From positions 15,816 to 55,121 of the forward strand of contig MFLD01000036.1 in the NCBI GenBank assembly GCA_001781465.1: a stretch of DNA of 39,306 nucleotides, given 5' to 3'. Both the position numbers and the translations under genes were made by a program. Each line of letters starts with the position of its first letter. The first letter of the stretch is position 1. The stretch is from Candidatus Kaiserbacteria bacterium RIFCSPHIGHO2_02_FULL_49_16. Lineage in GTDB: Bacteria; Patescibacteriota; Minisyncoccia; Phycocordibacterales; UBA2100. Below are positions 1-39,306 of this stretch, piece after piece. Below the pieces are notes generated by a model. The model saw only the letters and a list, made by a program, of their open reading frames with translations. It ran no database searches and was not told the DNA's origin.

Positions 1-1488
1 ATGGAAGAAACGAATCCGAAAGACACCACAGCAAACCCCGCCACAGGAACTAATACCGCGCCGGCCGCGTCTCAAGACGTGTCAGTTGATAATGCCGACG
101 TCAACAAGGCGGCTAGTACTATAGAAGAGCACGTGGTGCTTTCTGCCTCGATAGTTCCTGTCCCGCCCGCCCGCAAAATCCAGCCTATTTCTGTTATTCA
201 TTCTGCTCAGACTCCCATTAAAATTCCTGATCCGCATCAACCAATACAATCGACCCCAGCGCCGATACCTGCGATACAAAACGTTCATGATGAAGCGAAG
301 ATAACGCCACCAGTTAGCGATACACCCGCTCCAACCGCAACAACACCGCCAGCGCCAAAAACTCTTCGAGCGGATATAGCGAATATCATCGGCAAGATAA
401 AACTGCCAGAACGAATAACGGTCAAACTGAGTGCGGGGAAAGCAAAACCTCCGGCGCCGCCTTCGCCTCCACCAACAATTCCCCCTGTCCCAGAAAAAGA
501 AATAAAGAATATTGGAACGGTGTCCGCGGGTGACGCGCCCGCGCAAGCGGCGCTCCAGAGTGAAAACGTAAAAAGGGAAGAAAAGGAGCCCGCGTCTTCC
601 ATCGTTTCAGTGCACACGCTAAAAGACGATCTGCAAACCGTCGTGCGCGATAAGAAAATGTCGATTGTGCGGGCTGTCGCGCTTGAAACAGAAAAAAAGA
701 GGGGGCAGGAACACCTGGCAGATACTAATCCCGCGTCTGAGAGAGCGCGTTCTCGCAAAGCGATCGGAATCGCGTTTGTTGTTGTGATTCTGCTTACGCT
801 CTCTACCATCGCATTTGTCGGAGTGAGGTTCGTCTTAGAACAAAGCGCCGGAAACGCAGTGCCTGCCGCCGCTCCCGCTCTCATCTTCTCCGAAAAAACG
901 GTCGTATTACCGCGGGAAACAAAAACAGGGGCTGATTTAAAACAAACATTGCTTGCTGGAGAGCGCAACTTAGAAAACATACAGCTTGGAGCGATTATCC
1001 GCATAGTTCCCACGTTTTCGCAGACAGAACCGGATGGTACCGAGACTCAACGGGCCGATAGCATAGGAGATTTTCTTACTGCAATTGAGGCGCGGGCATC
1101 TGCGGAGTTGGCCCGTTCTTTCCGCGGCGATTTTTTCCTTGGACTTCATCAGACTGTTGATAAGCTTTCTCCGGTCATCATTATTCCAGTGACTTCTTAC
1201 GAGCGCGCGTTTGCCGGCATGCTTGCATGGGAACCGACAATGAATAGCGACCTCTCTCCGATATTTACTCCCATCTCGCCTCAAATCGTGAACGAACAAG
1301 GGGTATTGGTTGAAAGACACTTCCAGGATTCACTCATAAACAACTATGACGTGCGCGTGCTGAAAGATGACGCGGGCGCCACGAAGCTTCTGTACTCGTT
1401 TCCTACTCGCGCGATACTAATCATTTCGGAAAGCCAATATTCTTTCACAGAGGCATTAAGCCGCCTGCGCGCGAGCCGGCAACTTTAG
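1..1488 (+). CDS. Hypothetical membrane-anchored protein (Pro-rich N-terminus, one TM helix, C-terminal globular domain)
   Basis: 495-aa ORF with a Pro/Ala/Thr-rich first third and a hydrophobic stretch AIGIAFVVVILLTLSTIAFVGV. It starts at the window edge, so the true start cannot be verified. Confidence 0.75.
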   Translation: MEETNPKDTTANPATGTNTAPAASQDVSVDNADVNKAASTIEEHVVLSASIVPVPPARKIQPISVIHSAQTPIKIPDPHQPIQSTPAPIPAIQNVHDEAKITPPVSDTPAPTATTPPAPKTLRADIANIIGKIKLPERITVKLSAGKAKPPAPPSPPPTIPPVPEKEIKNIGTVSAGDAPAQAALQSENVKREEKEPASSIVSVHTLKDDLQTVVRDKKMSIVRAVALETEKKRGQEHLADTNPASERARSRKAIGIAFVVVILLTLSTIAFVGVRFVLEQSAGNAVPAAAPALIFSEKTVVLPRETKTGADLKQTLLAGERNLENIQLGAIIRIVPTFSQTEPDGTETQRADSIGDFLTAIEARASAELARSFRGDFFLGLHQTVDKLSPVIIIPVTSYERAFAGMLAWEPTMNSDLSPIFTPISPQIVNEQGVLVERHFQDSLINNYDVRVLKDDAGATKLLYSFPTRAILIISESQYSFTEALSRLRASRQL

Positions 1489-1538
1489 ACGCTGAAATTG
1501 CCTAGCCACTTTCTGCCCTTTCATGTATTATTGCAAGC

Positions 1539-1907
1539 ATGAAACACATAAAATCGGAGGAATTGGTTGAACTGCGCGCGCAATTGGATGCTGAATTAGA
1601 TGCTCTTCAGGAGGAACTTGCTTCACACGGCAAAGCGGCTCCGGAAAGCGGAGACTGGCAGGGAACGACTGGCGGTCTTGTCGGCGAAGAAGCTGATCCA
1701 AACGACGCGGCAGACCAGATGGAAGAACTGGCCACGAATGTGCCTCTCGTTGAAGAACTCGAGAAAAGATACAAGGATGTCGCATCGGCGCTCCAAAATA
1801 TGGAGAAGGGAACCTATGGAATTTGCGAGGACTGCGAGGATGCGATTCCAATGGACAGATTGCGGGCTAACCCTGCGGCGCGAACTTGCATAACGCATAG
1901 CAAATAA
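1539..1907 (+). CDS. DksA/TraR family C4 zinc-finger protein
   Basis: Coiled coil with DPNDAAD followed by GTYGICEDC...RLRANPAARTCITH. Confidence 0.9.
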   Translation: MKHIKSEELVELRAQLDAELDALQEELASHGKAAPESGDWQGTTGGLVGEEADPNDAADQMEELATNVPLVEELEKRYKDVASALQNMEKGTYGICEDCEDAIPMDRLRANPAARTCITHSK

Positions 1908-1946
1908 TGCATAGTAAGTGGTGCGTAGTTAGTAGTCAGTAGTGGA
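1891..1946 (+). repeat. Degenerate heptamer tandem array across the stop codon
   Basis: TAACGCA TAGCAAA TAATGCA TAGTAAG TGGTGCG TAGTTAG TAGTCAG TAGTGGA. Confidence 0.6.
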
Positions 1947-1984
1947 GGAGTAGCATCCAAGCCTGTAATGGGTATTAAAGTAAG

Positions 1985-2012
1985 TCGGCTCAGAAGAAAT
2001 CTTCTGAGCCGA
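1985..2012. terminator. Hairpin, probable terminator
   Basis: TCGGCTCAGAAG-AAAT-CTTCTGAGCCGA downstream of the DksA-like gene; no strong U-tract. Confidence 0.5.
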
Positions 2013-2092
2013 AATACATTTAAAAATTAAATATTTCAATATCTAATTCTTAAATGTACTCAAGGAGCAATGCGAATCGCAAGATTCGCGTT

Positions 2093-2122
2093 AGGATAGC
2101 TCTCGCTATCCTTTCTTTTTTT
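2093..2122 (+). terminator. Intrinsic terminator-like hairpin
   Basis: AGGATAGC-TCTC-GCTATCCT followed by a T-rich run. Confidence 0.55.
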
Positions 2123-2260
2123 CAGATCGAATTTCGATCTGCTGTATACATTATCCGACGATTCCTTGAAATTAGTCTGATATTATGTATTATTAGTATG
2201 ACAAATCGAATAAATGGCTCTATACAGGGTTATTAAAGGATTAGATAATTGTCGGAAAAT

Positions 2261-3013
2261 ATGTACAAAAAGGAACTTATGGGCGCGGGGCTTACGCACA
2301 AGCAAGCGCAGGTGTATGTCGCTTGCTTGGAAGCTGGCCCATCCAAGATTCCGCAAATCGCCAGCTTGTCTCAAATAAAAAGAACTACGGTCTACGGGAT
2401 AGTGGAAGAATTGGAGGCATTAGACCTCGTCAAAAGCAGTTACAATGGAAAACAGAAGCTCTATGAGGCGCAAGACCCGGCACTTATCCTCTCGATGCTG
2501 GAGGAGAGGAAGAGGCGAATGACTGAAATCCTGCCTGGGCTCACTAATTTGTTCATCACGCATCGCGTGCGCCCGAAAATCTCTTTTTTCGAAGGGCGGG
2601 AAGGAGTAAGAAAAATTTATGACGATGTTCTCGAATGTAAATCAAAAGAGGTCAAACAGGTCGTACGCGTACGGCAGCATAACGAGGCTGTGGGCGATGC
2701 ATTTATTAAGGAGTTTATTAGAAAGAGAGTCGCGCGCGGTATTGTCACGCACAATCTTCATCCAAAGCATGGGGACCTTTATACAAATGAGCGGGGAATG
2801 GAGGACCTGAAGCGCAAGCGATTCGTGCGCTATCTTCCCCCGTCCGTTTTTTATGCGGCCATAATCATGATTTACGACCACAAAGTGGCAATGGTCTCGA
2901 CTAAGGAAGAAAATTTCGGTTTCATAATTGAAAGCAAGGAATTCTCGAACACGATAAGCGCATACTTCGATTTCATGTGGGGACTTGGGTCAAAAGAACC
3001 GGACCTTTCGTGA
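2261..3013 (+). CDS. TrmB family transcriptional regulator
   Basis: N-terminal wHTH (GLTHKQAQVY...RTTVYGIVEEL), PKISFFEGREG, C-terminal IYDHKVAMVS...FDFMW. ATG 2261 is preferred over TTG 2249. Confidence 0.85.
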   Translation: MYKKELMGAGLTHKQAQVYVACLEAGPSKIPQIASLSQIKRTTVYGIVEELEALDLVKSSYNGKQKLYEAQDPALILSMLEERKRRMTEILPGLTNLFITHRVRPKISFFEGREGVRKIYDDVLECKSKEVKQVVRVRQHNEAVGDAFIKEFIRKRVARGIVTHNLHPKHGDLYTNERGMEDLKRKRFVRYLPPSVFYAAIIMIYDHKVAMVSTKEENFGFIIESKEFSNTISAYFDFMWGLGSKEPDLS

Positions 3014-3038
3014 TTTTAATCCATAGTACAATATCTCC

Positions 3039-4592
3039 GTGGCAGAAAAACAGAAAATTGCTTCCGGTTTCGCACGACTTTTTGGGGCACAGCCCGCGCT
3101 TCCGCGCGCACATGTTGTTTCCGTTGAAACTGACATCACAAAAGGACTTCACGCGTTCACGATAGTCGGGCTTCCAGATAAATCAGTGGAGGAGGCGAAA
3201 GACAGAATCGCATCGGCGATAAAAAACAGCGGGTTTGAGTCGCCGAAGAGAAGCAACAAGAAAATCGTCATTTCGCTAGCCCCTGCCACTTTGAAAAAAG
3301 AGGGTGGGGCTTTTGATTTGCCAATGGCGCTCTCGTTTATGCTTGCATCGGAACAAGTGAAATTTAATCCCGCCGGCAAATTATTTGCCGGAGAACTGGC
3401 GCTAGACGGAGAAGTGCGCGGAATATTGGGCGCGCTTTCAATTGCAATATCTGTTCGCGATAAAGGTTTGAAAGAACTTTTCCTGCCAGAAGAAAATCTG
3501 GAGGAAGCATCTTTGGTTTCCGGCATAACACTCTTCGGCGTAAGCAGTCTCAAAGAGTTGATGGAGCATTTAAATGGCAAAAAGGCCATTGCGCCTTACA
3601 TAAAAAAAGAGCGCTCTCGAGTAGGTGAACAAGAGATTGAAGGGCCGATATTTGACGACATACGAGAACAGAACAGTGCAAAACGAGGCTTGGAAATCGC
3701 GGTTGCTGGACGCCATAACATCGCGCTCTATGGCCCGCCGGGAACAGGCAAAACAATGCTCGCGCGAGCGGCAACCGCGCTTTTGCCGGAATTATCTTTG
3801 GAAGAAGTAATCGAGGTGACGATGATTCACTCACTCGCAGGAACATCGGAAGGCCGCGCGATTGTCCGCGCGCCGTTTCGAAGCCCTCACCACACTTCTT
3901 CGTATGCATCTTTAATCGGTGGCGGTTCATCAAGCCCTCGTCCCGGAGAAGTTACTCTCGCGCACAGGGGCGTATTGTTTTTGGACGAATTTCCTGAATT
4001 TCACCGCGATGTCGTGCAGGCATTGCGAGAACCACTGGAAGACAAGGTGGTTTCAATCTCGCGCGCAAAGGGCTCGGCGATATTTCCGGCGAACTTCATG
4101 CTGATTGCGGCGCTGAACCCTTGCCCCTGCGGATTTTGGGGGACCGCGCGATGCGAATGTATGCCTCACATCGTAGAAAAATATCGCCGTAAAATTTCCG
4201 GCCCCGTTGCCGACAGAATAGACATGTGGGTTTCTGTTGGGGATATCGCGCCCGAAGCTATGGCAATGCGCAAAAGAAAACCGACCGGCGAAACGGAGGC
4301 CGTGCGAGAAAGAATATTGAAAGCCCGCGCAAAACAAAATGAACGATTCGCAGATACGAAAGGCGTCTCTACAAATGCCGATATGAAAGCAAGACAACTA
4401 GATACGCTCGCAAAACTGACACAGAAAGCGGAAGAAACTTTAATCGGCGCGGCTCGCTCTCTAAAACTCTCGCCACGCGGATACCACCGCACCATCAAAC
4501 TCGCCCGCACCGTCGCCGACCTCTCCGGAAGCGACACAATCGAACCAGCGCATATGTTGGAGGCCCTGCAGTACAGAGCGCGTGAATTATGA
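3039..4592 (+). CDS. comM: ComM/YifB Mg-chelatase-like AAA+ ATPase
   Basis: IVGLPD, GELALDG, GPPGTGKTMLA, FRSPHH, PGEVTLAHRGVLFLDEFPEF, NPCPCG, ARTVADL. Confidence 0.95.
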   Translation: MAEKQKIASGFARLFGAQPALPRAHVVSVETDITKGLHAFTIVGLPDKSVEEAKDRIASAIKNSGFESPKRSNKKIVISLAPATLKKEGGAFDLPMALSFMLASEQVKFNPAGKLFAGELALDGEVRGILGALSIAISVRDKGLKELFLPEENLEEASLVSGITLFGVSSLKELMEHLNGKKAIAPYIKKERSRVGEQEIEGPIFDDIREQNSAKRGLEIAVAGRHNIALYGPPGTGKTMLARAATALLPELSLEEVIEVTMIHSLAGTSEGRAIVRAPFRSPHHTSSYASLIGGGSSSPRPGEVTLAHRGVLFLDEFPEFHRDVVQALREPLEDKVVSISRAKGSAIFPANFMLIAALNPCPCGFWGTARCECMPHIVEKYRRKISGPVADRIDMWVSVGDIAPEAMAMRKRKPTGETEAVRERILKARAKQNERFADTKGVSTNADMKARQLDTLAKLTQKAEETLIGAARSLKLSPRGYHRTIKLARTVADLSGSDTIEPAHMLEALQYRAREL

Positions 4593-4906
4593 TCAAACCA
4601 AGAAATAAAGTTAAGGACATTCTTAAACGCGTATGCACGGCGTGTGGCGTGAAAATGCAGATTTTGACTTTCGATAATCGCACCTATACAGGTGGTCACT
4701 TTTTCGGAAAAGTTCCGCTCTTCAGAAAAAAAGAGTGGGATAAATCGTTGAAAGCTGGAGTACGCAAACAACGCATGGGAAGTATACTGATTAATGTTTT
4801 GAAGAAAGACCCCAAGCCGTACAAGTTCGCAGAAAACTGGGAGTGTGAAAAATGCTATCAGCGCGGGTGGATAGTAGAGAAAAGGTACGCGAATCGTAGG
4901 ACTTAA
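4589..4906 (+). CDS. Small basic hypothetical protein with two CxxC pairs (possible zinc ribbon)
   Basis: CTAC ... WECEKC; ATGA overlap with the comM stop. Confidence 0.65.
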   Translation: MIKPRNKVKDILKRVCTACGVKMQILTFDNRTYTGGHFFGKVPLFRKKEWDKSLKAGVRKQRMGSILINVLKKDPKPYKFAENWECEKCYQRGWIVEKRYANRRT

Positions 4907-4920
4907 AGCATTTTCTCAAG

Positions 4921-4966
4921 TTATAAACCATTCTAGTATTTTGCAAAATACTAGAATGGTTTATAA
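4921..4966. promoter_or_regulatory. Perfect 46-bp palindrome overlapping the ArsR promoter
   Basis: TTATAAACCATTCTAGTATTTTG|CAAAATACTAGAATGGTTTATAA; the TATAAT box lies at 4962-4967. Confidence 0.8.
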
Positions 4967-4973
4967 TCATCCT

Positions 4974-5270
4974 ATGACAGATAATCCTAACCATATACAT
5001 ACGGGCAACTTCCGAAGACTTGAGCGCGTGGTGAAAGGTTTCGCAAATCATCGACGATTGGAAATACTCCACTTGTTACATAAGGAACCAGAACTTTCCG
5101 TTGAGGATATTTCAGAGCGGCTGAACATCGGGTATGAAAACGCATCCGATCATCTGCGAAAGATGGCAATCGCGGGCCTCATTCTGAAACGCAATGAGGG
5201 TAATAATGTGAGACACAAACTCACGCCTCGCGCGGAATCTATTCTAGTGTTTTGCAAAATACTAGAATAG
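4974..5270 (+). CDS. ArsR/SmtB family winged-helix regulator
   Basis: KGFANHRRLEIL...LSVEDIS...ASDHLRKM...GLI. ATG 4974 lies 6 nt after TATAAT. Confidence 0.85.
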   Translation: MTDNPNHIHTGNFRRLERVVKGFANHRRLEILHLLHKEPELSVEDISERLNIGYENASDHLRKMAIAGLILKRNEGNNVRHKLTPRAESILVFCKILE

Positions 5271-5272
5271 AT
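5237..5272. repeat. Second copy of the ArsR-promoter palindrome (36 bp, 1 mismatch), overlapping the 3' end of the gene
   Basis: ATCTATTCTAGTGTTTTG|CAAAATACTAGAATAGAT. Confidence 0.85.
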
Positions 5273-5437
5273 AGGACGGGAAATTGAATGGGGAGCGGAG
5301 CGAGGGGTGTAGAGATAATTATCGTTCTCGCGTTAGTCACCAAGCGTGAAAACAAAACCAGTTTCACCCCGCTAATTCCATCAAAAAGTCCCCGAGCACA
5401 AACCCCCGCCTTTCGGCGGGGTGATATTGTATATGTC

Positions 5438-5971
5438 ATGAAACTTGTTTTGCCATCGGTGGAATATAAAGACTCATTCATCGAGGCAGTGAAAGAATTT
5501 CAAGAGGATACTGATTATTCGGACCGAAACAAGCGGTATCGCAGACTTTCGATTTCGGAACTCGAGGGAGATTTTGATTCATTCGTTCAGAAAGAACTGA
5601 GCCATGCGCGCGGTGAAAATATTCGGGAAAGACATGTTCCTTATACGACTTGTTGGCTTGTCGATAATGGTGAATTTGTCGGGCAGGCAAATATTCGTCA
5701 TCGTCTTACCGATAGCCTGCGTCAAATTGGCGGACACATCGGCTATGACATCCGTCCGAGCAAGCGCGGACAAGGGTACGGCAATAAAATCCTCGAGCTC
5801 GCACTCCAGAAAGCGAAGGGGCTCGGGATAAAATGTGCATTGATTACATCCGACATAAGAAACGAGGCCTCTCGCAAGATTATTGAGAAGAACGGCGGCA
5901 TTTTGGAAAATCAAATTCCAAATCCCGAAACGGGGTTCGACACTCTCCGCTATTGGATCGACCTCGAATAA
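5438..5971 (+). CDS. GNAT family N-acetyltransferase
   Basis: GGHIGYDIRPSKRGQGYG and NEASRKIIEKNGG. Start MKLVLPS at 5438 is preferred over 5288. Confidence 0.9.
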   Translation: MKLVLPSVEYKDSFIEAVKEFQEDTDYSDRNKRYRRLSISELEGDFDSFVQKELSHARGENIRERHVPYTTCWLVDNGEFVGQANIRHRLTDSLRQIGGHIGYDIRPSKRGQGYGNKILELALQKAKGLGIKCALITSDIRNEASRKIIEKNGGILENQIPNPETGFDTLRYWIDLE

Positions 5972-5991
5972 TCTTTTCCAACTCCAGCGAA

Positions 5992-6049
5992 AAGACCTGC
6001 TGTTTTTTAACGGTTTGAGTGATTCCTCCGTTAAAAAATAGCAGGTCTT
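5992..6049. terminator. Long hairpin between convergent genes (probable bidirectional terminator)
   Basis: AAGACCTGCTGTTTTTTAACGG ... CCGTTAAAAAATAGCAGGTCTT, a 22-bp stem with one G-T pair. Confidence 0.7.
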
Positions 6050-6059
6050 GGAGCGTCCT

Positions 6060-7091
6060 CTATATCCTCTCCTTGCTCTCCGAAAAATAAACCCTGTTTT
6101 TTGAAATGCCGAGTGTTTTCAATCGCTTCACGACAAAATCATTCATCGCTTTTTCAGTTTTGAATTTCAGAACTTTGTTCTTGTCTATCACAGCCCACTG
6201 TTTGACGGCCCGCAGGACATCCACTTTGTTGAAGACGATGTGCGTGACGCCGTTCATTCGAATCGCGCGCTCGAGCGTCTGCATATTCATCCAGTTGCAC
6301 TGACGGCGACGGCCTGTCGTTGAGCCGAATTCCTCGCCGATATCGCCGATTTTGTCGAAGACCTCTCCCTTGGGCTGGAATTTTTTGCTTCCAACATAGG
6401 TCTCATAGATTTTTGCAACACCCCAGACATCGCGGATTGCCGTCGCGGGCAGACCGTTGAGTAACGCCCCCGCCGTCGTGCAGTGAGAAGAAGTTACGAA
6501 CGGGTAATCGCCCCAATCAATATCTAACCCGAATCCCTGCGCGCCCTCGGCGAGGATTTTTACATCTTTTTCCCTCGCACCCCTCGACCCTGCTCGGGGT
6601 AAATACCACTCTTTATATAAATCAACGAGATAGGGTTTTAGAGAGGACACCTTCTCCGCGCGCACGCCGGTGCGTCCGTACTTATCGCGATATGCCGGTC
6701 CGTTTCCGCGGCCGGTCGTGCCGATTTTACCTCCGCCTTTTTTATCTTCTGCTTTATGCGCGTTCGTAATCACATGCGCGTTCCGCGCGATGAATATTTT
6801 GCCCGCGGTTTTGACTCCGCCGTCTTCCAGCATTTTAATTTCGCGAAAAAATTGTGCCGGGTCTACCACGCAACCGGAGCCGATGACGCTCCGCACTCCG
6901 AAAAAAACTCCCGCCGGAATGTGGTGGGTGATAAATTTCTTTCCCTTATGAAAAATCGTGTGCCCCGCGTTGCACCCGCCGTTGTAGCGGAGCACATGAG
7001 TATATTTTTTATTCTTGCACAAAAAGTGGGCGACCTTGCCCTTCCCGCAATCCCCGTATTGGAGATCGACTATGACATCGGTTGTAACCAC
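6060..7091 (-). CDS. purA: Adenylosuccinate synthetase, short form
   Basis: QYGDCGKGK, GGCNAGHT, IGTTGRGNGP, EGAQGFGLDIDWGDYPFVTSS, EFGSTTGRRR. Confidence 0.93.
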   Translation of the reverse strand: MVTTDVIVDLQYGDCGKGKVAHFLCKNKKYTHVLRYNGGCNAGHTIFHKGKKFITHHIPAGVFFGVRSVIGSGCVVDPAQFFREIKMLEDGGVKTAGKIFIARNAHVITNAHKAEDKKGGGKIGTTGRGNGPAYRDKYGRTGVRAEKVSSLKPYLVDLYKEWYLPRAGSRGAREKDVKILAEGAQGFGLDIDWGDYPFVTSSHCTTAGALLNGLPATAIRDVWGVAKIYETYVGSKKFQPKGEVFDKIGDIGEEFGSTTGRRRQCNWMNMQTLERAIRMNGVTHIVFNKVDVLRAVKQWAVIDKNKVLKFKTEKAMNDFVVKRLKTLGISKNRVYFSESKERI

Positions 7092-7144
7092 AGCTGACTC
7101 ATAGTAACACTAATATAAATATTCTCAAAATAAGATGGAATTGG

Positions 7145-7195
7145 AAAGCCCTGTCCAGAAAGCCGCATAGGTGTTTGGCTCGGACAGGGCTTTTT
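7145..7195. terminator. Hairpin, probable terminator
   Basis: AAAGCCCTGTCC ... GGACAGGGCTTTTT. Confidence 0.55.
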
Positions 7196-7257
7196 CCCGC
7201 ATCTTTGGCGGTGCCTCCTTTCAAAAAAGAATGAACTTGGCTGACTTGCTCGCGGCG

Positions 7258-7476
7258 CTATCCCTTGCCACCAGGACCGACTTTAAAGCCAGGCGTTCCT
7301 GCTTTTGCCCCGCGACCCATGTCGTTTGGGGACATGTGACCGACACGAACCTGGCCTGCAACATATCGCCCTTCCCTCAAGTCTTTTTGCACCAGGGAAA
7401 GGCCCGCAAAGCCCGTGCCGGTGTAACTTGAAGGCGGTGGCGATGCGATGTCTCGTTGTTGCCATTTGTTGCTCAT
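7258..7476 (-). CDS. Candidate small Gly-rich protein (72 aa)
   Basis: GGAGG lies 4 nt before the ATG and a hairpin follows downstream; no recognisable family. Confidence 0.45.
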   Translation of the reverse strand: MSNKWQQRDIASPPPSSYTGTGFAGLSLVQKDLREGRYVAGQVRVGHMSPNDMGRGAKAGTPGFKVGPGGKG

Positions 7477-7644
7477 GATGCCTCCACTCAGGTTGTCCCG
7501 CTCATGACGACTTAGTCACCAAAAAGGGCGGGCTGTCGCTAGACTAACCAAAAACTGTCCTTTTGTACAGCGATAAACCTTGGGACATGTAAATAATCGG
7601 CGTTAATCCGCGTGTTTTTCTATCTGCGTAAATCTGCGCTTGAA

Positions 7645-8655
7645 TTAAAACGGATTCCGAATACCATTCCTAATCTCAAAATGCAAATGCGCCCCGGTTG
7701 CTTTGCCGGTCGCGCCGACATAGCCGATGACCTGTCCTCGCACTACGCGCTCGCCGGCATAAACGATGATATCGGAAGCGTGACTATAGAGAGTTTGCGA
7801 GCCGTTGTCGTGCTGGATGACCGTATAGTTTCCGTATCCGCCGTTCCATCCGCCCTCTCTTGCGACAATTACATCGCCGGTTGCCGAAGCGAGAATCGGG
7901 GTGCCCCTCGGCGCGGCGATGTCAACTCCATTGTAGCCGTGAATGCCCTGGCTCTTACGGCCGCCCAAAATAGGACGCAGGTAAAAGCCGTTCTGTTCCT
8001 CGGTTCCTCTCGGCCCGACATTGTATGCGGGCGCCGTCACGCCTGGCTTGCCGGAGCTCGAAGCGGCGGCCGCTATCTCCCCATCGGGGATTATGATTTC
8101 CGCCCCGACCGCAAGGGGTCCCTCGATGCCGTTGTAATTTGCGATTTCCTCCGCATTCCCTCCGTACTTCTTCGCGACGGAAGCAAGCGTGTCGCCTTTC
8201 TTAATCGTGTACTTGATTCCTGTCACTGGCAGAATCGTAAGAATCTGACCCACCTTAAGCGACGACGCCCGCGAAATGTCGTTCGCCCAAAGAATCGTGT
8301 TCGGAGAGACATCAAAAAGCTTGGCAATGCCACTTAAGGTATCACCATTGCGCACCACATAGACGCTTACCGTGCCATTTTTGGGCTTTTCGATGTCGGC
8401 AATGGTTCCCGATGGGCCTTCTTCAGGCATCAAAGCGGAGCCATCTACTATCGTGATATCGCCTCCGCCTCGCCCTGAAGCGGGGTCTATGTTCATCGCG
8501 GGCTTCAAAAGCGCCATATTCTGGACGTTCCCAGTTACTGGCGCTATCTCGTCTTTGGAAATCATTTTGCTAAATGAAGCAAAAAAATCGCTGAAAACGC
8601 CGGCCTTTGCGGTATTTGGGAGAAGAGTACCAACCATAAGAATTAGCGAAATCAA
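7645..8655 (-). CDS. LysM-domain M23 family peptidoglycan endopeptidase
   Basis: Two LysM repeats (YVVRNGDTLSGIA, YTIKKGDTLASVA) and M23 motifs HGYNGVD, YSH, HLHFE. The start codon is uncertain. Confidence 0.92.
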   Translation of the reverse strand: MISLILMVGTLLPNTAKAGVFSDFFASFSKMISKDEIAPVTGNVQNMALLKPAMNIDPASGRGGGDITIVDGSALMPEEGPSGTIADIEKPKNGTVSVYVVRNGDTLSGIAKLFDVSPNTILWANDISRASSLKVGQILTILPVTGIKYTIKKGDTLASVAKKYGGNAEEIANYNGIEGPLAVGAEIIIPDGEIAAAASSSGKPGVTAPAYNVGPRGTEEQNGFYLRPILGGRKSQGIHGYNGVDIAAPRGTPILASATGDVIVAREGGWNGGYGNYTVIQHDNGSQTLYSHASDIIVYAGERVVRGQVIGYVGATGKATGAHLHFEIRNGIRNPF

Positions 8656-8976
8656 AGAAACTGCCGCGGGAACGGTCCGTGTCGTCCGGTATGTCCTCCT
8701 ATGCGCGGACCGTCGTTCCGAGCCAGAGTCCTTTATTGGGGTTGTTATATGCGTTTTTGGCAGGCGGCACGAACAGGGGGTTCAGTCGAAATATGGCTTT
8801 ATATCTTGCTTTTCTAGAAGATAGACCACAAAGGAAAAACGGTAATGCCACCGTGCCCCACAACTGTACCTGTATCCCCCTCGGAGTCAACAGTGTTTGT
8901 ATTTGGCGAGGGGATAACGATTCTGTCAAATTTCAGAGTCGGGCGTGTTATAGTTCGTCGGTTATAGAAAATTTAT

Positions 8977-11900
8977 ATGACTTCTCCCGGCGCAAAATAT
9001 CTTGAAGGCCTGAACGAAGTCCAAAAACAGGCTGTTTTGCACAAAGACGGGCCGCTTTTAATCGTCGCGGGGGCTGGCGCGGGAAAGACTAAAACCATAA
9101 CTCACCGAATCGCACATCTCATAGAGAGCGGGGTGCCATCTAGGAGCATTCTTGCCGTCACATTCACCAACAAGGCGGCGGGGGAAATGCGCGAGAGGGT
9201 GAGCCGGCTTCTTCCTGGGGCGCGAGGCGGACTGCCGCTCATTGCGACATTCCATTCGCTCGGAGTCCGTCTCCTGCGGGAATTCCACAAAGAGGCGAAA
9301 ATCCCCCGCGGGTTCTCGATTTGGGACCAAGACGATAGCTCACGAGCGGTCAAAGCCATTTTGAAACAACTCGGCACCGATGAATGGACGCCGAGGCAGA
9401 TACTTTCGGCAATTTCGCGCGAAAAGGGAGCGGGGAAGGCGATGCGCGACTATCGCGAAAAAGCGGGAAACCGCCGTGAACAGATGGTGGCGCTCGTATG
9501 GGAGCGATACGAAAAAGTTCTGAACGAAGAAGGCGGACTCGACTTTGACGACCTTCTGTTTCGTACTCTCACACTTTTCCGCGACTCGCCAAAAACACTT
9601 TCGCTTCTGCAAAATCGCTGGCACTATCTAACGATTGATGAGTATCAGGACACAAGCGCTGTGCAATATGAAATGATGAAGCTTCTTTGCGGGGATCGGA
9701 GCAATATTTGCGTAGTGGGCGACTTGGACCAGTGTCTCGTTGCAGGAACACAGATAACCATGGCTGACGGTACGACAAAATCGATTGAGTCCGTACATGC
9801 TGGGGATTTCGTTCTGTCCAATCACGGAAGCGGACACCTAAAACCCACAAGAGTGACTCGTTCTCGCTCGCGCAAATTCACGGGCGACCTCGTTGAGCTC
9901 ACATTCAAGTCGGGCAAAAAACTCGCGAGTACTCCGGAGCATATCCATTTCGCCGGATATAGATTGGGAATCGTTCCGCAATCATATTTCACATATCTTA
10001 TGCATAAGCGAGGCATCGGGTGGCGTATCGGCGTTTCGCAAGTGTATACAAACGGGCAGCGGATGCCGATGATTGGATTTCGGCTTCGCTACAATCAAGA
10101 ACATGCTGACAAGGTGTGGATTGTTGGCACGCACACGACACCAAATGAAGCCCGTGTTTTTGAGTACATCACTTCGCTCGAGTACAAAATACCAACCATT
10201 CCCTTCGTGGCCCGCAAAGGCCTAAGTCTAAAGGGTTATGTGCATGACCAACGGGCAATAGAAAGTGTGTTTGAACATTTTGATACCGACAGCGCGGCGC
10301 GCAAACTCCTGAAAGCGCGCGGACTAACTTATGAATATCCTCATCATCGCGCGCAGGCAACGACAGGCGAGCGGCGGAACATCGTCGTTACACTTTGCGG
10401 AAGCCAAAGAAAGATGACGCCGATGCATCGCATTGCTATTGCCGCAAGCGACCCAAAAGACAAGCGGGCACTCGAATCAATAGGCCTCTCGATACGACCG
10501 GCAAAAAAAGGTTCGGCCAATTGGCGATTCGAAAGCGCGTACAAAGATTATGGGGCTTTGTGTGAAATCGTGAAAAAAATACAGGCCGTATTGCCACACG
10601 CAGAAGTTGTCGAGATGGCGCGCCTCGGTGGCAACAAAAAGAAACCGAAAGACGGCAATTCTCTCCCATATCTACCGGCCAGCTCCGTTTTGCCTGGCAT
10701 GGCAGTGTTCGACGGCAAAAATAACTACGATATTGTGGAGCGGGTTAAGCGTGTCCCCGCAAAACAATCTTTGGTTTACGACTTGGACATCGAAAATACC
10801 CATAACTTCATAGCAAATGGCATTGTGACCCACAATTGCATCTACACATGGAGACAGGCGGAGATTGAGAATTTGCTTTCGTTCGAGCGCATTTTTTCCA
10901 AAGCGAAAGTCGTTCGGCTCGAACAAAACTACCGCTCGACGCGGACAATTCTTGCCGCGGCAAATTCTGTGATTGAAAAAAATTCAAATCGCATTCCAAA
11001 AACGCTTTTCAGCGAAGGCGCGACAGGCGAGCCGATAACAACCTACGATGCGATGAATGAGCGGGACGAATCGTGGTTTGTCGTTGAGCAATCGGCGCTG
11101 TTGATGGATAAAAAAGTGCCCGCGAATGAAATCGCGGTTCTTTATCGGGAAAATTCACAGTCGCGAGTGCTGGAGGAAGCTTTTTTGCACGCGGGCTTGC
11201 CGTATCGCGTGCTCGGCACGCGATTTTTCGAGCGCAAGGAGGTGAAAGATGTGCTTTCATATCTGCGGGCTGGGCTGAATCCCAAAAGTAAAAGTGATGT
11301 GGTGCGAATAGTCGGAGTGCCTCCTCGTGGAATCGGGAAGGTAACGCTTGAGAAAATGTTTGCGGGCGAAGTATTGGGTGGAGCCGGGGCAAAGGTGACG
11401 GCGTTTCAAAGCACGCTCGCAAAAATCAGAGAGGCCATAAAAGTTTTACCCGCATCTGAAGCCGTTCGTTTCTGTATTGAAGCAAGCGGGATACAAAAGA
11501 TGTTTGATGGAAAAACAGAAGAAGGCCGTGAACGGCTCGGCAACATCCGTGAGTTGGCAAACCTCGCGGCAAAATACGAGAACGAAGAACCGCCGTCGGG
11601 AATTGAGAAACTTCTGGAAGAAGCCGCTCTCCAGAGCGAGCAGGACCAGCTTGACGTGGACAAAGACAAGGGGGGCGTCACTCTTATGACGGTGCACGCT
11701 TCCAAAGGACTGGAGTTTGATGCGGTCTTTATAGTGGGAATGGAACAGGGGCTGTTTCCATCTATGAGGAACGATGCGGAGCGAGACCCGGAAGAAGAAC
11801 GACGGCTGTTTTATGTTGCTCTCACGCGCGCACGAAAGCATTTGTTCCTTTCTTACGCGCACGAGCGCACAAAGTACGGTTCGCGGGAAGGAGCAGTGCC

Positions 11901-11982
11901 ATCAGAATTTTTATCCGATATTGACTCCCGATTGATGAAACATGCGACGAATACTGAGGAAAAGGAGGATATTATTGATTGA
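8977..11982 (+). CDS. pcrA: UvrD/PcrA SF1 DNA helicase containing an intein
   Basis: AGAGAGKT, TFTNKAA, DEYQD, LEQNYRS, TVHASKGLEF, EERRLFYVALTRA. Confidence 0.93.
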   Translation: MTSPGAKYLEGLNEVQKQAVLHKDGPLLIVAGAGAGKTKTITHRIAHLIESGVPSRSILAVTFTNKAAGEMRERVSRLLPGARGGLPLIATFHSLGVRLLREFHKEAKIPRGFSIWDQDDSSRAVKAILKQLGTDEWTPRQILSAISREKGAGKAMRDYREKAGNRREQMVALVWERYEKVLNEEGGLDFDDLLFRTLTLFRDSPKTLSLLQNRWHYLTIDEYQDTSAVQYEMMKLLCGDRSNICVVGDLDQCLVAGTQITMADGTTKSIESVHAGDFVLSNHGSGHLKPTRVTRSRSRKFTGDLVELTFKSGKKLASTPEHIHFAGYRLGIVPQSYFTYLMHKRGIGWRIGVSQVYTNGQRMPMIGFRLRYNQEHADKVWIVGTHTTPNEARVFEYITSLEYKIPTIPFVARKGLSLKGYVHDQRAIESVFEHFDTDSAARKLLKARGLTYEYPHHRAQATTGERRNIVVTLCGSQRKMTPMHRIAIAASDPKDKRALESIGLSIRPAKKGSANWRFESAYKDYGALCEIVKKIQAVLPHAEVVEMARLGGNKKKPKDGNSLPYLPASSVLPGMAVFDGKNNYDIVERVKRVPAKQSLVYDLDIENTHNFIANGIVTHNCIYTWRQAEIENLLSFERIFSKAKVVRLEQNYRSTRTILAAANSVIEKNSNRIPKTLFSEGATGEPITTYDAMNERDESWFVVEQSALLMDKKVPANEIAVLYRENSQSRVLEEAFLHAGLPYRVLGTRFFERKEVKDVLSYLRAGLNPKSKSDVVRIVGVPPRGIGKVTLEKMFAGEVLGGAGAKVTAFQSTLAKIREAIKVLPASEAVRFCIEASGIQKMFDGKTEEGRERLGNIRELANLAAKYENEEPPSGIEKLLEEAALQSEQDQLDVDKDKGGVTLMTVHASKGLEFDAVFIVGMEQGLFPSMRNDAERDPEEERRLFYVALTRARKHLFLSYAHERTKYGSREGAVPSEFLSDIDSRLMKHATNTEEKEDIID
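9733..10836 (+). mobile_element. Intein (368 aa) in helicase motif III
   Basis: Host VGDLDQ | CLVAGTQITMADG ... block B TPEH ... VYDLDIENTHNFIANGIVTHN | CIYTWR. Confidence 0.93.
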
Positions 11983-11983
11983 T

Positions 11984-12796
11984 ATGAAGAAGGGCGCTCG
12001 GTTAGGACAGCATTTTTTGAAATCACCTTGGGCCGCGCGCGCTTTAGCGCGCGCGGCAAACATTACAAGCGAGGATACTGTCCTCGAAATCGGTCCGGGG
12101 AAAGGAGCTCTCACGCGCGAACTCCTCTCGGCGTCAAAAAAAGTAGTCGCGATTGAAAAAGACGAGGCACTGGTGGAAAAATTGCGCGAAAAATTCGCAC
12201 GGGAAATCTTCACCGGCGCGCTTACAATCATTTCCGGCGACATACGAGACATAACTCCTGAAAAACTGGGGCTCGCTTCCGGAAAATACATAGTGGCCGC
12301 GAATATTCCGTATTACATCACAGGGGAAATCATCCGTCAGTTTTTGACGGCGGAGGAACAACCTCGCGCGATGGCGCTTCTTGTGCAGAAAGAGGTCGCG
12401 CAAAGAATCATCAGTAAGAAGGAGAGTTTGCTTTCGCTTTCGGTCAAAGTGTACGGGATTCCAAAGATCGTTGCAAAGGTCCCGCGAGGAAATTTCACCC
12501 CTGCGCCAAATGTTGACTCGGCGATTCTTCTCATCGGTAACATTTCTCGGCAATTTTTCGCAGACCCCGTTAGAAGCGATGCTTATAACGGGGCAGGTGT
12601 AAATGAAAACTTATTTTTTAAAGTTATTCGCGCAGGATTTAAATCTAAAAGAAAATATCTCCTTAACAATCTCGCCCACTTATTCGGGAAAGAATCTGCG
12701 ACTCGCGCGTTTGCCAGTTGCGGAATCAATATGAAAGCGCGGGCAGAAGATGTTACGCTTGAGGCATGGAAATGTCTTGTTCTTAAATTAACTTAG
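11984..12796 (+). CDS. ksgA: 16S rRNA adenine dimethyltransferase
   Basis: LGQHFL, VLEIGPGKGALT, ANIPYYIT, QKEVAQR, PAPNVDS. ATG 11984 immediately follows the helicase stop. Confidence 0.95.
   Translation: MKKGARLGQHFLKSPWAARALARAANITSEDTVLEIGPGKGALTRELLSASKKVVAIEKDEALVEKLREKFAREIFTGALTIISGDIRDITPEKLGLASGKYIVAANIPYYITGEIIRQFLTAEEQPRAMALLVQKEVAQRIISKKESLLSLSVKVYGIPKIVAKVPRGNFTPAPNVDSAILLIGNISRQFFADPVRSDAYNGAGVNENLFFKVIRAGFKSKRKYLLNNLAHLFGKESATRAFASCGINMKARAEDVTLEAWKCLVLKLT
12565..12597. repeat. 33-bp palindromic element inserted in frame in ksgA
   Basis: CCCCGTTAGAAGC-GAT-GCTTATAACGGGG-CAGG; same ends as 14551-14633. Confidence 0.75.
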
Positions 12797-13200
12797 AATT
12801 GTCCGCTGGTTCCACCGCCGCCACTAGTGCCACCACTGCCTACGAATGGGGGTGGCACATAAGCAGGGGCCGGAGCACCGCTCGACCCCATCATCTCAAT
12901 TGCTACCCCGGGGATAACAACCGGGCCTATCGGCAATATGACACAGATATAGGGAATGCTCGTGAGACCTAGTAGCCACTTACCAGGAGCAGGAGGACCA
13001 TTTGAATAGGTACGAGTGATTGGCGTCCATAGATAAATTCCTGGGTTTGGAGGACCAATCAGGGCAAGGATACTTCCGCTAAAAAAGCAAGGAAGAGCAA
13101 TCTTTGTTTGGCCGCCGAAAGGATAAGCAAGCGCGACGTTGGGCGCGCTAAAAAGAAGCATCGCGCACAACATTAGAACCGATATGTGGCGTCGAAACAT
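12793..13200 (-). CDS. Hypothetical secreted protein
   Basis: Signal peptide ending VALA-YPFGG, two Cys in the mature part, Gly-rich tail; TAGAAT lies 7 nt before the ATG. Confidence 0.75.
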   Translation of the reverse strand: MFRRHISVLMLCAMLLFSAPNVALAYPFGGQTKIALPCFFSGSILALIGPPNPGIYLWTPITRTYSNGPPAPGKWLLGLTSIPYICVILPIGPVVIPGVAIEMMGSSGAPAPAYVPPPFVGSGGTSGGGGTSGQF

Positions 13201-13279
13201 AAGTTATATTCTAACACTACTAGTGCGGGTATCTGGAATATCAACGATAATCAACGGCCGTATAGAATCGTTGATATGT

Positions 13280-13314
13280 TCACATGCAGTGAGGCGACGC
13301 CTCACTGCATGTGA
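13280..13314. repeat. Perfect inverted repeat with 17-bp arms
   Basis: TCACATGCAGTGAGGCG-A-CGCCTCACTGCATGTGA between divergent genes. Confidence 0.8.
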
Positions 13315-13366
13315 GGAGTTTCGTGTGCTGTTGCTACTCAACGCTATACGCTATACGCTATACTCT

Positions 13367-14290
13367 ATGAACTGGCTTCGCGCTCACAGATATACAGCCA
13401 CGCTAATCGCGGCGGCCGTTTTCGTTGTCGTTGGCGGAATACTGGCAAAAAATAAAGAGGGAACAGTTGTACTAATAAGCGGAGATACGCGAAATGTTTC
13501 GGTGGGATATCCATATTACGCTCCGCCTGCTATATCTCCGGAGGTTAAACCTCCGGAGATTGCAGACAACGCGTCTCCGCGCGCGCTATTTTTTGGCCAA
13601 AAAGTAAAGTTGGAAGAAACTCCGGCCATATCTCCGGAGGTTAAACCTCCGGAGGTTCTGGCGGTAACTCGAAATAATTCTCTCGACAATCAATACGCAC
13701 TTTTCTTTAAAGCACTTTCAAATATTCTCTCGCCCGTTGATAAACGTACTCCGGAGCAAAAGGTGCTTTTTGATTATGGAAATCAAGTTGGACTGGCAAT
13801 ACGAAATTTTGAAGATACGCACGGCAACGTTACTCAAGTATTAAGAGACTTCTTTGATAGCCGTACCGACTTCGCTAAAATAGCGAGCATCCCTGAAGCC
13901 GCGGATAAATACGCGCAACTAACCGCGTTGATTGGAGGCAAGAATCAATCAGTTTCCAAGGAATCCGCAATGGCAAATGTTCAAGGAGTCGTGAATGACT
14001 ACGCGCAATTGAGTGTCGCGATACGGAACGTACCTAATGTTCCTCCGCAAGTAGAATCAGCGAATGCGAAACTCTCAAGGGGATACTCCGATGTAGCACA
14101 GGGTCTTTCTCTCCTTACAAAAACAGAAAACGAAGCCCAGTTGCTTGAAGCCATCAAAGCGTACAACGCTGATGCGGATGAATTTATAGAAAATTACGTG
14201 TATCTCATACAGCTTTTCTCCGCGTATGGAGTAAAATTCTCCGCAAACGACCCGGGCTCCGTTTTTTCTTTCAGTTTTGGGGGTCTCTAG
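13367..14290 (+). CDS. Hypothetical N-terminally anchored helical protein
   Basis: Start MNWLRAH followed by one TM helix. The longer ORF from 13139 overlaps the opposite-strand gene and runs through hairpins. Confidence 0.75.
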   Translation: MNWLRAHRYTATLIAAAVFVVVGGILAKNKEGTVVLISGDTRNVSVGYPYYAPPAISPEVKPPEIADNASPRALFFGQKVKLEETPAISPEVKPPEVLAVTRNNSLDNQYALFFKALSNILSPVDKRTPEQKVLFDYGNQVGLAIRNFEDTHGNVTQVLRDFFDSRTDFAKIASIPEAADKYAQLTALIGGKNQSVSKESAMANVQGVVNDYAQLSVAIRNVPNVPPQVESANAKLSRGYSDVAQGLSLLTKTENEAQLLEAIKAYNADADEFIENYVYLIQLFSAYGVKFSANDPGSVFSFSFGGL

Positions 14291-14342
14291 AGACTCCACA
14301 CGTCAAATCAAGGGGAGTCCTTGATTCGCTTCTCACGCCAAG

Positions 14343-14365
14343 TGTCAAACACCGAGTGTTTGACA
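14343..14365. repeat. REP-like palindrome, copy 1
   Basis: TGTCAAACAC-CGA-GTGTTTGACA; the exact reverse complement occurs at 28294-28316. Confidence 0.75.
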
Positions 14366-14549
14366 TTTCAGAGAAATACCCAGGGTCTCAAATACTCCAA
14401 TTCTCGAGGAGACACCTTGCAAATGCCAAGAAGTCACCTCGAGATTCAAAATCCGCGAGGAGGGGCCTTTGGTGTTTCCACTATTTTCTCCGCTAGCTGG
14501 CGGGTGCCAGCTTCATGGGTGTTATAATTTCTATGTGGAAGACAAACGC

Positions 14550-14634
14550 GCCCCGTTAGAAGCGTGGAAGTTTTGAGTGTTATGGATATACAAAACCGCA
14601 ATAAGAAATCACCTTGGCTTCTAACGGGGCAGGC
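14550..14634. mobile_element. MITE-like element with 14-bp terminal inverted repeats
   Basis: GCCCCGTTAGAAGC ... GCTTCTAACGGGGC followed by AGGC. Confidence 0.65.
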
Positions 14635-15475
14635 GAACGATGCGGGGCGTTTTTTGCTGTGGCGGCCTACCATGGGAATAAAATTCTCTCCAATGGCGTT
14701 CGCCGCGGTATTCTCCGTCGTAATATTTCTAGCGGCACTCGGCTGGCGCGCGACTAGAACAATAGAAACCCTTAATCCAAACTCTTTCTCTGATACAAGC
14801 GGGATTAACGGGCTTAGAAACAACGATGGCCGTGTGATTACTGCTGGGGCTACTGTTGGCGCGCAAGCCAGGGCATACGCGACATCATCAGACCCGAACA
14901 ACTTCTCGAATGTGCAATACGATGTGTTCGGACAGCTACTCGGCGCTTATGTGGAGCTTAAAAACTCCGGCACATACACAGAGGGAAAAGGGGTAGACCT
15001 CGCGAATCGTATTGCCGAGACGACTATGGCGCCTGTCGCGTATGCCGAAATCACGAGAGACAAAATAAAAACCGACGCGGATGTATCGCGCGAGCGAGTG
15101 ATTGCTTACAGGAGCGATTTGCAAACAGCGCTCGCGCAGCTTCTCTTGAATACCGAGTCCGAATTGGGGATTTTCAACAGGTACGCGCAAACCCAAGACA
15201 AACATCATCTCGAAACCTTGAGGGAGGTCGCGGGAAGGTATCACAAAACTGTTTCTCTGCTCTCTGCGATGACTGTTCCGAAGGACGCGCTTGATTACCA
15301 TCTCGGCATCACCAACTCCCTTTTGGAATTCGCGACAACACTCGACGCGATGATGAGAAACGCGGATGACCCGATGGCGACTTTGGCGCTTCTGCGCACA
15401 TACAACATGGCTGAAGAGAATGTGTACGCATCTTTCAACTCTCTCGCCTCGTACGAAAAGCGGAAAATTCTATGA
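14582..15475 (+). CDS. Hypothetical membrane-anchored helical protein
   Basis: One TM helix (MAFAAVFSVVIFLAALGW); ATGA overlap with the next gene. The start is ambiguous (14564, 14582 or 14672). Confidence 0.75.
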   Translation: MDIQNRNKKSPWLLTGQANDAGRFLLWRPTMGIKFSPMAFAAVFSVVIFLAALGWRATRTIETLNPNSFSDTSGINGLRNNDGRVITAGATVGAQARAYATSSDPNNFSNVQYDVFGQLLGAYVELKNSGTYTEGKGVDLANRIAETTMAPVAYAEITRDKIKTDADVSRERVIAYRSDLQTALAQLLLNTESELGIFNRYAQTQDKHHLETLREVAGRYHKTVSLLSAMTVPKDALDYHLGITNSLLEFATTLDAMMRNADDPMATLALLRTYNMAEENVYASFNSLASYEKRKIL

Positions 15476-17061
15476 ACACGAAAATTTCATTCATCCTTCT
15501 TATTTTTGCATTAGCTGTATTCGCTTTGCCCAGTGGTACCAACGCTCTAGATGTCACCGCCCCGGTAATTGATTGTCGGAATGCCCCGTCATCAAGCGTG
15601 GGGCGCACAGCGGCAATGGGAGGGTCATTCGTCCCAGTGAGCGATGCGGCTGTCACGCTAAATACCGGCATTTTGGTCTACAAAGAATGTGTTTTGAACG
15701 AGCTGATAAGCAAGCAGGTACAATTTCAGACTTCCAAGCTGCTAAAATCAACTCTTGAGGATTTCGTGGGAGGCAGAGAAGTGTGCAACTGGGTTGACGA
15801 CCAGTACATTTGCGAAAATAGGTCGTACTACCCTACAAATCTTCCGAAAGAATTGGCGGAAGTTGCGCAAAACACAGTGACAGAGGGCTTGAATGGCGAT
15901 CTGTACAATCAAATCCCTGATTCATATCAAGGCCTAGTTAAGCAGGCAGTTTATCGCACGAATGCCCAACAAACCAAAAATCCGGGCGCGTCGTTCGCAT
16001 GTTCGTACGAGGGAACGCCAGCGGAGCTCATCGCTGTTCAGAACGGTTCATACAACGGACCGCGAGACCTTTTTGCTGTTGCTGATTCAAACTGCAATCC
16101 GCTTCTAAGTTACTACAATGTGAAAAGCGACATCATGGGCAGAGCGAGTGCGGCAACGCAAAACACGCTTACCGAGCTCTCCATGAATAACAACGTGTAC
16201 AGCAAGACAGAGATAGATGAAAACGGCCTGCGGCGCGTTACCGTTCCCGGATTTATTTTGGCCAATAACTTGGGAGAGAAACTTGGTTCTGGTTTCCGCC
16301 AGCTTGAAAACCAGCGAGAGACTGGACAGCTTGTTGACAAATTTTTCTCAGGAATAGGAAATCAGCTCATCTCCGCGGGCATTGGCGGGCTCAAAGGCCT
16401 TCTCAGTTCGTCGCCCGGGCAACCATCATACATCGACCAAGTGGTCGCCAATACCAGCGCGGCGGCGCAAAACACGCAAACAGCCTTCACGACGGACGCC
16501 GTCTTGGTGGCACTCGGGAATGAACAGGAATTTCTGAGGGCAAAACAAGCAACGGCCGGCATCCTCAGGCAAAAAGATGCGCAGTTGCACGCGGCAGAAG
16601 ATAGATGCTGGAGCGACTTTGTGCTCCCTACCGTAAACCAATTTGCCCAGACAGAAAATATTACGTTTACTCGCAAAGCAACATCAACGGAGCGTTTCGC
16701 GCAAACGGTCATAGACGCAAACATTATTCCTCTCTTGAGTTCAATCAATGCCGAGATTACCGTTTCCAGTACAACGCTTAACGCGGTAAATACCATAGCT
16801 ATCGGGGTTGCCAACCGCACCGTAGACCAAGTTGATGCCTACAATCAGATAAACGCGCTCCGTACGAGCGGAGCGCTTCATACTTCCGACCAGAAATATG
16901 CCGCTGTCCAAGAAACAGAAAATGTACAGGCCGCGATAACAAGCGTCGTTACAGACATTATAAAGAAATGGGGCGATAGCATGAGCCTGCCTGAAGGATG
17001 GTGCAACACCCTCAACAATAAAGACGCTGTAACTCAATACTGGGTGAACAAGTGGAGATAA
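15472..17061 (+). CDS. Hypothetical secreted Cys-containing protein (T4SS-cluster associated)
   Basis: Signal peptide, paired cysteines, 529 aa, directly upstream of the VirB6-like gene. Confidence 0.8.
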   Translation: MNTKISFILLIFALAVFALPSGTNALDVTAPVIDCRNAPSSSVGRTAAMGGSFVPVSDAAVTLNTGILVYKECVLNELISKQVQFQTSKLLKSTLEDFVGGREVCNWVDDQYICENRSYYPTNLPKELAEVAQNTVTEGLNGDLYNQIPDSYQGLVKQAVYRTNAQQTKNPGASFACSYEGTPAELIAVQNGSYNGPRDLFAVADSNCNPLLSYYNVKSDIMGRASAATQNTLTELSMNNNVYSKTEIDENGLRRVTVPGFILANNLGEKLGSGFRQLENQRETGQLVDKFFSGIGNQLISAGIGGLKGLLSSSPGQPSYIDQVVANTSAAAQNTQTAFTTDAVLVALGNEQEFLRAKQATAGILRQKDAQLHAAEDRCWSDFVLPTVNQFAQTENITFTRKATSTERFAQTVIDANIIPLLSSINAEITVSSTTLNAVNTIAIGVANRTVDQVDAYNQINALRTSGALHTSDQKYAAVQETENVQAAITSVVTDIIKKWGDSMSLPEGWCNTLNNKDAVTQYWVNKWR

Positions 17062-17064
17062 GGT

Positions 17065-19845
17065 ATGAAAAAATATTTAGCAAATAATTTTTTCGTTGGA
17101 ATAATTCCGGCGCTTCTGGCGTGTGTTCTTGCCGCCATCGTGGTTCTTTTCCCCGCCCGCATTCAATTGCAAAAAGATTTCGTGGCTGTAAATGTTGCTT
17201 ATGGTCTTTTTGATCTTGATAGCGGCCTTTGCCGAAAAGGTTTTGATCTGCATGGATGCACCGAAGCTGACTTATCTATCGGGTGTACCATCAATAATCC
17301 GCAACTATGTAGTAATAATGACCATGTGGTTTTGAAGGCCATAAGTCTATGCAAAAATCGTGGCACAAACACAAACAGCGTGATTGGTGTTTTGTCTGTC
17401 ATGTGGAATGGCGGGACACTTTATTGCTCCAAGACTGCAAAAGATCAAGCTGACAAGGCTGCTAAGACTCTCGCTTTGACTAACCCCTCGTGCGAGGGGC
17501 TCGAGAACTTTTGGGCGAAACCCGGTGTCTGTACCGCGCGCTTAGTGGCTGTCGGATTGGGTGGCCTTCTCATTTCCATAGGCGCGTGGCTGCTCGCGCT
17601 CGCGGACATGATATTCAACTGGACGGTAGATAATACGATTCTTTTATTTTCTACCGCACTGTTCAATAAGGTTTCGCCAGCAATAAATATCGGTTGGACG
17701 GCGATGCGCGATATCGCGAATATAGTGATAATAGGAATGTTTACGTTCATCGCGGTTTCAACAATTCTCGGAATAAAGGAGTACGGGGCGGAGAAGATGA
17801 TTGCGCGGGTACTCGTGGTAGCAGTTCTTATAAATTTCAGCTTGCTTTTTACGAAAATAATTGTTGATGCTTCCAATTTTACCGCCGCGCAATTCTATGC
17901 TCCTCTTAATGGATACCCATCTTTAAGCGTCGCTCGCGCTGAAGCAGAAAGACTTTCTAAAGGGAGTCCTGGTAGGGCAGTCTTCTCTACCGCCGAAGAT
18001 TCCCTCGAAGCTCTGAATCAGCTCCCGAGCAAAGGAATTGCCGGGCAATTCATCGGATTTTTGAAAGTTACCAGTATTAGCAGTACTTTCAAGTCATTAA
18101 ATACCGTAGCCGAAAAGAATAGCGGCGGGGGATGGACGGTCCTTGGTCTAGGAATTCTGGGGTTCACGCTTCTCGGCGGAGTTGCAGTCGTACTGTTCTA
18201 TGGAGCGTATCTTCTCATCAGCCGAGCGGTACTTTTCATATTTCTTATGGTAACGGCCGCGGGAGCATTCGCGACTCATCTGATACCAAAAATGAACGAA
18301 AGCAAATACGGTTGGAACGGCTGGTGGTCTTCGCTTCTGCACAATGCCGCCCTCGCGCCGCTCCTGATGTTTTTTCTCTGGATAACTCTTCAGGTTTCTC
18401 AGGCAATACAAGCAAACAGCGGTTCGCTCGGCGACCTGGTCTCTAAAGATGCCTCGAGCGCCGACATAAACATGCTATTTTCCTATTGTATTATTCTCGG
18501 CCTGCTCTGGGGCTCATTCGCTCTGGCTAAGGAATGGGCAGGCCAGGTCGGCGGGCTAGGATTCACCGGCTCTTGGCTGAGTATGGCTCTCGCGGCGCCT
18601 CTCGCCCTCGGTTCCAGATTCATTGCCGCGCCGATCGCACGCAAGGTTCTTGGCTCAGGGGCAGCTGCAAGATCAATGATGCTTGAAAGTGATCTAAAGA
18701 AGGAGGCTGGCAAGGCCTCTAGGATAAAAGATAAAACTGGCTCTGAGTACAAGGCGGCTCTGGATAAGGTTACTGGGCTGATGAAAGCAAAAGAAAGGGC
18801 CGACAAATTTGCCCACGGCTCATTTAATGCGGCGAATCTCGCGCCAGTGAAGGCGGGGATGGGGTATCTTGGCGTTCCTGGCTTCTTGACTGGAGCAGGA
18901 AAAACAGAAGGATTTGCTGATGCCGCCAAGGCGCGCGCCGACGCGGCAATAAAGGCGGCAGAAGGGCTGGTGATTAAGGCAACCGATATCGGCAGAGAAG
19001 AACTGGCTGCAATCCGCGGCAAGCTTGATAACGACCCCGGACGTCACGAGGATTTGAGACTTAAAAAACAATCGGCGAGAGATTTGAGGCGCCTCGCAGA
19101 CAGCGCTCAAGCCACTCAAGAAATGCAGGTGCAGGACATGAATAATAGGCTAGACAAAGCGAGAGACGGTAAAGCACAGGGTGAGGGGACGCTTGCGTCG
19201 GTAAACCGGCAGAGAGAAGTTGAGGTGCCCGTGCTAGTCAAGTTCAGGACTGATCAAGCAAATGCTGAAGCCACCTTGCGACAGGAGACGGCGAATCAGA
19301 CTGGAACTTACGCAGAACAAACAGCAAGAATCAAGGCTGCGCAAGAAAAAGCGACCATAGTAGGAAAAATGGTTGAGGCACAACAGTCGAAGGTTGAGGG
19401 GCTTAATCTACAGGCGCAAGAAGCATCAACCGCGGTAACTAACTCAACTCAAACAATCAGTGAAACAGCGGCCGCTATCGCGGGAATTAAGAGAGACGTT
19501 GCAGATAAAGTGGCGGCAGCCGAACAAGCGGAGAAAGGCGCGGTGACTGCACTGAACGAGGCGACGCAGGATGAGGTTCAGGAGATAATTGACAACAGTC
19601 TTTCTCTCGCAACGGATGCCGCTGTGAGTAAGGTCTACAACCGAATCACAAACTTAGCAGTAGATGACACGATGTCGAATATGACTAGAAAAATCGCGGG
19701 CAAGCATTTTGATAAACAGGGTTACAGAGTGAGGCAACGCATTAGAGAAGAGAAAGCGGCGTTGCAAGGTCTTGCGGATACGGTGGCAGCAAACACCGCC
19801 GCCCAACAACAGGGAGGAGCCACAAATACGGGAGGGAACGCATAG
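17065..19845 (+). CDS. VirB6/TrbL-like polytopic membrane protein with long C-terminal coiled coil
   Basis: GWTAMRDIAN...LINFSLLF, several TM helices, WW motif, Ala/Gln/Glu-rich tail; upstream of PrgI and VirB4. Confidence 0.7.
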   Translation: MKKYLANNFFVGIIPALLACVLAAIVVLFPARIQLQKDFVAVNVAYGLFDLDSGLCRKGFDLHGCTEADLSIGCTINNPQLCSNNDHVVLKAISLCKNRGTNTNSVIGVLSVMWNGGTLYCSKTAKDQADKAAKTLALTNPSCEGLENFWAKPGVCTARLVAVGLGGLLISIGAWLLALADMIFNWTVDNTILLFSTALFNKVSPAINIGWTAMRDIANIVIIGMFTFIAVSTILGIKEYGAEKMIARVLVVAVLINFSLLFTKIIVDASNFTAAQFYAPLNGYPSLSVARAEAERLSKGSPGRAVFSTAEDSLEALNQLPSKGIAGQFIGFLKVTSISSTFKSLNTVAEKNSGGGWTVLGLGILGFTLLGGVAVVLFYGAYLLISRAVLFIFLMVTAAGAFATHLIPKMNESKYGWNGWWSSLLHNAALAPLLMFFLWITLQVSQAIQANSGSLGDLVSKDASSADINMLFSYCIILGLLWGSFALAKEWAGQVGGLGFTGSWLSMALAAPLALGSRFIAAPIARKVLGSGAAARSMMLESDLKKEAGKASRIKDKTGSEYKAALDKVTGLMKAKERADKFAHGSFNAANLAPVKAGMGYLGVPGFLTGAGKTEGFADAAKARADAAIKAAEGLVIKATDIGREELAAIRGKLDNDPGRHEDLRLKKQSARDLRRLADSAQATQEMQVQDMNNRLDKARDGKAQGEGTLASVNRQREVEVPVLVKFRTDQANAEATLRQETANQTGTYAEQTARIKAAQEKATIVGKMVEAQQSKVEGLNLQAQEASTAVTNSTQTISETAAAIAGIKRDVADKVAAAEQAEKGAVTALNEATQDEVQEIIDNSLSLATDAAVSKVYNRITNLAVDDTMSNMTRKIAGKHFDKQGYRVRQRIREEKAALQGLADTVAANTAAQQQGGATNTGGNA

Positions 19846-19857
19846 CTACTAATATAT

Positions 19858-20403
19858 ATGGAACCTGACAATGAAGAGAAGATACTAGATGAGAAAATAC
19901 AGGAGCGCTTCAAAGCATTACCGAAGGCGCTCCAAAACGCCATCACATCGGCAGATGTTGAAAAAAAACTGCGCGACCTATCAGATGTTCATAAACTGCA
20001 CCTCGACCAGTGGCAGAAACTTGAAAATGAAGTGATGCTCGCGCTCTTGGGTTTCCAGCCGGTGGAAAAGCTGGTAGCGAACATCAAAAACGAAGTCGGC
20101 CTTACCGATGAAATCGCGGAGGCGCTTGCGGGAGACATAGCGGATACAATCTTTCAGCCAATCCGCGCGGAGTTGGAACGCGAATTGGGAAAACCGGAAG
20201 ATGAGCCAGTAGCCAGTAGCTTGCAGCCGGTAGCAGAAAAGCCCGTAGCTAGTAGCCAGCAGCCAGTAGCATCTACTCCGCCGCCCGCTCCGCCAATGGC
20301 AAAATCGGTGCGAGCGACTCTGTCGCCCGCGTATGCGTCGGATACGAAAAGCCATGAGCGCAAGACCGTTGACGACGACCCATATCGCGAAGCGATAGGG
20401 TAG
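19858..20403 (+). CDS. Hypothetical cytoplasmic protein with C-terminal DPYRE motif
   Basis: Helical N-terminal domain, Pro-rich linker, ends DDDPYREAIG. Confidence 0.8.
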   Translation: MEPDNEEKILDEKIQERFKALPKALQNAITSADVEKKLRDLSDVHKLHLDQWQKLENEVMLALLGFQPVEKLVANIKNEVGLTDEIAEALAGDIADTIFQPIRAELERELGKPEDEPVASSLQPVAEKPVASSQQPVASTPPPAPPMAKSVRATLSPAYASDTKSHERKTVDDDPYREAIG

Positions 20404-20427
20404 TCGTCGCAAAGCTTCTAGCCAGAA

Positions 20428-20851
20428 TGTCTTTGCGAGCGTAGCGAAGCAATCTAGTACATCGTCGCATAATGTCGCTTATGATTCCCTGCGTATACAT
20501 TCTTGCGAGCAAGAGAAATGGCACATTGTATACAGGAGTAACGTCGCATCTGGAAAAACGGCTACAGGAACATCAATCGGGGACACTGGAGGGATTCACT
20601 AAGAAATACCACGTACACATGCTGGTATATTACGAAGTACACGAGACGATTGCTGATGCCATATCACGTGAGAAACAGATCAAAGGCGGTTCTCGAAAAA
20701 AGAAGTTAGCCCTCATTGAAAGCGTAAATCCAGCGTGGCGGGACTTGTCGGGGGAATTGTAAATACACTCTGGATTGCTTCCCGCCACGCTGCGCTCGCG
20801 GTCGCAAAGACAATGCGCTTACTGGATTGCTTCGCTATGCTCGCAATGACA
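20428..20851. mobile_element. GIY-YIG cassette bounded by 32-bp inverted repeats
   Basis: 20428-20459 and 20820-20851 are reverse complements with 3 mismatches; an extra degenerate copy lies at 20770-20812. Confidence 0.65.
20481..20762 (+). CDS. Stand-alone GIY-YIG nuclease family protein
   Basis: VYILAS.RNGTLYTGVT..L..R..EH, FTKKY, AISREKQIK, NPAWRDL. Start is 20481 or 20472. Confidence 0.92.
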   Translation: MIPCVYILASKRNGTLYTGVTSHLEKRLQEHQSGTLEGFTKKYHVHMLVYYEVHETIADAISREKQIKGGSRKKKLALIESVNPAWRDLSGEL

Positions 20852-20993
20852 CAGTACACGTCATCCTGAAGAAACGAATTCGCTGCTGTCCGAAGTGAGC
20901 AGGATGTTGCGTGTTATGATAGAGAAACTAGAGGCAAGCAACTAGCCGTCATTTATGTTTTGCCTAGAAGCTAGTCCCTAGCAGCTAATTCAT

Positions 20994-21458
20994 ATGCAAT
21001 TCCAAGTACCGCAATTCATAGAGGTTGAGGATAAAATCTTCGGACCGCTTACGTTCAAGCAGTTCGTATATGTTGCCGGCGGAGCGGGCACGTGCTATCT
21101 CTTCTGGAAAATCCTGCCCGTACTTGTCTCTGTGCCGCTTATCGCTGTTACCGCTGGGCTCGCCGCCGTTCTCGCATTTTTCCAATTCAACGGGAGGCCT
21201 TTCATCGCCGCGCTCGAGCATGGTTTTTATTTTCTTATCAGAAGCAAGCTCTACTTATGGAGAAACGAGAGCGGCAGAGAACATGCTACGACAAAAAAGC
21301 AGATGCTCGATAAGCACTCGCAGGAAACGACTCTCGTTCATGTCCCAATCCTTTCCAACAGCAAGCTACATGATCTCGCGTGGAGCTTGGACATAAAAGA
21401 GCGCATCACAGAGAGCGAGAATGAAGACGAGAGTAAACAGTTGACAGTTTACAGATAA
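20994..21458 (+). CDS. PrgI family (VirB3-like) membrane protein
   Basis: QFQVPQFIEVEDKIFGPLTFKQF, two TM helices, NGRPF. Confidence 0.85.
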   Translation: MQFQVPQFIEVEDKIFGPLTFKQFVYVAGGAGTCYLFWKILPVLVSVPLIAVTAGLAAVLAFFQFNGRPFIAALEHGFYFLIRSKLYLWRNESGREHATTKKQMLDKHSQETTLVHVPILSNSKLHDLAWSLDIKERITESENEDESKQLTVYR

Positions 21459-21531
21459 CAGCACAATGCAAAAATACAAACCCACAAACTTTCTGTCGAC
21501 TGTAAACTGTAAACTGTAAACTATTCCTATG
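21432..21531 (+). repeat. 100-bp heptamer-based hairpin element, copy 1
   Basis: 98/100 identical to 22175-22274. Confidence 0.95.
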
Positions 21532-22179
21532 CCCCAAGCGCTCGCAAGCAAAAAATCAACACAGGATTTCGTACCGGTGCGCGAGGTGCGCGATGGAATT
21601 ATTGTCCTAAAAGACGGCGGCCTGCGCGCGGTTCTCTTGGCGTCATCAATAAACTTCGCCTTGAAATCCGATGACGAGCAGACGGCTTTCATAACTCAAT
21701 TTCAGAGCTTCCTGAACTCTCTGGATTTTTCCGTGCAAATATTCATAGAATCTCGCATGTTGGACATCCGGCCATATGTAGACACGCTAGAGGTCGCATA
21801 CAAAGAACAACTAAACGACTTGATGCGCGTCCAGATACGCGAGTACATAGAGTTCATCAAAAGTTTCACCGAGACTGCCAGCATAATGACTAAAAATTTC
21901 TTCGTGGTGGTGCCGTACGCGTCTTCAGGATTGAGCACGGGTACTTCAGGCCCGTCTTCATTTCTCCCATGGAACAGAAAAAAGGTCTCCGCCGAGCAGG
22001 AAGATAAATCGTTCGGAGAAAAGGTGTCGCAGTTGGAACAGCGCATTGGAATCGTTCAGCAAGGGCTCGTGCGCACCGGCGTCCGAACAGTACAATTGGG
22101 AACCGAGGAGGCGATAGAACTTCTGTACAAATTATTCAACCCCGGCGAGGAAGGGAAGCCGATGACGCTTGAGCAGTAA
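21529..22179 (+). CDS. T4SS-associated protein resembling the N-terminal region of VirB4/TraC
   Basis: SSINFALKS..EQ..F..FLNSLDF.VQI, FFVVVPY; lies between PrgI and VirB4. Confidence 0.75.
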   Translation: MPQALASKKSTQDFVPVREVRDGIIVLKDGGLRAVLLASSINFALKSDDEQTAFITQFQSFLNSLDFSVQIFIESRMLDIRPYVDTLEVAYKEQLNDLMRVQIREYIEFIKSFTETASIMTKNFFVVVPYASSGLSTGTSGPSSFLPWNRKKVSAEQEDKSFGEKVSQLEQRIGIVQQGLVRTGVRTVQLGTEEAIELLYKLFNPGEEGKPMTLEQ

Positions 22180-22274
22180 ACAGTTGACAGTTTACAGATA
22201 ACAGCACAATGCAAAAATACAAACTCACAAACTTTCTGTCGACTGTAAACTGTAAACTGTAAACTATTCTTATG
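22175..22274 (+). repeat. 100-bp heptamer-based hairpin element, copy 2
   Basis: Runs from the upstream TAA to the VirB4 ATG. Confidence 0.95.
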
Positions 22275-24167
22275 TCTCTCCTCGACCTATTCAGAAGTAA
22301 AAAATCGGAAGCGGAAACATCCGCTCTGCCGATACTCCCGCAGGATATATACTCGGCCGGCGTTCTTGATCTGCAGGACGTAATCGCCCCGCACGCGCTT
22401 CGGATAAGTTCGCGCGAGCTGGATTTAGGCGAGCGCATCGCGCGCACCTTTTTCGTAATCTCGTATCCGCGTTTTCTCACTACGGGATGGTTCGCGCCTA
22501 TTATCAACATGGACAAAGTTCTGGACATTTCCATATTCATTCATCCGATGGACACGAGCGAGATGCTCAGGAAATTCCAAAAGAAAGTCGCCGAGGTTCA
22601 GAGCCAGATATCCACGCGCGAGCAAAAGGGAATGGTGCGCGACCCTATGCTCGACACGGCATATTCCGACCTTGAGGGACTGCGTGATTCTCTCCAACAG
22701 GCGCAGGAGCGAATTTTTGAGGTCGGCCTGTATCTCACAATTTACGGCAACACGCGGGACGCGATAGATAAGACAGAGTCCGAGATACGTTCCGTTTTGG
22801 AATCGCGCCTCGTATATATACGACCGGCGCTCTTTCAGCAAGAGCAGGGGTTCCGAAGCGTCCTTCCTCTCGGCAATGATGAACTTGATGTGCACACGAA
22901 ACTCAATTCCGCCCCGCTCTCGTCAATATTCCCATTTATTTCGTTCGACCTCACTTCGAACCGAGGTATTTTGTACGGAATCAACAGGCATAATTCCTCG
23001 CTCATACTCTTTGACCGATTTTCTTTGGAAAACTACAACTCGGTCACTTTCGCAAAAAGCGGTTCTGGAAAGAGTTATTGCACAAAATTGGAAATCCTGC
23101 GCTCGCTCATGTTCGACACGGAGGTTATCGTCATAGACCCAGAACGAGAATATGAGTATCTGGCGTCTACTGTCGGAGGCCGTTACTTCAATATATCTCT
23201 CTCATCGGAACATCATATCAACCCATTCGACCTCGCCATTCCGCGCGAAGACGAGAATCCAGCGGACATTTTGCGCTCCAACATCATCACTCTTGTCGGA
23301 CTTTTCCGCATCATGCTGGGCGGACTCTCTCCTGAAGAAGACGCGATTGTCGATAGAGCGATAACCGAAACGTACGCGCTGAAGGACATTACCCCGGAAG
23401 CAAATTTTGCGGCAATAGAGCCGCCGCTTCTCTCCGACTTCGAACTCGTTCTTTCTGGAATGGAGGGAAGCGAGTCGCTAGTTCAGCGACTTTCCAAATA
23501 CACCAAGGGTACGTGGGCTGGTTTTATGAACAGGCCTACGAATGTCGACATGAACAAGAAACTTATCGTCTTTTCCGTACGCGACATGGAGGATGATTTG
23601 AAACCGATAGCGATGTACATTATTACGCACCACATTTGGAACGTGGTGCGCAAAGAACTTCGCAAACGATTACTCGTCATAGACGAAGCGTGGTGGATGA
23701 TGCGCTCCGCGGACACGGCATCGTTCCTATTTTCCATCGCAAAGAGAGGAAGAAAATATTTCCTGGGCATTTCCACCATCACCCAGGATGTCTCGGACTT
23801 TCTCAACTCCCCATATGGAATGCCGATGATTACTAACTCGTCCATACAATTGCTCTTGCGGCAATCTCCGACTTCGGTGGACTTGGTACAGCAAACTTTC
23901 AAACTGTCAGATGAAGAAAAATATCTTCTGCTGGAATCGGATGTCGGCGAAGGGATATTTTTCGCCGGCCTCAAACATGTCGCGATTAAGATTATCGCGT
24001 CGTATACGGAAGATCAGATTATTACCTCTGACCCGTCGCAAATTCTCGCAATCCGCAAGGCAAAACAAGACCTCGCAGACACGAATAGCGCTAACGCAGG
24101 AGCAGCTATAGCGGGTATCACTCCGGCGCAAAGCACTGCTTCAAATCAGAGAAGCGCCGTCGGATGA
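22272..24167 (+). CDS. virB4: VirB4-like type IV secretion ATPase
   Basis: Walker A AKSGSGKS, IDPEREY, INPFD, Walker B LVIDEAW, KRGRKY, TQDVSDF. Confidence 0.9.
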   Translation: MSLLDLFRSKKSEAETSALPILPQDIYSAGVLDLQDVIAPHALRISSRELDLGERIARTFFVISYPRFLTTGWFAPIINMDKVLDISIFIHPMDTSEMLRKFQKKVAEVQSQISTREQKGMVRDPMLDTAYSDLEGLRDSLQQAQERIFEVGLYLTIYGNTRDAIDKTESEIRSVLESRLVYIRPALFQQEQGFRSVLPLGNDELDVHTKLNSAPLSSIFPFISFDLTSNRGILYGINRHNSSLILFDRFSLENYNSVTFAKSGSGKSYCTKLEILRSLMFDTEVIVIDPEREYEYLASTVGGRYFNISLSSEHHINPFDLAIPREDENPADILRSNIITLVGLFRIMLGGLSPEEDAIVDRAITETYALKDITPEANFAAIEPPLLSDFELVLSGMEGSESLVQRLSKYTKGTWAGFMNRPTNVDMNKKLIVFSVRDMEDDLKPIAMYIITHHIWNVVRKELRKRLLVIDEAWWMMRSADTASFLFSIAKRGRKYFLGISTITQDVSDFLNSPYGMPMITNSSIQLLLRQSPTSVDLVQQTFKLSDEEKYLLLESDVGEGIFFAGLKHVAIKIIASYTEDQIITSDPSQILAIRKAKQDLADTNSANAGAAIAGITPAQSTASNQRSAVG

Positions 24168-24242
24168 ACGCGGATGGGGGTGCGCGCGCGTTATCGTTGC
24201 CGCATGTGTGGTAACCCTACATTGCCGAGATATAATTAACGT

Positions 24243-25298
24243 ATGTATTCAAGACGAAAAACTGTTTTCCTGCTCCTCTTCTTCTCGTCTTTGTTTTCTT
24301 TTCCCGTTGCTCCCGCTCACGCGCAGTTTGATTCTTCGAACGAAACTGACAGAGTTATAGTTTCAATGACACCGAGGAATCCGGCGCCTGGGGAATATGT
24401 CCTCCTTTCTGCCGCAAGTCCTTTCGTGGATCTTGAGCAGAGCGACATCACTTGGTACGCGAACCAAAAAGTAATCTCGGAAGGCAAAGGATTGTTGGAA
24501 TCGAGTGTTATCGCCGGGCCCGCGGGGTCAGGGATTGATGTGGTTGTGATAGCGCGGTCCGGCAATACGAGCGCGACAGGAGAAGCGTTCATCCGTCCCA
24601 CTGAGGTCGACCTTGTGTGGGAATCTGATTCTTACACGCCCCCATTCTATAAAGGGGGCGCCCTGCCATCCGCGGGAACAAAACTTAAAATGCATGCGCT
24701 GGCGCGACTTATTCTTCCGGATGGAAGCAGCGTGCCGGAAAACGAAATTAAATACACATGGAAGCGAAATGGGTTTGTCGTTCCAGCTGTATCGGGAATA
24801 GGACGTTCGTTCGCGGTATTTCCTTCTCCCACGCTTTTCTCCACGGATTCCGTAGAGGTGGAGGCCGTTACCGCGGACGGCCAGCTCGCGGGCGGCGCGA
24901 GAGTGAACATCTCATCAATCGAGCCACTGCTTAAGCTATATGAAAATCATCCTCTTTTTGGAATCCTGTACAATAAAGCTTTCGGCCAAACTACACCCGT
25001 GAAAGAGTCAGAAATGACATTCGCCGCTGTCCCATATTTCGCGCAAGCCGGCAGTCCGGATGACGCCGAGCTCGCGTACAAATGGCAGATAAACGGGAGG
25101 AATATTCCCGCGGATTACGCGCGGCCGAGCGAAGTTACCATAAATTCTAACAATTCGAGCGGTGAAGCGTTTATCTCGCTTTCTCTTACCCGCGCGCGCA
25201 GTTGGAGCATGAGGGCGAACGGGGCGTGGAGTATTTTGTTCCCATCCGGAAGAGCGGGCGCTTCCGGAGAGAACTCGCTCACCCCGGCTCAACAATAG
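24243..25298 (+). CDS. Hypothetical secreted beta-rich (Ig-like repeat) protein
   Basis: Signal peptide AHA; repeated ITWY/YTWK/YKWQ strands; YTPPFYKG. Confidence 0.8.
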   Translation: MYSRRKTVFLLLFFSSLFSFPVAPAHAQFDSSNETDRVIVSMTPRNPAPGEYVLLSAASPFVDLEQSDITWYANQKVISEGKGLLESSVIAGPAGSGIDVVVIARSGNTSATGEAFIRPTEVDLVWESDSYTPPFYKGGALPSAGTKLKMHALARLILPDGSSVPENEIKYTWKRNGFVVPAVSGIGRSFAVFPSPTLFSTDSVEVEAVTADGQLAGGARVNISSIEPLLKLYENHPLFGILYNKAFGQTTPVKESEMTFAAVPYFAQAGSPDDAELAYKWQINGRNIPADYARPSEVTINSNNSSGEAFISLSLTRARSWSMRANGAWSILFPSGRAGASGENSLTPAQQ

Positions 25299-25313
25299 TT
25301 TTTATATTTATTT

Positions 25314-26645
25314 ATGACAACTCCAAAGACTTTTCTTAATTACGCCATAACAATCACCATACTCCTTCTCATTGGAGGCCTGGCTGGCTGGTATTACTTT
25401 CTTAATAAGCAGAAACAGGATATCGCGGAAAGGGATGCCGGGCGCGGATTGGGTTCGCCTCCGCCTTCCTTTGGCGGCGATGTGGGGAGTACATACAGCA
25501 ATGTCTCTGGAGTTGAGGGCGGCGCGGCCGGCAAAGAGGGGAAAGCTCCGCCCCGTTTGTGGCATGTGACAAAAACCCCAGTCGCGGGAATGGGATTTGT
25601 GAATACGGAGAAAAAAACAGCCGGTTCTTCCGCCACGTTGTCTCCGCAACTGTATTTCGCCGAACGCGGAACTGGATATATCCTACGCGCCGATACCGCA
25701 ACAAGCATTCTCACTCGGCTCACAAACAAACTCTTCCCTAAAACGTACGAAGCGCTGTTTGATTCTAATGGCTCCGTCATTCTTCGCTCCGTAGACGACG
25801 CGGGACGCATAACGAGCTTTGCCGGAGTTTCGGGACAAGGCGCGTCTTCAACACCAGCATCGGAAAAAAGAGCGTCTGATTCGGCCGAGGCGGCAAGTTC
25901 TCTCTTTGGAAAGTATCTGGACAGCGATATCCGCGCGGTCGCGGTTACGCCCGATACTCGCGAACTGCTTTTGCTCGCGCCGGATGGAAGCGGCGGTTCA
26001 CACGTTGTCCTTTCATCGTGGGACGGGAAAAAGCAGAAAACTATTTTCACATCGCCGCTTTCCGGTTGGAAGCCCTTCGCTCTCTCGGATGGGAAAGTGT
26101 TTTTGTCTCTTTTGCCCTCGGATAATGCCGCCGGATATGCTTTTGAAGTGAAGAGCGGCGTACTCATTCCCCGCCTGCGAAATGTTTCTGGGCTAGGTTT
26201 CCTGCCTCGGTCGTCCGATGCCGTTCTTTTCAGCCAATCTAGCGGAGGAGATGTCTCTCTTTTCTCGAGCCCTAAAAAGGACAGCGCGCCGATACTGCTT
26301 CCGCTAAAAACCGTGGCCGACAAGTGTGTTTGGGCTCCGACCCCACTGGCAAAAGGGAAGAAGGTACCGGTTGGCGAGCAGGGTCCGCTTATCGCATATT
26401 GCGCCGTTCCGGATTATTTCGCCACCAAGACTTTTCTAACGGACTGGTATACCGGGGCTTTGCACGCGTCAGACACATGGTGGCGTATAGATACAATTTC
26501 GGGAGAGGTTTCCCCCCTGCTTGAATCTGGAGACTCAGACGAGAAATTTGACGTGGAAAATCCGATTATTGATGATGCGGGCGAACAAATAGCGTTTATG
26601 GATGCAAAAGATAAATCGCTTTGGCTTTTGCGGATACAAAAATAA
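25314..26645 (+). CDS. Hypothetical membrane-anchored, probably beta-propeller protein
   Basis: N-terminal TM helix, beta-rich body, ADKCVW...YCAVP, ends SLWLL. Confidence 0.8.
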   Translation: MTTPKTFLNYAITITILLLIGGLAGWYYFLNKQKQDIAERDAGRGLGSPPPSFGGDVGSTYSNVSGVEGGAAGKEGKAPPRLWHVTKTPVAGMGFVNTEKKTAGSSATLSPQLYFAERGTGYILRADTATSILTRLTNKLFPKTYEALFDSNGSVILRSVDDAGRITSFAGVSGQGASSTPASEKRASDSAEAASSLFGKYLDSDIRAVAVTPDTRELLLLAPDGSGGSHVVLSSWDGKKQKTIFTSPLSGWKPFALSDGKVFLSLLPSDNAAGYAFEVKSGVLIPRLRNVSGLGFLPRSSDAVLFSQSSGGDVSLFSSPKKDSAPILLPLKTVADKCVWAPTPLAKGKKVPVGEQGPLIAYCAVPDYFATKTFLTDWYTGALHASDTWWRIDTISGEVSPLLESGDSDEKFDVENPIIDDAGEQIAFMDAKDKSLWLLRIQK

Positions 26646-26646
26646 T

Positions 26647-27588
26647 ATGAAAAGGAATCTGTCGTTCGCACTGTCATACATACTTCTTCCGGCCTTACTG
26701 CTCGCCTTTTTTGCCATACTTATCGCTCCGCATTTTGCGCGCGCCGATGATGCCGTTCCAGTTCCCGTTCCATGCGAAGCGTCTTTTTGCCCGCTAGCGG
26801 ACTACAGCGAGTCCAAAAAATTAAAAGTCCTTTTTAATAATGATGCTGGTTTGGTCCAGTATCTAAATACCCTTTTCAAGATAGCTATCTCGGTCGGAGC
26901 CATTTCTGCGGTCTTGCGTCTCTTTTACGCCGGTTACGTCTACATGGCGAGCGATGTATGGACGAGCAAAGAAACCGCAAAGGCCATATTCCGCGAAGTT
27001 TTCCTCGGTCTTTTCCTTCTTCTCTCAATATTTATAATTCTCAATCAAATAAATCCAAACCTGCTCAACCTGAAACCGAAAATTGATCCTTACATGCCCT
27101 CGACTCCAACCACGCCAGGCGGCGTGCCTCCTACTGCCGGGGCCAGGTGCGCGGGCTGTGTAACGCTCAACAGTCTCGGAATACCACATAAACCCCCAGG
27201 GCCTGCTGGTGGAACCGGCGGCTGTCTCAACACTGTGCAGGAGTGTCAAGTTAACAGCGACATGGGTGCGAGACTTCAACAATTCAAGGGGGCGTTTGGC
27301 ACAGGCGTTACATGGGTAGTGAGCGAGTCATGGCCCCCCACTAGAAATCACGCGGATCCATGTCACCAAGCTGGCACATGTGTTGATGTCAGCGTCCCCG
27401 GATATCAAGGAAATGTCACAGTCATAAATAAAGTCTATGATGCGGCAGGCGGCTCCGGAATCTCCGCTCAATATGAAGTCGCCACAGCAGAAAGAGCCGC
27501 GCAACTACGAAGTGCTGGCGCTAGATTGGTCGTATTAGTTGCTGGTATTACGGGTGAGCACTTTTCAATGTACAACAGGATGCGCTGA
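26647..27588 (+). CDS. Pilin-like (VirB2/TrbC-type) membrane protein fused to a putative M15/LAS-type zinc peptidase domain
   Basis: Signal peptide, YAGYVYM.S...AK...hydrophobic helix...INPNL, then CHQAGTCVD ... GEHFS. Confidence 0.65.
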   Translation: MKRNLSFALSYILLPALLLAFFAILIAPHFARADDAVPVPVPCEASFCPLADYSESKKLKVLFNNDAGLVQYLNTLFKIAISVGAISAVLRLFYAGYVYMASDVWTSKETAKAIFREVFLGLFLLLSIFIILNQINPNLLNLKPKIDPYMPSTPTTPGGVPPTAGARCAGCVTLNSLGIPHKPPGPAGGTGGCLNTVQECQVNSDMGARLQQFKGAFGTGVTWVVSESWPPTRNHADPCHQAGTCVDVSVPGYQGNVTVINKVYDAAGGSGISAQYEVATAERAAQLRSAGARLVVLVAGITGEHFSMYNRMR

Positions 27589-27605
27589 AATTATATTCAG
27601 ATTCC

Positions 27606-28097
27606 TTACGCGGCGTATTTAATCACCACCCGTCGATTTCTTCCCTCTCCTGATGATTCTGTTTTTACGTTCGGCGAGCCGGCTAGCACAGTGTGTATGA
27701 TAAGGCGTTCGTAGGCATTCATGGGCGTAAGCTCCACATCGTATTGAAATGAACGCGCGCGCTCGGCCATCATAAGCGCCTTGGTTTCCAGTTCCTTTAT
27801 CTGCTTCGCGCGATAGTCGTTTACATCCACCAAGAATTGTAGATACTCGCCGGCTTCCGCGGCCGCGTCTGCATTGCGAGCGACTTCTCCCGCCGAATTG
27901 CGCTTCTCCGCGATTTTCTTCACTAGATGGTCAATGGCCTGCACCGTATCACCGTGAATTCCGATAAGTTGCCGCGCGTCTTGCATTTGGATGGCGAAAA
28001 TCGTTTGTCCCGCAAGCTGTTGTTTAAGAATTCCCGAATGAGTTATGCCGACTGCGTCGAGTAATTCAGTGAGAATGTTTTCAATCATTTTTTCCAT
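27606..28097 (-). CDS. Jag/KhpB-like KH-R3H RNA-binding protein (no N-terminal Jag domain)
   Basis: LIGIHG, VDVNDYR, PMNAYERLIIH, TESSGEG..RRVVI; directly downstream of yidC. Confidence 0.9.
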   Translation of the reverse strand: MEKMIENILTELLDAVGITHSGILKQQLAGQTIFAIQMQDARQLIGIHGDTVQAIDHLVKKIAEKRNSAGEVARNADAAAEAGEYLQFLVDVNDYRAKQIKELETKALMMAERARSFQYDVELTPMNAYERLIIHTVLAGSPNVKTESSGEGRNRRVVIKYAA

Positions 28098-28109
28098 GAG
28101 GATACTATA

Positions 28110-28174
28110 CCCCGTGAGATAATAAAATCAAAATTATGCACTAAAAGTCGGCCGCGGTATCGCACGGGGCGGGC
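28110..28174. mobile_element. Variant MITE-like element
   Basis: CCCCGTGAGATA ... TATCGCACGGGG-CGGGC. Confidence 0.5.
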
Positions 28175-28227
28175 GCGTGACACAGCTCTCGGCAAATCCT
28201 GTCCTTATGATCGAAGCGCTCGCGCTG

Positions 28228-28269
28228 CCTGTTCCTTATCCAATCCGGCCGGATTGGATAAGGAACAGG
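28228..28269. repeat. Perfect 42-bp palindrome
   Basis: CCTGTTCCTTATCCAATCCGG|CCGGATTGGATAAGGAACAGG. Confidence 0.9.
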
Positions 28270-28292
28270 AGTATCTTGAATGACAAACAAAA

Positions 28293-28317
28293 TTGTCAAA
28301 CACTCGGTGTTTGACAA
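28293..28317. repeat. REP-like palindrome, copy 2 (possible yidC terminator)
   Basis: TTGTCAAACAC-TCG-GTGTTTGACAA, 8 nt past the yidC stop. Confidence 0.75.
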
Positions 28318-28325
28318 GCGGCGCG

Positions 28326-29075
28326 TTATTCGCGGAATCTCCGTCCCATCAACAATTCTTGCGCGATCATCGCGGTATTGCTCGTCACCCAGTAGAGCGC
28401 CGCGGCGGAAGGCACCACGTAGGCAAAACCGCCTACCATAATTGGTAATACATACCGCATCTGCAAGTCAAAACCTCGCGCCATGTCTCCCGAGAATGAG
28501 CTCGCCGGTTGTGGCGAGACCTGTAGACGGCCTGTCGCGGCGCTCTTCTTCCGTGGCCCCATGGAGAGGCGCGTGTAAATGATTTGCGTTACCCCGGCAA
28601 GAATGGCGAGGATAAAACTTTTGCCGGCCATATTTACAAGCCCGATGAATTCCATGTTGACTCCCTCCGGGTGCGGCACAAAAGCATAGAGACGGGCGAG
28701 GTTTATTTCCGGCAGTCCGCCCAGCGCGAAAATCCAATACAGCGCGAAAAGAATGGGCAGTTGGATAAGTATCAGCCCGAAACTCGCGAACGGATGTACA
28801 TCGTTCTCCTTGTAGAGAGCGAACATTGCTTTTCCTTGCTGTTCGCGGTTATTTTTATATTTCTCTTTCAGTGCTTCCAGTTCCGGCGCGATTTTTTTCA
28901 TTTTTTGCTGCGTAACAATCGCTCGCTTGGCGAGAGGGAACAGGACAATGCGCACGATTATCGTAAGAATGACGATGGCAATGCCCACGTCATGCGACGG
29001 AAGCACTCCAACTATAGAAACAAGCCCGTTGTAGAGCGGGTTGTAGACGGCTGCATTAAACATGGATGAAATCAT
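28326..29075 (-). CDS. yidC: Membrane protein insertase YidC (short form)
   Basis: GIAIVILTIIVR..LFPL, LYKE..VHP, LIQLPI..ALY, ALYW..SN; canonical position after rnpA. Confidence 0.93.
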   Translation of the reverse strand: MISSMFNAAVYNPLYNGLVSIVGVLPSHDVGIAIVILTIIVRIVLFPLAKRAIVTQQKMKKIAPELEALKEKYKNNREQQGKAMFALYKENDVHPFASFGLILIQLPILFALYWIFALGGLPEINLARLYAFVPHPEGVNMEFIGLVNMAGKSFILAILAGVTQIIYTRLSMGPRKKSAATGRLQVSPQPASSFSGDMARGFDLQMRYVLPIMVGGFAYVVPSAAALYWVTSNTAMIAQELLMGRRFRE

Positions 29076-29096
29076 TGCGATAGTATAGCGTACGAA

Positions 29097-29453
29097 TTAA
29101 GAAGCACGAAGTTTCGCGCGCGAGAGGGAAACAAGCGCTGCGACATCCTTCTTTATGTCTTTGTACGACGCATTATTCGCAGGACGCATCGCGTAAAAAA
29201 TCAGAGTAGCGGGGGCGGAAAGGAAAGGAAGGCATTCTCGCATCGCCTCGCGCCATCGCCGTTTTATCAAGTTTCTGTCAACAGCACGGGGCGCGGTTTT
29301 CTTGGAAACAACGCAAGAGGCCTTAATTCCCAGGGTTTTTTGGCCATATAGAATACCAAACGATAGTATGAAGTAAGAGCCGCGCTCGCGCCGGAATTTT
29401 GCCATATCAATGCGGACAAAGTCCGCATGTGACAAACTGTTTTTGCGTGGCAT
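29097..29453 (-). CDS. rnpA: RNase P protein subunit
   Basis: VVSKK...AVDRNLIKRR..E. The start is MPRKNSL at 29453, because the longer listed ORF runs over rpmH. Confidence 0.9.
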   Translation of the reverse strand: MPRKNSLSHADFVRIDMAKFRRERGSYFILSFGILYGQKTLGIKASCVVSKKTAPRAVDRNLIKRRWREAMRECLPFLSAPATLIFYAMRPANNASYKDIKKDVAALVSLSRAKLRAS

Positions 29454-29464
29454 TTGGAGAAATC

Positions 29465-29599
29465 CTACACCGAAAGCTTCGCTCTGCCCTTTCTGCGCCG
29501 GCGCAACAAGACCGCTCGGCCGCTGGTCGTGGCGGATCGCTTGCGAAATCCGTGTGTTCTTGATCGCTTTCTCTTTTTCGGCTGATATGTGCGTTTCAT
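29465..29599 (-). CDS. rpmH: 50S ribosomal protein L34 (44 aa; absent from the ORF track)
   Basis: Manual translation gives [44 protein letters not shown]. Confidence 0.97.
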
Positions 29600-29673
29600 A
29601 TGCCCACACTGTACCTGCCGTAGGGAAAAAATCAACCGTGCTATACTTTTTTCTCAGTTTCATGGCTTCCGAC

Positions 29674-29763
29674 GAGCCAGTAGCTGGTAGCCCGTAGCTT
29701 GCAACCACTCAAAAATTCTGAATTTCTTCTGGCTACTGGCTACGAGCTACAGGCCACGAACTA
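29674..29763. repeat. Heptamer-based inverted-repeat element (TAGC/GCTA type)
   Basis: AGCCAGT AGCTGGT AGCCCGT AGCTTGC ... GGCTACT GGCTACG AGCTACA GGCCACG. Confidence 0.8.
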
Positions 29764-29791
29764 TGCACACAATATCCACACCTTATAAACA
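29761..29791. promoter_or_regulatory. Degenerate DnaA boxes upstream of dnaA
   Basis: CTATGCACA, ATATCCACA, TTATAAACA at 11-bp spacing; TATAAT at 29836-29841. Confidence 0.6.
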
Positions 29792-29912
29792 CTGGCGGGA
29801 AAAAGCGCGAGACTATACCTTCCGAACGGGGCGCGTATAATGATCGCTCTATGCAAGATAGAACAATCTCGAGAAATCTTGCGTGGACAATTAACTAAAC
29901 AAGTCACCGGAT

Positions 29913-31298
29913 ATGCAAACTGCCCCAATTATGACCGCTCCCCCCATGATGAATCGGGAGCTTTGGCAAAACGCCCTTGTCCAAATAGAGCTTGGAACAT
30001 CCGAGGCTAGTTTTCGCACATGGTTTAGGAATACTGACATCTCCAGCCGGGACGGAAGCACGGTACACGTATCTGTTCCTAGCAAAATTGTCAAAGAATG
30101 GCTGGTGGAGAAGCATCATAAGCTCATATTAAAAGCGCTACGCGCCCTGGACAGCACGATTCGAACGGTTGAGTACACAGTACACCGCTCCGCGACCCCA
30201 GTGGCCGCGGAAAGAAAGCTGGGGAAGACACCTTCGCCTGAAAACGCTTCTTTTGATTTGCAATCTCTTTACATAGACAAGCGCGATAATCTTAATCCGC
30301 GTTACACTTTCGAAACTTTTGTCGTAGGTCCCTTCAATCAGCTCGCGCACGCGGCCGCAAAAGCCATCCTCGAACGCCCCGGGCAAACATACAATCCGCT
30401 TTTTATCTACGGCTCTACCGGCCACGGTAAAACTCATCTAATACAAGCTGTCGGCAACTATTTCAAGAAGGCTCATGCCAATAAAAAGGTACTTTATGTT
30501 ACGTCTGAACGCTTCGCTGTGGATTACATCAATGCGGTGCGCGCGGGGCGAGCAAACGGATTCAAAGACCAATACCGGCAGTACGATGTTTTAATAATGG
30601 ACGATGTCCAGTTCATCGCAAACACAGAGAAAACGCAGGAGGAGCTGTTTCACTTGTTCAACGCGCTCCACGACAACAACAAGCAGATAGTTTTTTCTTC
30701 CGATAAGCATCCGAATTTTCTCCCAGGTTTCGAGGAAAGACTCCGGGGACGTTTTTCCGCTGGCATGATAGCCGAGATTCCGGAACCTGATATAGAGTCT
30801 AGAACGGCTATAATCAAGGCTAAAATCGAGCAACATGGTTTTAATATTCCTGACGACATCATCCAATACATAGCTGAGAGCGTGCGTGGAAACATTAGAG
30901 AACTTGAGGGGGTTCTTAACATGATCGTCTGCAAATCCCAATTAAAAGGCAAGGCGGTATCGCACGCGGATGTGAGGGCGCTGGTAAAACACAACATAAA
31001 ACCAAATAAGGGGGTTTCGATTGAGGAAGTCGTGCGCAGAATATCAATGTATTACGAAATTCCAGAGAAAAGCATCTATGAAAAAACCCGCAAGAAAGAA
31101 GTGGTGAAGCCCAGGCAGATAATAATGTACATGTTGCGCGAGGAATTTAATGTATCGTACCCCTCAATAGGGGAAAAGCTTGGGGGGCGCGACCACACCA
31201 CGGTAATTCATTCGTGCGAAAAAATAAAACACGAGATGAAGACTAATACCTCCCTCGAACAAGAGATTGAACACATAAGATCACTTATCCATTCATAA
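29913..31298 (+). CDS. dnaA: Chromosomal replication initiator DnaA
   Basis: LNPRYTFETFVVG, YNPLFIYGSTGHGKTHL, DDVQF, NIRELEG, GGRDHTTVIH. Confidence 0.98.
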   Translation: MQTAPIMTAPPMMNRELWQNALVQIELGTSEASFRTWFRNTDISSRDGSTVHVSVPSKIVKEWLVEKHHKLILKALRALDSTIRTVEYTVHRSATPVAAERKLGKTPSPENASFDLQSLYIDKRDNLNPRYTFETFVVGPFNQLAHAAAKAILERPGQTYNPLFIYGSTGHGKTHLIQAVGNYFKKAHANKKVLYVTSERFAVDYINAVRAGRANGFKDQYRQYDVLIMDDVQFIANTEKTQEELFHLFNALHDNNKQIVFSSDKHPNFLPGFEERLRGRFSAGMIAEIPEPDIESRTAIIKAKIEQHGFNIPDDIIQYIAESVRGNIRELEGVLNMIVCKSQLKGKAVSHADVRALVKHNIKPNKGVSIEEVVRRISMYYEIPEKSIYEKTRKKEVVKPRQIIMYMLREEFNVSYPSIGEKLGGRDHTTVIHSCEKIKHEMKTNTSLEQEIEHIRSLIHS

Positions 31299-31512
31299 CA
31301 TGTTTATATTATGTTAATACATCCCGTACAACATCCGTATATCTTATACAAAATAAATTAAAATCAAAATTAAATCTAATAACATAAAATTTGTCAACAA
31401 ATATTCCCCAGCAACAAATCTTAAATTCCCCGCACTATTCCTTATAAAAATATCTTATACACACAATACACATCTATAATAGTAATAGTATTTAATATAT
31501 ATAAATAGTTTT
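31299..31512. other. Probable oriC unwinding region
   Basis: Very AT-rich dnaA-dnaN spacer with a DnaA box TTATACACA (31455-31463), several degenerate boxes, and trio-like TAA-TAG-TAA-TAG-TAT (31477-31491). Confidence 0.8.
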
Positions 31513-32616
31513 ATGAATCTAACAACAACTAAAGAAAAAATTCTTTCGGCATCTGTTATAGCGGAACGAGTGGTTGGAAAAAAAGAATCACTACCAATAC
31601 TTTCCTGTGTTCTTTTGGATGCAGGAAGTACTTTGTACGTCCGTTCAACAAATTTAGAATCAGCGATTGATATTAGCGTAGTATCTGAAATTAAAGAGAA
31701 AGGAACAATAGCGGTTCCTGCCACTATATTTTCACAAACAATAAAGTCTATAAATAGTGACAAAATTTCTCTTAAATCAGAATCTGGAAACCTACTGGTT
31801 GAATCTCGCGGCGCGCGAACTCTTATCAAATCCATTCCTAACGAGGAATTTCCTATACTATCGCGCGGTGATGATAGCAAGAAAAGTAGTTCGATATTAA
31901 GACTAACCCTATTAAAGGGGATTCAATCGGTCTTATATTCGGCATCCCGCTCGATGATAAGGCCGGAACTTGGAAGTATTTATATATCAATAAAAAAAGA
32001 ACAAGTTATCTTTGCGGCCACGGACTCATTTCGATTAGCGGAAAGAATTGTGACGGGAAAAAATTCCTCCGGAGAGGAGGGGGAATTTTTAGTCCCGCTA
32101 AAACACGCGGCGGAGCTTGTGTATTTATTAGACCGCAGCCTTGGCGAGAGTGTGAAAATACATTCATCAGACTCGCAATTTATCGTTGAAGCGGATAGCG
32201 CCAGATTCGCCGCGCGTGTTGTCGAGGGCGTCTTCCCAAACTACTCCGAAATCGTCCCAAAACAATTCACAACCGAAGCGACTGTCCTAAAAAATGATTT
32301 CGCGGAGATGTTGCGCAAGGCGCGCGTGTTTTCCGGAAACGACCAGCATGTTGGACTGCATGTGTATCCAAAAAAGAAGATTTTCTCCGCTACCGCGCAG
32401 AGCCCAGATGTGGGAGAGACGTCTGACTCGATTGACGCGGCTGTTTCGGGCGAAGATATCGATATAAAATTCCACATCGGCTATATCTCAGACTGTATGC
32501 CCGTTATAGATTCCGACAGCATTACGCTTGGGTTTTCGGGACCCAACAGACCGCTCGTAATCCGCGGAGTATCAGACGCCGATTTTATGTATCTGGTGAT
32601 GCCGCTTAACCGCTAG
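31513..32616 (+). CDS. dnaN: DNA polymerase III beta clamp
   Basis: LPILS, TNLE, ATDSFRLAE, GVFPNY, YLVMP; follows dnaA. Confidence 0.96.
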   Translation: MNLTTTKEKILSASVIAERVVGKKESLPILSCVLLDAGSTLYVRSTNLESAIDISVVSEIKEKGTIAVPATIFSQTIKSINSDKISLKSESGNLLVESRGARTLIKSIPNEEFPILSRGDDSKKSSSILRLTLLKGIQSVLYSASRSMIRPELGSIYISIKKEQVIFAATDSFRLAERIVTGKNSSGEEGEFLVPLKHAAELVYLLDRSLGESVKIHSSDSQFIVEADSARFAARVVEGVFPNYSEIVPKQFTTEATVLKNDFAEMLRKARVFSGNDQHVGLHVYPKKKIFSATAQSPDVGETSDSIDAAVSGEDIDIKFHIGYISDCMPVIDSDSITLGFSGPNRPLVIRGVSDADFMYLVMPLNR

Positions 32617-32690
32617 CCGGTAGCAAACTCAAAAAACTCTCTGCATTCGGATTTCTCTGGCTGCTGGCTACAAGCTACGGGCTACCAGCT
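32613..32690. repeat. Heptamer-based element (TAGC/GCTA type) between convergent stops
   Basis: TAGCCGG TAGC ... GGCTGCT GGCTACA AGCTACG GGCTACC AGCT. Confidence 0.8.
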
Positions 32691-32692
32691 TA

Positions 32693-35128
32693 TTACTGAA
32701 TTGTGAACGAAATAGTTTGCTCCCGGTTTCCAAGAGAGCTTTCTGCCACGGCGCGCAATGAGGCGGGGCCATGCGACTGCGGCATCACAGCAATGGCGTA
32801 CGGAGTATCAATTGAACTTCCGACAAATTGTCCGTTCAGGTAATACGCCACGCGCGTTACGGTCTCCGGACGCGAATGAGAAGCCGAAACATACAAAGGA
32901 GCAAATCCGGGAACATGCGAGCCCTTCTTTGGGGATGTGATGGAAAACTGCAATAGCGCGGACGCGGGTAGCGCCGGTTTTACAGTTGTGAGCTTTTGCG
33001 GATTGGCCGTTGCCCACATTTGAACCGGATATTCCCAGTGAGGGAATTGCGGGTCGCCCGAGGGGTTTGCCGGAGGACCGGAGCGCGGGTTGTCTTTATC
33101 CACCCAATACAAGATATCGTGCAGTCCTTTCGAGGGATCCGTATTCCAATTTCCGCGCAGTACCTGCGGAAGAGAATCGAGTTCCGATTCTGGCGCGGGG
33201 GGTACGAATGGCGCGGACTGATACTTAGTAAGAGCATAAGCAAGAACCTCGTGCCACATTGGCGCTACGATGAAAGCCGCGATCTTTTTCTCCATCGGAC
33301 TATTGTCGTTATTCCCCGCCCACGCCCCCATCGCGATCCCTGGCGTGTAGCCGATTATCCATGCGTCGTGAAAATCATTCGTGGTGCCTGTTTTATCAGC
33401 GACTTGAAACCCAGAGAAATTCAGAGGAGAGTCCGCGCCGAACTCAGGCGTTCGAGCGGTATTATCGGACAAAACATCATTCATTAGTCGAGCGATTTGG
33501 CTGTCGATAACGCGCCCGCCCTTCTCAACAAAGCTCTCGAGTATGTTTCCCGCGCTATCCTCCACCTTAATTATCGGAGTCGGCGGGTTGCGGACCCCAT
33601 CGTTCGCAAAAACTCCGTACGCCCCGGTCATTTCAAGCAGATTCACCTCGCCGCCCCCCAGCACTAATGTGAGTCCGTACTGATTTTTGTCCCCTAGGGT
33701 GGTAATGCCCATATCGCTCGCGGTTTTCAATGAATCTGTGATGCCGGCAAGATAAAGAGTCTTTACCGAAGGCACGTTCACTGACTGTGCGAGTGCCTCG
33801 CGCAAGGTCATGGGACCGCGAAATTTTTCGTCGTAATTACCCGGGGAATAGCATGGCGGCGTGCTACTCGCGGTGTCTGATGGCTCGCAGAATGTGGAAA
33901 ATTGAGTCTGCAAATCAAACACGACAGTGTCCGGGATGTACCCCTTTTCGAACGCGGTCGCGTATACGAATGGCTTGAAAGAGGAGCCCGGCTGGCGGTT
34001 CGCGAGAGTAACATTCACCATACCGTCAATCTCTTTGTCAAAATATCCGCGCGAGCCGACCATCGCGAGGATTTGGCCGGACTTTGGCTCTATCGCGACC
34101 AATCCCGCGTTTGAGGCGTTGAAATTTTTTTCATTTAGAGGCGCGGCTGTCCTGATAACATCCTCCGCCTTTTTCTGAAGGTCGTAATCCAGAGTAGTAA
34201 TCACACGCAGGCCGTCGTTTGCAACCGCGTCGGCGCCATATTTCTCTTCCAAATATTCACGCACATAAAATACGAAGTGCGGGGCTTTTATTCCAGCATC
34301 TTTCTCATCCTTGAACTCTATCTTTTCATTTTTTGCCGTTTGGTATTCGGCATCGCTGATAAAGCCGTTTTCTTTCATCTTTAGAAGCACTAGATTTTTA
34401 CGAGCCTCCAACTCATCGCGGTGACTGCCATATGGGGAGTAGCGAGTAGGCGCCTGCGGAAGCGCCGCTAGATATGCCGCTTGCGCGAGCGTAACATCCT
34501 TCGCGTCAATGCCGTAAAAATATTGGCTCGCCTCCTCAACCCCGTAGATTGTTCCGCCGTAGGATGTTTCATTCAGATAGGTCGCGAGTATCTGGTCCTT
34601 CGAATAAATGCGTTCGAGTTTGATAGCAAGGATTATCTCTTTGAGCTTGCGGATAATGGTTTTGTCACGCGTAAGAATCGTATTTTTGACTACTTGTTGC
34701 GTGATTGTAGAACCGCCCTGCACGAATCTTCCCGAGAAAATATTCACAAGCATGGCGCGCCCAAACGAAAGCGGGCGAAAGCCGAGGTGCTGGTAAAACT
34801 CCGTATCCTCAATCGCGACTGTCGCGTTCCTGATATTAATAGATATGGAGTCGAACGGTACCGTGGTGCGGCGCATGGTTCCGTGAACGTCGTAAAGGAG
34901 CACGTTTCCGGTGCGGTCGAAGATTTTTGTGGACTCGGCGACCATTCGATTTTGGAAATTATCAAGCGAGGGAATTGAGATTACCGCTCCCCATGCGACA
35001 ATTACTCCGGCGGAGAGCATGCCGAGAAAGAAAATCGCCAGTGCCACGGCCTTTATTACTCGGAACATATGAACGCGCGCGGCCGCTTTCCTGGGCCATC
35101 TGCTATAAGGAGAGTGTCTCGGAGGCAT
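32693..35128 (-). CDS. Class A penicillin-binding protein (transglycosylase-transpeptidase) with C-terminal Ig-like domain
   Basis: EDTEFYQH, QGGSTITQQ, RKLKE; SSFK, SVN, KTG. ATG 35128 is the preferred start. Confidence 0.93.
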   Translation of the reverse strand: MPPRHSPYSRWPRKAAARVHMFRVIKAVALAIFFLGMLSAGVIVAWGAVISIPSLDNFQNRMVAESTKIFDRTGNVLLYDVHGTMRRTTVPFDSISINIRNATVAIEDTEFYQHLGFRPLSFGRAMLVNIFSGRFVQGGSTITQQVVKNTILTRDKTIIRKLKEIILAIKLERIYSKDQILATYLNETSYGGTIYGVEEASQYFYGIDAKDVTLAQAAYLAALPQAPTRYSPYGSHRDELEARKNLVLLKMKENGFISDAEYQTAKNEKIEFKDEKDAGIKAPHFVFYVREYLEEKYGADAVANDGLRVITTLDYDLQKKAEDVIRTAAPLNEKNFNASNAGLVAIEPKSGQILAMVGSRGYFDKEIDGMVNVTLANRQPGSSFKPFVYATAFEKGYIPDTVVFDLQTQFSTFCEPSDTASSTPPCYSPGNYDEKFRGPMTLREALAQSVNVPSVKTLYLAGITDSLKTASDMGITTLGDKNQYGLTLVLGGGEVNLLEMTGAYGVFANDGVRNPPTPIIKVEDSAGNILESFVEKGGRVIDSQIARLMNDVLSDNTARTPEFGADSPLNFSGFQVADKTGTTNDFHDAWIIGYTPGIAMGAWAGNNDNSPMEKKIAAFIVAPMWHEVLAYALTKYQSAPFVPPAPESELDSLPQVLRGNWNTDPSKGLHDILYWVDKDNPRSGPPANPSGDPQFPHWEYPVQMWATANPQKLTTVKPALPASALLQFSITSPKKGSHVPGFAPLYVSASHSRPETVTRVAYYLNGQFVGSSIDTPYAIAVMPQSHGPASLRAVAESSLGNREQTISFTIQ

Positions 35129-35209
35129 GTGAACTGAATTGTACAATGAACATTGCGTTGCAAACAGCGGCAATTTGTGGCATCTTCAGGTATTCAATCC
35201 TCTCTCTTC

Positions 35210-36235
35210 ATGAAAACAAAACTCAAATACGGAGAGAATCCACACCAAAAAGCCGCCGCGACACGGAGAGCGACAACGGACGCTCTCGCTGTCGCGAAAT
35301 TCAGGCGGGAAGATGGGAGTCCGTTTGTATACGAGAACACAAGCTGGATTTCAATAACTGACCTCGGACGGCTAATTCAGGTTGTTGAAAGATTCGCGGC
35401 GGCGTACCGGAGAAATGTTAGCGCGGCCATTCCTCATTTTGCGGCAATAGTTAAACACGGCAGCCCATGTGGCGCCGCGTTTGGAGAAAATCCGGAGCAG
35501 GTCGTGCGCGAAACATGGGCAGGCGACTCGCAGGCGGCATTCGGAGGATTCCTCGCTGTCACGTTTCCATTTACCGGAAAAATTGTAGTGGCGCTTACAG
35601 AAGCAAACAGAGGAAAGATGCCGTTTTTGAGCGGAGTCGCGGCGCCTTCGTTTGAGGAAGGGGTAACGGAAAAAATTGGCGCGAAGAGCAAAGGAACGCA
35701 TTTCATTTCAAACAAAGCGCTTGCAAAGATTCCGGCGAAAATTTTCTCGTTGCCGGAAATTAAATCCGTGCGGGATTTTATTCTCGAGCAAACATCTATG
35801 CAATTTATCCCGGAGTTTGTGAATATGGAGTATCACGGACCAGCGTTTTCGGAAAAAGAGAAAAAACAAATCTTTGCCGACCTCTCGCTTGCGTACGCAG
35901 TGTGTTCCTCGAGCACCAGCAATACGATTTCTCTGGCGAAAGACGGAATCTTGATAGGAAATGCGGTAGGACAGCAAAAACGAGTTGGAGGCGCGAAGCT
36001 TGCGCTCCGACTTGCGAGCGAAAGCAATCATGATGCAAGGGGAGCCGTGGCAGTTTCGGATAGTTACTTCCCATTCCCAGACGGGGTTGAAGCATTAGCC
36101 GAAGGAGGAGTTCGAGTGATTTTTGCGACTTCCGGTTCCATTCGCGACAATGTGGTTTTTGCTCGGGCGACGGAATTAAAAGTAGGAATATTTACAGTCC
36201 CAGATAAGATTGGGCGAATGTTCGCGGGGCATTAA
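35210..36235 (+). CDS. purH: PurH-like AICAR transformylase domain protein lacking the N-terminal IMP cyclohydrolase
   Basis: Begins LKYGENPHQ; KHGSPCG, AFGG, SN, GQQKRV, SDSYFPFPDG, GSIRD, terminal R.F.H-like end. Confidence 0.8.
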   Translation: MKTKLKYGENPHQKAAATRRATTDALAVAKFRREDGSPFVYENTSWISITDLGRLIQVVERFAAAYRRNVSAAIPHFAAIVKHGSPCGAAFGENPEQVVRETWAGDSQAAFGGFLAVTFPFTGKIVVALTEANRGKMPFLSGVAAPSFEEGVTEKIGAKSKGTHFISNKALAKIPAKIFSLPEIKSVRDFILEQTSMQFIPEFVNMEYHGPAFSEKEKKQIFADLSLAYAVCSSSTSNTISLAKDGILIGNAVGQQKRVGGAKLALRLASESNHDARGAVAVSDSYFPFPDGVEALAEGGVRVIFATSGSIRDNVVFARATELKVGIFTVPDKIGRMFAGH

Positions 36236-36326
36236 AATTTCTTCGGACACGGAAACACTTTTGCACCTCCGCTGGCTAGCAGATGTTTGAACGCGTTTGA
36301 TAGAAGCGGACGACAATTCCGGAGCC

Positions 36327-36986
36327 TTATAATTTATGAATCGTCACAATCGGGGCCTTAATGACCATGTTGAACCACTCCTTGCTCGCACCATAATCGA
36401 CCCTATAACCATTCCCCTGTAGTTCTTGCAGAAATTGTTCAAGCTTCTTCGCTCCCTCGACTCTCTTTTCAGCCCGAAACGTGTCTTCCGTTCTCGTCCT
36501 GCGAGGCAGTCGTTTTAGATCCGTTGCCGAACTATCTGGAGTTGCAATAGTTCCTAATATTTTCCCTCCCTTTTTTAACACACGAAGAGCTTCGCCTATT
36601 GCCTGCCGCATTTCCTTTTCTTCGCTTTCAACTAACATTGTAAAATATTGTCTTGCAGTAACGATATCAAAAGTCTCATTCCCGAACGGGAGATGGAGGC
36701 CATTTCCCACCACAATTCCTTCTTGACATGGACGGACTATTCCTATCCTGTTTTCAACACCGTATGCCCGTGTGTTCTTTAGAACTTTCCTCAAGTATCC
36801 AATAAAAGATCCATCGCCAGCCCCAATGTCCAGCAACGGTTTTTGCACGTCATCATTTGTCAAAGAAAAGTGCTTCGTATATGTACGAAAAGCGCTCTCA
36901 AGTGCTCTGCGGTTTTGCACGTTTTCCTGAGCAGGTTTCCCCGCGTTATTTTGCGATATGTGGCGCAGCCTTTCAAGGAATTTCAT
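36327..36986 (-). CDS. Class I SAM-dependent methyltransferase
   Basis: LLDIGAGDG, LPFGNETFD, RVLKKGG. Confidence 0.85.
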   Translation of the reverse strand: MKFLERLRHISQNNAGKPAQENVQNRRALESAFRTYTKHFSLTNDDVQKPLLDIGAGDGSFIGYLRKVLKNTRAYGVENRIGIVRPCQEGIVVGNGLHLPFGNETFDIVTARQYFTMLVESEEKEMRQAIGEALRVLKKGGKILGTIATPDSSATDLKRLPRRTRTEDTFRAEKRVEGAKKLEQFLQELQGNGYRVDYGASKEWFNMVIKAPIVTIHKL

Positions 36987-37067
36987 ACAAATAGTCTATC
37001 ATGCAGAATAAATTGCCATTTGACTCGCTGGACACTAACCATGCACAAGAATTTGTAAAAACAAAGA

Positions 37068-37169
37068 TCAATTTGCAAAGAAATCCCAAATCGCAATAAT
37101 CAAACAATTGATTTTGGAAATTCGCATTGGAATTTAATTTGCAAATTGCAAATTGGAGTTTGCAAATTA
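37068..37169. repeat. Short-period inverted-repeat element (TTTGCAAAT type) starting at the ruvC stop
   Basis: AATTTGCAAAG AAATCCCAAAT CGCAA ... TTTGCAAA TTGCAAA TTGGAGT TTGCAAA TTA. Confidence 0.6.
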
Positions 37170-37643
37170 GTGCCGGTGTCTCGCCCAGTGCGTCACTCCC
37201 ACGGCTATCGCGTCGTACTCATCATCATATTTTATTTCTTTTTCGATTTTCACGAGAGCGTGAAGCATCTTTGCGATTTGCTGTTTGTCTGCTCGGCCGG
37301 AGCCGCCCGCCGCGCTCTTGATTTCGCCGGGAGTGTATTCAAAAACCGGAATACCGAGGCTTGTTGCGAGTTGGATAAGAGCTCCGCGCACTTCGGCGAC
37401 GCGCATGACGGTTTTCTGGTTCGTACTGAAGTAAAGCTTTTCCATCGCGAGCGCATCCGGCTTGTATTTTTTTGCGAGTCGCGTGCATTCGTCTGCGACA
37501 ATTCCAAGCCGAGCGGTAAACTCGGTATCTTTAGACGTTTGTATGCAAGCGGAATAGAGTAGGGTTTCTTTTTTCCCGTTTTCGCGTTCTAGTACGGCGA
37601 CTCCGCATCTGCCGTAGCCGGGGTCGATAGCCAAGACGCGCAT
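37167..37643 (-). CDS. ruvC: Holliday junction resolvase RuvC
   Basis: LAIDPG, MEKLYF..N, EVRG, EYTP.EIK, DDEYDAIA. Confidence 0.95.
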   Translation of the reverse strand: MRVLAIDPGYGRCGVAVLERENGKKETLLYSACIQTSKDTEFTARLGIVADECTRLAKKYKPDALAMEKLYFSTNQKTVMRVAEVRGALIQLATSLGIPVFEYTPGEIKSAAGGSGRADKQQIAKMLHALVKIEKEIKYDDEYDAIAVGVTHWARHRH

Positions 37644-37712
37644 AGTTTACAGTTTACAGTCTACAGTTTACAGAACCAGAGGTGAGTTCGCATTTGCTGT
37701 CAACTGTTTACT
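37641..37712 (-). repeat. Third, shorter copy of the ACAG/CTGT heptamer element filling the yebC-ruvC gap
   Basis: Minus strand reads AGTAAACAGTTGACAG ... CTGTAAA CTGTAGA CTGTAAA CTGTAAA CT-ATG. Confidence 0.85.
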
Positions 37713-38238
37713 CTGCATTTGTATACACATCCTCCACGTCGTCGTGCGAGTCAATCTCGTCCAGGATTTTGTGGAGCTTCTCGCTGTCAGATTCGGAAAG
37801 TTTCACCGCGGTCTTGGGGGCGTAGTCCGTGCCTGTTTTTTCAAACGCCCACATCGCGCTTCCGGGAGAGGCGAGCGCCAAGCCATTCTCCGACAGAAGA
37901 TGTTTTATTTCTTGCGAGGTTCGATTGTGGCTGTCGGTGAGCGCGACAATCAGAATCGCGACGCCTCCCGGGCCGTAAGTTTCATAAACAACAGTTTCAA
38001 GTGAGCCGGAGTCAGTGGATATTCCTTTCGCGACTGCGCGGTCAATGTTTTCTTTTGGCATATTCGCTTCACGCGCTTTTTCAATGACGGCGCGAAGGTG
38101 GGCCGCATTGACGTCCCCATTCGCCTTTTTGGATTCAACAGAAATTCGCTTAGAGAGTTTGCCCCACACATCTGCTTTCACGGCATCCGCCGCGCCCTTG
38201 CGGTGTTTGATTTGCGACCATTTGTTGTGTCCGGACAT
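37708..38238 (-). CDS. yebC: YebC/PmpR family protein (short, 176 aa)
   Basis: MSGHNKWSQIKHRKG, NMPKENIDRA, YETYGPGG, DDVEDVYTN; upstream of ruvC. Confidence 0.93.
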   Translation of the reverse strand: MSGHNKWSQIKHRKGAADAVKADVWGKLSKRISVESKKANGDVNAAHLRAVIEKAREANMPKENIDRAVAKGISTDSGSLETVVYETYGPGGVAILIVALTDSHNRTSQEIKHLLSENGLALASPGSAMWAFEKTGTDYAPKTAVKLSESDSEKLHKILDEIDSHDDVEDVYTNAE

Positions 38239-38299
38239 GGTGAACAGGGTATAGGTACTAGGTTATAGGGAATAGTGAGAAATGCAAAGAGGGGCGCAA

Positions 38300-38644
38300 T
38301 CATTTCCCATCCTCCCACACCACTTTCTTTCCTCGACTTATTCTTTGCAATTGCGATTGCTTGCGTTCATATTGCCCAATGGCTCGTATATGTTTCCTAG
38401 AGGCTATCTTGAATGTCTCCCAGTCATTCTTTATTTGTGTAGCAAGCTCGCTTCTATAAGTATCAGTGCCCTCGCTCTCTTCTTGCAGTCTTTTTAATTC
38501 TTCCTCGTTCACTACAATTTTCCTCCGCAGTTCAACAAGCGCTAGTCTCATAGCTTCAATTTTATCCCCCAATGCCCCAAGCGTGACATGTATTTTTTCA
38601 CTCGGCTTTTGTTTACTCGGATTGTCTAATCTGAATCTGGACAT
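38300..38644 (-). CDS. Hypothetical coiled-coil protein
   Basis: 114-aa charged helical ORF co-oriented with its neighbours. Confidence 0.6.
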   Translation of the reverse strand: MSRFRLDNPSKQKPSEKIHVTLGALGDKIEAMRLALVELRRKIVVNEEELKRLQEESEGTDTYRSELATQIKNDWETFKIASRKHIRAIGQYERKQSQLQRISRGKKVVWEDGK

Positions 38645-38717
38645 ACGAATAGGGTATAGGGAATAATGGAAAATGCAAAAGAACTTATAATTTCTGTTAC
38701 TTTATTCTGGCGGGTGG

Positions 38718-39056
38718 TTAAAAAACGGACCTCAATTTACGCAATTGATGGTTAAGTTCTAAGATTTCATCTGCCAATTTCAATACCCCGTATCTTTTTC
38801 TGGCAATGTCAGGGTTTTGAAATGTCGGCTCGAGCATATCATCAAGTTCAAATATTCTTTTGTTGGTATTGTCGCCTGACGCGTTTACGCTGCCCTTATC
38901 AGTTTTATGCATAACCTCCAATCTTTTTAACTCTTTACGCACGTTTTTTAACTGCGCCATAGCGAGCGTAATCTTTTGCAGGAGCATGTTTTCCGATTCT
39001 TTAAATGAGCGAGGATCGTTTCTTTGTGCCGGTACATTTTTAAGTTTTTCGACCAT
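38718..39056 (-). CDS. Hypothetical coiled-coil protein
   Basis: 112-aa charged helical ORF; TATATT lies 9 nt before the ATG. Confidence 0.6.
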   Translation of the reverse strand: MVEKLKNVPAQRNDPRSFKESENMLLQKITLAMAQLKNVRKELKRLEVMHKTDKGSVNASGDNTNKRIFELDDMLEPTFQNPDIARKRYGVLKLADEILELNHQLRKLRSVF

Positions 39057-39127
39057 ATATCAACCAATATACACTCCAACGGCGTTAAACGCACAGGTTA
39101 CGAGCATATGCAAGACTCCATCGGGGG

Positions 39128-39159
39128 TTATTCACACCTCTATCCACAGGGTATCCACG
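39128..39159. promoter_or_regulatory. Cluster of three DnaA-box-like sites
   Basis: TTATTCACA, CTATCCACA, GTATCCACG in the same orientation. Confidence 0.55.
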
Positions 39160-39306
39160 ATTTCGGGCTTTTTGTATCAGTTTGATGCTGAAAAACATTC
39201 TTTATAATCTTCTTATCGATGTGCTTAACCGTGCGTCGGTCGTTGCCAAGGGGATGTGCAGTAATGCAAATCAGTCCGGGCAACTGCTCCTTGAATCTAT
39301 TCCTGG

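Follow-up and report, generated by a model that had tools for sequence, protein, structure and literature searches.

STRR (short tandemly repeated repetitive) heptamers of heterocystous cyanobacteria are dispersed, mostly intergenic tandem repeats that occur as several unit families per genome and whose function is unexplained. Heptamer repeats themselves (STRR, TAACTGA repeats) are already known. REP/REPIN and MITE-type elements are short, intergenic, multicopy palindromes that resemble gene-less derivatives of a larger element. In the Coxiella burnetii intervening sequence (IVS), RNase III cuts the stem at the first tandem heptamer preceding the S23p ORF, and the account of this element regards S23p-bearing IVSs as selfish and horizontally acquired (PMC4990558). 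Arrays of the TAACTGA repeat are described as containing 2-6 units and as occurring even in ribosomal-protein operons, with a patchy taxonomic distribution that suggests transfer (PMC4679880).

Here we analysed a stretch of 39,306 nucleotides (the window) from the 905-kb genome of a groundwater-type Candidatus Kaiserbacteria (CPR), in which heptamer arrays recur at gene junctions. We propose, with a probability of roughly 0.6, that these arrays belong to copies of a cassette of the IVS type, some with the ORF and others lacking it.

Heptamer arrays in the window and across the genome

The first-pass annotation had listed degenerate heptamer arrays at 11 sites in the window, and the sequence at all 11 agrees with its description (Table 1). 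Tandem Repeats Finder, run at a score of at least 30, returned period-7 rows at eight of them and none at 20925-20996, 32613-32690 and 38247-38275. A lag-7 scan that required 15 or more matches in 21 hit ten; the remaining site, 20925-20996, is too degenerate for the scan and can be made out by eye and from orthology. The AGCCAGT-type array at 20204-20270 was missing from the original list.

Table 1. Heptamer arrays of the window. Fold z-scores and fractions refer to dinucleotide shuffles.
Position	Strand	Element	Context and fold
1891-1946	+	Single YAG-type degenerate arm, no partner	Starts at stop of DksA/TraR zinc-finger ORF 1539-1907 (Pfam); scan array 1914-1945; fold not beyond chance (z 0.3)
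13341-13369	+	Single CTR/TAC-type arm, ACGCTAT x4	Ends in ATG 13367-13369, likely the true start codon of an ORF that extends to 14290; unstructured (z -0.2)
20204-20270	+	AGCCAGT-type array, 9.4 units	In-frame low-complexity linker within ORF 19858-20403, frame read by hand
20925-20996	+	Decayed two-arm hairpin, CTAGNNN family	Ends at ATG (20994) of PrgI-family gene; z -0.6
21432-21531	+	ORF-less two-arm hairpin, ACAGTTT/AAACTGT	PrgI-family gene / 216-aa VirB4 N-domain gene (g216); stop codon within first unit, ATG 9 nt past last unit; z -4.5, 0/200
22175-22274	+	Second ACAGTTT/AAACTGT copy, 98/100 nt identical to 21432-21531	Between two halves of split VirB4; z -3.8, 0/200
29674-29763	.	Two-arm hairpin, GTAGCNN/GCTACNN family	Divergent rnpA/dnaA spacer; left arm ~10 nt upstream of likely rnpA ATG (minus strand); z -5.5, 0/200
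32613-32690	.	Two-arm element, GTAGCNN family, short left arm	Fills convergent dnaN/PBP spacer; z -1.8, 11/200
37068-37169	+	ORF-less TTGCAAA-armed cassette copy	Flanked by methyltransferase and ruvC genes, both minus strand; inner leader matches gene-bearing copy G000:C29; z -4.0, 0/200
37641-37712	-	Two-arm ACAGTTT-family element, short 5' arm	yebC stop to ruvC ATG; z -1.7, 12/200
38247-38275	-	Single CTR-type arm	Directly upstream of yebC ATG; G-free, unstructured, MFE 0 kcal/mol
38645-38667	-	Single CTR-type arm	GCATTT inner-end motif before; ATG of ORF 38300-38644 after

Across the genome, the period-7 scan that the annotation had suggested detected 148 arrays, compared with 12, 2, 19 and 2 at periods 6, 8, 9 and 10, respectively. 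At a stricter threshold 45 period-7 arrays remained, against none in a third-order Markov simulation. More than half the length of 128 of the 148 arrays lay outside gene calls, which were crude calls made for this analysis and covered 83% of the genome. The Tandem Repeats Finder rows contained 79 canonical units, and the proposal of one architectural family with differing unit sequences is supported. The largest arm family, AACTACT, has 27 copies and the TTGCAAA family seven. Only two element pairs were at least 85% identical over at least 50 nt, giving little sign of recent copying.

Arm order, placement at genes and folding

An inverted partner was found for 65 of 146 arrays (within 160 nt and above the 99th percentile of controls), while 74 had none. 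In 54 of 56 oriented pairs, on either strand, the YAG/GTA-type arm leads. This arm adjoins the upstream stop codon, and the CTR/TAC-type arm, poor in G, stops just short of the next ATG (median distance 7 nt). Placement at stop and start codons, first noticed in the window, holds genome-wide: within 15 nt after stops there were 24 YAG/GTA-type arrays versus one CTR-type, and within 15 nt before starts none versus 21 (Fisher 3e-12). Elements also occupy convergent and divergent spacers. The annotation had further stated that polarity follows transcription. An orientation bias at stops and starts is indeed present throughout the genome, but it derives largely from the palindrome as such, and the inner leader of the TTGCAAA copy in the window is antisense to its flanking genes.

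The idea that a period of seven places stops in all three frames was borne out for stop-adjacent arms (17/28 versus 17% of shuffles), in a test whose significance is overstated by the non-independence of related genomes. On the start side, a Shine-Dalgarno-like 4-mer preceded none of 33 array-preceded genes compared with 156 of 634 others, and the upstream G fraction was 0.106 and 0.209, respectively. Among single arms, CTR-type arrays before an ATG outnumbered YAG-type arrays (42 versus 26), an excess that fits host-side retention better than plain decay. Motif statistics identified AAATGC/GCATTT as an inner-side motif.

Predicted stems had a median of 26 bp and consisted of 4-6-bp helices separated by symmetric 1x1, 2x2 or 3x3 loops, with 7 the commonest spacing between helix starts (23/77). 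Genome-wide folding of spacers gave z-scores down to -11. The claim that the arms are complementary held in part: four of the seven two-arm sites in the window folded far above dinucleotide shuffles (z -3.8 to -5.5), and the other three no better than them. Sense RNA was more stable than antisense in only 12 of 40 spacers and less stable in 28, and thus nothing points to RNA-level selection for G-U pairs. A stem interrupted every 7 nt may be a poor substrate for RNase III.

Enclosed four-helix-bundle genes and empty junctions

The annotation had named four-helix-bundle/IVS-type genes as candidates for genes enclosed by the same arms, and such genes were found. Both PF05635 genes of the genome lie between inverted heptamer arms, and the complementarity of their flanks ranks 6th and 9th among 824 genes. 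The family assignment of the cassette protein comes from a TIGR02436 match of 111.6 bits and from a match to PDB 2GSC with E 2e-18. Across 30 related genomes, flank complementarity exceeded the 95th percentile for 29 of 30 cassettes and the 99th for 19, and a period-7 array was present in at least one flank of 27. Directly upstream of the PrgI-family gene lie 17 of these 30 cassettes; at the junction corresponding to 20925-20996, relatives carry a four-helix-bundle cassette with CTAG-type arms.

Gene-bearing elements are rare in this genome (only two of ~124). The ORF-less TTGCAAA copies retain the leader and trailer of the gene-bearing C29 cassette; the leader of the window copy is identical to it at 27 of 34 nt, a match equalled by none of 300 shuffles. 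In one relative (L040), two adjacent junctions carry elements with arms of the same type, a cassette at one and a hairpin that lacks the ORF at the other. ORF-bearing and ORF-less copies have arms, leader and trailer in common. The AACTACT family has no gene-bearing copy in this genome, and its tie to the cassette rests on analogy and on relatives.

Three further comparisons come from related genomes that are non-independent, so that each test overstates significance: PF05635 matches numbered 53 in 12 array-rich and 9 in 12 array-free genomes, identity of the four-helix-bundle protein showed no correlation with that of the host gene next to it (Spearman 0.09; 136 pairs, 17 cassettes), and 3'-arm identity among eight CTAG-armed cassettes was 0.79, a value inflated by the ease with which periodic sequence aligns, versus 0.39 at third codon positions (28/28 pairs). 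Among the array-rich relatives, one (the L060 genome) gave no PF05635 match. Clusters of the four-helix-bundle protein agree with arm family, a pattern indicating that arm families are tied to the cassette protein and not to the host. The excess of arm identity over third codon positions shows purifying selection on arm sequence, and within a family the view that the signal is defined by periodicity rather than sequence does not hold. We did not find a link between heptamers and such a cassette in the published literature.

The elements behave as dispersed insertions, as the annotation had offered as one option. Orthologous junctions measure 0-17 nt in relatives when empty; arrays are absent from most of 80 related loci. 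Among relatives, 12 of 57 loci have an element at the g216/VirB4 junction, with arms of other families than in the window; the gap there is ~88 nt, or 476 nt with the four-helix-bundle gene, compared with a median of 5 nt when empty. More than ten unrelated unit families are found at one junction. The empty PrgI/g216 gap has a median of 15.5 nt. At the dnaN/PBP junction the GTAGCNN family is present in two loci (L003 and L008) and other families in three (L001, L014 and L049), and the five empty loci listed there have gaps within the range above. No target-site duplication was seen, nor was a RAYT or other transposase in a Pfam scan of the window and an RVT_1 search.

Interpretation and comparison with known systems

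For most arrays, the best reading is that they form the two paired arms, or an arm left over on its own, of a short palindromic cassette, whose layout would be three to five YAG/GTA-type heptamers, a leader, a small four-helix-bundle gene of the '23S rRNA intervening-sequence protein' family (PF05635/TIGR02436), a trailer, and three to five complementary CTR/TAC-type heptamers. Such a cassette would lodge within the few bases separating neighbouring genes, and most copies here would have lost the gene, leaving hairpins of ~70-100 nt, or one arm, leaving single arrays. Its build may render insertion harmless: the 5' arm would halt any incoming reading frame, the stem would draw stop and start together, and the 3' arm would leave a G-poor, unstructured leader free of Shine-Dalgarno sites, which this host appears to use rarely. 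By analogy with the S23p-bearing IVS of Coxiella 23S rRNA, RNase III, whose gene is present in this genome, might cut the stem on the operon transcript, releasing the cassette RNA and splitting the mRNA. Homologous recombination via the conserved flanking genes could carry copies from one genome to another at a given junction.

A role in host translation would explain some of the same observations. The CTR/TAC array could be a Shine-Dalgarno-independent leader or the target of an RNA-binding protein such as S1, Csp or a CsrA-like one, with hairpins that couple or tune neighbouring cistrons and a secondary link to the four-helix-bundle gene. The short distance from CTR arm to ATG, the G-poor, unstructured leaders without Shine-Dalgarno-like motifs, the surplus of single CTR arms and the strong conservation of the 3' arm all speak for this reading, under which TAACTGA repeats in the same position have been published (PMC4679880). 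We consider it unlikely, however, since close relatives manage without arrays at these junctions, a single trans-acting factor could hardly read all the unrelated unit families at one of them, and the YAG arms, the enclosed gene and the convergent and divergent elements are left unexplained.

The hairpins could also be transcription terminators, attenuators or REP/BIME-type stem-loops that stabilise mRNA and are retained by the host where genes end; in favour of this, they are stable stems at gene ends and occur in convergent spacers. But the 3' arm is followed within a few bases by an ATG and not by a T run, half of the arrays are single arms without a stem, and some elements sit within closely coupled operons (for example, between the split VirB4 halves), where termination would be harmful; of the readings weighed here this is the least probable. 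Replication slippage producing long, functionless and immobile simple-sequence repeats is very improbable too, and already disfavoured. The units within one arm are degenerate copies of one another, heptanucleotide units make up the commonest class of long simple repeats in many genomes, for which slippage has been proposed (Mrazek 2007, via PMC4679880), and array copy number differs among Coxiella strains (PMC4990558). Slippage yields direct repeats, though, and not inverted pairs with the YAG arm first, shared leaders and trailers and an enclosed gene; nor does it explain arm conservation far above third codon positions or a two-armed element of 80-100 nt at junctions that are nearly closed elsewhere. 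On the cassette reading, a kind of bacterial repeat that has long lacked an explanation gains an origin that can be tested.

Like REP/REPIN and MITE-type elements, those described here are short, intergenic and palindromic, with the appearance of gene-less derivatives. They differ in having tandem heptamers as arms in place of unique inverted repeats and in their cargo, a four-helix-bundle protein of unassigned activity. They share dispersed, mostly intergenic tandem heptanucleotides with STRR and with long simple-sequence repeats (Mrazek 2007, via PMC4679880); unlike STRR, they occur in CPR/Patescibacteria and consist of other units. Here the arrays resolve into an inverted two-arm architecture of fixed order with a cargo gene.

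The likeness to the TAACTGA repeats of marine Beggiatoaceae, cyanobacteria and Bacteroidetes (MacGregor 2015, PMC4679880) lies in short C/A/T-rich heptamer arrays a few bases before start codons and in the absence of Shine-Dalgarno sites at array-preceded genes. As that report describes it, TAACTGA is a single unit that is almost never inverted (169 direct sets versus one indirect), and the report mentions no enclosed gene in the text available, whereas the arrays of this genome fall into dozens of unit types, are matched by an inverted partner in about half of the cases and are linked to a cargo gene. Close, too, is the 23S rRNA IVS of Coxiella burnetii and Leptospira, described as a PF05635/S23p four-helix-bundle ORF between terminal inverted repeats with a stem of ~28 bp and, in Coxiella, with tandem heptamers of variable copy number directly upstream of the ORF start (PMC4990558). 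RNase III excision was shown for Coxiella and would operate here by analogy. In contrast to the IVS described there, which sits in a 23S rRNA helix, the present elements separate protein-coding genes within operons and also lie in convergent or divergent spacers, both of their arms are heptamer arrays, most copies are without the ORF or one arm, and many arm families coexist in one genome.

Heptamer arrays in the window and across the genome

Degenerate 7-nt-periodic arrays were present at all 11 window sites named by the first-pass annotation, with the sequence as described at each; TRF reported period-7 rows at eight of these sites and our own lag-7 scan recovered ten. A further array, beyond these 11, was found at 20204-20270. 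Across the genome (904,852 bases, 46 contigs, 90.8% complete), in which the 39.3-kb window occupies C36:15816-55121, TRF returned 209 rows at period 7 compared to 19 and 43 at periods 6 and 8, respectively, and the period-7 rows comprised 79 canonical heptamer units. The proposed autocorrelation scan, performed at a threshold of at least 16/21 matches, detected 148 arrays at period 7 compared to 12, 2, 19 and 2 at periods 6, 8, 9 and 10, respectively. At a stricter threshold the real genome contained 45 arrays and a third-order Markov copy none. The anticipated enrichment between genes was also found, with 128 of the 148 arrays lying for the most part outside genes, as defined by crude calls covering 83% of the genome. 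Arrays occupied 26/269 '++' spacers, 52/378 '--' spacers, 11/88 convergent spacers and 16/92 divergent spacers. Sequence families of 27, 11, 8, 7 and 7 members, together with pairs, account for 72 of 124 elements.

The best 80 related DnaA loci (1.41 Mb; DnaA identity 67-96%), drawn from a species-representative collection and all MAGs, held 78 period-7 arrays compared to two at period 8, and most loci had none. Since these relatives are labelled Candidatus Kaiserbacteria, Paceibacterota, Parcubacteria or Patescibacteria, with some automatic 'Saccharibacteria' labels, the host is by DnaA relatedness a CPR bacterium (a Candidatus Kaiserbacteria/Paceibacterota relative) and not a cyanobacterium. 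The 39 window ORFs annotated by Pfam include an rnpA-yidC-jag/dnaA-dnaN origin region, a PrgI/VirB4-type secretion cluster, PBP1, ruvC and yebC, as well as a UvrD-type helicase that probably contains an intein, because Hint and intein-splicing domain matches fall between its helicase halves.

Features with coordinates in the window (plain numbers) or on other contigs of the genome (C prefix)
Position	Feature	Observation
6060-7091, 35153-36235, 37708-38238	Housekeeping ORFs	Short for their families: adenylosuccinate synthetase 343 aa, PurH (AICARFT part only) ~341-360 aa, YebC 176 aa
8977-11982	UvrD-type helicase	1001 aa
19858-20403	ORF	Contains the array below
20204-20270	AGCCAGT-type array, 9.4 units, in frame	Forms a proline/valine/alanine/serine-rich linker; seems to be an intergenic-type array absorbed into a coding region
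20404-20924	Interval from the ORF 19858-20403 stop codon to the decayed hairpin	Holds the GIY-YIG ORF
20472-20762	GIY-YIG ORF (PF01541, E 1e-16)	Has its own inverted ends
20925-20996	Decayed CTAG-type hairpin at the PrgI-upstream junction	Degenerate beyond the reach of TRF and of the lag-7 scan
21529-22179	VirB4 N-domain ORF, 216 aa	Matches VirB4 N-terminal regions and TrsD/TraD-type proteins (NF045975, NF041427)
22272-24167	VirB4 ORF, 631 aa	TraG/VirB4 P-loop domain
37068-37169	TTGCAAA-armed ORF-less copy	27/34 nt match to the C29 cassette leader on the + strand
C13:7280-7546, C3:13920-14201	ArsR-type regulators	Same palindrome upstream and downstream of each
C18:1561-2130, C23:23721-24284, C21:14441-15001	Three paralogues, 187-190 aa	Strong flanking palindromes, not heptamer arms

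Filled and empty junctions and the layout of the arms

Window genes were located in the 80 related loci and the orthologous spacers were measured. This empty-site comparison, which had been proposed as a check, identifies the arrays as insertions, with short gaps where arrays are absent. Between the gene for the 216-aa VirB4 N-domain (g216) and VirB4, 12/57 loci contained period-7 arrays and a filled gap of ~88 nt, compared to a median of 5 nt in the other loci; in L001 and L003 the gap reached 476 nt and a small gene, which looked like a four-helix-bundle protein, lay between the arms. The PrgI/g216 junction was occupied in 5/53 loci (median gap 15.5 nt at empty sites), and the convergent dnaN/PBP gaps were 0-17 nt in the five empty loci listed. 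No target-site duplication was evident when filled and empty junctions were compared. By eye, the g216/VirB4 junction displays at least 11 different unit families. The ACAGTTT element of the window is common to L006, indicating that some elements are inherited. In L007 the g216/VirB4 junction contains a 16-nt spacer of two CTAG-type units, while the related L008 and L014 still have a hairpin; this spacer looks like a scar or remnant after hairpin loss.

The two VirB4 ORFs of the window are separated at this favoured hairpin-cassette site, and in four empty relatives the two halves lie 2-5 nt apart. Reading the split as a cassette scar was dropped, since separate TrsD/TraD-type N-domain proteins form a family elsewhere (NF041427 match). 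The hairpin between rnpA and dnaA invited a reading as oriC iterons, which was rejected because the same arm family is also found at dnaN/PBP and at other loci.

On the transcribed strand, the usual layout runs from the stop codon of the upstream gene (often a TAG that shares the phase of the array) to a YAG- or GTA-containing heptamer repeated 3-5 times, an A-rich loop, the complementary CTR/TAC heptamer, likewise in 3-5 units, and a degenerate last unit followed by ATG. Among the genome arrays, those within 15 nt after a stop were YAG/GTA-type in 24 cases and CTR-type in one, while those within 15 nt before a start were YAG/GTA-type in none and CTR-type in 21. Of 146 arrays, 65 had an inverted partner no more than 160 nt away that exceeded the 99th percentile of random-segment controls, and 74 had none. 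The YAG arm came first in 54 of the 56 cases with a scorable arm type, and the other two appear to be mis-scored. Arm type was assigned by a trinucleotide score, which misclassified two arrays; G-minus-C skew failed as a classifier on GTATAC- and TTGCAAA-type units. The first-pass annotation held that polarity follows transcription. For single arms this is a real regularity, but for complete hairpins it is automatic, because the YAG-first order is identical from either strand.

The complementarity claimed for the arms stood at four of the seven two-arm window sites, which folded better than all 200 dinucleotide shuffles, and did not at the other three; single CTR arms in the window were essentially unstructured. 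Folds with z < -3 (relative to mononucleotide shuffles) were detected in 17/40 co-directional spacers of 50-200 nt. The 21 clear stems had a median length of 26 bp and were made of 4-6-bp helices interrupted by symmetric loops (1x1, 32; 2x2, 18; 3x3, 8), with 7 nt the commonest spacing between helix starts (23/77). Comparison of sense and antisense stability gave no support for RNA-level selection, the sense strand being more stable in only 12/40 spacers.

The suggestion that a period of seven places stop codons in every frame was borne out by 17/28 stop-adjacent arms, compared to 17% of shuffles. TAG was the stop codon of 19/44 array-followed genes compared to 251/852 overall. A Shine-Dalgarno-like 4-mer (GGAG, GAGG, AGGA or AAGG at -20 to -4) was found in 0/33 array-preceded genes and in 156/634 genes with a free upstream spacer, and the G fraction of the last 20 nt was 0.106 compared to 0.209, respectively, for array-preceded and other genes. 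Shine-Dalgarno use is low genome-wide (about one quarter of free-spacer genes), although start-codon choice favoured such motifs.

Four-helix-bundle cassettes and ORF-less copies

Genes for four-helix-bundle proteins of the intervening-sequence (IVS) type had been named as candidates to be sought between the arms. A search with PF05635 identified two in the genome, on contigs C9 (118.4 bits) and C29 (53.9 bits), and both are enclosed by inverted heptamer arrays, with arm units GTATCGN and TTGCAAA, respectively. The C9 protein scored 111.6 bits against TIGR02436 (cut-off 24) and matched PDB 2GSC with an E value of 2e-18. By flank complementarity the two genes rank 6th and 9th of 824; other top-ranked genes, namely the ArsR-type regulators and the 187-190-aa paralogues, have ordinary palindromes and were rejected as heptamer cassettes. 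A PF05635 gene is absent from all 12 window parts, which are ORF-less.

Within the family, 80/151 genomes gave a PF05635 match. We analyzed 30 cassette loci in relatives, each the best match in its genome among the matches listed. Flank complementarity exceeded the 95th percentile in 29/30 and the 99th in 19/30; a period-7 array (at least 14/21) was present in at least one flank of 27/30 and in both flanks of 15/30. Seventeen of the 30 lie directly upstream of a PrgI-family gene. At the corresponding junction of the window, the decayed hairpin sits beside a small GIY-YIG ORF, perhaps a selfish insert of another kind that uses the same spot.

In the 17 cassettes at PrgI junctions, clusters of the four-helix-bundle protein coincide with arm family (CAGGTTN, GTAGCNN, CTAGNNN), while protein identity does not correlate with identity of the neighbouring host gene (Spearman 0.09). 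In L105 and L094, for instance, the host genes are 85% identical, whereas the cassette proteins are only 55% identical and the arms differ. Among eight CTAG-armed cassettes, mean identity was 0.66 for the protein, 0.39 at third codon positions and 0.79 over the 34-nt 3' arm, and the arm exceeded third codon positions in 28/28 pairs; alignment of periodic arms inflates identity, but even so the order of variable triplets was also kept. In these comparisons the arms travel with the cassette protein and are conserved. Arm identity above that of third codon positions, with triplet order kept, argues that the arms are constrained in sequence and not in pairing alone.

The ORF-less TTGCAAA-armed copies retain the leader (up to the ATG) and the trailer of the C29 cassette. 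Leader matches of five copies in other contigs had z values of 3.4-11.4, and for the window copy 0/300 shuffles were as good; since its match is on the + strand, this element is antisense to the flanking genes. Of 130 oriented arrays, 13 have the motif AAATGC on their inner side and none has it on the outer side (background, 1.5% of intergenic 30-nt windows); the complement of the motif lies just after the four-helix-bundle stop codon in several relatives' cassettes. L040 contains a cassette and, at the adjoining junction, an ORF-less hairpin whose arms are of the same type. PF05635 matches totalled 53 in 12 genomes with at least three arrays at the DnaA locus compared to nine in 12 genomes with no array there (Mann-Whitney p 8e-4), where the grouping considers 21 kb per genome and related genomes are non-independent; one of the 12 array-rich genomes had no match. 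Judged from these sequences, the ORF-less copies probably derive from cassettes. The element is an inserted, two-armed cassette, cargo-bearing or gutted, with conserved arms.

Proposed mechanism and relation to known repeats

We favour a model, with a probability of about 0.6, in which the arrays are an IVS-type four-helix-bundle cassette together with gutted copies of it; at gene junctions these are tolerated and may in part have been co-opted. What the first-pass annotation had observed, heptamer arrays at stop and start codons, is confirmed, and its interpretation is supported only in part. The anatomy suggests that the arms would neutralise an insertion by stopping incoming frames, bringing stop and start together and supplying an unstructured leader. 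By analogy with the Coxiella IVS, the stem may be cleaved by RNase III, which is encoded in the genome (C44:14730-15119); in Coxiella, RNase III cuts the IVS stem at the first tandem heptamer before the S23p ORF (PMC4990558). A search of public RNA runs for window 20400-24200 listed none that contains it.

Only two element pairs are at least 85% identical over at least 50 nt, one being the window's 98/100 pair, indicating that copying is rare or old. That unrelated cassettes have repeatedly occupied one junction would fit exchange by homologous recombination through conserved flanks. Movement by a transposase, as for MITE or REPIN elements, would call for a transposase family, and Pfam identified none among the 39 window ORFs. 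The relation of PF05635 to Avd raises the idea of a reverse transcriptase, as in diversity-generating retroelements; no RVT_1 match was found in the genome at 90.8% completeness, which leaves absence unproven. A bolder extension of the cassette model, which we consider rather unlikely, is that the heptamer arms could be sequence-specific recognition sites for the cognate protein, acting as an Avd-like pentamer on 3-5 units per arm. With host RNase III, the cassette might then be a self-excising, self-propagating 'intervening sequence of operons', able to enter the few nucleotides that separate a stop from the following start with neither gene harmed, and gutted copies might make up a large share of the unexplained heptamer repeats (STRR-like, TAACTGA-like) in intergenic DNA across bacterial phyla.

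Catalogues of tandem heptamer repeats in the intergenic DNA of bacteria go back to about 1990, and to our knowledge the repeats have no accepted origin or function. PF05635 includes the Avd proteins of diversity-generating retroelements, and we know of no function for the family outside such elements; the cassettes suggest a possible role for this widespread family. Here, heptamer repeats have a defined architecture: the arms come in a fixed order, there is a cargo gene, empty sites are clean, and the arms are conserved and travel with the cargo protein. The window adds the clean empty sites at several junctions, one junction with more than ten arm families, arms that co-vary with the protein and not with the host, arm conservation exceeding that of third codon positions, and the Shine-Dalgarno and three-frame-stop statistics. 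A descriptive oddity thereby becomes a set of bench-testable hypotheses: RNase III cutting of the stem, binding of the four-helix-bundle protein to its own arms, and translation coupling across the stem. For CPR annotation, the cassettes explain many odd spacers, short C-terminal gene extensions and genes without a Shine-Dalgarno site. A literature search outside subscription journals found, apart from PMC4990558, no paper that connects PF05635 genes with heptamer arrays between genes.

The repeats are of a known kind, alongside STRR, long simple repeats and TAACTGA repeats, and an S23p IVS with heptamers is published. Like the S23p IVS, two elements of the genome encode a four-helix-bundle protein and have long-stem inverted repeats around the ORF, and tandem heptamers adjoin the ORF start both here and in Coxiella (GACAGAT x3; PMC4990558). 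The IVS lies in a 23S rRNA helix, whereas all copies examined here lie between protein-coding genes. Unlike intrinsic terminators, the 3' arms are followed, on reading the sequence, by ATG within ~0-10 nt and have no T run. Cyanobacterial STRR are likewise dispersed, mostly intergenic tandem heptanucleotide arrays with several families per genome, but the present host is a CPR bacterium and its units differ from the named STRR units. TAACTGA repeats sit just upstream of starts (PMC4679880); they resemble the 21 CTR-type arrays in forming direct arrays a few nucleotides before starts, in place of a Shine-Dalgarno motif, but comprise a single unit with inverted copies nearly absent, whereas the present genome has many units and nearly half of its arrays have an inverted partner.

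What the first reader, a model, noticed from the sequence alone, without database searches (positions are those of the whole stretch)
4921..5272. ArsR gene bracketed by two copies of one palindrome, the second encoding its own C-terminus
Seen: the 28-bp core ATTCTAGTRTTTTGCAAAATACTAGAAT occurs at 4930-4957, inside a perfect 46-bp palindrome over the promoter, and at 5241-5268, inside a 36-bp palindrome encoding SILVFCKILE-stop. The outer extensions differ between copies yet each stays palindromic, so symmetry appears to be maintained independently. Established: ArsR dimers bind palindromic operators at their own promoters. Inference: either a two-operator looping/roadblock circuit in which the protein binds the DNA coding for its own tail and controls the downstream GNAT, or a minimal one-gene mobile or invertible cassette. 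The core can be parsed 11-6-11 like a tyrosine-recombinase site.
Basis: partly seen in the sequence, partly recalled or inferred. Interest (0 to 1): 0.75.

Follow-up and report, generated by a model that had tools for sequence, protein, structure and literature searches.

The report
Regulator gene bracketed by its palindrome
A tiny DNA-binding regulator of an ultra-small groundwater bacterium sits between two copies of its presumed binding site, one on its promoter and one written into its own last codons, and the same palindrome has also spread through the genome like selfish DNA.

Summary
A perfect 46-bp palindrome (4921-4966) covers the promoter of a 98-aa ArsR/SmtB-type gene (4974-5270). 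A 36-bp copy (5237-5272, one mismatch) encodes residues 89-98 plus the stop.

It is not a local oddity.
- All 10 of 10 ArsR-like paralogs in this 0.9-Mb Patescibacteria genome carry their own specific repeat at both gene ends.
- In 75 of 76 relatives from Kaiser-, Adler-, Taylor- and Nomurabacteria the layout recurs.
- Codons F93-C94-K95 are TTT-TGC-AAA in 81 of 81 genes, while other conserved residues vary freely at synonymous sites. This shows DNA-level selection.

Best reading: the palindrome is the protein's operator. The 5' copy represses a leaderless promoter. The 3' copy is a second operator, acting as a roadblock as in LacI-O3 and/or as a cooperative partner.

The downstream GNAT is not a conserved target.

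The same palindrome is also an interspersed repeat, with 25 copies here. It is nearly confined to genomes that have the regulator, and it sits in frame inside housekeeping genes (TsaD, DHFR, PyrC-like), as RPE/REP elements do. A mobile-cassette reading stays open. A tyrosine-recombinase reading is not supported.

This scan has reported the same architecture before on other DNA (e1-792665, e1-792686, e1-1003976 and others). I found no publication describing it.

The parts
4921..4966 (.). 5' palindrome: a perfect 46-bp dyad centred between 4943 and 4944. Presumed operator O1, overlapping the core promoter.
   Evidence: TTTGCAAA lies within 130 bp upstream of the start in 75 of 76 homologous loci.
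4940..4967 (+). Sigma-70-like promoter TTTGCA-16 nt-TATAAT. The -10 box ends 6 nt before the ATG, so the mRNA is probably leaderless.
   Evidence: Best promoter match of the region, 10 of 12. In relatives the best -10-like hexamer ends 6-9 nt before the ATG in 43 of 72 loci, and an SD-like tetramer occurs in 1 of 80.
4974..5270 (+). ArsR/SmtB-type winged-helix gene, 98 aa plus TAG. No metal-site motifs.
   Evidence: Pfam HTH_20 31.9 bits and HTH_5 31.1 bits. NCBIfam NF033788 55.7 bits against a cut-off of 55. AF2 pLDDT 92.2. Foldseek: CadC, HlyU and CzrA at TM 0.76-0.85.
5237..5272 (.). 3' palindrome: a 36-bp dyad with one mismatch, centred between 5254 and 5255. Presumed operator O2. It encodes S89-E98 of helix alpha5 plus the stop codon.
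   Evidence: F93, C94 and K95 are TTT, TGC and AAA in 81 of 81 genes, and L91 is CTA in 78 of 81, while other conserved residues use all synonymous codons.

Best explanation
The palindrome is the cognate operator of the ArsR/SmtB-type winged-helix protein encoded between its two copies. The unit is a self-contained autoregulatory module, typical of a Paceibacterota-wide protein family.

Steps shown by sequence:
- The 5' copy lies over the -35/-10 of a probably leaderless promoter.
- The 3' copy lies in the last ten codons (helix alpha5) and is held by selection on the DNA itself.
- Both copies change together when the family diversifies.

Inferred:
- The dimer binds both copies.
- Binding at O1 shuts off initiation.
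- Binding at O2 stops elongating RNA polymerase at the gene end and/or stabilises occupancy of O1. The roadblock would work as LacI does at O3, giving transcripts without a stop codon that trans-translation removes.

The same palindrome has additionally multiplied as an interspersed REP/RPE-like repeat in this genome. These extra copies would titrate the protein, and negative autoregulation through the same site would compensate.
For: (1) Chance is excluded. The core gave 0 matches in 100 shuffles. The genome holds 145 long palindromes against 0 in a shuffled genome.

(2) The layout is a family trait. All 10 of 10 paralogs in G000 have their own matched 5'/3' repeat, with different sequences per paralog. 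Of 33 family genes in 19 genomes, 25 score >=13; the cross-pair control (n=150) has mean 8.7, sd 2.9. Of 76 loci in public Paceibacterota MAGs, 75 have TTTGCAAA both upstream and in the last 40 bp.

(3) The two copies co-vary. Identity of the flanks outside the invariant core is 14.8 of 18 within a locus against 12.6 of 18 across loci (Mann-Whitney p = 3e-16). The promoter-site type predicts residue 92, which is encoded by the 3' site: AGT gives V in 48 of 52, AAC gives T in 10 of 11, AGC gives A in 8 of 9.

(4) The 3' copy is constrained at the DNA level. Codons 93-95 are invariant in 81 of 81 genes. By contrast F23 is TTC 43/TTT 34 and K72 is AAA 36/AAG 45.

(5) Protein and site co-vary. Wing residue 77 is R/K in 11 of 11 AAC-type loci and in 0 of 52 AGT-type loci. 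Recognition helices differ between subfamilies that have different palindromes.

(6) The promoter overlaps the 5' copy and the mRNA looks leaderless.

(7) The fold is ArsR/SmtB.

(8) There is a precedent. LacI bound at O3 roadblocks lacI transcription, and the truncated product is SsrA-tagged (PMC3711431, passages read). G000 has tmRNA and SmpB.

(9) Site and protein occur together. All 18 of 18 genus genomes with an FCK-type gene have the palindrome (2-25 copies), against 11 of 43 without it (1-6 copies).
Against: - There is no binding, transcript or protein data, and no RNA run is listed for this DNA.
- Centre-to-centre spacing takes almost every value from 283 to 340 bp in the FCK subfamily and 286 to 416 bp across the family. 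There is no helical phasing: resultant length 0.1-0.2, n=13. This speaks against a rigid loop.
- In distant subfamilies the 3' copy lies 17-75 bp after the stop. The non-stop/tmRNA route therefore cannot be the general function.
- A 46-bp perfect dyad is longer than the 12-2-12 sites known for this family (recalled).
- Dispersed copies in convergent intergenic regions (8 of 36 intergenic sites by my crude gene calls) and in frame inside genes are not explained by promoter control.
- The genomes are related, so the p-value and the wing association overstate independence.
- Because all FCK loci share the core, cross-locus controls are high: median 17 against 23 within a locus.
Confidence: 0.6

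Rival explanations
1. Mobile unit. The gene plus its two palindromes would be the autonomous member of a new family of interspersed palindromic elements, analogous to a RAYT gene flanked by REPs. The dispersed single palindromes would be its non-autonomous copies or footprints. The protein would serve the element, in targeting or copy-number control, rather than the host.
For: - The same palindrome occurs 25 times in G000.
- Dispersed single copies are found almost only in genomes that hold the gene.
- Palindromes sit in frame inside TsaD, DHFR, PurN-like, UvrC, YggS-like, Dus and CapA-like genes, whose orthologues lack them.
- One TsaD loop holds 5 unrelated palindrome families in 6 of 24 orthologues.
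- The related murC-TF-rsmI cassette is present in 8 of 30 loci. At least four of the genomes lacking it have murC abutting rsmI (gap -14 to +21 bp) with no palindrome, and in the others the gap holds other inserts.
- Neighbours of 80 homologues fall into 125 clusters.
- The same genome has Y1_Tnp genes bracketed by their own palindromes.
Against: - A 98-aa winged-helix protein has no catalytic motif for DNA cleavage.
- ComM-TF synteny is kept in 6 other genomes with ComM 84-90% identical, while the palindrome type changes in place.
- murC-TF-rsmI is kept at TF identities similar to those of its neighbours.
- No solid excision or inversion joint was seen. All joints have sides of 38 letters or fewer and come from repeats.
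- Y1_Tnp genes are in 56 of 61 genus genomes, including many with no FCK palindrome, so they do not explain the spread.
Confidence: 0.22
2. RNA-level element. The palindromes would act as transcript hairpins, as terminators or 3'-end stabilisers that insulate the gene. The likeness of the two copies would come from local duplication or gene conversion, not from protein recognition.
For: - Long perfect stems flank many genes of this genome.
- The 3' copy is transcribed.
- The single mismatch of the 3' copy (G against T) would be a G-U pair in the sense RNA.
- REP hairpins are known to stabilise upstream mRNA (recalled).
Against: - The centre TTTTGCAAAA, which would form the loop and stem top, is invariant and itself self-complementary. 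That pattern fits dyad recognition of duplex DNA, not a hairpin loop.
- There is no U-tract after the stem on either strand.
- The 5' copy lies upstream of the -10 box of its own promoter.
- Paralog-specific pairing in 10 of 10 paralogs, and the association with a wing residue, are unexplained.
- No Rfam family matches.
Confidence: 0.08
3. Site-specific recombination or invertible cassette. The 28-bp core would be an 11-6-11 tyrosine-recombinase (Xer/pdif-like) site pair that inverts or excises the gene.
For: - The core can be parsed 11-6-11.
- Gene modules flanked by pdif sites exist in Acinetobacter plasmids (recalled).
- Contigs break at both palindromes, so orientation is not fixed by k-mers alone.
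Against: - The sites are perfect dyads without distinct half-sites.
- At least 10 different sequence types exist in one genome, which has a single Phage_integrase-family gene.
- The promoter and the ATG are fixed to one side of the 5' copy in 75 loci.
- Inversion would separate the gene's last codons from its body.
Confidence: 0.03

Closest known systems
ArsR/SmtB-family autorepressors without metal sites (HlyU, NolR, PagR; also CzrA, CadC, SmtB)
   Same: Same fold and size: Foldseek TM 0.75-0.85 and phmmer to HlyU at E = 7e-7. An inverted repeat lies over the protein's own promoter.
   Different: - A second copy of the site is written into the gene's own last codons (or just after the stop) and conserved across a phylum-level group.
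- The dyads reach 46 bp.
- There are ten paralog-specific site types in one 0.9-Mb genome.
- The sites are also an interspersed repeat.
- There is no sensor motif. The only Cys is fixed by the palindrome.
LacI with its auxiliary operator O3 at the end of lacI
   Same: A repressor binds DNA at the 3' end of its own gene. According to PMC3711431 (passages read, citing Abo et al. 2000) this roadblocks lacI transcription, and the truncated product is SsrA-tagged.
   Different: In lac, O3 exists because the regulated promoter lies next door and loops to O1. Here there is no conserved downstream target, the second partner is the gene's own promoter site, and the arrangement is a family-wide trait. 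The roadblock is not shown here.
REP/REPIN-RAYT systems
   Same: A single-copy gene is flanked by two copies of a short palindrome that is also dispersed in the genome. Several gene/palindrome pairs with different sequences occur in one genome. (PMC3116915 and PMC3337134: search listing and start of abstracts only.) True Y1_Tnp genes with this layout occur in G000.
   Different: The flanked gene is a non-catalytic winged-helix protein, not a Y1 HUH transposase. One copy is part of the coding sequence.
Rickettsia palindromic elements (RPE)
   Same: Palindromic repeats are inserted in frame into conserved protein-coding genes of a reduced genome. For the papers I saw the search listing only.
   Different: The elements here are 30-46 bp, not roughly 100-150 bp (recalled), and each family is tied to a cognate DNA-binding gene.

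Membership tests
ArsR/SmtB transcription factors | Profile match above curated cut-offs | tested here: met
   HTH_20 31.9 bits against 27 and HTH_5 31.1 bits against 22. NF033788 55.7 bits against 55, which is marginal.
ArsR/SmtB transcription factors | Winged-helix fold a1-a2-a3-a4-b1-b2-a5 | tested here: met
   AF2 pLDDT 92.2 with helices at 10-23, 26-37, 43-50, 54-66 and 85-97 and strands at 70-75 and 78-83. Foldseek gives CadC 1u2w at TM 0.83, plus HlyU, CzrA, SmtB and NolR.
ArsR/SmtB transcription factors | Metal or thiol sensor site (a3N Cys pair or a5 His/Asp/Glu). This defines the sensing members, not the fold. | tested here: not met
   By inspection there is no Cys in a3 and no His/Asp pattern in a5. 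The single Cys94 is replaced by Leu in paralogs.
ArsR/SmtB transcription factors | Dimer binds an inverted repeat at its own promoter | not testable with these tools
   Only sequence evidence is available: the dyad lies over TTTGCA-16-TATAAT, and the co-variation results.
LacI-O3-type roadblock autoregulation | Operator inside or at the 3' end of the repressor's own coding sequence | tested here: met
   The 3' copy covers codons 89-98 plus the stop. The centre lies 15.5 bp before the end of the stop codon in the FCK-subfamily loci measured. TTTGCAAA lies in the last 40 bp in 75 of 76 loci.
LacI-O3-type roadblock autoregulation | Truncated non-stop transcript and tmRNA tagging | not testable with these tools
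   tmRNA and SmpB at 155.7 bits are present. There are no RNA data.
REP-RAYT / REPIN | The flanked gene is a Y1 (HUH) transposase | tested here: not met
   The protein gave no Y1_Tnp match and is a winged-helix protein.
REP-RAYT / REPIN | Short palindrome dispersed in many copies, with two copies flanking the associated gene | tested here: met
   25 copies in G000. Flanking pairs are present at 10 of 10 paralogs.
Rickettsia palindromic elements | In-frame insertion in conserved genes whose orthologues lack it | tested here: met
   TsaD has +16 aa, while 11 of 24 orthologues have the minimal 34-aa spacing. In the PyrC-like gene, 7 of 10 orthologues have 19-21 aa against 32 aa in G000. Pfam confirms the host genes.
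Xer/pdif-type recombination module | 11-6-11 site with two different recombinase half-sites, and a cognate recombinase pair | tested here: not met
   The sites are perfect dyads, occur in at least 10 sequence types, and the genome has one Phage_integrase-family gene.

The most novel reading that the evidence does not exclude
The ArsR-type proteins would be the sequence-specific partners of a previously unrecognised class of mobile palindromic DNA in ultra-small bacteria. Each gene with its two palindromes would be the autonomous unit. The dispersed copies, including those written in frame into essential genes, would be its dependants. The protein would direct or police their spread. This would be a REP-RAYT-like symbiosis built on a non-catalytic winged-helix protein.
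Probability: 0.2. Interest if true: 0.9.

Novelty: new variant of a known kind. Interest (0 to 1): 0.72.

Why it matters
- It is a clean natural case of one DNA stretch under two codes at once. Ten codons of a dimerisation helix are also a protein-binding dyad. The evidence is absolute synonymous-site conservation in 81 of 81 genes, together with correlated amino-acid changes (V-FCK-I/T, T-FCK-T, A-FCK-K) forced by dyad symmetry.
- It gives candidate operator-repressor pairs for organisms that have almost no known regulation. One 0.9-Mb genome offers ten orthogonal pairs, which is directly testable by EMSA or DAP-seq and usable as parts.
- It links regulator evolution to the spread of short palindromes into essential genes of reduced genomes.

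Tried and rejected
- RNA expression: no RNA holder is listed among the 15 runs.
- Inversion, excision or circles: only contigs could be laid. They break at both palindromes, and all joints have sides of 38 letters or fewer, in bins whose summed depth is 1200-7400 against about 12 in the flanks. These joints are other copies of the repeat and are not usable either way.
- Rfam: only sub-threshold miRNA-hairpin hits.
- Empty-site test at this locus: the 105-aa upstream ORF was found in 0 of 60 genus genomes, so it gave no anchor. ComM was used instead.
- Helical phasing of the two sites: none found.
- A fixed promoter geometry at the dispersed single copies: none seen.
- My own gene calls (936 genes) are crude, so the intergenic classes are approximate.
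It was repeated with the 14 closest sequences.
- Literature: searches returned no paper on palindromes flanking ArsR genes or on REP-like repeats in Patescibacteria. This library lacks most subscription journals. Three searches or look-ups failed on term format.
- No complex prediction was run.

Full report
OBSERVATION. The region reads as described.
- A perfect 46-bp palindrome lies at 4921-4966, with 23-nt arms that are 100% complementary.
- A 36-bp palindrome with one mismatch lies at 5237-5272.
- Together they form a 33-nt direct repeat, 91% identical, with a start-to-start spacing of 311 bp.
- The 28-bp core occurs only at these two places in the window and in none of 100 shuffles.
- Between them lies an ORF from ATG 4974 to TAG 5268-5270, 98 aa, ending SILVFCKILE. 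Codons 89-98 lie at 5238-5267, so the 3' palindrome encodes them plus the stop.
- The best sigma-70-like match of the region is TTTGCA-16-TATAAT at 4940-4967, inside the 5' palindrome. It ends 6 nt before the ATG.

THE PROTEIN.
- Pfam HTH_20 (31.9 bits) and HTH_5 (31.1 bits) pass their cut-offs. NCBIfam NF033788 (ArsR/SmtB) scores 55.7 against a cut-off of 55.
- The nearest solved sequences are HlyU (E = 7e-7), CadC and CzrA. AspA appears at E = 1e-3.
- An AlphaFold2 model built on a 28-sequence family alignment (A1) has pLDDT 92.2. Its order is a1 10-23, a2 26-37, a3 43-50, a4 54-66, strands 70-75 and 78-83, a5 85-97.
- Foldseek finds CadC, HlyU, CzrA, SmtB and NolR at TM 0.75-0.85.
- The 3' palindrome therefore encodes most of a5, which in this family forms the dimer interface together with a1 (established knowledge, not tested here).
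- No metal-site motif is present. The single Cys94 is Leu in paralogs.

THE ORGANISM. The window is part of a 0.905-Mb, 46-contig genome, 48% G+C, 90.8% complete. Its closest public relatives are labelled Candidatus Kaiserbacteria and other Parcubacteria/Paceibacterota. The DNA is held by groundwater and soil metagenomes.

THE LAYOUT IS A FAMILY TRAIT.
- tblastn finds paralogs on seven further stretches, and the genome search counts 10 in G000.
- Every one of the 10 has a matched repeat in its promoter and at or just after its 3' end, and the sequence differs from paralog to paralog. Examples are TTTTGCAAAA-, TTCTTGAGAA-, TTCTGCAGAA-, TTCGCGCGAA-, TTCGTGAGAA- and TTCAnTTGAA-centred dyads.
- Of 33 family genes from 19 of 61 genomes of the same GTDB family, 25 have a promoter/3'-end match scoring >=13. 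The cross-pair control (n=150) has mean 8.7, sd 2.9, max 28. The 8 without a match are seven genes of a second genus and L034.
- A scan of one genome per species found 399 relatives. Of the best 80 loci, 76 had enough flank, and 75 of those have TTTGCAAA both within 130 bp upstream and within the last 40 bp.

CO-VARIATION.
- Outside the invariant TTTTGCAAAA, the 9+9 flanking bases of the two copies agree at 14.8 of 18 positions within a locus and 12.6 of 18 between loci. Mann-Whitney p = 3e-16, but the loci are related, so this overstates independence.
- The two bases next to the core in the promoter copy predict residue 92, which is encoded by the 3' copy. AGT gives Val in 48 of 52, AAC gives Thr in 10 of 11, AGC gives Ala in 8 of 9.
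- Six genomes keep ComM (84-90% identical) directly upstream of the gene, yet carry AGTA-, AACA- or AACG-type sites. Where both flanks were recovered (5 of the 6), the same type lies at both ends.

DNA-LEVEL SELECTION.
- In 81 of 81 genes, F93-C94-K95 are TTT-TGC-AAA, and L91 is CTA in 78 of 81.
- Every other conserved residue uses its synonymous codons freely: F23 is TTC 43/TTT 34, K21 is AAA 53/AAG 27, K72 is 36/45, and Leu positions use 5-6 codons.
- The 3' copy is therefore conserved as nucleic acid, not only as protein.
- The centre is invariant and self-complementary, which fits dyad recognition of duplex DNA better than a hairpin loop.

PROTEIN-SITE LINK.
- Wing residue 77 is Arg/Lys in 11 of 11 AAC-type loci and in 0 of 52 AGT-type loci. 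This may be partly phylogenetic.
- Recognition helices are near-invariant within, and different between, subfamilies that have different dyads.
- Across 61 genomes of the genus, all 18 with an FCK-type gene (E <= 1e-37) have the palindrome, at 2-25 copies. Only 11 of the 43 without it have any (1-6 copies), and one of those 11 is 69% complete and carries a gene fragment.

MECHANISM.
- O1 over the core promoter of a leaderless mRNA gives ordinary autorepression. In support, the best -10-like hexamer ends 6-9 nt before the ATG in 43 of 72 loci, and an SD-like tetramer occurs in 1 of 80.
- For O2 I favour a roadblock. LacI bound at O3, at the end of lacI, stops lacI transcription, and the truncated product is SsrA-tagged (PMC3711431, abstract and introduction passages read; it cites Abo et al. 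2000, which I did not read). [quoted passage not shown]
- G000 has tmRNA and SmpB.
- Against a rigid loop: the spacing takes nearly all values from 283 to 340 bp, and 286 to 416 bp family-wide, without helical phase.
- Against the non-stop route as the general role: in distant subfamilies the 3' copy lies 17-75 bp after the stop, often between convergent genes.
- What all members share is an operator at each boundary of the gene.
- The GNAT at 5438-5971 is not a conserved partner. Neighbours of 80 homologues fall into 125 clusters, 19 of 75 downstream genes are convergent, and the GNAT is found beside none.

THE PALINDROME IS ALSO AN INTERSPERSED REPEAT.
- G000 holds 19 copies of the strict core and 25 of ARYNTTTTGCAAAANRYT. 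They fall into sub-types whose arms differ by symmetric changes.
- In all, G000 holds 145 long palindromes, against 0 in a shuffled genome, in a dozen or more families.
- 54 of these belong to ArsR-type families. By my crude gene calls, 22 lie between tandem genes, 8 between convergent genes, 6 between divergent genes and 18 inside ORFs.
- At least eight lie in frame in recognisable genes: TsaD, DHFR, a formyltransferase, UvrC, a YggS-like protein, Dus, a PGA_cap protein (Pfam) and a PyrC-like gene (my reading).
- At the TsaD loop NHMEGH...LISGGHT, 11 of 24 orthologues have the minimal 34 aa, while G000 has 50. Six orthologues carry palindromes of five unrelated families at that loop.
- In the PyrC-like gene, 7 of 10 orthologues have 19-21 aa where G000 has 32.
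- In metagenome contigs the two palindrome bins reach summed depths of 1200-7400 against about 12 in the flanks.
- This is the behaviour of REP/RPE-type selfish DNA. The genome also has true Y1_Tnp genes bracketed by their own palindromes. But Y1_Tnp genes are in 56 of 61 genus genomes, including many without any FCK palindrome.

MOBILITY OF THE CASSETTE.
- For the LKFLR subfamily, 8 of 30 rsmI loci carry the cassette between murC (or another gene) and rsmI, about 330-341 bp.
- Four genomes have murC abutting rsmI (gap -14 to +21 bp) with no palindrome.
- Others hold unrelated inserts.
- The unit is thus gained or lost whole. The direction is unresolved.

TYROSINE-RECOMBINASE READING. This is not supported. 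The sites are perfect dyads, occur in at least ten sequence types, and the genome has one Phage_integrase-family gene.

EARLIER NOTES OF THIS SCAN (consulted after my own analysis). These notes describe the same architecture on other genomes (e1-792665, e1-792686, e1-1003976, e1-1025145, e1-2232600, e1-1219508). They agree with what I found here. They are AI notes and not independent evidence.
- the 10-of-10 paralog result in one genome;
- the synonymous-codon test;
- the residue-92 and wing-77 associations;
- the gene-palindrome co-occurrence across 61 genomes;
- the TsaD hot spot with unrelated families;
- the murC-rsmI empty sites;
- the LacI-O3/tmRNA precedent.

VERDICT. This is a real, conserved and apparently undescribed variant of ArsR-type autoregulation, with a selfish-DNA side.

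Noticed in passing
window 4589-4906 (+): A 105-aa ORF with two CxxC pairs and no Pfam or NCBIfam match. It was found in 0 of 60 genomes of the genus. Six relatives have ComM directly followed by the regulator, so this ORF looks like an insert between ComM and the 5' palindrome.
   Followed up: partly
window 5992-6013 / 6028-6049: An inverted repeat with 22-nt arms (95% complementary) and a 14-nt loop, between the convergent GNAT and adenylosuccinate-synthetase-like genes. Its bin reaches a summed metagenome depth of 350-490 against about 12 in the flanks, so it is another dispersed repeat or terminator family.
   Followed up: no
window 5404-5421: A GC-rich hairpin (7 G-C pairs) lies 16 nt before the GNAT start at 5438. 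It reads as a terminator-like site on both strands. What drives the GNAT is unclear.
   Followed up: no
window 1985-2012, 2015-2058, 13280-13314, 13534-13560, 28228-28269: Further long palindromes of other families in the window. Two lie just upstream of a TrmB-like regulator gene (2249-3013). The one at 28228-28269 belongs to a four-copy family, CCTGTTCCTTATCCAATCCGGCCGGATTGGATAAGGAACAGG.
   Followed up: no
G000:C7:38215-38963 and G000:C11:107-2051: IS200-like Y1_Tnp genes (220 and 244 aa) are each bracketed by their own palindrome family, which is the REP-RAYT layout. The C11 unit is tandemly duplicated with a period of 1136 bp. There are five Y1_Tnp genes in G000, and 56 of 61 genus genomes have some.
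   Followed up: partly
L053 (G000:C43:14234-15508) and orthologues L062-L085: The TsaD loop between NHMEGH and LISGGHT is an insertion hot spot. Five unrelated palindrome families occupy it in 6 of 24 orthologues, and others show decayed remnants.
   Followed up: partly
G000:C16:4876-5431: A second FCK-type regulator (77% identical) has four palindrome copies within 540 bp: the two bracketing ones, one 41 bp upstream of the next gene (SGNH-hydrolase-like, my reading), and one about 100 bp upstream of its promoter site. A short TAGAAGC-like tandem repeat lies beside it.
   Followed up: partly
window 4483-4543: This bin has a summed metagenome depth of 216-470 against about 10 in the flanks. It lies in the conserved C-terminal coding part of the ComM-like gene, so cross-mapping from other organisms is the likely cause.
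   Followed up: no
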